From Bacteroidia bacterium (lineage in GTDB: Bacteria; Bacteroidota; Bacteroidia; NS11-12g; UBA9320), in NCBI GenBank assembly GCA_965216465.1, contig CBDCFW010000006.1:1216001-1280000 (forward strand): a DNA stretch of 64,000 nucleotides. Reading direction: 5' to 3'. Shown here one piece after another: positions 1 to 64,000 of this stretch. The notes under the pieces are model-generated. The model worked only from the letters and a program-made list of their open reading frames with translations, did no database searches and was not told where the DNA came from. A program made the translations under genes and the position numbers. Positions within the stretch are counted from its first letter, which is position 1. Every line of letters begins with the position of its first letter.

Positions 1-827
1 AATCAATTTTTGATGTTGATCTGTTAAAAGATGAACAATTTAGAAAAGCTAAGAAAACTTCGCAATTGAAGTCAGGACCTACTAAGCTTGGTATAAGCGT
101 AGCTCCATACACTTCATATTCTTTTTACGACAGAGACTATGACAAGACTGAAAACCTCGCTTGGAAAGATGAAGAAACTCCGCTCAATAGTCTAGGTTAT
201 GGAATTGATCTACTCGTAAAAAGAAAGAACTTAACTTTAAGAACCGGGTTGGGCGTACAGAAAATTGTTGAATCAACAAAGTATTCTGTTGAAGTAGAAC
301 AATGGGAGTTTGAAAAGAATTTCAGAATAATTAATCATAACTACGATTCAACTCCAAGAGGAACGCGAGTTGTTTTGGTGCAAGAAGTAATTGATTCAGT
401 CTATTTAGGTCTGATTCGTAGACCTATTGGCCCTGAAGAAGAGATTCAGTTGAATTATGTCGTGATTCCGTTAGCACTTCGTTACGAAAAGTCACTTAAT
501 CGAATGGTATACTTCGGTGAGGCAGGAGCACAATTGTCAATCTTGCAAAGTGCATCTGGCAAATACAGCTTTGGATCGCTTGAAACTATTGATTCACTGG
601 GTGTGATAAAAGCAAATTTGATAGACCTGGAACAAAACGGATCTGTTCTTAACAAAAATATTCTGTATCTAAATGCAAGTCTTGGAATGGAGTTCAGAAT
701 GTCACGACGTGCCAGCTTATGGACAAGTTATGGAGTTTCGAGAACGTCGAATTCTATGTTTTCAAACTACCGTCAGGTACCAAAGCTAGGAACAGTTCGA
801 TTTGGATTGCGTTATCGACTTTATTGA
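1..827 (+). CDS. Outer-membrane beta-barrel protein (PorT/OMP_b-brl-like), 5'-truncated by window edge
   Basis: Frame is open from base 3 to the track ORF 66..827; amphipathic beta-strands and aromatic C-terminus (VRFGLRYRLY). Confidence 0.6.
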   Translation, partial: SIFDVDLLKDEQFRKAKKTSQLKSGPTKLGISVAPYTSYSFYDRDYDKTENLAWKDEETPLNSLGYGIDLLVKRKNLTLRTGLGVQKIVESTKYSVEVEQWEFEKNFRIINHNYDSTPRGTRVVLVQEVIDSVYLGLIRRPIGPEEEIQLNYVVIPLALRYEKSLNRMVYFGEAGAQLSILQSASGKYSFGSLETIDSLGVIKANLIDLEQNGSVLNKNILYLNASLGMEFRMSRRASLWTSYGVSRTSNSMFSNYRQVPKLGTVRFGLRYRLY

Positions 828-1474
828 TTTGTAGGGTAACTTTTTGATTTTGGGAACTTAACGTTTACCCCAATTCCAAAGTTAAAAGGAATCCACTCGA
901 CATCTGAAGTGTAATAAACAGGCACAGCAAAGCCTATTTGCGTTTGGAACTTTACAATTGGACCACCAAATCTAAATGTGCTAGTAGGTTCTATAAATAC
1001 ATCTTGAGCTGTAACACCCATTTCGTCATAGGTTACAAGTGTAAACTTTGGTGTAAATCCAATTTCGGAGTGTTTTCGAACCCAGCCCATGGTGGGTTGT
1101 ACAATAAACTTCGAATAGTCAATCTCGGATCGCCCTAATCCAAACCCTGCAAGACCTTCAAACATGAATACGTCATTGAAGTAATGATAATAGCCAGCAC
1201 CAACGGTAAACGAATTGGTTATGGCATTACCAGAACTTGAACTGTTGCTGCTTGTTTCATTGAACGTGGTCGAAAAGTCGCCGTGAACGAAAAAATGGCT
1301 GTCAATTGAATGTGCTGCTTGGAAATCTGCCTTGTATAACAGCGAGGCGTTAATGTTCGTTTGACCTCCTTCTTTAAACATCGGAGTGTGAACGGCCGAT
1401 GGCACATATCCAATTTTGCAACTGGATACAAGACTTCCTACAATAAGTAATGGTAGTATTTTTTTCAAAAGCAT
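821..1474 (-). CDS. Hypothetical lipoprotein with beta-strand-rich body
   Basis: Track ORF 821..1516; ATG at 1474 gives MLLKKILPLLIVGSLVSSC (lipobox) and lies just downstream of TATATTTG (1481-1488, minus strand). Confidence 0.6.
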   Translation of the reverse strand: MLLKKILPLLIVGSLVSSCKIGYVPSAVHTPMFKEGGQTNINASLLYKADFQAAHSIDSHFFVHGDFSTTFNETSSNSSSSGNAITNSFTVGAGYYHYFNDVFMFEGLAGFGLGRSEIDYSKFIVQPTMGWVRKHSEIGFTPKFTLVTYDEMGVTAQDVFIEPTSTFRFGGPIVKFQTQIGFAVPVYYTSDVEWIPFNFGIGVNVKFPKSKSYPTNQ

Positions 1475-1528
1475 GGTGTACAAATATAATTGATGGCTAG
1501 GATGAATTTTCCCCAATCTTATTGAGTC

Positions 1529-1565
1529 AAAAAAAAATGCCGAAAGTAAAACCTTCCGACATTTT
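1529..1565 (-). terminator. Intrinsic terminator
   Basis: AAAAUGUCGGAAG/CUUUCGGCAUUUU stem (two G-U pairs that form only on the minus strand) followed by poly-U. Confidence 0.75.
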
Positions 1566-1624
1566 GTAATTAACTAACCCCCAAGTTAATTGTCTTAAAT
1601 TTCTTTGCTTCTCTTTCGAAGCAT
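1529..1624 (-). ncRNA. Candidate intergenic small RNA (~95 nt, three hairpins)
   Basis: TATATTTG promoter at 1636-1629, 5' hairpin UGCUUC/GAAGCA, central hairpin AAUUAACU/AGUUAAUU with UGGGGGUU loop, 3' terminator hairpin plus U-tract; no track ORF here. Confidence 0.55.
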
Positions 1625-1753
1625 GCTCCAAATATAAAGCAACAATCTTTAATATTAAAACACATTTTGCTCTAAGGCGGAAAATATGTTACACCATGCG
1701 TAAATTTAGTAGGGCGGTTTTGCGTCTGTATTTGACAAGTTGATAACAGAAAA

Positions 1754-2938
1754 CTACCAAGGAGAATCCTTTTTTATAAGGTCTAGTCCGCCTTCTTCCT
1801 TCTCTTTTTCTGTAATGTTGAAATAGCTTAAAAAGCCATCTTTTGTGTAGGTGTCAACGTTCCAAGACTTCACAATTTGTCCATCTTTGTACACCAATAT
1901 ACGCGGATAAGTCTCTCCTTCAAGCAATCTTTTAAAGGTAACATAATCTTCAATCAGGTTATGTGGGTGCTCGCATTCGCCAGCCTGACTAAAGAAATAG
2001 CTCTGTTCATATTGTGACCCAAAATTGACCAAGTAAAGTTGAGGTAGGTTAGGTGATTCTGTCACTTTACAAATGTCAGCATACACTTCTTGGCAGTGTG
2101 AGCAGGTCATACTGAATAGACATACTACCTTTTGTCCTTTACTCAGATCTACAGATTTTAATGCTGGAACGTATTGATAAAGTAATTGAGTTGTTTTTGG
2201 TAAACTCGTAGTGGATGGTTCAGCTGCCACAACTGTTTCCACTTCTTGAGCTTCAGGTTCGGTTTCTGGAATGTTCAGTTCATCTTCTCGTGGAGCCTCA
2301 CTGCCAAGGATTAGTTCTTCCTCTAAATCAGGTGATAGCGTATCGATTGGTGCTTGAGCAGTATCTACCGGGGTTTCAAGAACCACTTCTTCATTTATTT
2401 CAGGTGCTTCAAAGCTTTTTATTCCAAACGAAAGGGTAAAAAGGCTAATTGCTCCAACTAAGAATGGTGACACCCATGAATTGAACACTGCTCGTTCGTT
2501 GTATTTAATCCACACAAATATTCCTATGAAAATCGCAGCCACATTTTTCAAAATCGACTCAAGGTTGTTCATGGGTAAAACATCCCCGAAACAACCGCAG
2601 TTACCTTCAATAAACCCGTTTGGCTTACTAAGACTGTCGATGAATAAATGGACTGTAAAAAGAATAAGTATTAACATGATTGATGGCATAACCAGCCGCT
2701 TGAACCACTTGTTTTGCAATACCGCAATACCTAAGACCAATTCGCCTGTAATAAGAACTCTGGTAAATACCTGTGACCAAAACATCTCTTTTGGATGATC
2801 AAAATAATCTGGTCCAATTAAAAATTCAGCAACCATCCCATCGAAGAAGGGAAGCGAAATGAATTTGCTAATTGCAGAGAAAATAAAAAGGGCACTTAAT
2901 AGAATTCGACCAAAATTAAGAAGTAAGTTTCTATTCAT
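1754..2938 (-). CDS. MauE/DoxX-family membrane protein fused to a C-terminal thioredoxin-like domain
   Basis: About 5 TM helices with NCGCFG motif, acidic linker, CSHC CxxC and TYPRI cis-Pro-type loop. Confidence 0.75.
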   Translation of the reverse strand: MNRNLLLNFGRILLSALFIFSAISKFISLPFFDGMVAEFLIGPDYFDHPKEMFWSQVFTRVLITGELVLGIAVLQNKWFKRLVMPSIMLILILFTVHLFIDSLSKPNGFIEGNCGCFGDVLPMNNLESILKNVAAIFIGIFVWIKYNERAVFNSWVSPFLVGAISLFTLSFGIKSFEAPEINEEVVLETPVDTAQAPIDTLSPDLEEELILGSEAPREDELNIPETEPEAQEVETVVAAEPSTTSLPKTTQLLYQYVPALKSVDLSKGQKVVCLFSMTCSHCQEVYADICKVTESPNLPQLYLVNFGSQYEQSYFFSQAGECEHPHNLIEDYVTFKRLLEGETYPRILVYKDGQIVKSWNVDTYTKDGFLSYFNITEKEKEEGGLDLIKKDSPW

Positions 2939-3012
2939 GTTTCTAATAAACGCTACGAATTTAAAAATGATTGCCTACAATCAGCAAGAAATAAATCGGC
3001 TTTAACTTGTAC

Positions 3013-4425
3013 CTATTTAACGGTTGTGGGGCAGACGTAGTCCGTTCGCGTGATCGAAGTAGTTTTAATGGCGTCGTATCCTCCCGCTACATCAATCATG
3101 TTGTGATAGCCTCTCGATTTTAAAATGGAAGATGCAATTACTGAACGGTAGCCTCCAGCACAATGAACGAAGAAATCTTCCTCTTTTGGAAACGAAGCTA
3201 AGTGGTCGTTTAAGTTGTCTAAAGGCGTAGAAATAGCGTCTTCAACGTGTTCTGCTGTGAATTCTCCGGGCTTTCTAACATCAAATACCTTTAGCTTATC
3301 CTTTGCTAATTGAGACTCAAATTCTTCAACACGAATTGAACGTAAAGAATCAAGCTGTCTTCCTGAGGATTTCCATGCTTCAATGCCTCCTTTTAAATAA
3401 CCCAAGGTGTTATCGAATCCTACCCGGCTTAATCGGGTAATCGTTTCTTCAAGCTTGTCTTCGTCTGCTACTAAAAGAATAGGCTGTTTTACGTCTTTAA
3501 TTAACGCACCTACCCATGGTGCAAAACTGCCGTCGATACCTATGAATATGCTACGCGGAATAAAACCTTTAACAAAAATATTTTCGTGTCGAACATCAAG
3601 AACAATGGCATCTGTTTCATTTGCCGCTGCTTCAAATTCTTCTGGGCTAAGTGCACGTTTACCTTGTTCTAAAACACGATCAATAGACTCATAACCCTCT
3701 TTGTTTAGCTGAACGTTTAAGGGGAAATAAGCTGGTGGTGCAGCGAGACCATCGGTAACTTCCGCAACAAATTCTTCTTTGGTCATATCAGAACGCAAGG
3801 CATAATTCATACGTTTTTGATTCCCTAAGGTATCAACTGTTTCCTTCATCATGTTCTTGCCACAAGCACTGCCTGCACCATGCCCCGGATAAACAATAAC
3901 ATCGTCTGCCAAAGGCATAATTTTATTGCGTAAACTGTCGAATAGCGTTCCAGCCAACTCTTCTTGGGTCATATCGGCGGCCTTTTGAGCTAAATCAGGT
4001 CTTCCAACATCGCCCAGAAAAAGCGTGTCTCCAGAAAAAATACAATGATTGTTTCCGTTTTCGTCTTTTAATAAATAAGTGCTGCTTTCCATCGTGTGCC
4101 CAGGGGTGTGTAACACCTGAATGGTCAAATTACCCAATTTGAACTCTTGATTGTCGGTAGCAATTAATGCATCAAATTTAGGATTGGCGTTGGGGCCATA
4201 AATAATACTTGCTCCCGTTTTGTCTGCCAAGGTTACGTGACCGCTTACAAAATCAGCATGAAAGTGGGTTTCGAAGATGTACTTAATCTTAGCACCGTCT
4301 TTATCCGCTCTATCAATATAGTCTTGAACTTCTCTAAGCGGGTCAATTATTGCCGCTTCTCCCTCAGACTCAATGTAATAAGCTCCTTGGGCCAAACAGC
4401 CCGTATAAATTTGTTCTATTCTCAC
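3013..4425 (-). CDS. MBL-fold persulfide dioxygenase-rhodanese fusion (CstB-like), copy 1
   Basis: ETHFHADF, HTPGHT, GDTLF, GAGSACGK, C-terminal rhodanese loop HCAGGYRS; GTG start. Confidence 0.9.
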   Translation of the reverse strand: MRIEQIYTGCLAQGAYYIESEGEAAIIDPLREVQDYIDRADKDGAKIKYIFETHFHADFVSGHVTLADKTGASIIYGPNANPKFDALIATDNQEFKLGNLTIQVLHTPGHTMESSTYLLKDENGNNHCIFSGDTLFLGDVGRPDLAQKAADMTQEELAGTLFDSLRNKIMPLADDVIVYPGHGAGSACGKNMMKETVDTLGNQKRMNYALRSDMTKEEFVAEVTDGLAAPPAYFPLNVQLNKEGYESIDRVLEQGKRALSPEEFEAAANETDAIVLDVRHENIFVKGFIPRSIFIGIDGSFAPWVGALIKDVKQPILLVADEDKLEETITRLSRVGFDNTLGYLKGGIEAWKSSGRQLDSLRSIRVEEFESQLAKDKLKVFDVRKPGEFTAEHVEDAISTPLDNLNDHLASFPKEEDFFVHCAGGYRSVIASSILKSRGYHNMIDVAGGYDAIKTTSITRTDYVCPTTVK

Positions 4426-4446
4426 GATTCTTTTATAACAACAAAA

Positions 4447-5868
4447 TTACAGCATTGTTGTTGGACAAACATATTCTGTAAATTCAAAGCTTGAAATTAC
4501 TTCCAAACCTTTAAATCCTTTCTCAATATTGATAAGCTGGTTAAAACCTTTCGATTTTAGCAAAGATGCAAAGATTACCGAGCGATATCCACCCAAACAA
4601 TGAATGTAATAAGTTTCATTAACGTCAAGTTTTTCTAGTTGATTTTCGAAATAATCAAGTGGCGTGTTTTGAGCATTTTTTAAGTGCTGACTGTTGTACT
4701 CACTTGCTTTACGTACATCAAGCACTTTGATGTTCGACGAGTTGTGGATGACTTCAAATTTTTCTGGAGAGATAGACTCTATTTGATCAATAGGTCTTTT
4801 GGAATCTGACCACGTTTCAAATCCACCTTCAAGGTAACCCAGGTTGTTATCGAATCCAATTCGAGCCATTCTGACTGCCACTTCAATTTCTCGATCCTTG
4901 TCTGCTATGAACACAATAGGTTGTTTAACATCTTTCAAAACGGTTCCTAACCATGTTGCAAAATTTCCATCGACGCCAATAAATATAGAGTTTGGAACGA
5001 AGCCCTTTACAAATTGAGCTTCATTTCGGGTATCAATAATTATTGCATTTTTTTGAGCTACTACCTCGTCAAATTCTTCTAATGTTAGTGGTTGGGTTCC
5101 TTGAGCGACAACATTGTCAATGCTGTTGTAACCTTGAATATTCATCAATACATTGTGAGGAAAATAGGCTGGGGGAGGTGTAAGTCCGGTAAGTACTTCA
5201 TTTACAAATTCGTCTTCAGTCATATCTGGACGAAGTGCATAGTTGGTTTTTTTCTGATTGCCCAATAAGTCTGTTGTTTCTGAACTCATGTTTTTACCAC
5301 AAGCACTTCCCGCACCATGCCCGGGATAAACCATAACATAGTCTTCAAGGGGCATTATTTTATTTCGAAGCGAGTGGAATAGCATTCTCGCCAGTTTATC
5401 TTGTGTTAATTCTGCAATTACTTTTTGGGCAAGATCAGGTCGGCCAACATCACCGATGAACAAAGTGTCACCTGAAAAGAGGGAGTGCTGCTTTCCGTGC
5501 TCATCAAGAAGTAAATATGAGCTAGATTCAGTAGTGTGTCCAGGGGTATGAAGTAATTTTATAGTGATGTTACCTAGCGGGAATTCTTGCTCGTCTTTGG
5601 CAACTAAAATGTCGTAACCTGTTTGCATTGTTGTAGGACCAAATACAATGGGTGCTCCAGTTTTTTTCGAAAGATCTACATGGCCGCTCACAAAGTCTGC
5701 GTGAAAATGCGTTTCAAAGATGTACTTAATCTTCGCTCCGCGTTCTTCCGCCATATCGATGTATTGTTGTACTTCTCTAAGAGGGTCTATTATTGCGGCT
5801 TCTCCATTTGATTCTATGTAATAAGCTCCGTGTGCTAAGCATCCTGTATATAATTGTTCTACCTGCAT
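4447..5868 (-). CDS. MBL-fold persulfide dioxygenase-rhodanese fusion (CstB-like), copy 2
   Basis: Same motifs, rhodanese loop HCLGGYRS; ATG at 5868 (MQVEQLYTGC) aligns with the copy 1 start. Confidence 0.9.
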   Translation of the reverse strand: MQVEQLYTGCLAHGAYYIESNGEAAIIDPLREVQQYIDMAEERGAKIKYIFETHFHADFVSGHVDLSKKTGAPIVFGPTTMQTGYDILVAKDEQEFPLGNITIKLLHTPGHTTESSSYLLLDEHGKQHSLFSGDTLFIGDVGRPDLAQKVIAELTQDKLARMLFHSLRNKIMPLEDYVMVYPGHGAGSACGKNMSSETTDLLGNQKKTNYALRPDMTEDEFVNEVLTGLTPPPAYFPHNVLMNIQGYNSIDNVVAQGTQPLTLEEFDEVVAQKNAIIIDTRNEAQFVKGFVPNSIFIGVDGNFATWLGTVLKDVKQPIVFIADKDREIEVAVRMARIGFDNNLGYLEGGFETWSDSKRPIDQIESISPEKFEVIHNSSNIKVLDVRKASEYNSQHLKNAQNTPLDYFENQLEKLDVNETYYIHCLGGYRSVIFASLLKSKGFNQLINIEKGFKGLEVISSFEFTEYVCPTTML

Positions 5869-5886
5869 AATTTTAAAAGTTTGGTG

Positions 5887-5931
5887 CAAAATTATTGGCA
5901 GAACTTCCGTCGCTTTGTGACGCAGGTTACT
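5887..5931 (-). promoter_or_regulatory. -7 element plus Crp/Fnr-like pseudo-palindrome upstream of the MBL-rhodanese pair
   Basis: TAATTTTG at 5894-5887; GTAAC-CTGC-GTCAC at 5930-5917, directly downstream of a Crp/Fnr gene. Confidence 0.5.
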
Positions 5932-5959
5932 TTATGATGTGATATTAGTTATATGAATC

Positions 5960-6619
5960 TTACAGATTCAAGAGGGTAATTTTGTTTCTGCTGTGCGATA
6001 TTTTTCCATCGCTTTCCAACTTTGCTAAGATTCTTGAGATTACCACTCTTGAAGAATGCAGGTCATTAGCGATTTGTGCATGGGTAGAAACTATTTCTTT
6101 GTCACCGGTAACATACACCTTGTCTTTAAGGTATTTTAAGATACGATCTTCCATGTTGTTAAATGCTAGGTTGTCAATAGCTTCTAGCATTTCATTCATT
6201 CTATAATTGTAGGTTTCCAACACAAATGAACGCCATGAATGAAAACGGGCCATCCAATCTTCAACCTTGCCAATTGGTATAAACAGTAATTCTGCAGGGC
6301 TTTCGGTAAGTGCTCTAATCTTACTTTTTGCAGCTCGTGCACAGCAATTTAAGGTCACTGCACATGTTTCACCCAATTCGAGATAGTAAATCAAGAGCTC
6401 GCGTCCTTCACTATCTTCGGTCATTATCTTAAGCGAACCGGAAACGATTAGCGGCAAGTATTGCAGTTCATCTCCAATATCTACAACAAGTTCGTCGGCC
6501 TCGTAGGTTTTCAGAATTCCGTTGTGACAAATTTCGTTGATGAGTTGCTCTTCGAAAATGTTTTGAAATTTATCATGAAGGTTATTGTAGCACGTAATGT
6601 CGAAAGGTTGAACAGACAT
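5960..6619 (-). CDS. Crp/Fnr family transcriptional regulator
   Basis: cNMP-like domain (GETCAVTLNCC) and Crp HTH (THAQIANDLHSSRVVISRIL). Confidence 0.9.
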   Translation of the reverse strand: MSVQPFDITCYNNLHDKFQNIFEEQLINEICHNGILKTYEADELVVDIGDELQYLPLIVSGSLKIMTEDSEGRELLIYYLELGETCAVTLNCCARAAKSKIRALTESPAELLFIPIGKVEDWMARFHSWRSFVLETYNYRMNEMLEAIDNLAFNNMEDRILKYLKDKVYVTGDKEIVSTHAQIANDLHSSRVVISRILAKLESDGKISHSRNKITLLNL

Positions 6620-6662
6620 AGGGCGAAATTACGGAATTATTTAAAGCAATTAACCGATAAGA

Positions 6663-7199
6663 TTAATAAGCTGAATGAATAATTTTTACTTGCTGGTTTA
6701 CGCCGCTTGTTATTGACTTTGCTGATATGGTGGCTCCACTAATGCCATCGATGTTTTTACCAATTTCAAAAGTGTCTTTACCTTCAAACTGACGAAGCCA
6801 ACCTTTACTGGCCACTTGATAGCCGTGGTCGGAGGTGTATTCTAAAACTCTAACTTTTTTGACCTGCTTTTGAGCATCGAATGCAGTCATGTAAAAGAAT
6901 TGTTCAAACCCAATACTGTCGTTCGAAGGTTTATCACATCCACCCAAACGACACCCTAAGGCTCTACTAATTATGGAGTAACCAACAATTGAATCTTCAT
7001 TTGATATTTCAAACAGTTGATGATTGATATTCAAAGAGTCAGGTAACATGGCTTCACGATGAATAAGTTCATCGCCAAAAACCTTTTTCAAATGACGATC
7101 CATTTTTTTAGTTAAATAGTCAGGCAAATAGCTATATGCACCAATAGCACTCACACTAATTGCTGAAACTAAAAAGATATAGATCGCTTTCTTAATCAT
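6663..7199 (-). CDS. FMN-binding (FMN_bind) extracytoplasmic protein
   Basis: Signal sequence; DGISGATIS flavinylation motif; WLRQF. Confidence 0.8.
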   Translation of the reverse strand: MIKKAIYIFLVSAISVSAIGAYSYLPDYLTKKMDRHLKKVFGDELIHREAMLPDSLNINHQLFEISNEDSIVGYSIISRALGCRLGGCDKPSNDSIGFEQFFYMTAFDAQKQVKKVRVLEYTSDHGYQVASKGWLRQFEGKDTFEIGKNIDGISGATISAKSITSGVNQQVKIIHSAY

Positions 7200-7202
7200 T
7201 AA

Positions 7203-8396
7203 TTATCTGAACCAGTACCCTACACCAGCGTTAAAAGTATTTACCTTATTGTCGTTTCCGTCTACTGTTTGTTGAAAGTCTGCTTTAAGAACCATAGAAG
7301 GTGCCACGAAGTAAGAAACCCCGGTGGTTAGAATATCTTTTTTGTATGCAAGATTTACGGTTTGTCCTTCATTTACTTGTTGATGTGTATTCAATTGTGA
7401 ATAGCGAATAAATGGAACAAGTTTGTTTTTGTGCTTGATCAGGCTTGCAATGTTGTATCCAACCTCTGCATAGTAACCAAATGCTTGAGTACCTAAATTA
7501 GCTCCTGTAAAACCGTTGTACTGATCAGTGTTGTTTAAGTTCATCGCAATAAGCTGACCTCTTGATTCAAAGTTTTTGCGTTGAAATCTAAAATCAAAGC
7601 CAACCATTTGGACACCAATTGATGAACTATCTGCAATCATAACTTGAGCCGTACTGTCTTGATGTAAGTTGTTAAATAAGTTAGATTCTGTTTGCCCTAA
7701 ATAAGCTGAAAGACCCACATCTAACCCACGAACACCGTAATAGGTTAATCGACCCGATAAGTCAGGATGTGACATGGTCACCTGAGAACCTTTTTGACGT
7801 GCTCCGCGAATAGGTTTTGAACCACTTAATTTTCCTTCATTGTTATATCCTAATGGCCCATTGACCAAATACAGCTGATAACGAAGTCCTTGACTAGGCA
7901 AGTTGCCCGAAAATCCAGCTCCTATCTCTCTCCAGGTAGTAGGAACCATGACATTATCAATTATTGGACGCTCAACTCCATTAAATGTTGTTGGCTCGTG
8001 ATATTCATTAACAATTCCCATAGGGATTAGCATCAAACCTGCTTGAAAGTTTAGCCATGGTTTAACTTCCTGGTTTAAGAATGCCTGCTCAAGAAAGACT
8101 TCCTTAATGTGTTCAATCTCGATTTCTGTAATGAAAGAGGTTTTAGGACTAAATTTATATCCAAACAACAACACCTGGCGGTGAACATCAAGCTGCCCAT
8201 TATTTTGCATATTTGAAGCAATCGGTTGGTTAAAATGTACTTCTCCGTATGCAGCCATGAGCAAGTTTCCATCTTTGCTATCAATTAAGGTATACGCTGA
8301 ATTCTTGCGAGGACTATTTGTACTGTCAGTAGTTTGAGCACTTCCTTGAAATGCGAATAATACAATGACAAATGCAATGAATAAATTTAATCTCAT
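7203..8396 (-). CDS. Outer-membrane porin-like beta-barrel protein
   Basis: Signal peptide, EIEIEH, NEYHEPTTFNGVERP, C-terminal AGVGYWFR. Confidence 0.7.
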   Translation of the reverse strand: MRLNLFIAFVIVLFAFQGSAQTTDSTNSPRKNSAYTLIDSKDGNLLMAAYGEVHFNQPIASNMQNNGQLDVHRQVLLFGYKFSPKTSFITEIEIEHIKEVFLEQAFLNQEVKPWLNFQAGLMLIPMGIVNEYHEPTTFNGVERPIIDNVMVPTTWREIGAGFSGNLPSQGLRYQLYLVNGPLGYNNEGKLSGSKPIRGARQKGSQVTMSHPDLSGRLTYYGVRGLDVGLSAYLGQTESNLFNNLHQDSTAQVMIADSSSIGVQMVGFDFRFQRKNFESRGQLIAMNLNNTDQYNGFTGANLGTQAFGYYAEVGYNIASLIKHKNKLVPFIRYSQLNTHQQVNEGQTVNLAYKKDILTTGVSYFVAPSMVLKADFQQTVDGNDNKVNTFNAGVGYWFR

Positions 8397-8410
8397 GCCT
8401 TAGTTTGGCG

Positions 8411-8444
8411 CAAAGTTATTTTTATTTAGAACAATTTAAAATAA
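8411..8444 (-). promoter_or_regulatory. -7 promoter element and Fur-box-like palindrome
   Basis: TAACTTTG at 8418-8411; ATTTAGAACAATTTAAAAT at 8424-8442 matches 15/19 of the flavobacterial Fur box ATTTAGAATTATTCTAAAT as I recall it. Confidence 0.6.
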
Positions 8445-8471
8445 CGAGAATACAAAATTATGAGTTTTTAG

Positions 8472-9074
8472 TTAACTTGCTTGTAATCTGGCAAATACAA
8501 AGTTCTGAATGGTGTTGAAGGGAGTCTGGTGAGGATGGTCTAATGTTTCAATTACCTCAAATTCAGGAGCAAAACACTCCTCAAATTTGGCTGGGCTGTA
8601 TTGCGTTATTTCGAGTCCGCTGCATTTAAATGGGCCATCTACTGAGAATGTACCTAGAACTATTTTTGAAGTGTAATTTTCAACTAATTTCTTATACTTT
8701 TCAATTTCATCGCTCGAAGTAAGGAAGTGAAATACGGCCCGGTCGTGCCATAGGTCATATTCTTGTGAGGGTTTAAAGTCCACAATGTCGGAAACAATCC
8801 AATTAATTTCACTTGCCCGATTACCTAGTCTAGATTTTGCTCGATCAATCGCCGCTTGAGAAATATCAAGTACAGTGATGTTGGTAAACTCTAAATCGAG
8901 TAGGTGATCTACCAAATTGCTATCACCACCTCCAATATCAATAATTTCAGCAGATTTTGGGAGGTTGAATTTAGCAATAAGGTCTAGCGACACTTTCGGA
9001 ATTGTCTGAGTCCAGCTTACTTGTTCCGGAGTTTTTGTAGAATAGATGTTTTCCCAGTGTTCTTTTCTGTTCAT
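8472..9074 (-). CDS. Class I SAM-dependent methyltransferase
   Basis: IIDIGGG motif I, LDIS, WHDRAVFHFL, GPFKCSGL. Confidence 0.85.
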   Translation of the reverse strand: MNRKEHWENIYSTKTPEQVSWTQTIPKVSLDLIAKFNLPKSAEIIDIGGGDSNLVDHLLDLEFTNITVLDISQAAIDRAKSRLGNRASEINWIVSDIVDFKPSQEYDLWHDRAVFHFLTSSDEIEKYKKLVENYTSKIVLGTFSVDGPFKCSGLEITQYSPAKFEECFAPEFEVIETLDHPHQTPFNTIQNFVFARLQAS

Positions 9075-9577
9075 TTATTTGCTTGTTTAAATGCCTCGTT
9101 AAGCTCTTTAAAATCCAGTTGGCCATTTACCGATTTGAGGTAATTCAATATCACTAAGGCCTTTTTAATTCTTATTTCTGAAGACTTTGGTTTTCCAACG
9201 AGATGAATAAGATTTCTTTGTTTTCCAGGCGTAAGTTCATGAAAAATGGCTTTGCCTTCAGGGTCAAGGTCCCATGCTGCCTTGAGTTCGTCAGGTAATT
9301 CCATTCCATATTTGCTTGTGTCTTTTTCAAGTTCAACGGATATGTCCGATCCGATGTCTATGTTGTGTTGCTTTCTAACTTCTTTGTTAACATTGATAAA
9401 GAATCCTTGCTTTGAAGCCATGATTGCTGCATGAAAGGCCTTCCCTCCGTTAATGGAACATAAAACCCTTTTCGAACCGTCGGTCATGAGTTTATTGGCA
9501 ACAGTATCGGGCACCAAAAAGCACCGATCCCATACGTTTGAATCAAGACGAATTATGGCTGAGTTGAAACGGTCCAT
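9071..9577 (-). CDS. DUF1905 / YdeI-OmpD-associated family protein
   Basis: DTSKYGMELPDEL..FHELTPGKQR; ATG at 9577 lies downstream of TATATTTG (9597-9590). Confidence 0.75.
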   Translation of the reverse strand: MDRFNSAIIRLDSNVWDRCFLVPDTVANKLMTDGSKRVLCSINGGKAFHAAIMASKQGFFINVNKEVRKQHNIDIGSDISVELEKDTSKYGMELPDELKAAWDLDPEGKAIFHELTPGKQRNLIHLVGKPKSSEIRIKKALVILNYLKSVNGQLDFKELNEAFKQANK

Positions 9578-9627
9578 AGAAACTTCGTGCAAATATAGAT
9601 GCTTGATTAAAAGCTACAGGTTGACAA

Positions 9628-9861
9628 TTAGGTATAGCGTTTTTTAAGTTCAAAGATGATGTCATCAAGCCCGTTTAACTTAATTTCATAAACCGTAGCC
9701 AGCTGTGTACCTAACTTCCCTTTAGGAAAACCGCCTTTGTTTTGAAACCATTCGAGGTAAGAAATTGGAAGGTCACATAGCAGCCGCCCCTTGTATTTTC
9801 CAAAGGGCATTTGATACCTAACAATGTCTTTTAAGATTTCAGATTTAGGAGGTTCTAGCAT
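9628..9861 (-). CDS. DUF3820 family protein
   Basis: MPFGKYKGRLLCDLPISYLEWF..GFPKGKLG; ATG at 9861 after TACATTTG. Confidence 0.85.
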   Translation of the reverse strand: MLEPPKSEILKDIVRYQMPFGKYKGRLLCDLPISYLEWFQNKGGFPKGKLGTQLATVYEIKLNGLDDIIFELKKRYT

Positions 9862-9947
9862 TCGGAGCAAATGTACATTTTTATGGAAGGTATGGTGGGT
9901 TGTTGGAGTGGTGAAATTTCATTTTAGTTAATATTGTAGGATATACA

Positions 9948-11120
9948 ATGGGGTTGAAAATAGCACTAGTTGAAGACAATGAAATGTATGCTTCTATGTT
10001 GGAGCATGCACTTAAAGAAGAAGGGTATCAGGTAGATGTTTATAGTGAGGGTAAATCCTTCTTAGAAAGCATGAATAATAACTATTCGATTCTGGTATTG
10101 GATCATAGTTTACCTGATATGTCAGGAATGGATGTGCTTAAATATGTAGATAAAAGTGTAGCGAACTTGCCGGTTGTATTGATTTCAGCACAAGAAGATG
10201 TTAGTGTCGTTGTTGATGCTTATGATAATGGAGCATCCCGATATATTATAAAAGATGATCATGCAGTTTTAAAGCTTAAACAAGCCCTGAAAAACATTGC
10301 TAAGGTTATTGAACTTGAGGATGAAGTGGCATTGTTACGAGAAGAAGTTGTTGATAGAGCCCGGTACAGCTCAATTATTGGCGAGAGTTCTGCCATTCTA
10401 AAAGTGCTCAAGCTCATTCAGCGTGTAGAAAAAACCGACACGTTGGTCATGATTACAGGTGCAAGCGGAACAGGTAAAGAGGTTGTTGCTCATGCAATTC
10501 ATGTCAACAGCAAGCGAAGAAGAAAACCTTTTGTTGCGGTTAATGTTGCTGCTATTCCTGATCATTTATTGGAAGATGAGCTTTTTGGACATGAACGCGG
10601 AGCATTTACCGGAGCATCCGGAAGACGGAAAGGAAGATTTGAAGAAGCACAAGGAGGTACAATCTTTCTTGACGAAATTGGAGAGATGGACCTCAAGTTG
10701 CAAACCAAACTTTTAAGGGTTTTGCAAGAGAAAAAGATCTCACGATTAGGTAGCAATAAAGAAATTAAACTCGATGTTCGAATCATAGCTGCTACCAACA
10801 AGAATTTAGGTCAACAAGTTAAGCAAGGTAATTTTAGAGAAGATTTGTATTACCGAATACAAGGTTTCTTAATTCATTTGCCTATGCTCAAAGACCGTGG
10901 CGACGATATTGTAATTCTGGCTCGACACTTTGTTAAAATGTACGCAGATAAGTACGAAGCAGGTGAAGTTACCCTCGATGGCTCAGCAGAACGTAAGTTG
11001 ATGGGGCATTTGTGGTCTGGTAACGTTAGGGAGCTAATGGCTGTAATCGACCGATGCATCTTAATGCGTGAAAGTCAGGTGATTACTGGCAACGACCTTA
11101 TCTTTTCAGACGCTATTTAG
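9948..11120 (+). CDS. Sigma54-dependent response regulator (REC + AAA+), no C-terminal HTH
   Basis: REC domain, GASGTGKE, GAFTGA, FLDEIGE, FREDLYYR, WSGNVREL; the protein ends about 28 aa later. Confidence 0.9.
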   Translation: MGLKIALVEDNEMYASMLEHALKEEGYQVDVYSEGKSFLESMNNNYSILVLDHSLPDMSGMDVLKYVDKSVANLPVVLISAQEDVSVVVDAYDNGASRYIIKDDHAVLKLKQALKNIAKVIELEDEVALLREEVVDRARYSSIIGESSAILKVLKLIQRVEKTDTLVMITGASGTGKEVVAHAIHVNSKRRRKPFVAVNVAAIPDHLLEDELFGHERGAFTGASGRRKGRFEEAQGGTIFLDEIGEMDLKLQTKLLRVLQEKKISRLGSNKEIKLDVRIIAATNKNLGQQVKQGNFREDLYYRIQGFLIHLPMLKDRGDDIVILARHFVKMYADKYEAGEVTLDGSAERKLMGHLWSGNVRELMAVIDRCILMRESQVITGNDLIFSDAI

Positions 11121-11147
11121 CACAACTAATTTCAAATTTGTTTTGTC

Positions 11148-11183
11148 ATTTTTCCAATAATTGGAAAAATACGTCTATATTTG
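11148..11183 (+). promoter_or_regulatory. Perfect 11-bp inverted repeat next to a -7 element
   Basis: ATTTTTCCAAT-A-ATTGGAAAAAT (11148-11170); TATATTTG at 11176-11183. Confidence 0.6.
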
Positions 11184-11238
11184 AAACTTTCTTAGGGAGA
11201 AAAACCCTAATTAAGCTAACATAACAACTACTACTATT

Positions 11239-12297
11239 ATGAACTTAAAACTTGAACCAAAGTTATCTGTCCGCCTTGATTTAGTTAAAATTTCCGTAGT
11301 CGGCGTTGCCGCTTTAGGTATTGTGGCTGCCTGGGTATTTTTCTTTGGAGGACTATCGACTGCAGTTGATTCAAAAGCTGCTGGCGTTACCATTAATTCG
11401 GCAACTGCCGTGAGTGCGTCTTCGAATCCTTTTTCTGCACTTTCATCTGGTGATACCATTAATGTTTATGGTCAGTTTGAGATCAACCAAGACTATACCA
11501 TTCATCAGTCTAATTCAATTCATATTATAGTTGACGGAACCAATGCAGAGTTGAAAGTATTTAAAAATAGAAGCTTAAGGCTGGGTGCGGGTAGTTCTAT
11601 TACCTTGCTTAATGGCGGGACTTTGCGTTCAACCGGAGGTTGTCAATCATCAGCAAAAATCTATTTTGGAAGTGCTGAAGTTGCTAATTGTCCAGGAACT
11701 GGTGGCGCGAGTAGTTTTGTGGCGATTACAAGTGCCGGTGGAATTGGTACCAGTGGAGCTATGCTTCCTGTTTCATGGATGTCTACTTCTACCGATATAC
11801 GTGGTGAAGATATACTGATCAATTGGTCTACGGCCATGGAAGAGAATAATAGTGGATTTGAAGTTGAATTTAGCGAAAATGGCACAACATGGGAGCGTGT
11901 TTCAAGCTTGAAATCGAAAGCTGAAGGAGGCACAACAAACGATATTCAATATTATACAGCAGTACATACGCCACCAGCTTTTGCGGTGTATTGTATGTAC
12001 CGTATTAAACAAATAGACTTTGACGGCAAGTATGAGTATTCAAAAGTTATGCTTGTTGAAAGAGAATTGGAACAAGACGTGGTTATTGGAACTTTAGGTA
12101 ATTCTAGAATCAGTGTCAAAGTGAAATCCGATTTTGGTAATAATTCGAAGGTTCTTATTTCTGATTTATCAGGAAAGATTGTTGTCTCAGAAGAGGTAAC
12201 AGACAAAAGAAACTTCACCCTCCCCAGACCAGGGGTTTACATTATTGAGGTGTCCAACGGTTCAAAAGTGGACAGAATAAAGCACTTAGTGCGCTAA
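11239..12297 (+). CDS. T9SS type A sorting-domain protein
   Basis: N-terminal hydrophobic segment, Gly-rich passenger, LPVSW..NWSTAMEENNSGFEVE..YRIKQIDFDGKYEYS Ig-like domain, CTD-like end (DLSGKIV..PGVYIIEV). Confidence 0.75.
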   Translation: MNLKLEPKLSVRLDLVKISVVGVAALGIVAAWVFFFGGLSTAVDSKAAGVTINSATAVSASSNPFSALSSGDTINVYGQFEINQDYTIHQSNSIHIIVDGTNAELKVFKNRSLRLGAGSSITLLNGGTLRSTGGCQSSAKIYFGSAEVANCPGTGGASSFVAITSAGGIGTSGAMLPVSWMSTSTDIRGEDILINWSTAMEENNSGFEVEFSENGTTWERVSSLKSKAEGGTTNDIQYYTAVHTPPAFAVYCMYRIKQIDFDGKYEYSKVMLVERELEQDVVIGTLGNSRISVKVKSDFGNNSKVLISDLSGKIVVSEEVTDKRNFTLPRPGVYIIEVSNGSKVDRIKHLVR

Positions 12298-12325
12298 CTT
12301 GGAAAATCCTTAAATCAAATTTGCG

Positions 12326-12358
12326 AAGGGGAACGATTTAATCGTTCCCCTTTTTTTT
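12326..12358 (+). terminator. Intrinsic terminator
   Basis: AAGGGGAACGAT/ATCGTTCCCCTT stem followed by T-run. Confidence 0.9.
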
Positions 12359-12395
12359 AGTCTCTTGATGGGATGAAATACTAATTGGTATTCGG

Positions 12396-12423
12396 TCGTC
12401 ACATTTTCTAGTATTTCGTCACA
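12396..12423 (+). promoter_or_regulatory. Direct repeat, putative LytTR binding site
   Basis: TCGTCACA at 12396 and 12416 (20-bp period), upstream of the lipoprotein adjacent to a LytTR gene. Confidence 0.55.
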
Positions 12424-12477
12424 ATCGCCTTATTTCAGTGCATCTTATCACTGTAGTAGAACCCTCTACTCGGTGTT

Positions 12478-13011
12478 ATGATAAAATTACGATACACAAT
12501 ATTTATGGCAATAGTTGCCGGATTATTAATGGCTTCGTGCTCGCAAGAATCAACCCCTGTAACAACCCAAACAGACCAAGAAGATAAGATTGAAGGAATT
12601 CTTACCGATGGGCTATGGGTAACCAACAATGATGCAATGCCTACCCAATCAATGAAGGATGCATACAACAAAATCACAATTGAAGTAGACAAAGACTATA
12701 ATTTTACTTGGACCTGGGATCAGAAGAACGGTCAGGTTTATGAAATGACCGGATTTGCCTACGAAGAAAAGTCAAGTTATGAGCATGATAACGGAAGTGG
12801 AATTTGGAAAATTAATTTCACTGTAACGCATATTAATGGTCAAGCTTTACCTGGAGGATTTTATGGAATTTATGCCTTCGAGAATGAAAACAGCATGCTT
12901 TTGAATGTGGAACCTGACGTGTCTAATTGGGGAAAACACCCAACGGCAGAAGAAGGAATTGGAAGCGGTGAAAAAGGCAATGAAAGTGTTTACCGAATGA
13001 TAAAACAGTAG
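12478..13011 (+). CDS. Lipoprotein, lipocalin-like beta fold
   Basis: Lipobox LMASC then acidic residues; GLW motif and beta-rich body. Confidence 0.65.
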   Translation: MIKLRYTIFMAIVAGLLMASCSQESTPVTTQTDQEDKIEGILTDGLWVTNNDAMPTQSMKDAYNKITIEVDKDYNFTWTWDQKNGQVYEMTGFAYEEKSSYEHDNGSGIWKINFTVTHINGQALPGGFYGIYAFENENSMLLNVEPDVSNWGKHPTAEEGIGSGEKGNESVYRMIKQ

Positions 13012-13740
13012 TTAAGCAATATTCTTAACGTTTTGATAAAAACCCCTAGAGTAAGGAACTTGAAGATCTTTAATCAACATAAGCTTGCCCCCGTTCGAAT
13101 TTCCTTTGATTTCGCGAATCAAAGAAGAATTCACCAAGAAGCTTTTATGCACTTGCACCAAACCGGGACGCTCTTGCTGAAAATGATTCAAAGGAATTCG
13201 CTGAACCTTACGAACGATAACCCCTTTTGAGAATTGATAGACATGAATGTAGTTTCCGTCAGATTTAACGTATACCACATCCGATTTCTTTCGGTTGAAA
13301 GCCTTAGGGCTCAAACGCAGAAAGACATCGATTGCAGCTGGAATCAGACCTACAAAACAAGTAGAAACAAAAACGGAAACTGCAGAAATGTCTTGAGCGA
13401 TCGAAGAGTTTTTAAACAAGAAGAGATTGTACGAACCAATCACCAAAAAATGACCAAGTATCCAAATAGCTTCCTTACCGAAGGTCCAGGAGTCTATAGT
13501 TTTTTTATAAAAGGTCGATACAATAATGAAGCTTGAAGGGAGTATCATGGCACAGAATAAGCTGATTTTTATAACAATTGAAATCAACTCGTTGGCCGAC
13601 AGAAATTGCAAGAAAAATGGTTGGTAAAAGCCTAAAAACACAATCAGGTATAGAAAGAACAAGGCAACATACTTTAAGTAAGACCTTGGATCTTTTCGAA
13701 ACCGTAGCGGGCTATTTATCCATGCATTAATTCTTGACAT
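13012..13740 (-). CDS. Membrane-anchored LytTR-family regulator
   Basis: Four TM helices then YVKSDGNY..QVHKSFLVN..IKGNSNG..VPYSR. Confidence 0.85.
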   Translation of the reverse strand: MSRINAWINSPLRFRKDPRSYLKYVALFFLYLIVFLGFYQPFFLQFLSANELISIVIKISLFCAMILPSSFIIVSTFYKKTIDSWTFGKEAIWILGHFLVIGSYNLFLFKNSSIAQDISAVSVFVSTCFVGLIPAAIDVFLRLSPKAFNRKKSDVVYVKSDGNYIHVYQFSKGVIVRKVQRIPLNHFQQERPGLVQVHKSFLVNSSLIREIKGNSNGGKLMLIKDLQVPYSRGFYQNVKNIA

Positions 13741-13823
13741 TGATGTATAAAAGACAGAATGGAACTTAAAAAAGTTGCTTCAGTCTAAAAAAACGAAAAA
13801 CAAATAATTTAAAACAGTATAAA

Positions 13824-14240
13824 ATGAAACAGTTAACAATCACATTTTTTATCGCTGCAATGTTCTGCTTGGCAGCGTGTCAACAAGAAACAACAACCCC
13901 TGATCCAGTGGTTGACGATCCAGATCCAACACCACGTCCTCTGTCAAAGATTGAGATGTTGGTAAAGTTTTGGGATATCGATACCGCCTACCATGATGGC
14001 ATAAAAGATGGTTCTTCAACCGGAAAGACCATTGAGTTTTTCAATGGAGGAACCTATGATTTTAATAAGGGAGATTTAAGTGGTTCATGGGAGTTTACAT
14101 CTGACTCAAGCCAGTTAATCATAGACAAAGGAAAGTCATATCAACAAGATTGGACTATTGTCGATTTACAAGAAGAACGATTTGAAGTAGATTTCAACAG
14201 CCCATTTACTGGGAAACCATCTACTTGGATTATGCATTAA
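13824..14240 (+). CDS. Lipoprotein, lipocalin-like
   Basis: Lipobox LAAC, Pro/Asp linker, GSWEF and beta-rich body. Confidence 0.65.
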   Translation: MKQLTITFFIAAMFCLAACQQETTTPDPVVDDPDPTPRPLSKIEMLVKFWDIDTAYHDGIKDGSSTGKTIEFFNGGTYDFNKGDLSGSWEFTSDSSQLIIDKGKSYQQDWTIVDLQEERFEVDFNSPFTGKPSTWIMH

Positions 14241-14243
14241 ATA

Positions 14244-14273
14244 TAAACCCTTCTAGACCCCTCTAAACCCCTC
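14244..14273 (+). repeat. 3x imperfect 10-bp tandem repeat
   Basis: TAAACCCTTC TAGACCCCTC TAAACCCCTC. Confidence 0.8.
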
Positions 14274-14276
14274 TAT

Positions 14277-14308
14277 CAAGGCAGGCTAAATGCCTGTCTT
14301 GGTTTTTT
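14277..14308 (+). terminator. Intrinsic terminator
   Basis: CAAGGCAGGC/GCCTGTCTTG stem followed by T-run, between convergent genes. Confidence 0.7.
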
Positions 14309-14726
14309 AACCAAACTGCAATACGGCAAGTACAATAATTGCTAAGCCAGTTAGTAAAGCTAGTTTGCCAAAAGGAGCTAGTGACTGCAACTTTGCATCG
14401 TCGTTTTCTTTAACTGCTTTTTTGGCACGTGAGCTAATCATTCCGATCAGGCCTCCCAAAACAACAACAAGAATCAACTTGGTTAACAATAAAGGACTGT
14501 CGCCAATGGTTCCCCATAGATTTCGAATAAGGTAAAGCCCTGACAGAACAAGCAGGGTTAGGCCGATGTGTCCCATCTTGCTAATCGCAAGGGCGTTCTT
14601 GTAGAATTTGCTGCCTTCTTCTGGGGGCATTTTAGAAGCGGCAATTCCGATAAACATAAAGGCAAAACTTGTACCGACTCCCATAGCTAAGCCTATGAAG
14701 TGGGTAATTTTCATTGCTTCGTACAT
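14307..14726 (-). CDS. Four-TM membrane protein of unknown function
   Basis: Hydrophobic helices, HFIGLAMG, LLVLSGLYL, KLILV. Confidence 0.65.
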   Translation of the reverse strand: MYEAMKITHFIGLAMGVGTSFAFMFIGIAASKMPPEEGSKFYKNALAISKMGHIGLTLLVLSGLYLIRNLWGTIGDSPLLLTKLILVVVLGGLIGMISSRAKKAVKENDDAKLQSLAPFGKLALLTGLAIIVLAVLQFG

Positions 14727-14863
14727 ATTAAAATTTTAGTTGGTTTGACTATAAATGTACAAGATTTCGATGATAATCTTTGAATTTGGCCTCAGTTTTA
14801 CAGCCATCATGAAATAATTTGTTGCTTCAATGTGAATAATAATACATAAGTATTCTCAATATT

Positions 14864-14879
14864 TGTACTAATTAGTACA
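14864..14879. promoter_or_regulatory. Perfect 16-bp palindrome, putative TetR operator
   Basis: TGTACTAATTAGTACA ends 2 nt before the TetR ATG and overlaps AATATTTG. Confidence 0.7.
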
Positions 14880-14881
14880 GT

Positions 14882-15463
14882 ATGAAAAAGCACAACAAGC
14901 AGCACGTAATAGAGGTTGGCGAGAGCCTATTTAGGGCAAAGGGATTTGAAGCAACGGGAACAGACGAGTTGCTACGAGAATCGGAGTACCCCCGCAGTTC
15001 GTTCTACTATCTTTTTGAAAGCAAGGAGCAATTTGCCAGTGAAGTTTTAGTTGCTTATGGTGATAGATTAGAATCCATTTATATCGAAGTTCTCAGTGAT
15101 AAGAGCATAGGAACACCTTATGAACGACTAGTTTATTTATTTGAAAATCAGATTAATGTAGCTATTTCTGAAGAGTTTAAAGACGATTGTTTGATTTATC
15201 GACTTGGCTTGGAGGCTGCTTCCATAAGCGAACAATTTCGACGTAGCGTTTACACTGAACTAGCAAAATTGCTGCGGCCTATTGAATTGTGCATTAAAGA
15301 AGGAATTAAAGATCAAAGCATCGCCAGGCGGGGGAGTGCTAAACTAATGGCCAATAGATTGCAATCTCAGTATTACAGTTCGTATTTTATCGGTAAGCTT
15401 AGTGGCCGTCCTCAAGATTCTTTAGATATGTTGCATTATTTATTGGATGATTACAGGGGATAA
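14882..15463 (+). CDS. TetR/AcrR family regulator (NemR-like)
   Basis: GESLFRAKGFEATG..SSFYYLFESKE HTH; DCLIYRLGLE. Confidence 0.85.
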   Translation: MKKHNKQHVIEVGESLFRAKGFEATGTDELLRESEYPRSSFYYLFESKEQFASEVLVAYGDRLESIYIEVLSDKSIGTPYERLVYLFENQINVAISEEFKDDCLIYRLGLEAASISEQFRRSVYTELAKLLRPIELCIKEGIKDQSIARRGSAKLMANRLQSQYYSSYFIGKLSGRPQDSLDMLHYLLDDYRG

Positions 15464-15480
15464 GTGTATTGATTAGTACA

Positions 15481-16149
15481 CTATTCTGAAGTTTTAATGA
15501 TGTCTATTGGGTCTAAAATGAGTTTGTCACAACCGTTCATTGTTACATTTATCATTGATCTTCCTATTTGCGTTGTGTTCACTATCGAATTTGGTGCGAT
15601 GAGTTTGATGAGCTTGATTAACCACATAAAATAATCGTAAAAGAACTGGTACAAACGGGTTCTGGATTTAATGCCTCTTAACGGTATTATACCCCCCGGG
15701 CGATACATAAATGCTTGAGCAAAGCCCATTTTGAGTAAGTCGTTTTCTGTTTTTCCCTTCACTCGGGCCCACATGCTTCTTCCTTTTTCTGAACTGTCGG
15801 TTCCTTGTCCAGAAACGTAGGTAATGGTCATTTCAGGTGATTTGGCAAATAGCGTAGTTGCTAAAGCAAGCGTATAATCATACGTCATGACTGTGTAGCG
15901 ATCTTCTTTCATATTTGCTGAACTTACGCCCATGCACATATAGCAGGCATGGTAGCCAGATAATTGATCTTTAACACTTTCAAATTCGCTAAAATCTTTG
16001 TGCAGCAATTCAGATAACTTGGGATGTGACATGTTTAAAGATGAGCGTCCAACGGCTAGCACTTTTCCAATATTCTCATCGTCTAAACATTCAAGGAGCA
16101 CTCCTTTTCCTACCATTCCGGTTGCTCCGGTAATAATTACATTCTTCAT
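15481..16149 (-). CDS. NAD(P)-dependent epimerase/dehydratase family protein
   Basis: ITGATGMVG, WARVKGKTENDL, YRPG. Confidence 0.85.
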   Translation of the reverse strand: MKNVIITGATGMVGKGVLLECLDDENIGKVLAVGRSSLNMSHPKLSELLHKDFSEFESVKDQLSGYHACYMCMGVSSANMKEDRYTVMTYDYTLALATTLFAKSPEMTITYVSGQGTDSSEKGRSMWARVKGKTENDLLKMGFAQAFMYRPGGIIPLRGIKSRTRLYQFFYDYFMWLIKLIKLIAPNSIVNTTQIGRSMINVTMNGCDKLILDPIDIIKTSE

Positions 16150-16221
16150 CTAATCAGGTTTTATCGAGTGCAAGTTAGAAGTTTTTTTAAAGACGACCTT
16201 TATTTTGCGTTATTTGAATAA

Positions 16222-16800
16222 GTGAAGGCATTAAGAGCATACCTCAATCAGCATTTAACCATTTCAGAAACAGATTGGGAAAAGATATCCTCTAAATTGG
16301 TGCATTTCAGTGCAACCAAAAGAGATAAGATAACCACTGAAGGGAGTATTGAAACGAATTTGTATTTCGTCGAGTCTGGAATTGTCAGGTTGTTTTTTGA
16401 AGATGAGACGAAGGAAATTACCCTCAACTTAGGATTTCCGAATCAATTTATTTGTTCTTATACCTCTTTTTTATCTCAGCAACCATCAGCGTTTGATTTA
16501 GAGAGCCTTACTGATTGTGAACTCTATAAGCTGTCGAAAACAGACTTAGAACTGATATACCATGAGACGGAATGCGGTCAGCGGCTAGGAAGAATTCTTA
16601 CAGAGCAATTGTTCTTGTATCTATCTAAGCGAGAAACGGATTTCATGCTCAAGTCTCCTACTGAGCGCTACCTGGCTCTGTTTGATGAACAACCCCATTT
16701 AATTCAAGAGATTCCCCAGAAATATTTAGCCTCATACATTGGTATTACTCCACAAGCACTGAGCAGAATTCGAGCAAAACTCGTTTCAGGCAATTCTTAA
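16222..16800 (+). CDS. Crp/Fnr family transcriptional regulator
   Basis: YFVESGIVR; ERYLALF..IPQKYLASYIGITPQALSRIR. Confidence 0.9.
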   Translation: MKALRAYLNQHLTISETDWEKISSKLVHFSATKRDKITTEGSIETNLYFVESGIVRLFFEDETKEITLNLGFPNQFICSYTSFLSQQPSAFDLESLTDCELYKLSKTDLELIYHETECGQRLGRILTEQLFLYLSKRETDFMLKSPTERYLALFDEQPHLIQEIPQKYLASYIGITPQALSRIRAKLVSGNS

Positions 16801-16873
16801 TTAGTTAACCCAAGTTCATTGATTCAGTTTTGGTGCAGGGCTTTTTTTGCTGCGTACAAAAAATTGAAACATT

Positions 16874-17326
16874 ATGAACGAAACAGAAAAAATGATTGAA
16901 AATCAAAGTAAGATTGAATCTCACAGCAAGGCTTACCAACCAACCGATGCCTTTGTGGGAGCTTCGTGGATGGCGTTAATTATCGGAATGACTTCATATT
17001 GTATTGGTCTCCTGAACGCCTATATGGCCCTAAGCGAAAAAGGATATTATTTTACCATATTACTCTTTGGTTTGTTCTCTGTAATATCTGTTCAAAAGGC
17101 AGTAAGAGACCGTCTGGAGGGCGTTCCCGTAACCAATATTTACTATGGCATAAGCTGGTTTACCACCATCGTCTCGTTGCTGTTATTGATAATTGGACTT
17201 TGGAATGCAGATTTAGAATTAAGCGAAAAAGGATTTTATGCAATGGCATTTATCCTTAGTCTATTTGCCGCAGTAACGGTTCAGAAAAATGTAAGAGACC
17301 TAGCTTTGTTTAAAGCTAAGCGGTAA
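16874..17326 (+). CDS. yiaA: Inner membrane protein YiaA (two YiaAB repeats)
   Basis: AFVGASW..LSEKGYY..QKAVRD, repeated as LSEKGFY..QKNVRD. Confidence 0.9.
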   Translation: MNETEKMIENQSKIESHSKAYQPTDAFVGASWMALIIGMTSYCIGLLNAYMALSEKGYYFTILLFGLFSVISVQKAVRDRLEGVPVTNIYYGISWFTTIVSLLLLIIGLWNADLELSEKGFYAMAFILSLFAAVTVQKNVRDLALFKAKR

Positions 17327-17362
17327 AAAAAAGTCCCTCCCCAATTGTTGGGGAGGGACTTT
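17325..17362. terminator. Bidirectional intrinsic terminator
   Basis: 15-bp stem AAAGTCCCTCCCCAA/TTGGGGAGGGACTTT between convergent genes. Confidence 0.9.
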
Positions 17363-17365
17363 AAA

Positions 17366-19438
17366 TTAGTTCGATACTTGCTTATTTGGAGCAGGCCTTA
17401 GGTCTAGGAATCGTGTTTTGTATCCTGCTTGACCATGGGCTAAACTTCTTAGTTGTGTTGATAAACCTACGGTTTCAACCTTAGGGATATGGGTGACCAA
17501 CCGGTGATTCTTTCCGTACGTCTCCATACCAATTACAGTGCCTCTTCTAGTTTGAACTTCCGTCATTACATCTCCCAAAGCAGCTTCAGGAACTGTAAGT
17601 ATTACTTCCATTACGGGTTCTAATAATGTTGGTTTTGCATCGCCGATGGCCTCTTTAAATGCGTTATATCCCGCCATTTTGAAAGCCATATCGTTAGAAT
17701 CTACGGAATGCATTTTACCGTCGAATATGATAATTCTTATATCACGAAGAGGTGCACCTGGAACGGCTCCTTGTTCCATGGCTTCGATTACACCTTTTTT
17801 AATACTTGGTATAAACCGCGTGTCGATAACACCTCCAACAATAGCGTTAATTACTTCAAGTTTACCTCCCCATGGAAGTTCAGATAGCTCTTGGCCTCTA
17901 ATGCTATAACCTTGTGGTGGGGCAATGCCTTCAAACCAGGGTTCAATTTTCATTTTGACCTCAGCAAATTGGCCGGATCCTCCTGATTGCTTTTTATGAC
18001 GGTAACTGCCTATCGTTGATCGAGATATAGTTCCTCTATAAGCAATTTTTGGTGCACTGAATTCTACATTAAGTTTAAATTCATTTTGCAGTATCCAACT
18101 GTTCACATCGAGTTGAAGTTCACCTTGACAACCAATTAACATTTGGTGTTGTTCTCCGTCGAAGCTATAGCGGAAGCTTGGATCTTGTTCTTGTAAGCGT
18201 TTTAAAGCCGCAGCGACTTTTTCTTGATCAGCTTGGTCAACCGCTTTTACCGCTTTTGAAATTCTGTCTTCAGGGTAAGGTGTAGGCTCCAATGGTTCTC
18301 CTACTCCGCCTACAGACAAAGTGTGGCTGTGTTCTGCTTCCTTTAGTTTGAGTACAGCACCAATATCTCCGGCTCTCAGCTCGTTAACCGCTTCGCGACT
18401 TTTTCCATCCATTGAATAGAGTTGACCAAGAGATTCTTCTGGTCTTCCATCAACACTCAGATTGGTAACACGATCACCTGTTCTGAGGGTTCCGCTGATA
18501 ACCTTAAAGTGGCTTACCTTACCTAAATTGGGTTCATAAGCAGTTTTATAGATAAACATACTTGCAGGTCCATCTGATGAATGGTGAGGGGGCATATCAA
18601 TTGGACTAGGGGCCACAAAATCGATAAAGCCCATTAGTCGACCACTGCCCATATCACGTTTAGCAGATAGGCAGAATACCGGGAAAATTTCATGGTTGAT
18701 CATGCCGATTTTTAAACCTTCTCTTAGCTCATCTTCGGTAAGTGTGCCTTGTTCTAAATAATGGTCTAGCAATTCTTCTTTGTTTGAAGCTGCCGCTTCA
18801 ACAATTTCTTTATGCATTTCTTCGGCTTTTACCAAGAATTGATCAGGAATTGGGAGCTTTTCAGGTTTACCGCCTTTATCATTAAACCGGTAAAGCTTCA
18901 TCGTTAAAGCATCAACTATTTCATGGAAATTTGATCCTTCCTGAACAGGGAATTGCAACGGAAGTACTCGACTACCAAAAAAGTCGTTGATGGACGCCAA
19001 GGTATCTGCCCAATTGGATTGCGGATGGTCAAGTTGATTTACCGCAAGCACAACGGGTTTTTTCATGGTGTCAATTGAATGCCAAAGAACTTCAGTACTG
19101 ACTTCAACTCCTTTTTGTGCATTTACGAGCATTACCGCAGTATCTGCAATGCGAATCGCGTTAAGTGCTTCGCCGATAAAGTCGTCAACACCGGGAGCGT
19201 CGAGCATATTAATCTTATAATGCTTCCAATCAACATGAAGAGGGGTTGTGTAAACAGATATGCCTTTTTCTTTTTCAACATCATGGTAATCTGACACTGT
19301 GGAACCGGCTTCAATAGTTCCAAGTCTTGAAATTTGACCAGCCTCCAGATGCATCGCCTCTGCGAGTGTGGTCATACCGGCTTTGGAAGCTCCAACCAAA
19401 GCAATGTTTTTGATGTGTTTATCGTCGTATGATCTCAT
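17366..19438 (-). CDS. fusA2: Elongation factor G paralog (EF-G2 type)
   Basis: EF-G domains (HKKQSGGSGQFAEV, DGKMHSVDSNDMAFK); divergent G motifs GASKAGMTT, DAPGVDDF, NQLD; domain IV insert ending LPWGGKL; ATG at 19438 preferred over track start 19537. Confidence 0.85.
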   Translation of the reverse strand: MRSYDDKHIKNIALVGASKAGMTTLAEAMHLEAGQISRLGTIEAGSTVSDYHDVEKEKGISVYTTPLHVDWKHYKINMLDAPGVDDFIGEALNAIRIADTAVMLVNAQKGVEVSTEVLWHSIDTMKKPVVLAVNQLDHPQSNWADTLASINDFFGSRVLPLQFPVQEGSNFHEIVDALTMKLYRFNDKGGKPEKLPIPDQFLVKAEEMHKEIVEAAASNKEELLDHYLEQGTLTEDELREGLKIGMINHEIFPVFCLSAKRDMGSGRLMGFIDFVAPSPIDMPPHHSSDGPASMFIYKTAYEPNLGKVSHFKVISGTLRTGDRVTNLSVDGRPEESLGQLYSMDGKSREAVNELRAGDIGAVLKLKEAEHSHTLSVGGVGEPLEPTPYPEDRISKAVKAVDQADQEKVAAALKRLQEQDPSFRYSFDGEQHQMLIGCQGELQLDVNSWILQNEFKLNVEFSAPKIAYRGTISRSTIGSYRHKKQSGGSGQFAEVKMKIEPWFEGIAPPQGYSIRGQELSELPWGGKLEVINAIVGGVIDTRFIPSIKKGVIEAMEQGAVPGAPLRDIRIIIFDGKMHSVDSNDMAFKMAGYNAFKEAIGDAKPTLLEPVMEVILTVPEAALGDVMTEVQTRRGTVIGMETYGKNHRLVTHIPKVETVGLSTQLRSLAHGQAGYKTRFLDLRPAPNKQVSN

Positions 19439-19696
19439 GGTTGCTACATGTTTTAAAGTTTGCGTGCAAGGTAGAGCAAACAAGTGTGTGGAGACTTGAA
19501 GATGCTCAACTTCTTGTATGATTTTGATTCGGGCCATACAATTTAGTAATTTTTGACCAATTTGCAGCGTATGTGATGTAAAATATCAATGGGAGTAATC
19601 ATAGCAGAGAGCAAGTTATATCAGTGATTATAATGACGCATATCACTTATGCGGTTCGAACTTGAGTGAACCTTTGTAGTATAATTTTGAATTAAA

Positions 19697-20980
19697 ATGG
19701 TCAACTATCACCGAGCAACAGCAGACGAAGCATTGCGCCTGCTTCAATCCGATCAAAATGTCTTCATTCACTCTGCAGTTGCTGCCCCTCAGTTACTTAT
19801 AAATGCAATGGTTGCTGCAGCACCTCGACTAAAAAATGTAAAAATATATCATTTACATACCAATTCAGAGGCTCCTTATGTGCAACCTGAGTATGAAGGA
19901 ATATTCGAAGTGAATTCCCTTTTTATTGGCGGAAATGTGAGAAAGGCAACGTGGGAAGGACGAGCTAATTTTATTCCCGTTTTTTTAAGTGATATTCCTT
20001 ATTTGTTTAGAAGCGGAAAGATTAAGCTCGATGTTGCATTGATTCAAGTGTCTCCTCCTGACAAGCACGGTTACTGCTCAATGGGTACTAGTGTTGATGC
20101 ATCTAGGGCTGCTATGCAGACTGCTAAAATAGTAATTGCTCAGGTGAATAAACATATGCCTAGAACACATGGAGATGGGCTTATTCATTATAGTGAAATT
20201 GATGCTATGGTTGATGGAGATTCTCCACTACCAGAAGTTATTCTTCCCGAACCTAACCCGATTGAAGACCGAATCGGCGAGCATGTTGCCGCATTAATTG
20301 AAGATGGTTCAACACTTCAAATGGGTATAGGTACCATACCGAATTCAGTCTTAACTAAGCTTAATGGCCATAAAGATCTAGGAATTCACACAGAGATGTT
20401 TAGTGATGGGGTAATTCCCCTCGTTGAATCAGGTGTAATAAACAATCGCCTAAAGGCCGTTCACCCTGGGAAAATTGTTTCTGGATTTGTAATGGGCTCT
20501 CAGAAATTGTATGATTTTATTGATGACAATCCTTTAGTAAACATGCTTGATATTGCTTATGTAAACGACGTTAGAACCATAAGGAAAAACCCAAAAGCGG
20601 TTTCAATAAACAGTGCAATTGAAGTGGATTTAACCGGGCAAGTGTGTGCTGACTCTATAGGTTCTCGATTTTACAGTGGGGTAGGTGGTCAGATGGACTT
20701 TATACGTGGGGCATCCTTATCTCCTGGAGGTAAACCCATTATAGCACTACCTTCCAGAACACTAAAAGGTGGGCGTAAAATTGTTTCCATTCTTAAACCT
20801 GGGGCAGGAGTAGTAACAACTAGAGCTCACGTACATTATGTAGCAACGGAATATGGCGTAGCAGACCTTTACGGCAAGCCAATCAAGCAAAGAATAAAAG
20901 AGATGATTGAAATAGCTCATCCTGACGATCAAGAGCAACTCGATGAAGAAGCTTTCTCAATTTATCGACTTCACCATTAA
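19697..20980 (+). CDS. Acetyl-CoA hydrolase/transferase (4-hydroxybutyrate CoA-transferase-like)
   Basis: SPPDKHGYCSMGTS, LQMGIG, GIHTEMF, SGVGGQMDF, ATEYG. Confidence 0.9.
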   Translation: MVNYHRATADEALRLLQSDQNVFIHSAVAAPQLLINAMVAAAPRLKNVKIYHLHTNSEAPYVQPEYEGIFEVNSLFIGGNVRKATWEGRANFIPVFLSDIPYLFRSGKIKLDVALIQVSPPDKHGYCSMGTSVDASRAAMQTAKIVIAQVNKHMPRTHGDGLIHYSEIDAMVDGDSPLPEVILPEPNPIEDRIGEHVAALIEDGSTLQMGIGTIPNSVLTKLNGHKDLGIHTEMFSDGVIPLVESGVINNRLKAVHPGKIVSGFVMGSQKLYDFIDDNPLVNMLDIAYVNDVRTIRKNPKAVSINSAIEVDLTGQVCADSIGSRFYSGVGGQMDFIRGASLSPGGKPIIALPSRTLKGGRKIVSILKPGAGVVTTRAHVHYVATEYGVADLYGKPIKQRIKEMIEIAHPDDQEQLDEEAFSIYRLHH

Positions 20981-20991
20981 CTCAGGATCAC

Positions 20992-21765
20992 CTAAATTAT
21001 CCCAGCTCCCATTAGGATTGCCAAAATGATAATCATGATACTAACGGTGACATGAACAAAGTTAATGGTTACTTTTTTGAGGAGTCTTTTGCCAAAAAAT
21101 GCTCCCGCAAAAGCAGATAACACAGCCGCTGTCAGCAGTCCGATGTTTTCTTCAATACCTATGTTTGAGAATCGAGTGAAGTAAACAGAAATTCTTGAAA
21201 TGTCGACTACAGATGCAATCATTACCCCAGTTGCAATGAAGGCCTCTTTTGATAATCCATACTTGATCAAAAAAGCACTTCTCAAGGCTCCTTGATGACC
21301 TGAAATTCCACCAAAAAAGCCACTAATAGCTCCACCTAAGAATAACTTATTTTCTGAAAATTGAAGGTTTTTGTAAAAGGGTACAAATTCCACAATCGCA
21401 AAAAAGGCCATGAGTATGGCTACGGCAAGTTTTACAGGAGTAATAACACAAAGTCTCGAGCCAATATAGTAGCGGGTGATTTCGCTGCCTTCTGTAAAAT
21501 ACATTAAAAGCCAGGCTCCCAAGAGGGCTCCTACAATTGCGGGGGCTCCAAATTTAAATACCACTCTCCACGCAGCCTGTTTTCCAACAATTGCCATTTT
21601 AAATAGGTTATTGAGTAGATGTACTATTCCCGTCAGTGCAATAGCGACTTCAACAGGGAAAAACAGAGCTAAGACCGGCATGAGAATAGTGCCCAGGCCA
21701 AATCCAGAAAAGAAAGTTAAAAAAGATGCAAAGAGTGCAGCTATACAAACGAGAACTATTTCCAT
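20992..21765 (-). CDS. TauE/SafE (sulfite exporter) family membrane protein
   Basis: FFSGFGLGTILMP and GFFGGISGHQGALRS repeats, about 8 TM. Confidence 0.85.
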   Translation of the reverse strand: MEIVLVCIAALFASFLTFFSGFGLGTILMPVLALFFPVEVAIALTGIVHLLNNLFKMAIVGKQAAWRVVFKFGAPAIVGALLGAWLLMYFTEGSEITRYYIGSRLCVITPVKLAVAILMAFFAIVEFVPFYKNLQFSENKLFLGGAISGFFGGISGHQGALRSAFLIKYGLSKEAFIATGVMIASVVDISRISVYFTRFSNIGIEENIGLLTAAVLSAFAGAFFGKRLLKKVTINFVHVTVSIMIIILAILMGAGII

Positions 21766-21796
21766 TGATAAAGCTACAAATTAAGCCAAATTTTGT

Positions 21797-22621
21797 TTAC
21801 GGTTTTCGCTCTAAAATTCGTTGAGCGGATCGCTCAAGTGCATCAATATTGGTATGAATCGAGCCATATTGTGTTATGGTGTCTACATCTTGGGCTTCAG
21901 CCATTATCAAAACAAATGCTGTGTCTTCTTGTGCTTGAAGCAAGAGACTACCCGTATTTTCTTCTAGGATAGAAAGATGGTACAAGGGGACATCTTCACT
22001 ATGTAACGACAATTTGCCTCTTCTCGGAAAGACAAATCCACGATTTTGCCCATTCGGTGTTGCAAGTTCAAAGTTTTCGCCTGCTTTGAGTTGAACGTCT
22101 AAGTAGGTGACATTTATAGGGATGTTAAGTGGAGATGTAACTCCGTTGTATTCACCTGCGATAACTTTTACATTACCAACTTGGGGAAGATCATCTGGCT
22201 GAGCATTGTTATACTCAGGTTGGCCTTCTTCGAGATGAGGTGGAAGCTGAAACCACAACTGGTGTATAGTAAACTCCCATTCTTCAGGAGCTCCTTCAGG
22301 TCTTGAATAACCTTCTGAATGCCAAATTCCTCCGCCAGAATTAACCCATTGGGCTCCACCATCTTTAATTATTCCTCCTTCACTGGCACTGTCTTGGTGA
22401 AGAATGTCAGTACCTTCTACATAGGTGATAATTCCTATGCCAGAATGCGGGTGCATTCCGATGCTGAATCCCTCGTCTGTTCGTTTGGAAGATCCAGCAT
22501 CGAAAAAAACAATTGGATTCAACTCTTTGCGAACTTCTGGTCCTAAGATGTATTGAAATCCATTTTTAGGACTTTGTAATCGCTTTATTTTTCGTTTTTC
22601 CTCCATTGTGTGACCCATCAT
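21797..22621 (-). CDS. Pirin family protein
   Basis: HPHSGI..HQDS..GGGIWHSE..QLWFQLP. Confidence 0.9.
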   Translation of the reverse strand: MMGHTMEEKRKIKRLQSPKNGFQYILGPEVRKELNPIVFFDAGSSKRTDEGFSIGMHPHSGIGIITYVEGTDILHQDSASEGGIIKDGGAQWVNSGGGIWHSEGYSRPEGAPEEWEFTIHQLWFQLPPHLEEGQPEYNNAQPDDLPQVGNVKVIAGEYNGVTSPLNIPINVTYLDVQLKAGENFELATPNGQNRGFVFPRRGKLSLHSEDVPLYHLSILEENTGSLLLQAQEDTAFVLIMAEAQDVDTITQYGSIHTNIDALERSAQRILERKP

Positions 22622-22632
22622 TTTATAATTAA

Positions 22633-23289
22633 TTAGGAACGTGCAACGCTTACGTCGATCGTAAAACCAATGTCGTTAGCAATAAGATAGTCAACTGGAA
22701 CACCAGAAGTACCTTCTGTATTGTAAGAGATTCCCCAAACAGTTCTATCTACTGAAAAGTCTTCAGATTGAATGCTAACTGCATCGTTGGTGATGTCAAC
22801 ATTTGCTAAAAATGTGATGCTCTTTGTAACGTCTTTGATGGTTAAGTTTCCGGTAACTTTGGAGTTATATTCACCGTCGTTTCCTTCAATTTTGGTCATT
22901 TCAAATTTGGTATTTGGGTAGTGCTCAATATCAAAAAAGTCTCCAATTTTAAGGTGTCCTTCAAGCTTGGCTTTTGATTCAGCATCTTCGAAGTTCTCAA
23001 CTGTTAATGACCCCATGTTCATAAGAACAGTTGCATTGGTTAAGGCGTCGTTTTCAACCTTTACTGAGGCATCTGCTAATGAGACTCTTCCCCAACGTTT
23101 TTGCATTCCTCCAAGATGAGAAGCTCTCCAAAAAACGAAGCTCGAATCTTTAACTTGAGCGTATTCGGTTCCGTTTTGATTTTCTGTAGTTGGAACTACT
23201 TCTGCTTGGCCGGCCTCAACTCTGTTTTGGTTGCTGCACGATTGTAAGAATAATCCACCGATTGCGATGGCGATAAATAATTTGTTCAT
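22633..23289 (-). CDS. YceI family lipoprotein
   Basis: Lipobox LQSC; LEGHLK..DFFD..YP, GNLTIKDVTKSITF, DRTVWGI. Confidence 0.9.
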   Translation of the reverse strand: MNKLFIAIAIGGLFLQSCSNQNRVEAGQAEVVPTTENQNGTEYAQVKDSSFVFWRASHLGGMQKRWGRVSLADASVKVENDALTNATVLMNMGSLTVENFEDAESKAKLEGHLKIGDFFDIEHYPNTKFEMTKIEGNDGEYNSKVTGNLTIKDVTKSITFLANVDITNDAVSIQSEDFSVDRTVWGISYNTEGTSGVPVDYLIANDIGFTIDVSVARS

Positions 23290-23307
23290 GATTTTTATAA
23301 GTAATTT

Positions 23308-24162
23308 TTATTTAAGTTGGCTCCAGTCTTGTTTTGAAGCCCATTGTTCAAATGATGATAAATTGTATTTTGAAAGTTCTTGTAAATCAGCCGAGTAGCC
23401 TGTGTCGATAAACCATTCGTACATCAATGCTAAATCTTCGCTAAAACTTCTAATGTTGTCTGGACTGAATCCATTGTATGCAATTGGTTTGCCGATAACT
23501 TTCGATAAGGTTGCCGCAACATCTTGACCTGAAATTTCGTCTCCGGCAATATCTAACCGCTGACCAAACATATTGTCACGCTCATTAACGGCGATAGCAA
23601 CCATGTTTCCGATATCTTCAACAGCAACTTGCTGTAACACTCGGTCTTCTGGCATGGCCATGGCTAGAACTCCATTCTTAAGCCCTTCCATCGAGTCAGG
23701 AAAGAAGATGTTCTCCATGAAATAAACAGGGGCAATAATGGTATGGTTTAAGCCAATTGATTTGATATGCTCCTCAACTTTAAATTTACTATCGAAGTGA
23801 GGTATGTTAGTATTATTGTTAGCATCTCCAACTGAATTGAAAATGAAATGGCCAACCTGAGCTTCTTTGGCTGCATTCGCCAAGGCAATTCCTTGTTCAG
23901 TTTCGTGTTCTGTTCCTTTTTCGAAAGGTGTGGTTAAGGCGAAAACCGTATCTACATTGCTCATTGCTTCAACAAGCTTTTGGGTGTCTGTAAAATCAAC
24001 AGAGATCATTTCTACCCCTCTGGCTTGTAGTGCTTTTGATTTATCAGAGTCTGTGTTTCTGGTTATTCCTATAACGTGATGCCCATCTCTTAAAAGGGCG
24101 TTAACAACTGAACCACCTTGTTGTCCTGTTGCTCCTGATACTAATACTTTTCGTTGAGTCAT
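23308..24162 (-). CDS. NmrA/HSCARG family NAD(P)-binding protein
   Basis: SGATGQQGGSV, PHFDSKFKVEE, FMEN. Confidence 0.9.
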   Translation of the reverse strand: MTQRKVLVSGATGQQGGSVVNALLRDGHHVIGITRNTDSDKSKALQARGVEMISVDFTDTQKLVEAMSNVDTVFALTTPFEKGTEHETEQGIALANAAKEAQVGHFIFNSVGDANNNTNIPHFDSKFKVEEHIKSIGLNHTIIAPVYFMENIFFPDSMEGLKNGVLAMAMPEDRVLQQVAVEDIGNMVAIAVNERDNMFGQRLDIAGDEISGQDVAATLSKVIGKPIAYNGFSPDNIRSFSEDLALMYEWFIDTGYSADLQELSKYNLSSFEQWASKQDWSQLK

Positions 24163-24181
24163 TGCTTAATTATTGTAGGTA

Positions 24182-24242
24182 CAAAGGTCATGCGTGGTGT
24201 ACCACCTGAAAAGGTAGTTTTGAGACCAATTAGGGTAAGTTT
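24182..24242 (-). promoter_or_regulatory. AraC-type promoter box, copy 1
   Basis: + strand CAAAG (24182), GGTA at +31 (24213) and +52 (24234). Confidence 0.65.
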
Positions 24243-25638
24243 AGTCCTGCTTCTTTTTCCAAATTCCTAGAATCAACTTGTAATCTTGAATATAGTCTTG
24301 AAGTATGTTTTTGTTTTCTAAACTTGAATGAGATTCTGTGATATGTTTTTTCATCAATCGTGAGGCATAAATGCCTGCAAGAATGTTCGAAGCAGCTAGG
24401 CCAATAAAGATTCCTATGGTTCCAAACTGCATTCCAATTAGGGTGAGTGGTACGGTAAATACAAGTGATTTTACCAGTGAAATTTTAAACGACTTACCCG
24501 TTAATTCCATTCCATTGAAGATGGCCATCGTAACCAGGCTAAGTGCATAAAGAACATAGCTCAATCCAACACAGTAAAAGTAGTATGCGGTTTGTTGCAC
24601 TACTACAGCATTGTCACTAAATATTCCAGCAATCGGTTTTATAAATATGAAAAGCACCATGGCCACGGCTATACCCAAATAAGTTGATGCCTTTCCGCCA
24701 AATTGAATGGCTTCATCTATTCGCTTATCGGCATTGGCTCCTGAGTTTTGAGCAATGAAAGGGGTAAGAGCGGTGCTTACAGATAAGATTCCAATCATCA
24801 AAAGCATTTCAATTCTACCAGCTACACCAAAGGCTGCAACGGCCATTGATGATTGCTTGGCCAAAAGAAAAGTTACGTAGGTTATCGTGATTGGTCCAAT
24901 AATCTGAGTCGCTATGGTCGGCCCTGAGAGTGAAAAAACCTTTTTAATTATTGTTGAAGTGTTCGCTAGTTTGAGGTGAAGTAACTTGTCTTGAAGCAAG
25001 AGCACAACCATCCCTATAAACAGAAAAATCCATGATATAACCGTAGCTAAGGCAGCTCCTTTAATGCCCAGTTCAAGGAAACCCCATTTTCCAAAAATCA
25101 AGGTGTAGTCAAAAAAGACGTTTAATACGCCTGCAATTCCCATAATTACTTCAGGTTTAGTGATGTTGCCTGATGCTCGAAGAATTCCGCCTGCAACAAT
25201 ACCTGTGTTCAGTAAGGGTATGCCCCAAAATAAGGGCTCAATGTATTGATGAATTAACGGTAAAACAACGTGATCAGCGCCAAGAAATCTAAAGATGGGT
25301 TGAATATTAAAAACAACCAATACCGAAAGAGCGGTAGAGATTATAGCTGTTAGCAATAAGCCATGAATTGCAGTGTCTTTCAATTTATCTTTTTCACCTG
25401 CACCAAACGCTTTACCTACCATAACCGATACTCCAACCGAAAGTCCAATGAACAAACTGACAACGGTAAAGTAGAGTGTAGATGCAAAACTTAAAGCTGC
25501 GAGTGCCTCATGGCCTAGCTTTCCAACAAAGTAGGTGTCGATAATTTGGAATAGAAAGGTTGAGAGCATTCCAAGACCAATAGGGAGGCTCATTAGTCTA
25601 AGAACCTTATTTGTTTTGTCGTGTAATATATCTGCCAT
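24241..25638 (-). CDS. MATE family efflux transporter
   Basis: IDTYFVGKLG..ALAA, NVFFDYTLIFG..LGIKGAALAT, AVAAFGVAGRIE. Confidence 0.9.
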   Translation of the reverse strand: MADILHDKTNKVLRLMSLPIGLGMLSTFLFQIIDTYFVGKLGHEALAALSFASTLYFTVVSLFIGLSVGVSVMVGKAFGAGEKDKLKDTAIHGLLLTAIISTALSVLVVFNIQPIFRFLGADHVVLPLIHQYIEPLFWGIPLLNTGIVAGGILRASGNITKPEVIMGIAGVLNVFFDYTLIFGKWGFLELGIKGAALATVISWIFLFIGMVVLLLQDKLLHLKLANTSTIIKKVFSLSGPTIATQIIGPITITYVTFLLAKQSSMAVAAFGVAGRIEMLLMIGILSVSTALTPFIAQNSGANADKRIDEAIQFGGKASTYLGIAVAMVLFIFIKPIAGIFSDNAVVVQQTAYYFYCVGLSYVLYALSLVTMAIFNGMELTGKSFKISLVKSLVFTVPLTLIGMQFGTIGIFIGLAASNILAGIYASRLMKKHITESHSSLENKNILQDYIQDYKLILGIWKKKQD

Positions 25639-25649
25639 GATTATGGGTG

Positions 25650-25710
25650 CAAAGGAGGTCTTGCTGGTTTAATTAAGAAAGGTAGAAAATGGTCTAGTAA
25701 AGGTAATTTT
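25650..25710 (-). promoter_or_regulatory. AraC-type promoter box, copy 2
   Basis: + strand CAAAG (25650), GGTA at +31 (25681) and +52 (25702). Confidence 0.65.
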
Positions 25711-25717
25711 GAGATGA

Positions 25718-26437
25718 CTACTTGTTCAATTTGATATTGATACCGTACATCAGCATTGAATTCAATTTTTCAGTATCTGGAAATTCTCTGGCATTAAAAA
25801 AGGTGCGGTGACTAAGGTTAACGAAAACCTGTTTAGATATCGGTAACAAAACTTGAATGTTGCTACTTCCACCCCAAATGTTTGAAGGGTTGATTCCATG
25901 AAATGTGCCAACGTTCCAATTTAGTATAGCTTTTTTAAGCTTGTAGTTGACAACAATATCAGTACCAACTGCAGGGGTCTGTATTGGCGACGATTCGATT
26001 GGTTTGAAATGAAAGTATGCAGCATATAGGTTGCTTTTGAAACTTAGTTTGCCATCTAGATTTGGCCTATATCCAACACCTATTCCAGCAAACAGTGATT
26101 GGTCTATGCGATAAGATAGTGCTGTGCCTGCAATGACCTGTGCTGTTCGATAAAACGTTTTGCCTCGATGAAGGTCTACAATTTGGTTAATCCACAAGTC
26201 ATTAATGATTGTGAAATCCTCAACATGTACATAAGTGTAGCTAATGTTAAGGCTGGTATTAAACATTGTATCTGTTGTTACTCTATTAAGCTGTGAGGAT
26301 ACACTTATTTGATTCAAATTTCCTGTTTGATAATTGCCCATTACCGAAGCCTTAAGGTGACTGTGTTTATTTGAATCTTGAGCAAAGCCTTGTAAGAAGG
26401 CCATTAATACTACGATGATGGATGCACTTCGCTTCAT
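25718..26437 (-). CDS. Outer-membrane beta-barrel protein (DUF481-like)
   Basis: Signal peptide from ATG 26437 (MKRSASIIVVLMAFLQGFAQ); GNYQTGN and alternating beta-strands. Confidence 0.6.
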   Translation of the reverse strand: MKRSASIIVVLMAFLQGFAQDSNKHSHLKASVMGNYQTGNLNQISVSSQLNRVTTDTMFNTSLNISYTYVHVEDFTIINDLWINQIVDLHRGKTFYRTAQVIAGTALSYRIDQSLFAGIGVGYRPNLDGKLSFKSNLYAAYFHFKPIESSPIQTPAVGTDIVVNYKLKKAILNWNVGTFHGINPSNIWGGSSNIQVLLPISKQVFVNLSHRTFFNAREFPDTEKLNSMLMYGINIKLNK

Positions 26438-26446
26438 AATTGGGTG

Positions 26447-26507
26447 CAAAGCACCGGCTAAAGTGCAAGCCACAAAAGGTCAATTTCAGAAAAAAGCGGG
26501 TAATTTT
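26447..26507 (-). promoter_or_regulatory. AraC-type promoter box, copy 3
   Basis: + strand CAAAG (26447), GGTC at +31 (26478), GGTA at +52 (26499). Confidence 0.65.
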
Positions 26508-26510
26508 AGG

Positions 26511-27392
26511 TTAGGATGATGGTGTGTTTTTGAACTCTTTTGGCGACATCCCAGTATGTTTTCTAAAGTATTTGAACATGTTGGTTGGCTCACCAAAATT
26601 AAGTTCGTAGGCAATCATTTTGCTTGATTTATCAGTTCCAAGAAGCTGTCTTTTAATCTCCAAAATTCTTCGCTCGTCAATTACCGATTTCGGTGAGGTT
26701 TTGAAGTAGGTCTTTGAAAGCTCTACCAATTTTTTGGTAGTGACTTGAAGTTTTTCAGCGTAGAACGAAACACTAGTCTCAGATTTAAAGTTATCTTCTA
26801 TCAACTGGCTAAAGGAGAAAACCAGTCTTCCTACATCTCCATCAGCAAATGATGATGCTCCATGCTGCAAATTCCCCATCTTTTCGCAGTGCATAAGAAA
26901 CAAGCAAAGCCAATGGTAAAATTCTTTTGATTTGTTTGCATCAGCAGACTGGTAAGCCTTGTTCATGCCATCACTCAAGCTTTTTAGCAACAACTGGTCT
27001 TTTTCAAAAACGTTTAACTGCTGACGTTCAGGATTGTGAGCACTCGAGAAGAAATTGTACAGGTGTGCTATGTCTTGCTCGTTCTTGTAGACAAATTCAG
27101 GCTTAAAAGTGATGGATTGCATTTCTACCGGTTGTTCAAACTTGTTGAAGTAATGCAATTGGTCTTTCGATAAGAGGATGAGGGTATTGGGTTCAAAAGA
27201 ATATTCTTTGAAATCAACATAATAACTGCCTCTGCCGCTGAGCACCCAAAAAATTACATGGAAATCGCGAATCGAAGGAATGAAGATGTCTTCAGTGGTT
27301 TGTAAGTGGTCGGGTGGGGTTAGAGCAAAGTCTCGGCCTGCACCAATATCACTCGACTTAAAATACTTTACTTCTGATGAATCCACAAACAA
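26511..27392 (-). CDS. AraC family transcriptional regulator
   Basis: Cupin-like N-terminus; SVSFYAEKL..IAYELNFGEPTNMFKYFRKHTGMSPKEFK; start uncertain. Confidence 0.9.
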   Translation of the reverse strand: MFVDSSEVKYFKSSDIGAGRDFALTPPDHLQTTEDIFIPSIRDFHVIFWVLSGRGSYYVDFKEYSFEPNTLILLSKDQLHYFNKFEQPVEMQSITFKPEFVYKNEQDIAHLYNFFSSAHNPERQQLNVFEKDQLLLKSLSDGMNKAYQSADANKSKEFYHWLCLFLMHCEKMGNLQHGASSFADGDVGRLVFSFSQLIEDNFKSETSVSFYAEKLQVTTKKLVELSKTYFKTSPKSVIDERRILEIKRQLLGTDKSSKMIAYELNFGEPTNMFKYFRKHTGMSPKEFKNTPSS

Positions 27393-27495
27393 AGATAATC
27401 ATGCCTGAAATATTTAAGATAGGCTTGAGCCAATTCAAATACTTGCGTTGGGCACGAACAATAACTAAATTCGTAGAAACCTAACCTAATTAATT

Positions 27496-27963
27496 ATGCA
27501 ATCCAAAAAAATCCCTTTTTACTTATTTGCCTTTGTTACCCTGGTGACAAGCATGCTATTAATTATATCTAGTTGCGGACCAGTTGAAGAAGAAGTTGTA
27601 CCAGAAACTACAGTTACAGGGTATGCTACTGATGAAATTAGTGCTGTTCACAAAGTTGGCGAAAGCCCTTGTCCTCAACGAGTTGGGTCGGTCGAAGTTT
27701 TTTGCTTCGAAGGAGAAGAATATTATGGTTGTGATGCCGATTCAGTAGCGGTAAAAAATAGCCATCTCGCCTTAAACATGAGTTTTCCAAACGGTCAGTC
27801 TTCAACCTCATTATCAAACGGTCAAGGATCGATATCGCTTACGGTGGATTTTAACTGCGGTCAAACCACATCATTTACGCACGACATAGAATTGTGCTTC
27901 TTTAAAGACGGTCAACAAGTTGCTACTGAAACAGCGCGAGTGACTATGACAATTGAAGAGTAA
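27496..27963 (+). CDS. Cys-containing hypothetical lipoprotein
   Basis: Lipobox ISSC, acidic stretch, HKVGESPCPQ. Confidence 0.65.
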   Translation: MQSKKIPFYLFAFVTLVTSMLLIISSCGPVEEEVVPETTVTGYATDEISAVHKVGESPCPQRVGSVEVFCFEGEEYYGCDADSVAVKNSHLALNMSFPNGQSSTSLSNGQGSISLTVDFNCGQTTSFTHDIELCFFKDGQQVATETARVTMTIEE

Positions 27964-28426
27964 GAGCTTTGGTCATGTGGTAGTTAATCAAAACTTGACC
28001 CTTAACATGGTTGAGGTTTTTGTGTATTGATTTAAATCCTTTGGCTTTAAAAAAGTCTTGAGCAGTTATACTCACATCTGAAGATAATTCTAATGTATTA
28101 TGCGTTCGAGCGAAGTCTTCTAACTCATTCAAAATTTTTGATGCAATACCCATGCCTTGGTGCATATGGCTTGAATAGAGGAAGTCGATGTAGTTAAAGT
28201 CTTTAATAGAACCAAATCCGACGAGTTTACTTTCAAGTATAGCTACGATTACAATCTGTTCTTCTATTAATTTTTCCCAACGGTCCTTCTTCTCCGAACT
28301 AGAGGCCCAAACATCAATTTGTTCTGGAGTGTAGTCCTCGCTACATGTATTTCTTATGGTTTCAACGAACAGTCTTTTTAGAGCGTTTAGGTCATTGAAT
28401 TCTGCCGTGCGAAGTTTAAGTTCCAT
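27944..28426 (-). CDS. GNAT N-acetyltransferase (YafP-like)
   Basis: DYTPEQIDVWA, HQGMGIAS, SITAQDFFKAKGF, NYHMTK. Confidence 0.85.
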   Translation of the reverse strand: MELKLRTAEFNDLNALKRLFVETIRNTCSEDYTPEQIDVWASSSEKKDRWEKLIEEQIVIVAILESKLVGFGSIKDFNYIDFLYSSHMHQGMGIASKILNELEDFARTHNTLELSSDVSITAQDFFKAKGFKSIHKNLNHVKGQVLINYHMTKALTLQLS

Positions 28427-28546
28427 ATGAAATTTGTTGAGCTTAATTATTTTTAATTCTTTTCGACAAAACTACCTAATAGTTAAGTGAATTATGATAA
28501 AATTATGGGAATTGCATGAGGTCGTTATTCTATATTTGCACCCAAA

Positions 28547-28858
28547 ATGAAACGGTGGATGGCCATAGGTGCAATTTTGTTATTCTCCTTTGCGGGAATA
28601 CAGACGCTGTTTCATGGTGTAGAGTTTCATGAAGACGATTGTGAATCAACAGCAGAACATTATTGTGCTCCTGAATTTCACCATCACTGTGAACTCTGCG
28701 ACCTCTTTACGGGATTTGCCATAGTAAATGCCAAAGCGCAGTGGATTCCTTCAGATTTTATAGGAATTGTATTTGAGGATCTGCAACACCAAGAACCAAT
28801 TGCTTTATGGACTTATCCCCCTCAAGGAAGAGCTCCTCCGTTAAAACTGCATTCATAA
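28547..28858 (+). CDS. His/Cys-rich leader ORF with C-terminal RAPP motif (DUF2946-like)
   Basis: N-terminal hydrophobic segment, HYC..HHHCELC, QGRAPP five codons before stop; TATATTTG at 28531. Confidence 0.7.
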   Translation: MKRWMAIGAILLFSFAGIQTLFHGVEFHEDDCESTAEHYCAPEFHHHCELCDLFTGFAIVNAKAQWIPSDFIGIVFEDLQHQEPIALWTYPPQGRAPPLKLHS

Positions 28859-28894
28859 TATCCCTAAGTTTTAACAAAAAATCAAATCAATTTA

Positions 28895-31156
28895 ATGAGA
28901 AAAATGATGACTATGCTCATGATTATGGGCGTAGCATGGAGTGCATCGTCACAAGTAAATGTTAGTGGCGTTGTGCTTGAAAAAGAGTTAGGAATTCCGA
29001 TAGCTTATGCTGTTGTGAAACTAGGAGATCGTACGGCACTTACCAACGATAATGGCCGCTTTATGTTCAAAAATTGCGAAGTAGGTGATCTGTACTTTAA
29101 GCTCTCCTATTTAAGTTCAATAGCCTCTTTTAAACACCATGTTTTTAGTGATACCAGCTTGATGTTCTATTTTCATGTAGACCACAATGAAATCACCCAA
29201 ATTGTGGTGCGAGGCCATGAGCACGATAGCAATGAGTTTGCAGGCATTAAGTACGAGATAAGCCGAGATAAGATAGAAATGCGCGCAGCTACCTTGCTTA
29301 GTGATGCCTTGTATGATGTTAATGGAATACGCTTCCTAAAAACAGGAAACTCAATTGCCAAACCTATTATAAATGGTATGCACAGCAATCGCGTAGCTAT
29401 AGTAAATTCAGACAGCAGACAAGAAGGTCAACAATGGGGGAGTGAACACGCCCCTGAAGTTGATCCATTCAGTGCGGGCTCTGTTGAAGTGATAAAAGGA
29501 GCATCAACGTTATTGTACGGCAGCGATGCAACCGGCGGTATTATAAAACTAACACCATTGCCTTTTGCTGATTCAACCTATCGTCAGTTTCAATTGCATA
29601 CTCGATTTGCATCTAACCCTTTAGGAGGTTTGTTTGGTGGACAATGGGAGAAATTTAACAGGCAAAAGCATTTGGGGCAACGTTTGTCAATCAATGTTCA
29701 GAAGAATAGTGATGCCTCCGCTCCAAATTATGTTTTAAGCAATACCGGTTTTGACCAGCTAAGTGGAAGTTATTACATAACCAAACATATGGCTTCACAT
29801 CAATTCTCATTAAATCTTACTTCGTTTCAACAACAGCTGGGTATTTTGGCCGGAGCCCATATTGGAAATCTCACTGATTTGAAAAGGGCTTTAGCAAGTG
29901 ACACACCTACCATAGTAAATCCACGAACTTTTGAAATAGGCTTGCCATTTCAAAAGATTAATCACCACGCGGCAAAGCTGATGTGGGAATCGGTAGAAAC
30001 AGCTATGGGAGATGTAACGATGAGTTTAACTCATCAAGTCAATCATCGTGAAGAGTTTGATCGACATGGAACGGAAGATAAAGCCGCTCTTGACCTATTG
30101 CTGAATACAACTCAAGTTAATGCTTTAGTTGATAAGCATTTTGAAGAATGGAGAATTGAATACGGAGCAATGGGAGAACGCCAAACCAATATTTACAAAG
30201 GGCGTTACTTTATTCCGAATTACCTACGTCATAAATACGGGGTGTTTTCTGTGGCAACATTGAAGAAGCATCGTTATTTGTTGGAAGCGGGATTGCGGTT
30301 CGACGATCATTGGAACAGTACGTATAGAAACAACCGAAATGAGGTAGTGAATGATAAATTTCGTTTTTATGGCATTTCATCAGGATTAAGTGCATGGTAT
30401 AGGGTTAACACTACATCTCGTATTCAAATGTCAATCTCTTCTAAGTTTCGAGCTCCTGACATTAATGAGTTGTTTAGTGATGGACTTCATCACGGTACGG
30501 CCAATATCGAAATAGGAGACCTGAGTCTTACAACAGAGCGTAGTAATTCGTTGATCGCTGCGTATGAATTTAAGCACGAACGAATAGCAATCAATGTTGA
30601 ACCTTACGTTCATTACTTCAAGAATTATATCAATCTAGAACCAACTGGAGAAACGCAGTTAACCATTCGTGGAGCATTTCCTGTGTTTCGATACATTCAA
30701 ACCGATGTTATGTACAGTGGTGCAGATGCACAAATTCAGTTTGTGGCCAACGATCATTGGAGCATACGCACTGGAGGTAATTTGGTGTACGTACGAGACT
30801 TAGATGAGGATCGATTCATTTATGGAATTCCTGCACCGCAATTGAACGGAGGTGTAACCTACCGATTTTTTGATTTTGCATCTTTTGAGCACGGGAGCTT
30901 TAAGCTCAGACCCGAATACGTTTTTCAACAGAACTGGGTAGACGCAACCAATGATTTTGCCCCTATACCACAAGCTTATTTCTTGCTAAATGCGGAGATG
31001 ACCTTGCAATTTAAGTCGAGCCCATTGCGTGTGCTTTTGGGTGTAGACAATCTATTAAACAATTCCTACAGAGACTATTTAAACCGATACCGATACTTCG
31101 CCGATGAGCGAGGAATTCAGTTTAACATTACAATTAATTACAAAATAAGAAAATGA
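28895..31156 (+). CDS. TonB-dependent receptor, probable metal uptake
   Basis: Signal peptide, carboxypeptidase-like N-domain, plug (QQWGSEHAPEVD..VEVIKGASTLLYGSDATGG), GLHHG, NLLNNSYRDYLNRYRYF. Confidence 0.9.
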   Translation: MRKMMTMLMIMGVAWSASSQVNVSGVVLEKELGIPIAYAVVKLGDRTALTNDNGRFMFKNCEVGDLYFKLSYLSSIASFKHHVFSDTSLMFYFHVDHNEITQIVVRGHEHDSNEFAGIKYEISRDKIEMRAATLLSDALYDVNGIRFLKTGNSIAKPIINGMHSNRVAIVNSDSRQEGQQWGSEHAPEVDPFSAGSVEVIKGASTLLYGSDATGGIIKLTPLPFADSTYRQFQLHTRFASNPLGGLFGGQWEKFNRQKHLGQRLSINVQKNSDASAPNYVLSNTGFDQLSGSYYITKHMASHQFSLNLTSFQQQLGILAGAHIGNLTDLKRALASDTPTIVNPRTFEIGLPFQKINHHAAKLMWESVETAMGDVTMSLTHQVNHREEFDRHGTEDKAALDLLLNTTQVNALVDKHFEEWRIEYGAMGERQTNIYKGRYFIPNYLRHKYGVFSVATLKKHRYLLEAGLRFDDHWNSTYRNNRNEVVNDKFRFYGISSGLSAWYRVNTTSRIQMSISSKFRAPDINELFSDGLHHGTANIEIGDLSLTTERSNSLIAAYEFKHERIAINVEPYVHYFKNYINLEPTGETQLTIRGAFPVFRYIQTDVMYSGADAQIQFVANDHWSIRTGGNLVYVRDLDEDRFIYGIPAPQLNGGVTYRFFDFASFEHGSFKLRPEYVFQQNWVDATNDFAPIPQAYFLLNAEMTLQFKSSPLRVLLGVDNLLNNSYRDYLNRYRYFADERGIQFNITINYKIRK

Positions 31157-31704
31157 ACAAATCACAATTTATAAAGGCTTTAGGCCTAGTAGCAGTTTTA
31201 AGTTTAACCTTTACCGCTTGTAAAGAAGAAGTTGAAGATCCGCATGATCACAATGAAGAAGAATTAATAACTTCGGTTGAGCTGAGCTTTACAGAAGACA
31301 GCACAACTAACACCGTTGAATTTAAGTTTGCTGACCCAGATGGAGATGGAGGAAATGCTCCTACTCAACACGATACGATTCAATTGAAGGCGAACACAAC
31401 GTATAACCTTTCACTGAAGTTTTTAAATGAATCTGACCATGTTCATGACATTACAGGAGAAGTTGAAGAGGAAGCAGATGAGCATTTAGTGTGTTTTGAT
31501 GTTACTGGATCTACAACTGTTACCATAAATGACATGGATGGAAACAACCTTCCTTTAGGACTTGAGTCAACCGTTACAACTGGAGACTCGGAATCAGGAA
31601 GTTTTACTGTATCGCTTAAGCACCAGCCTGATGTTAAAAACGGAAGCTGTGACGTTGGTGAAACAGACGTTGAAGTTGCCTTCGTATTGCAGGTGGTTGA
31701 CTAA
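31153..31704 (+). CDS. His/acidic lipoprotein partner of the TonB receptor
   Basis: Lipobox FTAC, DPHDHNEEELIT, EADEH, LKHQP, GETDVEV; ATGA overlap with the receptor. Confidence 0.8.
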   Translation: MNKSQFIKALGLVAVLSLTFTACKEEVEDPHDHNEEELITSVELSFTEDSTTNTVEFKFADPDGDGGNAPTQHDTIQLKANTTYNLSLKFLNESDHVHDITGEVEEEADEHLVCFDVTGSTTVTINDMDGNNLPLGLESTVTTGDSESGSFTVSLKHQPDVKNGSCDVGETDVEVAFVLQVVD

Positions 31705-31786
31705 CAAAACATTAACTTTTTAGAATTGCTGTTATTGAGGTTCGATTTTAGGTAATTGTGGTATATTAGCAGTCAACCTAATTACC

Positions 31787-33472
31787 ATGTCGAACCCCAA
31801 TAACGCCGATTCGCTTAGGAAAGAATTAGAGGAACTTGCTCGATTTCCTGAAATGAATCCGGGGCCGGTTCTTCGCCTCGATAGACAAGCCAATGTTATT
31901 TTGGCTAATTCTGCTGCCCGCAAAATTTTTAATCACGAATCACTCATTGGAAAAAGTTGGTTAGACCTTTGTCCAGGACTAAACCAAGAAGAGTGGAATG
32001 ATATCAGTACATGCTCCAACGATGGGGGATTTGAAGCTGATGTAGCTGGTCAGTGCTATTTATTTACCCACGTTTGTCCAGAAGAAAGCGAAAACTATTT
32101 TGTGTTCGGTTCAAATGTTTCGAAGATTAAGCTTATTGAACGACAACTTGTAGAACAACAAAAGTCATTGGCCAATATGGCAAGGTTTCCAGACATGAAT
32201 CCTGGGCCTGTGCTTAGAATAAAAGAAGACGGTGAAATTATACTTTCAAACAAAGCGGCTAAGGGAGTATTTGGAGAAGACTTAAAGGGTCAAAATTGGT
32301 TAGACATTTGCAAAGGAATGACCCCCTCATTATGGAAAAAAGTAAATGAGGTTGATGAAATCACCTACCTTGAAGTAAAGATTGCTGGGCATATTTACAT
32401 GTTTACCCACACCAAAGATTTTCAAAGTCAGTTTGTATTTGTTTTTGGTGCTGATGTCACCGAACAAAAAAAGACGGAGAAGTCGCTTCAGCAATCCAAG
32501 AAAATGGCCACGTTAGGTACATTAGCTGCAGGGGTCGCTCATGAGCTCAATAATCCAGCAGCAGCAACCAAGCGAGCTTCGTCATACCTAAAAGAGAAAT
32601 TATCTGAGCTTGAGAAGGCTCACATTGCATTAAATCAGCGTGATTTGTCGGAAGCAGACCTTACCTTAATCAACCAATTTGAGAAAAGAGCCATTGAAAA
32701 AAGTTCAAGTGTTAATGAACTAGACGCGATGAGCAGATCAGACCTCGAAGCCGATATTGAAGATTGGTTGGATGATGAAGGATTTGATAACGATTTAGAT
32801 ATGGCTCCACAGCTTGTAGATCTTGGGTTTGCTATCGATGAGTTGGATGAGCTAAAAGGCAATCACAGCGAAGAAAATCTAGAAGCTATATTGAACTGGG
32901 TTTGCCTAATTTTTCCAGTTTATTCTTTGCTCACCGAAATCAGTGAAGGAACTGGGCGTATTTCAGAAATTGTTGTGGCTTTGAAGAATTATTCATTCTT
33001 GGGTCAAGCTCAGGTTTTAGATATTGATTTACATGCTGGGTTAGACAATACTTTGGTCATCCTCAGAAATAAAATGAAGGTAGGCGTTAAAGTTGAACGT
33101 GATTATGATGAGTCTGTTCCGCACATCATGGCTTATGGAAGTGAGTTAAACCAAGTTTGGACTAATTTAATTGATAATGCAGTTGATGCCATGGGCGGTG
33201 AGGGTACCATTAAACTGCGAACAAAGAATTTAAACAATCGCGTGCAGGTTGAAATAGAAGACAGTGGGTCCGGAATTTCGCAAGAACATGTCGATCAGAT
33301 ATTTGATCCGTTTTTTACAACGAAAACCATTGGAAAAGGTACTGGTTTAGGACTTTCAACCAGTTACGGAATTATAGTAGAAAAACATAAGGGAGAGATG
33401 ACTGTGACATCTCAGCCGGGTAAAACCATATTCAAAATAACATTACCGGTTAATTTAGATAATCATGAGTAA
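31787..33472 (+). CDS. Cytoplasmic histidine kinase with two PAS-like repeats
   Basis: ARFPEMNPGPVLR repeated at a 114-aa period; AHELNNP H-box, NQVWTNLIDNA, DSGSG, FFTTK, GTGLGL. Confidence 0.9.
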   Translation: MSNPNNADSLRKELEELARFPEMNPGPVLRLDRQANVILANSAARKIFNHESLIGKSWLDLCPGLNQEEWNDISTCSNDGGFEADVAGQCYLFTHVCPEESENYFVFGSNVSKIKLIERQLVEQQKSLANMARFPDMNPGPVLRIKEDGEIILSNKAAKGVFGEDLKGQNWLDICKGMTPSLWKKVNEVDEITYLEVKIAGHIYMFTHTKDFQSQFVFVFGADVTEQKKTEKSLQQSKKMATLGTLAAGVAHELNNPAAATKRASSYLKEKLSELEKAHIALNQRDLSEADLTLINQFEKRAIEKSSSVNELDAMSRSDLEADIEDWLDDEGFDNDLDMAPQLVDLGFAIDELDELKGNHSEENLEAILNWVCLIFPVYSLLTEISEGTGRISEIVVALKNYSFLGQAQVLDIDLHAGLDNTLVILRNKMKVGVKVERDYDESVPHIMAYGSELNQVWTNLIDNAVDAMGGEGTIKLRTKNLNNRVQVEIEDSGSGISQEHVDQIFDPFFTTKTIGKGTGLGLSTSYGIIVEKHKGEMTVTSQPGKTIFKITLPVNLDNHE

Positions 33473-35129
33473 ACCAATTATACTGTGTGTTGACGACGAT
33501 CCAGAAGTGCTGGCATCTGTCGAGAGAGATTTAAGATCGAGGTATCGAAAAGAATTTAGAATAATAAAAGCATTGGGGTCTCAAAATGGACTAGAAACCG
33601 CAGAGACCATTAAGAAAAGAGGTACACCAATAGCTCTGTTTTTGGTAGACCAGCGTATGCCGGGTATGACGGGAACAGAATTCTTGAGTAAGATGACCAC
33701 GCTCCACCCCGAAAGTGCTAAAGTGTTATTAACGGCGTATTCTGATACAGAGGCAGCAATAGTGAGCATTAATGAAATTGCCTTAGATCATTATTTACTC
33801 AAGCCCTGGGATCCACCAGAAGAAAAATTATATCCGGTATTAGATGATCTTTTGAGTTTATGGAGAAGCAAGGCTACTGAAACATTTGACGGTATTCGAA
33901 TTGCTGGAGCAAGATGGTCATCAAACTGTTATGAATTGAAAGAATTTATGTCGCGGAATCAAGTTCCATACAAATGGATTGATGTCGATAAAGATGAGTC
34001 CATGCGCGAAATGGTAAAATCGATAACTGGTGAACCGAATAAGCTTCCTGTGGTCTTCTTTGAGGATGGCAGTGTGTTAATTCAGCCAACAGTTCAAGAA
34101 GTTGCTAAAAAAGTTGGGCTGAAAACTTCAGCGGCCAATCCGTTTTACGACGTCGTGGTAATTGGAAGTGGTCCAGCTGGATTAGCCAACGCAGTATATG
34201 CAGCATCGGAGGGATTAAAAACATTAATTGTAGAGCGACAAGCTCCAGGAGGGCAAGCAGGAACAAGTTCGCGTATAGAAAATTATTTAGGTTTTCCGGC
34301 TGGCTTATCAGGTGCAGATTTAGCACAACGTGCAGTGGCCCAAGCTAAAAAGTTTGGAGCTGAATTGTTAACGGCACAAGAAGTAGTAGAGGTTAAAGAA
34401 AATGGACCGTACAAAGTTGTTCGGTTTAAAGATGGCAAAGAAGTTTCTGCATATGCAGTTGTTCTTGCTACGGGTATGAAGGTTCGAAAACTTGAGATGA
34501 AGGGTATTGATAAGCTGCAAGGAATAGGCGTGTTTTACGGAGCAGCAATGACAGAGGCCTCGACGTATAAAGGTGAAGAGGTTTGTATAATTGGAGGAGC
34601 CAACTCTGCCGGACAAGGGGCACTGTTCTTTAGCCGCTATGCGAAGAAGGTAAATATTATGATTCGAAGAGATTCATTTGTAGAAACCATGTCAAGTTAT
34701 TTGAGTGAAAGAATTGAAACTACACCGAACATAGAAATCATTCCAAATGCGGAAGTTCAAGAAGTTGTTGGCAACGACGGTTTGGAGCTTGTGAGATACA
34801 AAAACAATAAGACTGGCGACATGCATGAACTGAACGCAAGAGCGATGTTTATCTTTATTGGTTCGGCTCCGCAGTCAGATTTTGTAAGTGACTTCGTTAG
34901 TACTGATGAGAAAGGATTTATTTTAACCGGTTCTGACCTGCCTAGACTTAAAAATAATCGTCCGGCCAATTGGAATTTGAAACGTGATCCATTCTTATTT
35001 GAGACCAGTGTACCTGGGGTGTTTAGTGTTGGGGATATCCGCCACGGCTCGAATCATCGAGTTGCTGCCGCGGTTGGAGAAGGCTCAGCATGTATTCATT
35101 TGGTACACAAGTATATTGAGACAGTATAA
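33465..35129 (+). CDS. Receiver domain fused to a thioredoxin-reductase-like flavoprotein
   Basis: REC (VDDD, DQRMP, LTAY, KPW), glutaredoxin-like middle, GSGPAG, GGANSAGQ, ETSVPGVFSVGD. Confidence 0.9.
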   Translation: MSKPIILCVDDDPEVLASVERDLRSRYRKEFRIIKALGSQNGLETAETIKKRGTPIALFLVDQRMPGMTGTEFLSKMTTLHPESAKVLLTAYSDTEAAIVSINEIALDHYLLKPWDPPEEKLYPVLDDLLSLWRSKATETFDGIRIAGARWSSNCYELKEFMSRNQVPYKWIDVDKDESMREMVKSITGEPNKLPVVFFEDGSVLIQPTVQEVAKKVGLKTSAANPFYDVVVIGSGPAGLANAVYAASEGLKTLIVERQAPGGQAGTSSRIENYLGFPAGLSGADLAQRAVAQAKKFGAELLTAQEVVEVKENGPYKVVRFKDGKEVSAYAVVLATGMKVRKLEMKGIDKLQGIGVFYGAAMTEASTYKGEEVCIIGGANSAGQGALFFSRYAKKVNIMIRRDSFVETMSSYLSERIETTPNIEIIPNAEVQEVVGNDGLELVRYKNNKTGDMHELNARAMFIFIGSAPQSDFVSDFVSTDEKGFILTGSDLPRLKNNRPANWNLKRDPFLFETSVPGVFSVGDIRHGSNHRVAAAVGEGSACIHLVHKYIETV

Positions 35130-35141
35130 AGAAAAGATAAA

Positions 35142-35366
35142 TTGAAACTAAAGTACTTTATAAAATCAGGCTGGATGCTTTCGGCCTTAAAGGTGGCGTT
35201 AATTGTTGGGACCATTTTATTTGCTATTAATCATGGTGAGGCGGTTTTTAATGGTCATATGAACCCAGGAAGATGGGCTTCGGTGGTGTTAAGCTACATT
35301 GTGCCTTATTGTGTTTACATAGTCGGAAAGGCGTCTAATATGAAGGCGAATGGCGAAAAGCCTTAG
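35142..35366 (+). CDS. nrtS: Small two-TM NrtS-like protein
   Basis: ALKVALIVGTILFAINHG..RW..LSYIVPYCV matches the NrtS family pattern. Confidence 0.7.
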   Translation: MKLKYFIKSGWMLSALKVALIVGTILFAINHGEAVFNGHMNPGRWASVVLSYIVPYCVYIVGKASNMKANGEKP

Positions 35367-36481
35367 TCTATTTGATACAAGGCCAAACGTCGAGCATTCT
35401 TAGAGCCATCCCGGTTATAATAGCTTAAAATTATTCTTTCAGGGAGGATGTGAATGTAGAAAATATCTCTGTTCTCCTTTGCAGGTAAATCATCATTTAT
35501 AGTATTGTCGCCAACAAAATTCCCTTCAAACTCAAGCTTAATTGCGTAGTGACCCTTGTAAGGAAACATTTTGATATTACTAGTAAATACCTCAAAATTC
35601 AATTCAGAAAAAGTGCTGTCAACTGGAAGTTTTTCCATTTTTATACCCTCAGAAGGAAAATTGATATTAAAAGGGAATTCGTATAGTTTAACTCCATACT
35701 TTAGACCTTTATTAATGTATTTGTATTCATTGCGGTCGGGTGTTAACTTATACAAAAGTTCTTGCTGGCTTTTTGCAGTTTCGTGCTGAAAATACATTTG
35801 ATAAACCAGCTCTTCCTCCGACAAGTCGTGGTGCTTTTTTATACTGTCGACCAATGCTTCGAATTTCATTGGCTTTGGATAGCTTGCTCCTAATAGACTG
35901 TTAATTGAATCGATGAGCATCTCATAAGAATCGGGCTCGTCATCGTCATAATCAGGTGCAACTAGTAATTGTTCACCTTCTTTTGGAGTATAGACGGGAA
36001 TGTATCTTTGATTCCCTTGTTTTCCATCATTTACGATATATTCTGTTGTATTGTAAAGCAATTTGCCGTTTGACCAGCCATTATCCATTTTAATTAATTT
36101 AAGCATTGACAAAGCCGACAGATCAATATCAGGATCAAAAAGATAGCCTTTCGACTCGTGTAAAAAGATTTGTGGAGTAAAAGGTTCAACTCCTGAATCG
36201 ACGGGGTAGTCTTTTGGAATAAATTGAATAGGAGAGTATGGAAGGCTTAACGTGTCGAGGTGGCGCATCGAAAGGTGAAATGCGAACATATGGCCACGAC
36301 CATACTGCGGGTTTTTTACAAATTGTCTTTTTGAAAATGCATTGAACCATTGCTCAAAGCTGTCTAATTCTTGCGGAAGATTAATTTGAAGATCTAATGC
36401 ATTATAAAACCGCTTTCGCTGAGCACTTGCATCAAACGTAAGACTTATAATAATTGAAAAAATTAAGAGTACACGCAGCAT
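35363..36481 (-). CDS. Secreted hypothetical protein
   Basis: Signal peptide ending ASAQ; no recognisable motif. Confidence 0.6.
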   Translation of the reverse strand: MLRVLLIFSIIISLTFDASAQRKRFYNALDLQINLPQELDSFEQWFNAFSKRQFVKNPQYGRGHMFAFHLSMRHLDTLSLPYSPIQFIPKDYPVDSGVEPFTPQIFLHESKGYLFDPDIDLSALSMLKLIKMDNGWSNGKLLYNTTEYIVNDGKQGNQRYIPVYTPKEGEQLLVAPDYDDDEPDSYEMLIDSINSLLGASYPKPMKFEALVDSIKKHHDLSEEELVYQMYFQHETAKSQQELLYKLTPDRNEYKYINKGLKYGVKLYEFPFNINFPSEGIKMEKLPVDSTFSELNFEVFTSNIKMFPYKGHYAIKLEFEGNFVGDNTINDDLPAKENRDIFYIHILPERIILSYYNRDGSKNARRLALYQID

Positions 36482-36548
36482 TGTATCGCAAGATAAACGA
36501 TATAAAATGGAAAGTAAAATTGGTCAAGCGCTGTATACTTGCATTTCG

Positions 36549-37130
36549 ATGCAGTCAGAACTTTTAGCACAAGATATAATATTAGAAAATGAGCGAGCAA
36601 TGCTTCTTCCATTCAACCATGAACGACAGGCAGAACTTAAAGAAATCATTTACGATCCAGAGATCTGGACTTATATGGGTATGGAGATGAAGTCAAAAGA
36701 CGACTTCTCAAACTACATTAAAAGCACAATCCAAGCTTGGGAGGATGGAATATGTTATCCATTTATCATTGTCGATAAACGTTCTAATCGAGTTGCCGGG
36801 TCATCTCGTTATGGTTACATAAATGAGGCCAGTGAAAAATGCGAAATCGGTTGGACCTGGTATGGCAAAGATTTTCAAGGCACAGGACTGAATCATCAGT
36901 GCAAAAAACTCTTATTGTCTTATGGCTTTGAAGAAATTGGTTTCAGAAGGATTCAACTCAGTGCAGATGCTGAAAATCTACGATCACAACGAGCAATAGA
37001 GAAACTTGGAGCACAGAAAGAGGGATTCTTCCGCAATAACTACATCGATGCAAAAGGTGAGAGCAGAGACGATGTTTACTTCAGCATAATAAGAGAGGAC
37101 TGGGAGGCTATTAAGCAAAGCCATTTTTGA
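36549..37130 (+). CDS. GNAT N-acetyltransferase (RimJ/RimL type)
   Basis: EIGWTW..QGTGLN..NLRSQRAIEKLGA.KEG; ATG 36549 preferred over 36507. Confidence 0.85.
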   Translation: MQSELLAQDIILENERAMLLPFNHERQAELKEIIYDPEIWTYMGMEMKSKDDFSNYIKSTIQAWEDGICYPFIIVDKRSNRVAGSSRYGYINEASEKCEIGWTWYGKDFQGTGLNHQCKKLLLSYGFEEIGFRRIQLSADAENLRSQRAIEKLGAQKEGFFRNNYIDAKGESRDDVYFSIIREDWEAIKQSHF

Positions 37131-37181
37131 GATAAAATGTTTGACTTACAGAACATAGAAGCAGTTTAACTTGTTGAAAGA

Positions 37182-38033
37182 GTGATGGAAGAGCGGGTGT
37201 TAAAATATAAAGACCATGTTGTTTTTGGGAAAATTATAATTCCCTATTTTGAGCGTGCACCCAAAACCTATCAAGAAAATGAAGCCTGTTTCATCTTTGT
37301 AAATAAAGGGAGTTTTAGTGTTCGAGCGGCAGAAACACAATTAAGCTTGAACCCTTCTAATGCTATGCTCGCAAAGTGCGTAAACTACTTTATGGAAACC
37401 AACAAGGCTCAACGAACTGAAGAAGGGTTTGAAATGATTGGCGTTTTACTTTACCCATCATTAATAAAAGAACTGTTTGCATTCGATGTTTCTCAAAGCG
37501 ATTATGAGCTAGATTACAATTTAGTGCAAGTAGAGGTCGATCATTTGCTGGAGAATTTCAGACAGAGCATTAGCATATTAATCGACAATCCAGAGTTGGC
37601 CGATGAACAAATGATCAAGACCAAGATTAAAGAGTTTGTTCTCTTGCTGTCAAAATCTCAAAACGCACCTACCATGCTTGATTTCTTGGCCGGTTTGTTC
37701 AAGCCTCGTGAGGTAGCATTCAAAACAGTGATTAAGCAAAACTTGTATAGCAGCTTAAAACTGGACGAGCTCGCACGCCTGACCAACTTGAGCTTATCTT
37801 CATTCAAGCGCAAGTTTAACGAGGTGTACGGACAGCCTCCAAAGCATTTTATTACTCAGAAAAAATTGGAAAAGGCATGTGCGTTATTGCAGAGTAAAGA
37901 CTATAGAATATCGGATATAGCTTACGATGTTGGCTTTGAATCGGTGGTAACTTTTAATCGAAATTTTACTTCAACGTATAAAAAATCACCTTCTGAATAC
38001 CGATTGAACTTTTTTGAGAAATCTTTGAGCTAA
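37182..38033 (+). CDS. AraC family regulator (ExsA-like N-terminus)
   Basis: LSLSSFKRKF..ISDIAYDVGF..FNRNF..SPSEYR. Confidence 0.9.
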   Translation: MMEERVLKYKDHVVFGKIIIPYFERAPKTYQENEACFIFVNKGSFSVRAAETQLSLNPSNAMLAKCVNYFMETNKAQRTEEGFEMIGVLLYPSLIKELFAFDVSQSDYELDYNLVQVEVDHLLENFRQSISILIDNPELADEQMIKTKIKEFVLLLSKSQNAPTMLDFLAGLFKPREVAFKTVIKQNLYSSLKLDELARLTNLSLSSFKRKFNEVYGQPPKHFITQKKLEKACALLQSKDYRISDIAYDVGFESVVTFNRNFTSTYKKSPSEYRLNFFEKSLS

Positions 38034-38091
38034 ACTGTAAAATCTCAGGGCAAAATCCGCTCCAACTTTGTACCTAAATAAGTACAAAGTC

Positions 38092-39027
38092 ATGAATAAA
38101 ACAGTTTTAATTACAGGAGCAAATTCAGGGTTGGGTAAAGACACAGCGAGACAATTTGCATTGAAACCAGAAGTAACCAAGGTATACCTTGCATGTAGAA
38201 ATATTGATAAGGCTAGAATTGCAAAGCAAGAATTAGTAAAAGCTACTGGCCGAGATATTTTTGAAATCATAATCATCGACGTATCCAATTTGGGATCGGT
38301 CAATGAGGCTCTACCAAAACTAAACACTCCAATCGACTATATTTTGTTAAATGCTGGTGGTTTAGGAGGTAAAACACCGAATAAGATTACTCGGGATGGT
38401 GTTACTCAAATTTTCGCATCAAACGTTCTTGGAAATCTGTATTTACTCGAACGCTTACTCGAAAAAGGATTGATTAAAGAGTCAGCCGTATTTGCAGGTT
38501 CAGAAGCAGCCAGAGGTGTTCCAATGATGGGAATTAAGAAGCCGATTCTCACCAATTCAAGCGTGCAAGAGTTTGAAGACATTGCCAACGGTTCATACTT
38601 TAAAACCGACGATGCCATGTTTGCCTACGGATACATTAAGTATATGGGTGCGTTGGTAGTTGGGAAGTTAGCACGCTTATATCCAGAAGTTCGAATCTTG
38701 ACCATGAGTCCGGGTGGAACAAATGGAACGAATGCAATGAACGACCTCAAAGGAATGATGAAAGTGATGTTTAAGACTTTAGGTCCTACGTTGATGCCTC
38801 TTTTTGGAATGATGCATTCGCTGGATAAAGGAGCCAAGCGTTTTGTTGACGCACTTGAAGATCCGAAGTATCAAAGTGGTGTATTTTATGCGAGCAAAGG
38901 AAGTACTACCACGGGACCCGTTGTAGAACAAACCCAGTATTACCCAGAGCTTGCAGATGCTAGAATACAAGATAATGCATACGCTGCACTTGCTGGCATG
39001 TTTGAGCCGGTAACGGTAGCGGCATAA
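38092..39027 (+). CDS. Short-chain dehydrogenase/reductase
   Basis: ITGANSGLG, LACRN, LNAGG, YGYIK; ATG 38092 after CAACTTTG. Confidence 0.85.
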   Translation: MNKTVLITGANSGLGKDTARQFALKPEVTKVYLACRNIDKARIAKQELVKATGRDIFEIIIIDVSNLGSVNEALPKLNTPIDYILLNAGGLGGKTPNKITRDGVTQIFASNVLGNLYLLERLLEKGLIKESAVFAGSEAARGVPMMGIKKPILTNSSVQEFEDIANGSYFKTDDAMFAYGYIKYMGALVVGKLARLYPEVRILTMSPGGTNGTNAMNDLKGMMKVMFKTLGPTLMPLFGMMHSLDKGAKRFVDALEDPKYQSGVFYASKGSTTTGPVVEQTQYYPELADARIQDNAYAALAGMFEPVTVAA

Positions 39028-39056
39028 TTAAGGTAAAATTAGATGGGAGTGAGTAA

Positions 39057-39737
39057 TCACTTCCATTTAATTTTTTCGAATTTTGACCCGGCCCATAAAT
39101 AAAATCCGGGTTCTGGCATTTCACACGTTCTGCCTTCTTCATCATTACCCTCTAATTCATCCTTGAAATTTGAAATTTGAATTCCATCTGTGGTGATTTT
39201 GAAGTCAATACTGCAGGTTCGCGTGTATCCCGCTGATTCATCTTCGTAGGCATACCACAAGAAATAAGACTTCGAATGGAAATTAGCCTCACAACGATTA
39301 GAGTCCGTGTTCAAAACATGTATTTCGGTCTCACTTGAACTAAATCCACAATTGCACGAATTCAAATGATTGCTAAGCTCGGCAGAACTTTCGATTACGA
39401 CCATTGGATTTTTCAATGAATCGAAAGGTGCTAAATACACCGAATCGATTTGAATGTGATAGTCAGTATACACCTTCCATCTTCCATTTTTTTGAATGCA
39501 TGAAAGTCCAGGACTTGATTTTAATCCATCCCCATATATCCAAGAATCTGGGAAATAGAAATAGTTGAAAATGATGCTATCTAATTGTGCTTCAAACTTC
39601 AGTGCATAGCCAATATTATAGAGTGTATCTAACGATTCGAATTCTCCCCAATACTTTAAGTCATATTGATGCAAATTGTTTTGAGCCTGAGATGTGCTCA
39701 ATACAATCAATAATGCAAAAAATAGAATTAGACGCAA
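39057..39737 (-). CDS. Secreted hypothetical protein
   Basis: Signal peptide ending SQAQ, several Cys. Confidence 0.55.
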   Translation of the reverse strand: MRLILFFALLIVLSTSQAQNNLHQYDLKYWGEFESLDTLYNIGYALKFEAQLDSIIFNYFYFPDSWIYGDGLKSSPGLSCIQKNGRWKVYTDYHIQIDSVYLAPFDSLKNPMVVIESSAELSNHLNSCNCGFSSSETEIHVLNTDSNRCEANFHSKSYFLWYAYEDESAGYTRTCSIDFKITTDGIQISNFKDELEGNDEEGRTCEMPEPGFYLWAGSKFEKIKWK

Positions 39738-39815
39738 GGTTTTGAATGTTTAAGGTCTTCACACAAATATAAGCACTACTTTATTGGCTTCTGCATTGCT
39801 AAATTTGACGAATCT

Positions 39816-40799
39816 ATGTATTTGAAAAAATTGCTTTTGCCCATCTTGCTTTTAACCATAACATTTGGATGCAATCAAGCACCAGAAGAAGTTGAACAGG
39901 CTGAGATTCCTTTTGCCATTGTTATTCACGGTGGGGCTGGGTACATCACCCCGGAACAAATTGATTCGAGTTTAGAGCAGCAATACCGCGATACGCTTAA
40001 TCTAGCATTAAAATCTGGGTATGCCGTACTTGAGAATGGAGGCACGGCCGTTGATGCAATTCAGGCCGCCATTACCTTTCTCGAAGATTGTTCGTTGTTC
40101 AATGCGGGCAAAGGGTCGGTGTATAATAGTCAAGCTCAACAAGAAATGGATGCATCAATCATGGATGGGAGTACTTTGAATAGTGGAGCAGTTGCCGGTG
40201 TTCGCAGTATAAAGAATCCAATTCTGGCAGCACGGTTGGTGATGGATAGTTCTAAGCACGTGATGATGGCTGGGAGAGGTGCTGAGAAGCTCGCTGATCA
40301 GTATGGATTGACCTTGGTAGACAGTGCATATTTTTACAACAAAGCGGGCTATGATCAAATTCAAGAGCGTATAAAACGCGATAAACATGGAACGGTTGGA
40401 GCTGTGGCCATCGATAAAAATGGGAATATCGCAGCGGCCACTTCCACTGGAGGAATGTTTAATAAAAAATGGAACCGTATTGGAGATTCACCAATAATTG
40501 GAGCTGGAACGTATGCCAACAATGAGTCGTGTGGCATTTCTTGCACAGGAACCGGGGAATTCTACATCAGAACTGTAGCTGCACATGAGGTTTCGAGTCT
40601 ATATCAATATCAAAACATGACACTTGCAGAAGCAATAAAAGAAGTGACATTTAATCAAATAGAGCCACTTGGAGGCGAAGGTGGGATGATTGGAATCGAT
40701 AAGCTAGGGAACATCGCTTGGGACTTCAATACCCCTGGAATGTTCAGAGGATTTATCAGCTCGAATGGAAGTTCTGACATACAACTGTTTGGTCAATAA
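39816..40799 (+). CDS. iaaA: Isoaspartyl peptidase/L-asparaginase (Ntn hydrolase) with lipoprotein signal
   Basis: IHGGAG, FNAGKGS, MDASIMDG, HGTVGAVA, ATSTGG, RIGDSP; lipobox TFGC. Confidence 0.9.
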   Translation: MYLKKLLLPILLLTITFGCNQAPEEVEQAEIPFAIVIHGGAGYITPEQIDSSLEQQYRDTLNLALKSGYAVLENGGTAVDAIQAAITFLEDCSLFNAGKGSVYNSQAQQEMDASIMDGSTLNSGAVAGVRSIKNPILAARLVMDSSKHVMMAGRGAEKLADQYGLTLVDSAYFYNKAGYDQIQERIKRDKHGTVGAVAIDKNGNIAAATSTGGMFNKKWNRIGDSPIIGAGTYANNESCGISCTGTGEFYIRTVAAHEVSSLYQYQNMTLAEAIKEVTFNQIEPLGGEGGMIGIDKLGNIAWDFNTPGMFRGFISSNGSSDIQLFGQ

Positions 40800-40871
40800 A
40801 GCCGATTGAAGCTCAATTTTAGCACGAGTTAACAGGCAATTTTGTAACTTACAAACCCTAATTAGCCTGTT

Positions 40872-41497
40872 ATGAAACAAATAGTAACCTCATTGCTTCT
40901 CGTCGCTTTGTGCTTTGGTGCTTATTGTCAGGTCCTTCCACCTGCATACACAGATTCAGAAGCTTCATCAATCTCAATTTCTGTTAACCCAGCTGGAATA
41001 TTATTTTTTGGACCCTCGGTCGACCTGGGTTACGGAATCAATTCTTCCACTGATGTAAACCTTCAAGTGCGGTATTTACCACTTGGTATGGTTTTGCAGA
41101 GTCGAAAAACCTATGAGGGAGAAGAAATGGCAGATTTTAAGGGCTTGAGTTACGGCGGAGGAGTTACTCGATTTTTGCAAGATCCTTCTAGCTTAAGACC
41201 CTATGTCGGAGGGAGATTAGAATTTGGAACGATGATGATTATATACGAAGAAAGAGAGGCCTGGCAGTGGTATGAAAAGAATAGCAATTTTATCTTAGCC
41301 TTAAACGGTGGGGTCAGAAAAACATTTGAATCGGGTGTATATGTGAACATCGGGGCTTTTTCGGAGGAGCCTACACCAATTACTCCTGGGATTACGAAGA
41401 TGTTGCCTATGGAGTTAACGACCTCGACGAAAGAGAAGGCACAACCCTATTGCCTGTAGGAACTTTGGAAGTTGCGATTGGGGTTTCCATTAAGTAG
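40872..41497 (+). CDS. Outer-membrane beta-barrel protein (DUF3575-like), frameshifted
   Basis: Adding one T to T5 at 41357-41361 gives ..IGAFFGGAYTNYSW..GTLEVAIGVSIK-stop at 41497. Confidence 0.6.
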
Positions 41498-41519
41498 GTA
41501 TACATGTGGCAGAAAAAGT

Positions 41520-42294
41520 CTATTGCATTAACACCTTAAATACTCCCGGAAACCAGCGGTTTAAAATTACTGATATCCGCATTTGCCAGGGAAAAATAAA
41601 CTCCTTGTTCTTCACAAAAAGGTTTCTGCAAATAATTTGAGCTGCTTCAGTTTCGGAGAGGGTAGGGATGAGCTGGTCTACAATCTTTGGTATACGTTCT
41701 TCACTTATTGGGTTGTTGGTGAAGTAAGGTGTTTTAACCTTGCCAAAGGCCAACATGTTAACGCCGAAATTGGTCGTTCGTAGGTCAGCCTGAAGTGACC
41801 GCGAAAGTCCTAACAATGCCCACCGAGCCGAAGTGTAGCCCGTTGCCCCCGGAAATGAAAAATAACACGCAGCAGAATTTATAATAATGAATTGCCCTCT
41901 TCCTCTTTTTAGCATGCGGTCAAAAAAAGCTTTACACGTGTGTGCTGCAGCAAGATAGGGTGAGTTAATGGTTTCATTAAAGTGCTCCATGGTGGTCTCA
42001 TTTAAAGAGAGCCACTCACCGGCTCCAGCACTGTTAATTACAACATCTGGAATGCCAATATTAGAAACAATGTAATCGGCATCACGTTCAACTTCTTCCC
42101 AGTCTGCTAAGGTCGGTTGATATGAATAAGACCTTTTTGCCTGAGGGGTCAATAGAGGTAGCAGCTTCTTTTAACTTTTCTTCGTTTCGAGCTTGAAGAA
42201 TAACTTTAGCTCCTTTTTCAAACAACAACTTCGCTGTTGCCTTGCCAATTCCACTTGAACCTCCGGTTACTAAAATCAGTTTGTCTTTAATCAT
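41520..42294 (-). CDS. SDR oxidoreductase split by a frameshift
   Basis: TGGSSGIG N-terminus (42088..42294) and NSAG/YTSAR core (41520..) join as ..ISTDLADWEE.. if one base near 42108-42112 is removed. Confidence 0.8.
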
Positions 42295-42452
42295 CGATTA
42301 CAACCACTAAGGTAAAAAAACCTTGTATATTTTGATGATTAAAATGAATATCTTGCGAGATGTATGACTATGCGATAGTACAGAACACCTTTGTAAGGAA
42401 GCAATAGTGTTTGCATAGTTTAATCGCCTACTTTTGCAGTTGTTTTACCGTT

Positions 42453-43702
42453 GTGAAAGAATTCTATAAAGATCTTCTAATTAAGCAGCATATCGACTTC
42501 ATGGAAGTTGATTTGTTGGCAGTTATCCTGCATGCGCTAACACTTGTTGTTTTATGTGCGATTATTTATTGGGTGACGAAAAAAATTGTACTTGATCGGG
42601 TGCACAAGTTTGCTATCAAGACCGAAAGTAAATGGGACGACAAGTTGATGGATGCGCGTTTCTTTAGACGAACGGTGTTGTTACTTCCCTTATTGATTGT
42701 TCGCTATTCTGTAGATGCCGTAATGGCCGATTACGATACTAGTATTCCCTTGGTTACTAAGTTGTTTGAAGTGCTAATTGCCTTTGCTGTGATGCGGATT
42801 ATTGTCTCCTTCATCAATGCATTGTTAAGTATTTTTTCGGAGTCTGAAACCTATAACGACAAGCCCATCCAGAGCTATGCTCAAATCTTAAAGATTGTCG
42901 TTTATGTTTTCTTTGGAATTGCTATATTTTCAGTGGTTACGGGCAAAACGCCCATGTTTTTCCTTACGGCAATGGGGAGCTATGTCGGCCATTGTATTGC
43001 TGATTTTTAGAGATACAATTCTTGGTTTTATTGGAAGCATCCAATTGGCTTCGAATGATATGGTGCACATTGGCGATTGGATTACCATGGAGAAGTACGG
43101 TGCTGATGGGAATGTGGAAGAGATTGCACTGACAACAATCAAGGTTAGAAACTTCGATAAAACGATTACAACCATTCCAACCTATTCTCTAATATCCGAT
43201 TCGTTTAAAAACTGGCGAGGAATGGAAGAATCAGGCGGGAGAAGAATAAAAAGATCGATTAACATCAAAACGGCTAGCGTACGATTTTGCGATGATGCCA
43301 TGCTAAAACGCTTCGGTGAAATGCGTTTGCTAAAAGAGTATGTAGCAGAGAAAAAAGAGGAGTTAAAAGCGTTCAATGCTCAACTTGATGAAGGTGAACG
43401 GTTACAAATCAATGGCCGTCATTTGACCAATGTGGGTGTGTTTAGAAAGTACTTAGAAATGTATTTAAAAGAACACCCGATGATAAACCAAGATTTAACC
43501 TGCATGGTGCGTCAATTGCAACCTCAATCGGAAGGATTGCCTCTGGAGATTTATGCATTTAGTTCAGATAAACAATGGGTAAATTACGAAGGAATAATTG
43601 CCGATATATTCGATCATGTTTTGGCAATTGTATCCCAGTTTGGACCTTGAGGTTTTCCAAAGTCCAACGGGTAGCGACTTAAAAGGGCTGGGCGGACGCT
43701 AA
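42453..43702 (+). CDS. Mechanosensitive channel, MscS family (YbdG-like), two frameshifts
   Basis: GDWITMEKYGADG, RNFDKTITTIP, NWRGMEESGGRRIKR, MVRQL; an extra G at 42974-42977 and another at 43642-43643, whose removal restores FDLEVFQSPTGSDL to the stop at 43702; start uncertain. Confidence 0.85.
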
Positions 43703-43846
43703 TTAAGGTGTAGTAATTCAACTACATCGCCGTCTAAATATCTAGAAGAGAAATTCGTAAAGCTACATAAACACTAGGGGTTTATGATGTCTTTTTAGCT
43801 GGAATGGACTTTGTTATGATATTACAAAATCACAAAGATCCATTTT

Positions 43847-44614
43847 ATGAAGTCACATTACATTTATTTACTTGCTGCATGTGCAGTGCTGTTTTCCTCG
43901 TGTTCAATTGTTCGTCCTGGAGAGGTGGGCGTGAAACAACGTTTAGGAAAACTTAACGAAAAAACCATTGATGAAGGCGTGGTAGTTTACAATCCATTTA
44001 TCACAAAAGTGGTAAAAGCCTCAACACAAACCAACAACTTGAAACTCCATTTAAATTTACCCAGTAAAGAAGGCTTGAGTGTTAAGTCTGAAATATCTAT
44101 CCTATACCGCATTGAAGCCGATAGCATTCAAAGCATTTTAAAGAAATACGGTCAGAATTACGAAGCGATTATCGGGAGCATTTTCCGATCGGCGTCGTCT
44201 GATGTGTGTGCGAAATATTATGCAAAAGACATGCACTCGGGCATGCGTGCTAATATAGAGCAAAGCATTAAAGAGAAGATGGGAGAGTTGCTAGCAGAAA
44301 GCGGCATTATTATCGAGTCGGTATTGATGAAAAGTATCCAACTTCCATCTGGTTTGGCCAGTTCTATTGAAGCGAAATTGCAAGCAGAACAAGACGCGAT
44401 GCGAATGAAGTTTATTTTAGAGCAAGAGAAACTCGAAGCTGAAAGAAAGATTATTGAAGCAAAGGGAGTTCGAGATGCTCAAAAAATTGTAGCAGAAGGA
44501 CTTACGGAAGAAGTTTTGAAATTAAAAAGCATTGAAGCATTTCAAAATTTGAGCAATTCACCGAACACGAAAGTCATTATCTCTGATGGCAATGCATCAG
44601 TTTTGGTAGATTAA
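43847..44614 (+). CDS. SPFH/prohibitin family protein
   Basis: FSSC..VRPGEVGV, LPSKEGL, IEAKLQAEQ, AERKIIEAKG. Confidence 0.9.
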   Translation: MKSHYIYLLAACAVLFSSCSIVRPGEVGVKQRLGKLNEKTIDEGVVVYNPFITKVVKASTQTNNLKLHLNLPSKEGLSVKSEISILYRIEADSIQSILKKYGQNYEAIIGSIFRSASSDVCAKYYAKDMHSGMRANIEQSIKEKMGELLAESGIIIESVLMKSIQLPSGLASSIEAKLQAEQDAMRMKFILEQEKLEAERKIIEAKGVRDAQKIVAEGLTEEVLKLKSIEAFQNLSNSPNTKVIISDGNASVLVD

Positions 44615-44657
44615 CGGAAGTTTTTATTTCTTTTAATTAAAGCATTAAAAAGTTGAT

Positions 44658-44690
44658 AGAGCACCAGTTTGAAGCTGGTGCTTTATTATT
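44658..44690. terminator. Hairpin, probable terminator
   Basis: AGAGCACCAG/CTGGTGCTTT stem downstream of the SPFH gene. Confidence 0.6.
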
Positions 44691-44728
44691 TGGCATTTAC
44701 TCTGTTAAAACCTCCTTTTTTGTTGCCC

Positions 44729-44758
44729 CTTCAGGGTCTCCTGTAAGGGACCCTGAAG
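44729..44758. repeat. 10-bp perfect inverted repeat
   Basis: CTTCAGGGTC-N10-GACCCTGAAG. Confidence 0.7.
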
Positions 44759-44878
44759 TAACCTTAAACAATTATCTCTCTTTTGTCCATTTACTATTGG
44801 TCTGAAGTAGGTGCTAACTAGTTTTCAATACTTTTTAAAAAAAACTGCAAGAGAAAAAAGAAAAACATTTATTGCCTT

Positions 44879-47265
44879 CTAAAATGAAAATTTAGCAAGC
44901 AACCTGCTGCCATAAACAAATTTATCATCTACGCCATAAAGCTTGACAATTTTGCCGGCTTCTGCATTTAGGGCAAATTCAAGTTTTGAGCTTGCTGCGA
45001 TTCGAAGTTGTAAGATACCTCTGCTTCTATAGGCTCCAATATCGTATTGGTCAATAAATCCATTGAACGATACATTAATTTTTTTACCGCTGGTTTGGTT
45101 AATTCCAATTCGATATCCCCAAAAATTTAGGGTGTCAACAATTGGACCTGTTATGTTTCGGCTGGTCATCGCAGTTATATTCATTTTTTCATTGATAAAG
45201 GTGGTACTCCAAAGTAATAGCTTATTATCTACCTGCATTTGGCCCTGATTGTAATCTACTGTTGAGTTTACAAAAGAAAATATTGAAGAAATTGAATGAT
45301 TCTTATACTGTTTCATGAAAATAAGACTTGCTGTGGTGACGGCAAGTTGATTGTCTGTGCGAAATAGCGTGTCGGGATTATTGTTGCCTTGTTGATAAGG
45401 AGAGTGCTGAATCTGAAAGTTTAATGCCTTGCGGAAACTAGATTTTACGCTTATGCCGTAGCCTGACATCTTATTTGTGGTATTGGATAAACCAGTGATA
45501 TTATCTCTAAAGTCTTTATAAAAAGCTGAAGCTGTAATTCTTCTATCAAAGACTTTTGTTTTTAGTTTTACATCCAACTCATTGTAGTTGCTCCTTAAAA
45601 AAGGATTGCCCCAGTGAGATGTATTTCGGGTTGACGCGTTGCAGTTGGGCATCTATTGAAGTATTTTTTAGGAGTTCATATTTTGAACTCACCTCAAACG
45701 CAAATGGATCTAAGAAGTTCTGAAATGCGGACAAGTCTGGAATTTCAGTTTCTCCCACAGATATTGATTCAGGGTTAAGATTAACTTCCTGCAAAAGTGC
45801 ATGATGTATAGCAAGATTAAGTTTGAGTTTTTTCCCGATGGCAGAACTTGCCTCTAAAGAGTGTAAGATGTTTTGCTTTTGCTCTTCAACACTTCCGTCA
45901 TCAAATAAACTAACACTGGTTAATGCTATTGATCCTGATTTAAGCTGATAAGCCGATCGTATTCCAATTACATTTCTGTTAAACTGGGGTGAAGGTTGAC
46001 TTAACCCAAATGTATTGTATTCTGTTTGGAACGTTTTTTCCTCCGGTAATGTGCAACTCTGTAGACTTAATTTCATACTTAAGGTCTAGGCCTTTTACGG
46101 GAATTCCATTTAATGTATACTCAGAAAAATAAGGATTTGTGGTTCCTACTTTAAAGTGCTGAATTTTGCTTACAATGCTAGCAGCTCTTTTCAGTTTTGG
46201 ATGTTGTTGGGCTTGACTAAGCCAAAAATCAGAAGAATTGATATCAGACTTGAGCATATTCAAACTATCACTCAATCTTTCATAAGATTCTTTGGCTTCG
46301 CTATACTTAGCTTGAAGCTCAGTTTTCTTGGATTCTAATTGTGCAATTCGCTCACGCACTTGGTTAATAGAATCTTGATATTGCTGATACTTTTGATAGT
46401 TTTTCTGATACACAGAGTCATATTTTGCACCACGATCTGAAGCAATACTTTGGGTGCTGTCTTTGATGCTGTTTAGTGAATCAGAAACGAATTGTTTGGC
46501 AGCGTCTTGATATTTTTCTGTATCCAAATCAAAGTCAAAATCAGGTTTGTTGAGCTCAAGCATGCCTAACTCGTGTTTTTTACGTTGAATTTGCCGTTCT
46601 ACGATTTGTTGTTGCTTGCTTATATCGAGCTTATTAGACAAAGAATTTCGTTGTTCTTTAATTCTAGCATCAAGTTTTTCCTTGGCTTTTTGCCGCATTT
46701 GTTTCTTGAATTGTTCTATATCAAATTCTACGGTAAAAAAATTTGAATTATAGAAGGAATTATCTTCTGTTGTATAGTAGAAGTTTGTTTTTAATGGTAA
46801 TCCGTATATTGAAATTGAAGGACTCCCATAAAGTCTAGAATAGAAAAGTTCACTTTTTGAAAATGGATCTAAATAATTGGTGTAATACGATTCTGAAACA
46901 ACTGCACCTGATAAGTCAATATGGCTTAATGGATTCTTGAGTTTTGAACGATGTTGATTTAAATGGCTTTTGACTAAACTGTCAGAATTAACATCTTTAA
47001 ACTTAGACTTTAGATCAACATTAGTTGTAGCATTTTTTTTGATGGAGTCTAGTGAAATATTAATGTCTTTTCGTGACATTTTTGGAATCTTTTCTTGAAG
47101 AGATTCTTTTTTATGTTGCAGGCTATCTGTTATTTCCCTTTTGAAATCATCTGTGTTTGGTATCGAATCAGAGAGAACTTGGGCGGAAGTAAATTGCTGA
47201 TAGCCAAACAATAGCATCCATAATATAAAGAATAACCGAGGTGGTATGTGGTGTTGAGTTTTCAA
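44879..47265 (-). CDS. Large (~794 aa) secreted coiled-coil plus C-terminal beta-barrel protein, split into three ORFs by two frameshifts
   Basis: Track ORFs 45979..47265, 45579..46076 and 44879..45652 join if one base is removed at 46034-46039 (T6) and one at 45609-45612 (C4), giving ..ITGGKTFQ.. and ..YISLGNPFLRS..; signal peptide, K/Q/E-rich coiled coil, terminal LLAKFSF. Confidence 0.7.
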
Positions 47266-47448
47266 TTCAAGTATCCAAAAGTAAATTATTTTTTGTTAAA
47301 CCCTTGCAATAAATAAGTTAGCACTCCGATAATAAAATTATTTAAAATTAATTTGGCTATACGAAATTTTCATCCCAATTTTACACCTGAAAAACTTTAA
47401 ATATTCTTTTGACGTTTCTGAATATTTGAACTCTAACTTTACGAAAAC

Positions 47449-48576
47449 ATGAGACAAAAGCTACTGATCCTTTTACTGGGGATTGCTACGTATGGAAATT
47501 CGCAAACTTTGATCCAACCGATACCGGTCGGAGGCTTTCAAGTGATGTGCGAAAATCTAGTAAACTTTAATGTAATCCATTCCAATTCTGAGTCGGTTAA
47601 TGTGAAATATTAAATATCTGTTCAGCAGGTAGGAGCAGGAACTGTTGTTCAAATGACTTCAGGCATTCATGTGCTGAAAAGCGGCATTAACAACTACAAC
47701 ATTTCAAACATTAACATTGTAGAAAAGCATTATGCCAAATCTGATTTTGCACAATATGAAGCAAAAATGCGTTCATTCCCGATTGGTAGCTATGAGTATT
47801 GTATTGATATCATTTGTGTAGACGAGTTATCAAAGTGTGAAGAGGTGTTAGAGAGTGAAATTACGCGTAAGCAATGCCACGATTTCACCATTCTTCCGAT
47901 GACGCCATTGCTACTTTCTTCACCTGATGATGAAGAAGTAATCGAGACTGTTCGACCAAACTTTACTTGGATCCCACCTATGCCTTTAGGCAATGACCCA
48001 GACATTAGCTACGATTACACTTTAGTGAAATTGAATGAGGATCAGCGCGGTGAAGACGGGATAAGAAGAAATCGTCCTCTTTACGAACGCCAAGGTATTC
48101 AAGCCATAAATTTAGTTTTCCCTTCTACGTTAGAAGATTTAGAGCGTGGTGAACGTTACGCTTGGCAAGTTAAAGCAAGATTGGGTGATGTTGTTGCTGG
48201 AATATCAGAAGTATGGGAATTTGAAGTGGAGGAAGAGAATGAACCACAGAAGTATGTACTTTTAAGCAAAACACCTAACGCTGCAATTTTTGACTATAAG
48301 GATGATGACGTAATCTATTTTATGCATAAATCGCCATATGCTGGCACCAATTATACGATTCGAATTAAAAGTACAGAAGGCGAGATTGTTGCAGATAACC
48401 TGTCTAAAGACTTGTTACTTCGTCAGAACAATGACCACAATGAAACTAAACACACTGGATTAAATACTTACCAGCTTGAACTGAAGAGGTTTAATCTCAA
48501 TCCGGGTATCTATACTTTGATTTTAGAAGACATTAAGTCAAATAAATTCACCATGAAATTTCAAATTATTGAATGA
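47449..48576 (+). CDS. Secreted Ig/FN3-like protein, first gene of the Rhs/YD operon; internal TAA at 47611
   Basis: ATG 47449 (MRQKLLILLLGIATYGNSQ signal peptide) is in frame with track ORF 47653..48576 except for one TAA; PNFTWIPP, YAWQVKA, SEVWEF. Confidence 0.65.
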
Positions 48577-49061
48577 AGAACAGTTTATTAGCCTTACTAA
48601 CCATCCTTTTACTCAGTAGCTGCTCTAATAGCGAGATTAGAACAGTCGATATCAAACAACTGTTCGATGAGTTTAAGTATACCAAAGAGCTTCAACTTGA
48701 ATATAAATTAAAGACCCAACAAGAAGAGGCTGCATTGGATAGTATGTACAAGCAGTTAGCTGCTATCAAGCAACTAACTTTGAGTGATGGGAGCACTGAA
48801 GCTGCAGTTCAAGAAATGGAGATGCGGTTTAATCAACGCTATACGCGATTTGAAGATTTTAAGGCTGAACTTACAGCTAAGTCTGATGAAAAGGTGCTGA
48901 ACCAACTTAGTAACTATATACAACAATACGCGGAGAAGAAAGAGCTGGATATGATTGTAGCCAAAACTCAAGATGATGTAACCGTGCTTTACGCTGAAGA
49001 GTCAATGGATATAACCCAAGAAGTTTTAACTTTTATTAATGACCTCTACGATGCGAAGTAA
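48573..49061 (+). CDS. OmpH/Skp-like protein with lipoprotein signal
   Basis: LSSC lipobox, VDIKQLF, helical coiled coil, YAEKKELDMIV..VLYA..DITQEVL; ATGA overlap. Confidence 0.75.
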   Translation: MKNSLLALLTILLLSSCSNSEIRTVDIKQLFDEFKYTKELQLEYKLKTQQEEAALDSMYKQLAAIKQLTLSDGSTEAAVQEMEMRFNQRYTRFEDFKAELTAKSDEKVLNQLSNYIQQYAEKKELDMIVAKTQDDVTVLYAEESMDITQEVLTFINDLYDAK

Positions 49062-49602
49062 GTTGTTTATATACGTTATTTCCGTTCTAATGTGCTCTGC
49101 ATGTTCAAAGTCCAGTAGTGAGCAACAGCAGGACGTTGGCACAAGTTCGGTTCCTTTAAACTCGAAAAAAGAAAATCAACTAAAAGAGTTTCGGAATGCT
49201 AATTATGCACTAACGTATTTAACACCAGAGTATCGTGCAAGTCAGCTTTATGAAACAGGCTCAAGTCAGTATAGAGCGGAATTAATAAACCAGCAAGAAC
49301 AGAGTGTTTATCGGTTGAGAATTTCTAATAATTTAGGTAAACCTGTACTTGACTATGATCACCCTGATCTATATAATCGAGAAGATAGGCTCCAGTACTT
49401 TATGAACAGTTTTCCTTTAGGAATTACCATGCTGTCAGAAACAGATACTTTAAAACCAAGCTTTTACCATTTGGTTCAACCCAATCCAATGGTTCCATAT
49501 ATTGACCTAATGGTGGGTTTTGATCAAAAATATAACCCAAACGATCTATTTCAATTTGAAGATGAATACTTTAACAATGGACGAATAAAACTAAGAACGT
49601 AA
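49051..49602 (+). CDS. Hypothetical lipoprotein of the Rhs/YD operon
   Basis: MRSKLFIYVISVLMCSAC lipobox; start overlaps the OmpH stop. Confidence 0.65.
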   Translation: MRSKLFIYVISVLMCSACSKSSSEQQQDVGTSSVPLNSKKENQLKEFRNANYALTYLTPEYRASQLYETGSSQYRAELINQQEQSVYRLRISNNLGKPVLDYDHPDLYNREDRLQYFMNSFPLGITMLSETDTLKPSFYHLVQPNPMVPYIDLMVGFDQKYNPNDLFQFEDEYFNNGRIKLRT

Positions 49603-49604
49603 CT

Positions 49605-52600
49605 ATGAAATCTATAATTAATAACATTCGGAGAGTAGCATTTTTGTTGCTTTTGATTTTCTCGATAGAGATTGTCTCTCCTCTTACTGCATTTGCCTTA
49701 ACTGGAGGCCCATCTCAGCCTGAAGTTCAAAGCTTTCAACCTGTTGGGGCATCGGATATGGTTGATCTATTTACTGGGGATTTTTCATATAATATACCTC
49801 TGCTTGATGTCGATGGTTACCCCATTAATTTAAGTTATTCTTCAGGGATTTCAAACGACCAAGAGGCAAGTTGGGTAGGATTAGGATGGAACATAAATCC
49901 AGGTGTAATCAACAGAGCGATGCGCGGAATTCCAGATGAGTTTAGCGGAGATCGAATCATTAAGAAACAAAAAACGAAACGAAATTTAACTATCAATGCC
50001 AATTTCGCACCTGATGTTGAGTTTTTTGGTAAACCAAAAACCAAAAAAACGAAGAGCGGAGATTCTATTAAATATGGTGTAAATCTGGCATACTCTTTAG
50101 GAATGAAATGGAACAACTATACTGGGTTTTCTATAGAACCAACCTTAAATGCTGGAGTATTTGTAGGCGGAGATAAGGGGACCATGTCTGGCGGACTAGG
50201 ACTTACGTCTACTTCTAGCGGTTTAACTATATCTCCAGATATCAGCTATGAGAAAAAGATTGATAAGCTAGACAAAGAGAGCAAGCGTCCAGACTTTATT
50301 AAATTTGGTTTAAGTACAAATTATAACGCACTTAGTGGATTTTCTTCACTAACCATTTCTAAGACCACAATGGACAAAGGTGCGATTGATGATAACAAAA
50401 AGAAAAGACGTGGGGCGGGAGCTGGATCTATAAATATTGGAATACGATCATATACCCCAGCTATCTCCATGCCGCTTAAGAATTTTAATGGAAGTTTTAC
50501 CTATAAATTTGGTCCGGATGCGATTGGTTTTTTTCCAAATGCTACCATTTCAGGATCAGTTTCGGAGCAACATTTGAACGTTCCTGAAACTGGATTGAGA
50601 ATGCCCGCTTATGGCTACAACAACACCGACAAGGCGGTAAGAAGTAATGGTGAAATGAGGGCAGTTCAGGATGTGAATAGAGATTGGGATATGCCTTACA
50701 GTAAAAATACTCCTGCCTTACCAATTACTAATTTTACCTATGACTTTCTAAGTGTAAGTGGTCATGGTGTAGGTGGTACTTTTAGACCATTTAGGGGAGA
50801 TTATGGTTATGTATCTGACAATTACGCTCGTAATATTAGCGTAGGTGCATCTATGGGATTGGAAAGTGGATTCGGGAACACCAATGAAACCGGTTTTAAA
50901 TATGAAGACAATGTAGTAACCACTACAACAAAAACATGGGTGCGTCAAAATAGAATGGCTGAAAAATTCTATTACCAGCGTGATAGAGAAGAAGCCGATT
51001 ATGAGGCTTATACATACAAACAGTTGGGCGAACTTTCTGTTGACGATGAGCCTGAATTTTACAACATGATTCAGAACGATAAGGCGGTAAAAGTACAAAT
51101 TGAAAAAGGTGGAGGCTTTCAAACAAAGGCAAATAATGTTCTGGTTGATGCTGCAGATCAAACTTATGAAATGAGTGGAAAAGGTTACCGAACGAAACGC
51201 CTTAAAAGAAATCAGACCTTAACCATTGTTTCTCAAAAAGAACGTATTGCAAGAGGAGATTTGGGGGCTCAAGATCTAACGAATATTCCCGGCCATCACA
51301 CTTCTGAAATAACCGTTACACGAAACGATGGAGCTCGCTACATTTATGGAATTCCAGCATACAATCGCACGCAGGAGCAGGTTAGTTTTGCAATTGGAAT
51401 GGATCGAAATCCTGGCAAGAAAGATCGAGAAAATTTTTCAACTTTCCGGGCTAAAATACTGGATGAGAAAGGAGTTTTCCGATATAAAAGTGAACACAAC
51501 AAAATGGACAATGAATATGGTGTCGATAATTTCTATTCCAATACCATAATGCCTGCTTATGCGCATTCTTATTTATTGACTTGTGTCTTGTCTTCAGATT
51601 ATGTTGATTCGGATATGGAACCAGGTCCATCAGATCATGATATTGGTAACTATACCCGATTCGAATACGAAAAGCTTCCTGAATTGTATAAGTGGAGAAC
51701 GCCTTATGAGAATTTTGAAGCCAACTACAATGAGGGGTTGAAGTCAGACTTTTCGGATGACCAGGCAAGTTATGTTTATGGAGAAAAAGAAGTGTGGTTT
51801 TTAAGTAAGATAGAATCAAAAAATACAATTGCAATCTTTCATACCTCCGCACGTCACGATGGTTATGGTGTTGCAAATGAAAATGGAGGTCGAAGTACAT
51901 CAACCCCTTCTACTCACAAGCTTGACAAAATAAGCTTGTATTCTAAAAAAGACTATGAAGATAACGGTCAGAATGCAGTGCCAATTAAAGAAGTACACTT
52001 TGAATATGACTACCACCTGTGCCCTAACGTGCCAAACAATGACGGCCAACCGGAATTAGATGCGAATAATGATGATCTTAATGAAGACAAAGGCAAGCTG
52101 ACCCTAACTCGCGTCTATTTTACATATGGTAATTCAAACAAAGCTAAATTTAGTCCTTATGTGTTTGATTATTCAGATTTCAACCCAGATTACGGGCTAA
52201 AGAATTACGACAGATGGGGAAATTACAAAGCACCGGCAACAGGCTCAGACTTATTTGATTCTCAGTCAGAAATGACCAATTCTGAGAATCCTTATGTTGG
52301 CAAAGACAAGACGAACGCAGATCTCTACGCTTCTGCATGGACACTCAAAAGTATTAACCTACCTTCTGGGGGAACGATTTCAATAGAAGTTGAGGCCGAT
52401 GATTATGCCTATGTTCAAGACGAGGTGGCTCATGAGATGTTCAGAATTGTTGAAACTGGAAATTCAGAGGCCAGTTTGGAGGATGCAAGTCCAACTGCTA
52501 AATTAATGGATATAGACAACAACGACGAGGTCTACCAATGGGTTAAATTTCCTTTAAAGTCAACTCTTGATCCTTCTACGACCGATGATGAGTTTAAAGA

Positions 52601-55034
52601 GATGTATACCCAAGGTATAGAGAATAACATTTATTTTAAATGCTTAGTGGACATAACCGGTAAGCAAGACTATGAATATGTTAATGGTTACTGCCAAATC
52701 AGTGACGCTGGCTTGGTAGATAATGGGGGAAGTCCATACGAATATGGATGGCTCAAAATAAATAAGGTGCCAAAAAATAGTTTGGGTCTTGGTGATTATG
52801 TACATCCAATTTCTAAGGCTGCATGGACGTTCGGGTTAAACGCTATGCCACAACGTGTTATTGGTAAAGATTGGGATGATAATGGAGGATTTAAAGATTT
52901 TCTTCGGGTGCTTGGAGATGCAACTTTTGTTAAAGGATTGGTGCAAGCGTTTAAGGGTCCAAATGATGTAATTAAATCAAATGGTGGAGGCGTGAATATT
53001 TCGAGTACTAAATCACTCATTCGACTAAAGACCCCTGATTTAAAGAAAATCGGAGGAGGATTACGTGTTAAGAAGATATTAGTATCAGATGAGTGGGCTA
53101 CAATGGCCAACGCTGCAACAAATCCGTCTCAAGTAATTGGATCTGAATATTCGTATACAATGCAAGAAGATAGATACGATGATCCTATATCTTCAGGTGT
53201 TGCTGCATGGGAGCCAGCGATTGGGAATGATGAAAATCCATTGCGTATTCCTATCTACTATGGAGACGAAGATGCAAGAGTAATTTCAATCAAAAATGTA
53301 GATTATCTTGAAGGGCCAATTGGCGAGAGTTTCTATCCCAATCCAAGTGTTGGATACCGAACGGTTACTGTTAAATCCTTATCACACAACGATATTAACC
53401 GTCACGCTACAGGTAAAACAGTACATAAATTCTACACTGCGAAAGAATTTCCTGTCATTTCTGAGCAAACTTCAATTACCCCAGTTAAGAGCAGAACCCC
53501 AAGCTTATTAGCTGGTATAAACCCCTATTCAAGAGATCACATGGCAGCCTCTCAAGGCTATGCCATTCAAGTAAATGATATGCACGGCAAACAGCGCTCG
53601 GTAGAAGTGTATCAAGAGGGAAATACTGATCCCATTTCAGGGGCAAAATATATCTACCAATCCGATCCTTACGAAGAAGGATCTTGGAAATTGAATAATA
53701 CCTGTACTGTTGTTCGTCCAGATGGAAGCACTGACCAGCGAGAAATTGGAGTAGAATTTGACTTTGTTATGGACTTCAGACAGCAACAAACTCTGGGTAT
53801 TTCTCGTTCGGTAAGTCCGCAAGTAAGTACATTCTTAGCCGCCTTTTTGCCGGGAGTAGTTCCTTCAATATGGCCGGGCCTAAGTGTTGATGACACTCGA
53901 TTTAGAAGTGCGGTGACAACTAAAGTCATTAATCGATACGGAATATTAAGCGAGGTTGTAGCCTTTGATTTAGGCTCTGAGATAAGTACGAAAAATCTGG
54001 CGTATGATTCTGAAACAGGACTGGTACTGCTAACTCAAACAGTGAACGAATTTGAGGATGACATTTACAACTTTAACTATCCAGCGCACTGGTATTACGA
54101 TGGAATGGGTCAAGCTTATAAAAACTTAGGATTAGAGTTTGCAAGCATAACGCTGACCTCAGGAATACTTTCAGGCGTAGAAAATGCTCACACCTACTTT
54201 GTTCCTGGAGATGAGCTTTTACTCGACAATAAGAAAAAGGCATGGGTGCTGAGTGTTAATGGGGAAGATGTCACCATTATAAATAAAGCAGGAGGAATAA
54301 TTACAGGCACATACAGTACCTTAAAAATAATCCGCTCTGGAAGAAGGAATATGATTGGTGTTGGCATGGGAAGCATGGTAACAATGGAGAATCCTTTACC
54401 TTTTTTACAAAGCAATCAGTTTAATAAAGTACTGAATACTTCAACCCAAGAGTATAAAGAGGATTGGGAGACATTTTGTGAATGCTACAATAATTTAGGT
54501 TCGCCGATGATTTCAACCAGTAATCCATACCTGAATGGGGTAAAAGGAACGTGGAGACCGTTTAAGTCGTATGCCTATTTAACTCCGAGAAACCATACGT
54601 GGGACGACAACAATACGAACATTCGTGAAGATGGAATCTATTCCCGTTACAATCCTTTTTGGATATGGGGAGACAATGCTTGGGGAATTGATCAAACCAA
54701 CTGGACTTGGACTTCTGAAATAACGAAATACACCCCTTATGGGGCTGAGATTGAAAATATGGATGCCTTATACCGTTATAGCTCAGCGGTTTATGGCTAC
54801 AATAAATCAATTCCCACAGCAGTGGGGAGCAACATGCAGTATCGTGAAATCGCTTTTGATGGATTTGAAGACTACGACTACTCGAGTTGTGCAGACGACC
54901 ACTTTAGCTATAGACCATACATAGCTGATGTAACGGAAGAAGCCGCACATACAGGTAGAAGTAGTTTGAAAACGGGAAATGGAGACAGTGCTGTGGTTAT
55001 AAAGACTTTAGTTGACTGTGAAGAAGGAATATAG
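49605..55034 (+). CDS. 1809-aa secreted YD/Rhs-shell-like protein with SpvB/TcB-like N-terminus
   Basis: Signal peptide ending AFA; VDLFTGDFSYNIPL..ASWVGLGW..RGIPDE, WFLSKIES, DRWGNY, LKSINLPSGG, GGGLRVKKI, VGYRTVTV motifs of Bacteroidota YD proteins. Confidence 0.75.
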   Translation: MKSIINNIRRVAFLLLLIFSIEIVSPLTAFALTGGPSQPEVQSFQPVGASDMVDLFTGDFSYNIPLLDVDGYPINLSYSSGISNDQEASWVGLGWNINPGVINRAMRGIPDEFSGDRIIKKQKTKRNLTINANFAPDVEFFGKPKTKKTKSGDSIKYGVNLAYSLGMKWNNYTGFSIEPTLNAGVFVGGDKGTMSGGLGLTSTSSGLTISPDISYEKKIDKLDKESKRPDFIKFGLSTNYNALSGFSSLTISKTTMDKGAIDDNKKKRRGAGAGSINIGIRSYTPAISMPLKNFNGSFTYKFGPDAIGFFPNATISGSVSEQHLNVPETGLRMPAYGYNNTDKAVRSNGEMRAVQDVNRDWDMPYSKNTPALPITNFTYDFLSVSGHGVGGTFRPFRGDYGYVSDNYARNISVGASMGLESGFGNTNETGFKYEDNVVTTTTKTWVRQNRMAEKFYYQRDREEADYEAYTYKQLGELSVDDEPEFYNMIQNDKAVKVQIEKGGGFQTKANNVLVDAADQTYEMSGKGYRTKRLKRNQTLTIVSQKERIARGDLGAQDLTNIPGHHTSEITVTRNDGARYIYGIPAYNRTQEQVSFAIGMDRNPGKKDRENFSTFRAKILDEKGVFRYKSEHNKMDNEYGVDNFYSNTIMPAYAHSYLLTCVLSSDYVDSDMEPGPSDHDIGNYTRFEYEKLPELYKWRTPYENFEANYNEGLKSDFSDDQASYVYGEKEVWFLSKIESKNTIAIFHTSARHDGYGVANENGGRSTSTPSTHKLDKISLYSKKDYEDNGQNAVPIKEVHFEYDYHLCPNVPNNDGQPELDANNDDLNEDKGKLTLTRVYFTYGNSNKAKFSPYVFDYSDFNPDYGLKNYDRWGNYKAPATGSDLFDSQSEMTNSENPYVGKDKTNADLYASAWTLKSINLPSGGTISIEVEADDYAYVQDEVAHEMFRIVETGNSEASLEDASPTAKLMDIDNNDEVYQWVKFPLKSTLDPSTTDDEFKEMYTQGIENNIYFKCLVDITGKQDYEYVNGYCQISDAGLVDNGGSPYEYGWLKINKVPKNSLGLGDYVHPISKAAWTFGLNAMPQRVIGKDWDDNGGFKDFLRVLGDATFVKGLVQAFKGPNDVIKSNGGGVNISSTKSLIRLKTPDLKKIGGGLRVKKILVSDEWATMANAATNPSQVIGSEYSYTMQEDRYDDPISSGVAAWEPAIGNDENPLRIPIYYGDEDARVISIKNVDYLEGPIGESFYPNPSVGYRTVTVKSLSHNDINRHATGKTVHKFYTAKEFPVISEQTSITPVKSRTPSLLAGINPYSRDHMAASQGYAIQVNDMHGKQRSVEVYQEGNTDPISGAKYIYQSDPYEEGSWKLNNTCTVVRPDGSTDQREIGVEFDFVMDFRQQQTLGISRSVSPQVSTFLAAFLPGVVPSIWPGLSVDDTRFRSAVTTKVINRYGILSEVVAFDLGSEISTKNLAYDSETGLVLLTQTVNEFEDDIYNFNYPAHWYYDGMGQAYKNLGLEFASITLTSGILSGVENAHTYFVPGDELLLDNKKKAWVLSVNGEDVTIINKAGGIITGTYSTLKIIRSGRRNMIGVGMGSMVTMENPLPFLQSNQFNKVLNTSTQEYKEDWETFCECYNNLGSPMISTSNPYLNGVKGTWRPFKSYAYLTPRNHTWDDNNTNIREDGIYSRYNPFWIWGDNAWGIDQTNWTWTSEITKYTPYGAEIENMDALYRYSSAVYGYNKSIPTAVGSNMQYREIAFDGFEDYDYSSCADDHFSYRPYIADVTEEAAHTGRSSLKTGNGDSAVVIKTLVDCEEGI

Positions 55035-55052
55035 AAAATTAAAAAAGTACAA

Positions 55053-55631
55053 ATGAAAAACAAGTTAAAAACAAGACTTAAAGTGTTAACTCTATTGAGT
55101 GTTTTATCAATTATCAGTGTGGCTATTGTAAGCTGTGGACCAGAAAATAATCCCGAACCAGGAGGTGGAGATGATCCAACATCCAATTTTAAGGAAGAAT
55201 TTCTAATACTTGATGGGGTGCGTTATGAAGCTGATGATTTCAGTGCGAAAATTTTAAAAGATAACAATAGTGAGGATATTCTTGAGATTCAGGTTGATGG
55301 AGTTTATCCAAAGCTATTTTTGACACATGAACGTGAACAAAATTCGGATACGGTAGTGTGCAGAGATTATGAACCTTTTTGGGGTGCACTCTATGACCCT
55401 GATTTTGATACCTATTATGTTCAAGTATGGTACACAAAAGGACCTCTCCCAAATCATTGTCAGTATATGCCACGTAACGAACCTCCTTCGCCTCATGAAA
55501 AATATGAGTTGACGAAAGTTGATGGTAAATACGTGTCTGAATTTGGAAAAATCCAAGTTCAATGTGGTGATCAAGGAGCCGGAGAAGAATGGGTTACCGT
55601 GGAAGGCTATGTAATCTGGGAAGAAAAATAA
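55053..55631 (+). CDS. Hypothetical lipoprotein inside the Rhs/YD operon
   Basis: Lipobox IVSC, Pro/Gly/Asp linker, three further Cys. Confidence 0.7.
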   Translation: MKNKLKTRLKVLTLLSVLSIISVAIVSCGPENNPEPGGGDDPTSNFKEEFLILDGVRYEADDFSAKILKDNNSEDILEIQVDGVYPKLFLTHEREQNSDTVVCRDYEPFWGALYDPDFDTYYVQVWYTKGPLPNHCQYMPRNEPPSPHEKYELTKVDGKYVSEFGKIQVQCGDQGAGEEWVTVEGYVIWEEK

Positions 55632-55668
55632 ACTTATTCTATGGAAACTCTAATTTAAAACTAAAACT

Positions 55669-57831
55669 ATGAAAAATTCGAGAATACTCATATTTATATG
55701 TTATTCACTGTTCTGGCAACTTTCATTTGCTCACAGTGTTGTTGAAACGGAAAAATTGCTAGAGGAGAAAAGCGTGGTATCGTTTATTCTTCAAAAAGGA
55801 AATGAATTGAACTGGGACCAAAAGATTTTACAAGTCTTCGTTTTTAAGAACTTCGTTGAATTGGAGGATGATGTATTGAAGACAGCGAATTTGGCCTTTC
55901 ATGAACACATGGAACTAAACGAATTGGCTGTTGTTTTGGACGAAATTAACTCCAAGTACAATGGCATGCTGGAAGCATTTGATTCTGAGATGAAGGCGGA
56001 CCCCAATCTGATTGAATCTTCAATTGCCGAAATGAATTCAATTGCTCAAGCATCAGCCGCCTCAAACTGTACCAATGTAGGTTTTGAAAGTGGGGCATTT
56101 ACTAACTGGGAAGTACGTTTGGGCTATCGTTGGTACTGTGATTATTCAAGAGAGACGACCAACTTAAACTGTTTCAATTTTAATCCATCTTCATATGCAA
56201 TCGCCAATGCTGCAAATACTTCTAATCCACAATTTGGAAATCGATTGGAGATTATTGACAAGAATACTGTTCCAAATTTATATGACGATTTTGTAGGAGG
56301 TGAAGCCTTACCTATGGTGAGTCCTGATGGAGGTAATTACTCCATTCGCCTCGAGAACAAGACCAATGGATACGGTGCTACCGAGATCAGTTACGAATTT
56401 GTTGTAGATCCTAATAACCCCTTCTTTGAGTATCAGTTTGCCGCCGTGATGGAGGATCCTGGGGAAAGCCACCCGGCAGAGAGCAAGCCATTCTTTTCGG
56501 TGAAAATTTATGAAGACAATGGAGACGAAATTGAGTGTGCACGATATATTGTAATTGCGGATTCTGAAGATAAATACTTCGAAACCAATATTTATAAAGA
56601 AGTTCCAGGCAAAGGAGGATTTAAGTACTGTGACTGGCAAAAAATTGCTATCCCATTATCTGAATTCGCTAATGAAACATTAACTATTAAGTTTATAGCA
56701 TCAGATTGTCCTTGGGGCGGACACATGGGCTATGCATATGTAGACGGGTCGTGCTTTAACGCATCTATTACCCAATCAGATTGTAATCTAGATGGTACGA
56801 GAGATCTTGAATTTCCTGAAGGATTTGATTCATATCTTTGGCTTGGTCATGAATTGGTTACAACCAATTCCAGTCGGTCAATTAAGGTAAGAGGAGAAGG
56901 ACCATTTAAGCTGATGGCTCATTCGCGTGGGTGCATGCATATTGACACAATATCTCTCTCCACTTGTGATCAACCTCCTGCACCTAGCTGTGCCCTATCC
57001 TTGAGCAATGTAAATGTTACGGCGTGTGATATTGAGAATGAACATAACGTTACGGGTACGGTTTCAATATCACTGTCAAATTATTCGGGACAACATCATG
57101 TACTAGTGACCAACGGAATTCAAGAACAGGTTTTTGAATACGTAGAAAATACATCACTTAACTTTTCGTTTGAGAATTTGTATTCAGATGGAGAGCAGCG
57201 TGAAATAAAAGCCTATTTATTTACAGATGAATTTTTCGCAAAAGATGCAGCTATTTGTACCCAAACAACAACATACAATGCCCCTGAATCTTGTATAACT
57301 TTTCCGCAGAGTTGTGCGTGCATTGGCTCATTTGCACCTATTCAAAAAGACAAGGTTGTACACGGAATTACCGAATCAGGTATTTATGTCTTGGGTGCAT
57401 GGATTAAGGAACACAATGCTCCGGCAACCCAAATAAGCTACGACGATGCGTATATACGCGTTGAGTTTTACAATGGGGCTACCCAGTTAACCTCAACTAG
57501 CTTCAATGCTTCAGGAATGATTATTGACGGTTGGCAGCGCATACATGAGGAATTTGAAGTTCCACCTACCGCAACATCAATTCAAGTTATTCTAGGCACA
57601 ACCAGTGGCGAAGCTTATTTTGATGATATCCGTATCTACCCTAAAGATGGAAGTATGCAATCGTATGTATATGACCCGGTTAGCTTAAAACTGGTAGCGT
57701 CACTCGATGAGAACAATTACGCAACACTGTACGAGTACGACAACGAAGGGCGACTAATACGAACCAAAAAAGAAACCGAAAGAGGAATAATAACTATACA
57801 AGAAAACAGACAAAGCACTATTAAACAATAA
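55669..57831 (+). CDS. Secreted modular protein: Cys-rich adhesin-like domains plus C-terminal CBM-like/YD-repeat module
   Basis: Signal peptide; CTNVGFESG..YSIRLEN..YQFAAVMEDP..GHMGYAYVD; C-terminal GAWIKE..GWQRI..FDDIRIYP..SYVYDP..YEYDNEGRLIR. Confidence 0.7.
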   Translation: MKNSRILIFICYSLFWQLSFAHSVVETEKLLEEKSVVSFILQKGNELNWDQKILQVFVFKNFVELEDDVLKTANLAFHEHMELNELAVVLDEINSKYNGMLEAFDSEMKADPNLIESSIAEMNSIAQASAASNCTNVGFESGAFTNWEVRLGYRWYCDYSRETTNLNCFNFNPSSYAIANAANTSNPQFGNRLEIIDKNTVPNLYDDFVGGEALPMVSPDGGNYSIRLENKTNGYGATEISYEFVVDPNNPFFEYQFAAVMEDPGESHPAESKPFFSVKIYEDNGDEIECARYIVIADSEDKYFETNIYKEVPGKGGFKYCDWQKIAIPLSEFANETLTIKFIASDCPWGGHMGYAYVDGSCFNASITQSDCNLDGTRDLEFPEGFDSYLWLGHELVTTNSSRSIKVRGEGPFKLMAHSRGCMHIDTISLSTCDQPPAPSCALSLSNVNVTACDIENEHNVTGTVSISLSNYSGQHHVLVTNGIQEQVFEYVENTSLNFSFENLYSDGEQREIKAYLFTDEFFAKDAAICTQTTTYNAPESCITFPQSCACIGSFAPIQKDKVVHGITESGIYVLGAWIKEHNAPATQISYDDAYIRVEFYNGATQLTSTSFNASGMIIDGWQRIHEEFEVPPTATSIQVILGTTSGEAYFDDIRIYPKDGSMQSYVYDPVSLKLVASLDENNYATLYEYDNEGRLIRTKKETERGIITIQENRQSTIKQ

Positions 57832-57835
57832 GACG

Positions 57836-58492
57836 ATGAAAAACCTACTCACCCTTCTTCTTCTGGGGTTATTTTGGAATGCCACTGCCCAAGATGAGCA
57901 AATTGCATCCATGCTCCAAAAAGTTGACCAATCAATGCGGTCTTCAGAAAATCTTCATTTGGAGTTTACTACTCAAGTCAAGAATTTACAAAGTGGAGAA
58001 GTGGAAGAGAATACAACGACTTATTGGAAATCAGGAAATAAAATTAGAACAAAGCTTGGGAGCTATGAATCTGTCTCAGACGGAAAAGTGCAATTGCACA
58101 TTGATCACGACGAGAAAAAGATTATTGCCAACAAGCCTGCAGCAGTAGAAAGTATTGCAGAAGTTGATTTTCAATCCTCACTTAAGTTTTGTGCCAAAAA
58201 ACTCTTGAAAGATACCTTGGGTCAGCATTTGATAGAATTGCACTTCGATTCAAGCTATCCGATTTCTACATTATTTATCTATCTGAAAAAAGATAAATTA
58301 ACCAAGGTGGTGATTAGCTCTCGTGGATCAACACCAACTTTAGTAACCGTTTCTTACGATGTTTTTGACACGTCACCAACTATTTCATCTAAAAAGTTTG
58401 ATGTGAAAAAATTCATAAACTACAAGAACGGAAATATGACTCAAACAATTGACTACCAATCCTATAAACTCTATAATCTATTGAAAGCTTAA
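57836..58492 (+). CDS. LolA-like (lipoprotein carrier fold) periplasmic protein
   Basis: Signal peptide ending ATAQ; helix then beta-meander (YWKSGNKIR..SVSDGKVQLHIDHDEKKII), SKKFD near the end. Confidence 0.55.
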   Translation: MKNLLTLLLLGLFWNATAQDEQIASMLQKVDQSMRSSENLHLEFTTQVKNLQSGEVEENTTTYWKSGNKIRTKLGSYESVSDGKVQLHIDHDEKKIIANKPAAVESIAEVDFQSSLKFCAKKLLKDTLGQHLIELHFDSSYPISTLFIYLKKDKLTKVVISSRGSTPTLVTVSYDVFDTSPTISSKKFDVKKFINYKNGNMTQTIDYQSYKLYNLLKA

Positions 58493-58494
58493 CT

Positions 58495-61400
58495 ATGAAA
58501 AGACTTAAACTCATACTTGCCGGGATTTTACTTTACTCTGCATCATCTTTTGGTGCGTTTTATCCTACATCACAGGTTCAAAATTCAGTAAATTTTGGTA
58601 CCACATTGACCTTGCAGGAGCTCAATTATAGTTCGCTTCCAGGAATGTTGGGCTATACCAATGTTTCGGTTAAGAACTATGTTCAACTAAGTGTTGATTG
58701 GGATAATTATACTTACCATAATAAGTATTCTTATCTTATTGAAATAGAGTTGAAAACGAAAAACAGTGCTTTACAGCAAAGCACCCAGGTTATCACAATA
58801 CCTATAGAGTATGATCCCAATGCAAATCCCGGGACCTCGTATAGTGACAAATCAACTTATCGTTTTACCGATGCACATCAAATCGATGCTAAAGTGTTGA
58901 GTGCATATGATGTAATCAATAAAACTCCTGTTACGCTTGCTAGTTTGCCGTCGAATATTTTGATGACCTCGTACATTGGTATTGAACGTTTTGAAGACTT
59001 TAATACTTCAACTACAGTTTGCCCGAGTACCAGTCTTATTACGCATGCAGGTAGTCCGTCTCCAGACGAGTTAGAATTGGAATGGAGTGCAGTTGCAGGT
59101 GCAGAAGAATACGAAGTGCAGTGGACGTTTGTAGACAATTATGCAGACGACTTTGGTGCCATTCCAGCTTCGAGCATAGGCTACGATTTTGATCAAAATT
59201 GTTCTAAAGTACGCTTATCGGCAGAAACAAAATTTAATATTAGCCTAATCTATGAACGAGGCTACGTGATATACCGTGTTCGGGCAATTGGTCGATCACA
59301 AACTGATTTTAAACATCATATTCTTGGTGACTGGGAAGTTCCTGATAATGCAACTAGTTTAACAACACTTTCATGCGGTTACTATTACTTAACAGACGCT
59401 TTTGAATCCGGATTAAACTGGCAATATAGCATGGCATATGCGGAAGAAGGAAAGAGAAAGGAAGTTATAAGCTATTATGATGGAGCTAATAAAAACAGAC
59501 AAGCGGTAACTGCAACAAACTCAAAAGACACATTAGCGATAGTGGGCGAATCGGTTTACGACTACAATGGCAGAAAAGCGATTGACATTCTTCCGGTGCC
59601 TACTCAATCTCCAGCACTTCGCTATTATGAAGATTTTAATATGAACGCTGGCGCTAGCCAGCATTACGGTTGGGAAGACTTTGATAAAGACGGAAGCTCT
59701 GATTGTGAATCGGCTTTAGGAGCACTTTCAACTAGCAGTGGTGCAGCGCAATATTACAGTTCGAACAATCCAGATCAAACTGATGAGAATGCGTTTATCC
59801 CAGATGCAGGAGGATATCCTTTTGCACAAGTTGAATATACTCCAGACAATACTGGACGGGTGAGAAGACAAGGAGGGGTAGGAGAAACACATCAATTGGG
59901 TGCTGATCCTTGGGCAGATAAGTCTACAAAATACTTTTATGGAAAACCAACACAGATAGAACTTGATCGATTGTTTGGTAACGAAGTAGGCTATGCAGTT
60001 CACTACAAAAAAAATATGGTGGTAGATCCCAACGGGCAGGTGAGCATTTCTTACCTCAATTTAGCAGGCCAGGTAATTGCCACGTCGCTTTCTGGAGAGA
60101 AACCAGGCAATGTTAAGCAGTTGCCCAATTTTGAGAATTCGATTTCCCTTTCTTCAGAACTGCTGAATAAAAATCACTTAGGAAACTATATCTCCAACAA
60201 GATTAACCAAGATTTTGATGGAATCGAATTTAGAACCACGTTTGTAACAGGTGTAGCTGGTATACATACATTTACATACTCCACTACAGCTCAGCAGTTT
60301 TTTGACAATTGCTTGGGTTCGTTCTGTATGGATTGTGCTTACGACCTCGTATTTGAGGTGTGGGACGACTGCGGAAACTTGGTAACATCTAAAACACAGT
60401 ACATCGGGCCGAGCGAATTAAACATGAGCTGTGAAACAGTAAGCTATACGTCACCAGCTTGGGATGTTCAGCTTACAAAAGGTTCATACAACATTGTTAA
60501 ACGCCTAGAAATCAACAAGGAAGCATACGATTATTATTTGAATGAGTATCTCAGTGAATCAAACAATACATGTATTACAACCATGGCTGACTTGATTGTT
60601 GAAGAAAAGAATAAACTCGATTACACTGGCTGTGAAATTGATTGTGATGATTGTGTGGATGAGCTTGGTAGCTTAGATGAGTTTATAGCTAAAAACTATG
60701 GAACAGAAGAAGAGTGGCTAGAAGAGTACAATAATTGCGTAGCAGCCTGCCAAGGAGTGAGTCTGTGTGAAAACATTTTCCAAATGATGAAGATGGACGT
60801 TACTCCTGGAGCACAATATGCTAAATACCAGATTGATGGCGAAGTGGGAGTAGACCCATCAGCGTACCCTTTAAGCTTGCTGAACGAAAGCAACAACTTG
60901 CCTCATCCGAATGCAAACTGGAGAAATCCTGTAAAACTTGATGGGAGCGGCGATGAATATAGGGATGAAGATGGTGAAATTAGTAGGATCTATCTCTCAC
61001 GAGACGAGGAGGGGAATTACACTCCTGCCTGCAATCCAGCCTTTATTCTTTTTGATCCTGTTGAAGGCCCTTACACAAAACCTGAAAACTTAACTAATGT
61101 TGAAGACTTTATCTTCTATTGGCAACAGTCTTGGGCAGAATCATTAGTCTACTACCATCCAGAATATGGATATGTAGAATGGTGTCAAGATTTTAATTTA
61201 AAACGCGAGGGCCAAAATGTGATGAATAGTGATGAGTTTGACAATTTTATCTCTTCGCAAGACAATTATGCTGAAGCTAACAGCAATAATTTGACTACCG
61301 ATGATATTGATCACCTGCTGGATATGGACCCGTTCTTTAAAATCTTCACAACCGAAAAAGCTAATATGCAAGCTTTGTTAGCTGATTTTAATGGAACATC

Positions 61401-64000
61401 TTATGACGCTATGGATTTTGCAGCGTTGGTAAACAACTGTGGTAGCGAATATCACGCAACTCCACCACTGCCAGCAAGCTGTACTGCTTGGGGAGCTGAT
61501 GATGACATCTGGCAAACCTATGTTTCATATTACTTAAGTGCTAAGCAGTTTATACAAAAAGAAATTGCGGATGACTGGGTTATATCTACGGGCCGACTAG
61601 GATTTAATGAATGTATTGGCAATGAGAATTATTCGCCTTCTTCAAGTAATTTGCAAAAGCTTGGGACAGCTCCTGTTTCTGGAACTCCTGCATTTGGAGG
61701 GTTAGAAGGTTTGCTAGAACCATGTGGCAATTTAAATTACACCAAATATCTTAATAAAAAACCACGTTTTGATTTAAAAGCAGTAACCGTAAAAGTGGAC
61801 GAGGAACTCGCACGCTTTAATAGATCGTACCAGTTCAATGCCTGTCCGCTTGCCTTAGATTTTGAATTCTTCTTGAATGAGCTAACCAGTAGAGACAAGC
61901 TTAAAACGACACAAACTAATCTGGACTTAAAAGATTTCAAAAGCCTCACTCCTGCATTGTCGGATGTTATCTTTGGAACAAATCCCGCATCTTCCATTAC
62001 TTGGAATAGTTCAACAACCGGTAACGTTTTAACCGGAAGTTTTCAATACAACTCCAATACGGTTAATGTAAGCTTAACACTAAGCAATGGAACATGGAAC
62101 GATGTAACTCGAATTTTTGCAATTTCTGATGTTGTGTTTGACGATGTTTCCGTTCCGAACACATCCAATTTCAACCTTAAAGCATTGCAGTATAATACAA
62201 CCACAGAAGAGTTTTTACAATCTACAATTGTTGGCTCTTTTGATGTTGATTTGAATAAGGATTGCAAGTTTGAGGATGAGTGTGAACCTACCGATTACGC
62301 ATTTACAATTCGCGATATTTTGGCAGGATTAAGTTTGAACGCAAATGATTTAACCTCTACAACTGCGATTCCCCTTGAAACAACCTATTCTACTTTTATA
62401 AAACGATTTGTTCGAAATGAACTAACTGTGGCTACAAATCTTGAGTATACCTTTAATAGTACCTCTAACAAGGGAACCATCCATCAGCAAGGAGCAGTTG
62501 GTTCTGGAATTGATATTAACTTCCCAAGTGGGTTTAGTGTTTCAAGCATTGCAACAATATACGGAATTGAGGTGGATAAAGACAAGGTAGCAAACGGTTT
62601 AGTAATCTTATACATTGATAGTAATGGAGATAAACAAAGCGTTAAAGTAACCGTAAGCAAGGGTCAAACAGCGAAGTGTTTTGACCCTACAAAGATGTTT
62701 TGTGAAGATATTCGCTATGATGTAACTCGCGACTTTGCCTCTTTATTAGAATACTTAATCGAAAATCCTTCAGTAAACAATGTAAACCTGAACGACAACA
62801 ACTTGTATACGGCTTTACTTCAGAGTTATATAGGACACGGTGATGCCGTATTCAATGTTCCTGTAAGTGGCAATGATGGAAACGAATTGACTACAACAAT
62901 TGATGTATTCGAAACGGGAACAGCAAACAAGTTGACTACATGTGAGCTTAAACTTTATAGAAAAATGTATGGTGACGTGCAGACCGATATTCCATTGACT
63001 GATATTACCGATATTGGCGAGTTGCAAGTAGACATGGAAAATCTTCACATGGGAGACGCCCATCACTTTACTGTTTTAGCCGTATTTAATAACAAAACAG
63101 ATTATGCTGAAGAAATTCATGGTTATATATCCTGCCTTCCTTTATTTGATTGTGCTGATTGTGTAGAGAAGGAAGAGGATGATGCAGAAAAGAAATGTGG
63201 AAACTACGAATATGAGTTATATTATCATGAAATGATGCAACTTGGTATGGAAGGTTTGATTATACCTTATTCTGATGATTTTCCTTGCTCTTGTGTTGAA
63301 GAGTATTTATACTATGTAAAACTTGCCGTGCTCAGTGCAAATAGCAATTCCACAGCGATTACCAATGCAGTGCCTCAATTAAATCCAACATTGGGAATTG
63401 ATGAGTTTGTTTTACCACCGTACAACTGTACGGTTACCTTTCCTGACTGTGATGTCACTCAGGAAATTCTACCAAATATCGTAGCTGAAGTCAATAATTT
63501 CAATGCACAATATGCACAATACTTTCCTACTTTAAGCCCGCCTAGTCTGGTAACTGGTGATGATTGTCATTGTGCTGCTAAATATTTAATATATCTAGAA
63601 TTATGGACTTCCTTGTATGGAACCAATGTTCCGCCAATCCCACCATCAGCCATACCCATTCCTCCATTGAGCTATAACAATTTTCAAATTGGAGGTTGCC
63701 AAATTGATCAGTGTCTGGTAAACTATAAAATGTATCGTGACAAAACCACTTCTGTAGGCGGAGTGCCTATTGTATTTGATCCTGCAATTGGGTGTGATTG
63801 TTGGAAACATTATGCACTCGAAGCGAATTTGCTAACCCCTCACTTATCAACTGATATTACAAATTATTGCAGCAATCGATTGATAAACTTAACATCTTCT
63901 TATCCTCCAAAATATGACCACGTTAATTTCGATGAGGAATTGACCATGTTTGAGGTCAGCTATGCAGATGATGCACCTATTGAATCAAGATCAAGAAGCT
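58495..64000 (+). CDS. Giant secreted DUF6443/Rhs-like protein (>1835 aa), 3'-truncated; missing from the ORF track
   Basis: ATG 58495 (MKRLKLILAGILLYSASSFGA); no stop in the stretches I translated, and its absence from the track fits an ORF running off the edge; FN3-like LEWSAVAGAEEYEVQW, then SYYDGANKNRQ..YDYNGRKAIDILP..YPFAQVEY..GRVRRQGG..VVDPNGQV, then Cys-rich inserts. Confidence 0.8.
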   Translation, partial: MKRLKLILAGILLYSASSFGAFYPTSQVQNSVNFGTTLTLQELNYSSLPGMLGYTNVSVKNYVQLSVDWDNYTYHNKYSYLIEIELKTKNSALQQSTQVITIPIEYDPNANPGTSYSDKSTYRFTDAHQIDAKVLSAYDVINKTPVTLASLPSNILMTSYIGIERFEDFNTSTTVCPSTSLITHAGSPSPDELELEWSAVAGAEEYEVQWTFVDNYADDFGAIPASSIGYDFDQNCSKVRLSAETKFNISLIYERGYVIYRVRAIGRSQTDFKHHILGDWEVPDNATSLTTLSCGYYYLTDAFESGLNWQYSMAYAEEGKRKEVISYYDGANKNRQAVTATNSKDTLAIVGESVYDYNGRKAIDILPVPTQSPALRYYEDFNMNAGASQHYGWEDFDKDGSSDCESALGALSTSSGAAQYYSSNNPDQTDENAFIPDAGGYPFAQVEYTPDNTGRVRRQGGVGETHQLGADPWADKSTKYFYGKPTQIELDRLFGNEVGYAVHYKKNMVVDPNGQVSISYLNLAGQVIATSLSGEKPGNVKQLPNFENSISLSSELLNKNHLGNYISNKINQDFDGIEFRTTFVTGVAGIHTFTYSTTAQQFFDNCLGSFCMDCAYDLVFEVWDDCGNLVTSKTQYIGPSELNMSCETVSYTSPAWDVQLTKGSYNIVKRLEINKEAYDYYLNEYLSESNNTCITTMADLIVEEKNKLDYTGCEIDCDDCVDELGSLDEFIAKNYGTEEEWLEEYNNCVAACQGVSLCENIFQMMKMDVTPGAQYAKYQIDGEVGVDPSAYPLSLLNESNNLPHPNANWRNPVKLDGSGDEYRDEDGEISRIYLSRDEEGNYTPACNPAFILFDPVEGPYTKPENLTNVEDFIFYWQQSWAESLVYYHPEYGYVEWCQDFNLKREGQNVMNSDEFDNFISSQDNYAEANSNNLTTDDIDHLLDMDPFFKIFTTEKANMQALLADFNGTSYDAMDFAALVNNCGSEYHATPPLPASCTAWGADDDIWQTYVSYYLSAKQFIQKEIADDWVISTGRLGFNECIGNENYSPSSSNLQKLGTAPVSGTPAFGGLEGLLEPCGNLNYTKYLNKKPRFDLKAVTVKVDEELARFNRSYQFNACPLALDFEFFLNELTSRDKLKTTQTNLDLKDFKSLTPALSDVIFGTNPASSITWNSSTTGNVLTGSFQYNSNTVNVSLTLSNGTWNDVTRIFAISDVVFDDVSVPNTSNFNLKALQYNTTTEEFLQSTIVGSFDVDLNKDCKFEDECEPTDYAFTIRDILAGLSLNANDLTSTTAIPLETTYSTFIKRFVRNELTVATNLEYTFNSTSNKGTIHQQGAVGSGIDINFPSGFSVSSIATIYGIEVDKDKVANGLVILYIDSNGDKQSVKVTVSKGQTAKCFDPTKMFCEDIRYDVTRDFASLLEYLIENPSVNNVNLNDNNLYTALLQSYIGHGDAVFNVPVSGNDGNELTTTIDVFETGTANKLTTCELKLYRKMYGDVQTDIPLTDITDIGELQVDMENLHMGDAHHFTVLAVFNNKTDYAEEIHGYISCLPLFDCADCVEKEEDDAEKKCGNYEYELYYHEMMQLGMEGLIIPYSDDFPCSCVEEYLYYVKLAVLSANSNSTAITNAVPQLNPTLGIDEFVLPPYNCTVTFPDCDVTQEILPNIVAEVNNFNAQYAQYFPTLSPPSLVTGDDCHCAAKYLIYLELWTSLYGTNVPPIPPSAIPIPPLSYNNFQIGGCQIDQCLVNYKMYRDKTTSVGGVPIVFDPAIGCDCWKHYALEANLLTPHLSTDITNYCSNRLINLTSSYPPKYDHVNFDEELTMFEVSYADDAPIESRSRS

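Follow-up and report, generated by a model that had tools for sequence, protein, structure and literature searches.

Among described systems, the BC subunits of Tc toxins (TcdB2-TccC3 and YenB-YenC2) resemble the locus reported here in that the gene for a large YD-shell protein lies beside that for an Rhs-core protein with a variable C-terminal toxin. The Rhs effectors of the type VI secretion system (RhsA, RhsP and Tse15) and WapA share with it the TIGR03696 core, a polymorphic C-terminal toxin, orphan cassettes and small ORFs, and the Rhs giant of our locus begins with a Sec signal, as does WapA of Gram-positive bacteria. The organism studied here is diderm and an outer-membrane step, which WapA does not face, is therefore needed. 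We know of no account of how Sec-dependent Rhs toxins cross, or are mounted on, the outer membrane in diderms that lack a T6SS. The Sec-dependent two-step logic of type V secretion (autotransporters, inverse autotransporters and TpsB/CdiB) offers one parallel, in which, as in CdiA/CdiB, a very large surface protein ending in a toxin has a beta-barrel domain linked to it or encoded at its side. At the level of fold, teneurins and mosquito SGS1 are the best matches of the predicted YD-shell protein, with which they have in common a YD shell carrying inserted propeller and plug domains.

Our search of the literature on Rhs, YD, TcB, T9SS, LolA and OmpH in Bacteroidota found no description of this cluster, and a search on DUF6443 returned no paper. 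In the available passages of Zhang et al., 2012, the RHS toxins of Bacteroidetes are classed under T2SS or TcdB/TcaC, and neither LolA nor OmpH occurs (PMC3482391). By keyword, a Tc survey yields no mention of Bacteroidetes (PMC7861908), and a TANFOR toxin paper yields Rhs once, in the reference list, and neither OmpH nor LolA nor the word operon (PMC7073777).

The window, the whole stretch of 64,000 nt that was analysed, corresponds to positions 1,216,001-1,280,000 on the forward strand of contig CBDCFW010000006.1 (assembly GCA_965216465.1), from a Bacteroidia bacterium (NS11-12g; UBA9320). Its relevant features are collected in Table 1. The plus-strand genes are closely spaced, with junctions that overlap by 4 and 23 nt or leave gaps of 2, 18, 37, 4 and 2 nt; the tight operon described in an earlier note on this DNA, with its ORF coordinates and sizes, is matched by the ORF list and these junction distances. 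Signal peptides and lipoboxes of the locus proteins were assessed by eye from the N-termini. We regard it as an evenly balanced proposition that the locus is an instance of a gene cluster widespread in Bacteroidota whose products form an outer-membrane-anchored apparatus for delivery or display of a Sec-exported Rhs polymorphic toxin. In such an Rhs system we infer an export step, and export would proceed through the local genes.

Table 1. Features of the locus, in window coordinates.
Feature	Position	Strand	Remark
~795-codon gene, unnamed Bacteroidota family, putative outer-membrane protein	44879..47265	-	split into 3 overlapping ORFs
375-codon gene (reported as 307-aa protein)	47449..48576	+	in-frame TAA at 47611-47613
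OmpH/Skp-like chaperone, lipoprotein-type signal (LLSSC)	48573..49061	+	PF03938
187-aa putative lipoprotein	49039..49602	+	always directly upstream of 1809-aa gene
1809-aa signal-peptide protein, predicted TcB/Rhs/teneurin-like shell	49605..55034	+	unnamed family
Predicted transmembrane-type beta-barrel domain, residues ~122-445 of 1809-aa protein	49968..50939	+	domain model, VIA
192-aa putative lipoprotein (IVSC lipobox)	55053..55631	+	sequence not conserved
720-aa signal-peptide protein, variable N-part and conserved ~150-aa C-terminal module	55669..57831	+	module from about 57346
LolA3-family periplasmic protein, 218 aa	57836..58492	+	NF053579
Rhs-type polymorphic toxin, 4174 aa; first 1835 codons in window	58495..64000	+	continues to contig position 1287019

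Conservation was gauged in 80 related loci drawn from Flavobacteriales, Chitinophagales, Cytophagales, Bacteroidales and other Bacteroidota, each count being restricted to loci with sufficient flank. The gene order shared by these loci is barrel, 307-type gene, OmpH, lipoprotein, 1809-type gene, adhesin with module, LolA3 and giant. The giant accompanies the cluster in 61 of 63 cases, and in 54 of 63 a LolA3-like gene separates it from the module-bearing gene; the ~150-aa module occurs in 64 of 67 (fused to the 1809-aa homologue in 24), and an iterated HMM recovers the small lipoprotein of the 187-aa type in 59 of 72. Going by these sequence matches, the giant is nearly always preceded by a LolA3-family gene, a protein with the ~150-aa module, the 1809-aa protein and the small lipoprotein, and all five core parts are found together in 42 of 56 loci. 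The 307-type gene (41 of 63), the OmpH gene (38 of 64) and the separate barrel gene, which at only 18 of 57 is the least conserved part, fall short of this, and HMM sensitivity may be a partial cause of their shortfall. The claim that the accessory genes co-occur with the large pair is upheld by these counts; OmpH, the 307-type gene and the separate barrel gene are not universal.

The 1809-aa protein belongs to a family with more than 3365 relatives at E<=1e-3, all of them unnamed and without Pfam domains, and the ESM Atlas likewise returns only unnamed clusters, one of which carries RHS_repeat on 10% of its members. It had been described as a YD protein, but no YD repeat is recognisable in its sequence, which has no YD, Pfam or NCBIfam match at E<=0.01 over its whole length (SpvB, TcdB_toxin_mid and FG-GAP families included) and 0 matches among PDB sequences by phmmer or with a 13-sequence profile at E<=10. 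Its N-terminal piece gives SpvB at E 0.026 and 14.2 bits, sub-threshold for a cut-off of 22. The YD shell is seen at the fold level only. The AF2 model of residues 31-1200 (pLDDT 74, pTM 0.73) matches SGS1 at 1.8e-5 and TcdB2-TccC3 at about 1e-4 in Foldseek, and in VIA it matches teneurin-2 (Z 12.2), RhsP (Z 11.1), TcdB2-TccC3 (4o9x; Z 10.0, 302 residues aligned, 16% identity) and YenB (5kis; Z 8.7, 306 aligned, 16% identity), the VIA shell matches aligning just 210-306 of the 1170 modelled residues. The matches to TcdB2-TccC3 and YenB start at the TcB N-terminus. We therefore predict from the models that the 1809-aa protein is a TcB-like YD-shell protein.

A model of the domain at residues ~122-445 alone has 13-16 long antiparallel strands with pLDDT 80-92, and the amphipathic alternation of these residues is conserved. 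A wide VIA search with this domain gave, among its top 50 matches (Z 6.6-9.8), almost nothing but membrane beta-barrels, the majority being outer-membrane proteins of bacteria; TamA (Z 9.8), CymA (9.1) and NalP (8.4) are among them. Autotransporter beta-domains score Z 8.6-9.1. These barrel values of Z 8-10 are only slightly higher than the VIA background, where a typical best Z is 7-8, and the ten best matches align 115-197 residues. Foldseek on the same model found nothing at E<=1e-3, with TM-scores of at most 0.2. With modest confidence, we predict an outer-membrane-type beta-barrel near the N-terminus of the 1809-aa protein, and as the membrane element of the cluster this domain is a better candidate than the separate barrel gene.

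The conserved module at the end of the 720-aa protein comprises part of a jelly-roll-like domain and two YD repeats. Scanned alone, the last 161 aa match RHS_repeat at 22.6 bits, above the cut-off of 22, which bears out the YD tail that had been ascribed to this protein. Relatives carry SprB, PKD, FN3, VWA and Ig domains. Complex prediction of the module with residues 1200-1809 of the 1809-aa protein gave an ipSAE of 0.73 in 3 of 3 runs, the best control reaching 0.00; partner pLDDT was 80, and the runs share at least 90% of contacts. Among solved complexes 58 of 80 attain this mark, as against 2 of 110 among mismatched pairs, counts that provide only a rough calibration because our own alignments were used. 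We know of no like complex. The prediction supports binding of the module to the 1809-aa protein, and the last ~70 residues of that protein together with the C-terminal module are predicted to form one composite domain. In other words, the variable, adhesin-like part of the 720-aa protein would be mounted on the 1809-aa protein.

The following gene, previously noted as LolA-like, encodes a protein that exceeds the cut-off of NCBIfam LolA3_fam (95.5 bits, cut-off 83), and 57 of 59 ORFs at the same position in other loci also match this family. In a phylum sample of 201 genomes only 3 reach the family cut-off. If a match to model position 221 or beyond is taken as model-spanning, such matches in genomes G087, G099 and G139, and two of the three in each of G107 and G151, lie 1-4 kb downstream of an 1809-aa gene. 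Three model-spanning matches were not placed beside an 1809-type gene, namely those on contig C2 of G107, at position 485843 of contig C3 of G151 (with an internal TAA) and in G055, a genome that yields no 1809-type match. When PDB sequences were searched with a profile of the LolA3-position proteins, LolA appeared at no better than E 0.31, and the solved P. gingivalis LolA3 was not recovered.

LolA3 gains from the cluster a defined genetic context. In passages of the two papers that deal with F. johnsoniae Fjoh_0605 and P. gingivalis PGN0947, LolA3 is left without a function and nothing is said of its gene neighbours (PMC11885536; PMC13103446); the protein in the window passes the same LolA3_fam cut-off, and here its gene is flanked by the module gene and the Rhs giant. 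An F. johnsoniae strain deleted for lolA3 showed no phenotype in gliding or in the T9SS (PMC11885536), a result that is neutral for our reading of the cluster, although no essential role was seen. Within the literature on Fjoh_0601 to Fjoh_0606 we found only Fjoh_0605 treated, in the LolA paper. Genetically tractable Flavobacterium species carry the same cluster, so that a direct test is possible. Some F. johnsoniae secretome work reportedly lists proteins of this gene neighbourhood.

The giant, of which the window holds only the beginning, stops 7019 bases past its end; it had been described as a DUF6443/Rhs-like protein of more than 1835 aa, which agrees with its full length and with the DUF6443 found at residues 315-392. 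A BNR/Ycf48-like propeller begins at residue 1989, and propellers of the BNR type are inserted in the YD region. YD-like motifs of the giant are visible by eye, and PF05593 scores 17.8 bits, below its cut-off of 22. Reading on past the window, as the earlier note had proposed, brings to light an Rhs core (TIGR03696, residues 3857-3922) at 33.9 bits, above the cut-off of 32.5, a variable C-terminus, a 94-aa ORF that overlaps the giant's stop, and orphan core-plus-toxin cassettes downstream, each followed by a small ORF. Three further Rhs cores in orphan or second copies score 36-40 bits, and a second giant copy near the contig end is 99.8% identical. After a near-identical pre-core sequence there are three different C-termini, followed by ORFs of 94, 168 and 237 aa. 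Pfam assigns no family to the three toxin C-termini, and the 94-aa ORF has a weak DUF3630 match below the Pfam cut-off. On sequence grounds, we assign the giant to the Rhs toxins, with a core and with C-terminal toxins that are exchangeable, and the ORFs downstream of the toxin ends look like immunity genes. With ~1760 conserved residues outside the propeller insert, the giant may form a shell on its own.

The OmpH-like protein, noted earlier as a lipidated OmpH/Skp, has its lipobox visible in the N-terminus and a PF03938 match above cut-off (E 2.3e-12, 47.8 bits, cut-off 32.4). We take it to be a relative of Skp, not Skp itself, because its score under the equivalog Skp model, 24 bits, is far below the cut-off of 237. 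The 187-aa putative lipoprotein matches no Pfam family. Its 192-aa counterpart matches no Pfam or NCBIfam family and has 0 relatives by iterated HMM; among the 40 loci that were mapped first, 6 have an ORF of 145-166 aa in its place.

The product of the gene at the left end of the locus has a signal peptide, is rich in coiled coil over its N-half and has a C-half with ...KFSF as its last residues. The divergent coiled-coil/beta-barrel gene of the earlier note is thus present, with its coiled-coil N-half, but as three ORFs separated by two frameshifts, and it is poorly conserved. Intact homologues of 765-881 aa cover its N-half in tblastn, 12 of 21 homologues longer than 600 aa end in F or W, and a Pfam scan of 4 intact homologues gave no match. 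In the ESM Atlas the protein falls in unnamed Bacteroidota clusters, the nearest named family being DUF6029 at 0.89, which we treat as a lead only. In the neighbouring 307-type gene the signal peptide lies upstream of the in-frame TAA, and the sole match of its product, which the earlier note had called Ig/FN3-like, is a weak one to DUF928 (E 1.5e-4, below cut-off). Longer relatives contain SprB, CUB and Ig domains by Pfam; we had considered whether long ORFs of the 307 type might have arisen by fusion to the barrel protein and rejected this, as Pfam gives these additional domains instead.

We considered whether the locus might be decaying or inactive in this genome, with the barrel and 307-type genes real pseudogenes and the second giant copy a fragment. 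The two upstream genes together hold two frameshifts and one in-frame stop, the adjacent SDR and MscS genes are also frameshifted, and these five lesions fall within ~6 kb while there are none over the next 23 kb. Against this, A6 and T6 runs occupy the two frame-overlap regions of the barrel gene (sites 45606 and 46041), a pattern typical of long-read errors, as are the three 1-base length changes in short G/T runs that affect the second giant copy, and the 5.4-kb and 12.5-kb frames are intact. Public contigs (one study, depth 2-5, of DNA or unspecified kind, with no RNA run listed) are identical where they cover the locus, and among the alignments listed none bridges the TAA or the two frameshift sites. 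Decay seems to us quite unlikely. Nor do we favour a Tc-like BC toxin directed at eukaryotes (grazers or hosts), in which the 1809-aa protein would be TcB and the giant TcC, released by lysis or in vesicles, with adhesin-like proteins in place of TcA. The Rhs core of the giant, the sub-threshold SpvB at the N-terminus of the 1809-aa protein and the fold matches that begin at the N-terminus of TcdB2-TccC3 and YenB at 16% identity would all suit it. However, Pfam SpvB, TcdB_mid and FG-GAP are absent from the 1809-aa protein at E<=0.01, a small ORF after each toxin end and orphan cassettes form the pattern of interbacterial polymorphic toxins, and the giant, with the ~1760 residues noted above, may need no partner to form a shell. 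VRP1/TcA was not found in the genome either, but the control genomes were silent too. We judge this reading very improbable.

A different question is whether the giant and its partners leave the cell via the general T9SS or some other housekeeping pathway, using an unrecognised signal, the local genes only folding, anchoring or decorating the product. The genome does encode the T9SS gene SprA, elsewhere, and relatives of the 720-aa and 307-aa proteins bear domains typical of T9SS-exported adhesins (SprB repeats, PKD, Ig_7, which is CHU_C-associated, and GBD_T9SS_assoc). Yet, in line with the earlier remark that the YD proteins show no T9SS C-terminal domain, a scan for sorting domains (Por_Secre_tail and type B) detected none on any locus protein at E<=0.01, and that scan did pick up such a domain on a contig C5 protein unrelated to the locus. 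The conserved C-termini consist of the YD module and variable toxins, so that a sorting domain would have no place there. The cluster, moreover, brings a Skp-like and a LolA-like protein of its own, besides the predicted barrel. Export by the general T9SS is, in our view, unlikely. As to other machinery, the absence of T6SS and TcA genes that had been noted for the window is supported by a Pfam scan of 39.8-64 kb only, which found none, and VipB/TssC was not found in the genome, which is rated 100% complete, with a control that was positive in E. coli.

The outer-membrane-anchored apparatus that we propose would work as follows. All parts of the locus would cross the inner membrane by Sec, and for the passage through the periplasm the lipidated Skp/OmpH homologue and LolA3 would act as escorts of one or more clients, namely the protein with the barrel, the lipoproteins of the locus and the still unfolded giant. 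The shell would be anchored in the outer membrane by the barrel of the 1809-aa protein, and the Rhs giant would be held at, or passed through, the assembly. Release of the C-terminal toxin would follow contact of the adhesin-like part with a target cell, and the small ORFs downstream of the toxin ends would protect the producer. The earlier note had proposed Sec-dependent two-step export of an Rhs cage through its own barrel and chaperones; the observations it had named as telling against this were followed up wholly or in part and none overturns it, the separate barrel gene being its weak element.

The cluster thus supplies candidate parts for the outer-membrane step, conserved across Bacteroidota orders, and brings into view a family of ~1800-aa proteins, thousands strong, that lacks annotation. 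A bolder possibility, which we hold to be doubtful, is that it is an unrecognised, Bacteroidota-specific outer-membrane translocation or display machine: a TcB-like cocoon with its own membrane beta-barrel, a dedicated Skp-like lipoprotein and LolA3, and a variable adhesin mounted by strand complementation, by which an Rhs toxin of ~4000 aa is passed or presented to neighbouring cells. If true, this would in effect be a new secretion type and would account for what LolA3 does. The predicted union of a YD shell with a membrane barrel, if confirmed, would in itself be a new architecture for cocoons of the Tc/Rhs/teneurin type.

Set against the known systems, the locus differs from each. Compared with Tc BC toxins, no TcA was found, all parts have Sec signals, and the partner of the shell protein is a giant with its own N-terminal DUF6443 region and propellers, followed by immunity-like ORFs. 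Whereas the beta-propeller gate of TcB comes later in the chain, the 1809-aa protein has a predicted membrane beta-barrel near its N-terminus. In contrast to T6SS Rhs effectors, scans of the locus proteins gave no PAAR or VgrG match, a genome search yielded no T6SS sheath gene, and the conserved partner genes of the giant resemble no T6SS adaptor. The fold matches of the barrel domain include NalP, BrkA, EspP, AIDA-I, intimin/invasin, FhaC and CdiB, and at Z 7.5-9.1 they single out no one barrel family; the locus differs from type V secretion in showing no match to a sequence family and no detected POTRA or TPS domains, in having its barrel inside a YD-shell protein, and in carrying a cargo of Rhs type instead of a beta-helix. 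Teneurins and SGS1, finally, are eukaryotic receptors or surface proteins with no bacterial envelope context and no detected relation at the sequence level, and it is the YD shell itself that the 1809-aa protein would share with them.

The source genome (3.2 Mb in 6 contigs, ~39% G+C) carries, from 47.4 kb of the window by ORF coordinates, a row of eight tightly spaced plus-strand genes with successive junctions of -4, -23, +2, +18, +37, +4 and +2 nt. Signal peptides or lipoboxes, called by eye, are present at all N-termini, as the earlier note had described, and the gene set is real and beyond chance. The last gene, the giant, is an Rhs polymorphic toxin and thus of a known kind, and the accessory genes stand a fair chance of being a new outer-membrane pathway. 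We found no published description of the cluster (subscription papers and supplements lay outside the search), and the literature search returned no publication on DUF6443.

Features of the locus (window coordinates unless a contig, locus or residue range is given; C5 and C6 are contigs of the source genome G000, L003 and L005 stretches of it; the window spans C6:1216001-1280000)
Feature	Position	Strand	Match or remark
Short-chain dehydrogenase (SDR) and MscS-type channel genes	41520-43650	-, +	one frameshift each
Separate barrel gene		-	~795-codon frame, divergent, upstream of row
Gene 1, 375-codon (307-type) gene		+	ORF
Gene 1, in-frame TAA	47611-47613		3' of signal-peptide stretch
Gene 2, OmpH/Skp-like lipoprotein		+	PF03938, E 2.3e-12
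Gene 3, 187-aa lipoprotein		+	
Gene 4, 1809-aa protein	49605..55034	+	
Gene 5, 192-aa lipoprotein		+	
Gene 6, 720-aa protein	55669..57831	+	
Gene 7, LolA3-family protein		+	NF053579, 95.5 bits, cut-off 83
Gene 8, giant	from 58495	+	
Giant, signal peptide	N-terminus		
Giant, DUF6443	residues 315-392		
Giant, cysteine-rich region	middle		
Giant, BNR/Ycf48-like propeller repeats	from residue 1989		
Giant, YD-type sequence	between propeller repeats and core		
Giant, Rhs-associated core	residues 3857-3922		above cut-off
Giant, C-terminus	last ~250 residues		no known family found
7.4-kb inverted repeat, first arm	C6:1278711-1286073 (window 62711 onward)		
7.4-kb inverted repeat, second arm	C6:1291970-1299333		
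Third toxin C-terminus	L003:16916-17824 (C6)	-	HEAGH motif
Contig C5 end (L005)	C5:745001-754815		further copy of giant's 3' end

The anatomy of the cluster is conserved across Bacteroidota. With one genome taken for each species, a pattern scan gave at least 590 candidate stretches, and 574 of the 590 encode a relative of the 1809-aa protein. We fetched 80 loci with 10-kb flanks, from Flavobacterium, Aquimarina, Tenacibaculum, Fluviicola, Crocinitomicaceae, Chitinophaga and other Chitinophagales, Cytophagales and Bacteroidales MAGs, and the gene maps show a single order throughout. Iterated HMMs built on these loci, counted only where the flank sufficed, detect the giant in 61/63, the LolA3-like gene in 54/63, the small lipoprotein in 59/72, the 307-type gene in 41/63, OmpH in 38/64 and the separate barrel gene in 18/57; they detect no relatives of the 192-aa lipoprotein. 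Where ORFs occupy the LolA3 position, the NCBIfam model LolA3_fam matches 57 of 59.

In a 201-genome phylum sample, 7 genomes, the window's own among them, have full-length 1809-type genes, and the LolA3_fam cut-off is reached in only 3 of the 201. Model-spanning LolA3 matches lie 1-4 kb downstream of an 1809-type gene in G087, G099, G107 (2/3), G139 and G151 (2/3) of this sample; the three matches not placed beside such a gene are on G107:C2, at G151:C3:485843 (with an in-frame TAA) and in G055, a genome lacking any 1809-type match. At 239 bits, the highest LolA3_fam score belongs to a genome in which the genes are spread over two contigs: module gene, LolA3 and giant share one, and OmpH, lipoprotein and 1809-type gene are on the other. 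Three variant loci from Aquimarina and Pelagihabitans (L042, L051, L052) contain OmpH, the lipoprotein and a ~2100-aa homologue, downstream of which module, LolA3 and giant were not detected; in L042 the gene map shows a ~3100-aa ORF without matches there instead.

The earlier note had taken the 1809-aa protein for a YD protein, a reading that stands at the level of fold, whereas its sequence falls into no Pfam or NCBIfam family and finds no PDB sequence match, also when searched as a profile of 13 sequences at E<=10. More than 3365 relatives score at E<=1e-3 among 8000 candidates, and the 120 listed are each ~1750-1930 aa long, cover 98-100% of the query in the alignment, are unnamed or 'hypothetical' and lack a precomputed Pfam domain. 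An AlphaFold2 model of residues 31-1200 (65 sequences; pLDDT 74, pTM 0.73) matches, at the top Foldseek ranks and with poor global TM-scores, mosquito SGS1 (1.8e-5), TcdB2-TccC3 (~1e-4), teneurins and Rhs effectors, and VIA-align gives Z 12.2 for teneurin-2 and 11.1 for RhsP. Because of these matches the protein is predicted to be of the TcB/Rhs/teneurin shell type, and the best Pfam match of its N-terminal piece, a sub-threshold SpvB (E 0.026), is consistent with the TcB-type matches. Partial profile matches in 1600-2800 aa proteins of G010, G047, G081, G084, G096, G157 and other sample genomes, mainly over the N-terminal ~230 profile positions and ~750-970, point to a putative wider superfamily that includes lineages without the full cluster.

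A second class of VIA matches to this model, restricted to model residues ~90-277, comprises the translocator domains of the autotransporters AIDA-I, EspP, NalP, BrkA and Hbp (Z 8.6-9.1), together with OmpG, invasin and FadL. When residues 31-470 were modelled separately (73 sequences from fetched loci), 13-16 long antiparallel strands were obtained, with pLDDT 80-92 in the strands. When 48,161 chains were searched exhaustively with VIA, the top 50 were nearly all membrane beta-barrels, mostly bacterial outer-membrane proteins (e.g. TamA, Z 9.8; CymA, 9.1; PelB, 8.9; NalP, 8.4; FhaC, 7.8; CdiB, 7.6; also BamA), and a designed 12-stranded barrel aligned over 137 of 179 residues. Throughout the family, hydrophobic columns alternate strictly with small or polar ones in the strands at residues 127-304. 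Against a barrel, the Z values barely exceed the tool's stated background and Foldseek returned no significant match for the domain-only model; on balance the domain is probably a membrane-type beta-barrel.

Conservation in the 720-aa protein is confined to the last ~150 residues, a module that ends in two YD repeats and a ...KKETERG..TIQE.R tail and that reaches the RHS_repeat cut-off when scanned alone. It is present in 64/67 loci: in 40 a separate protein of 190 to ~2500 aa ends in it, and in 24 it is joined by fusion to the C-terminal end of the 1809-aa homologue. The domains of the variable parts (SprB repeats, PKD, FN3, Ig and VWA) class them as adhesin-like. Complex prediction of the module with 1809-aa residues 1200-1809 gave ipSAE 0.73 in 3/3 runs, against 0.00 for three controls, and puts the contact between residues 1732-1802 and residues 76-111 of the module. 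This predicted docking supports binding of the two and fits one jelly-roll-like domain divided between their chains; the gene fusion provides independent evidence for the link.

Read beyond the window end, the giant has 4174 aa and does contain an Rhs core, a feature that the earlier note had proposed to look for. Residues ~30-900, 1850-1977 and 2893-3465 are kept among relatives, and the propeller block is an insert missing from some of them. Its stop codon is overlapped by a 94-aa ORF, followed by a 500-aa orphan fragment (pre-core, core and a different C-terminus) and a 168-aa lipoprotein. A convergent second copy of its last ~2770 codons, 99.8% identical across 7.4 kb, ends in a third C-terminus, then a 237-aa ORF; this C-terminus matches no Pfam family, and its HEAGH motif suggests a zinc metallopeptidase. 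Judged by sequence, giant and cassettes have standard polymorphic Rhs toxin anatomy. The two copies form the arms of an inverted repeat, with cassettes of orphan toxins and small ORFs in the ~5.9 kb between them, and contig C6 stops within the second. The giant's first 1406 codons occur once in the assembly. Recombination between the arms would swap the toxin end of the sole full-length giant. The copy at the C5 end (99.8%, last 1.57 kb, core included), possibly a toxin cassette that is mobile or was mis-joined, has as neighbours a phage-type integrase, a Tdi1-like immunity gene and a 1221-aa protein that carries a T9SS C-terminal domain.

The Sec-dependent pathway for export or display of an Rhs cage put forward in the earlier note finds partial support and takes a sharper form: the cluster's anatomy and co-conservation are established, its folds and the module docking are predicted, and its export step we infer. 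Every part would cross by Sec export, the Skp-like lipoprotein and LolA3 would serve as periplasmic escorts, and the predicted barrel of the 1809-aa protein would anchor the shell. The adhesin would be mounted on the assembly, and the giant presented or passed through, with its C-terminal toxin released on contact. Alternatively, the T9SS, whose SprA is encoded ~180 kb upstream of the window, might export the products with the local genes as assembly factors; in keeping with the earlier note, the locus proteins gave no match to a T9SS sorting domain. VipB/TssC was not found in the source genome.

This copy might also be decaying locally, as gene 1 has its in-frame stop and the separate barrel gene consists of three overlapping frames, with A6 and T6 runs in the two overlap regions. 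A local assembly error is plausible, however, because the neighbouring genes are frameshifted too (five lesions within ~6 kb, in the SDR, MscS, barrel and 307-type genes), the following 23 kb are lesion-free, and three 1-base length changes in short G or T runs separate the giant's second 3' copy from the first. A further reading is a Tc-like toxin against eukaryotes; VRP1/TcA had no match in the source genome, in a search whose control was silent too.

In the available parts of PMC11885536 and PMC13103446, the function of LolA3 is left open and its gene neighbours are not discussed. Zhang et al. 2012 (PMC3482391) assign the RHS toxins of Bacteroidetes to T2SS or TcdB/TcaC, and term counts in the available text find no mention of LolA or OmpH. 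By sequence the 1809-aa protein does not qualify as a TcB member. Its model aligns by VIA-align with TcdB2-TccC3 over 302 residues (Z 10.0, 16% identity, chain residues 61-803) and with YenB over 306 (Z 8.7, chain 28-834).
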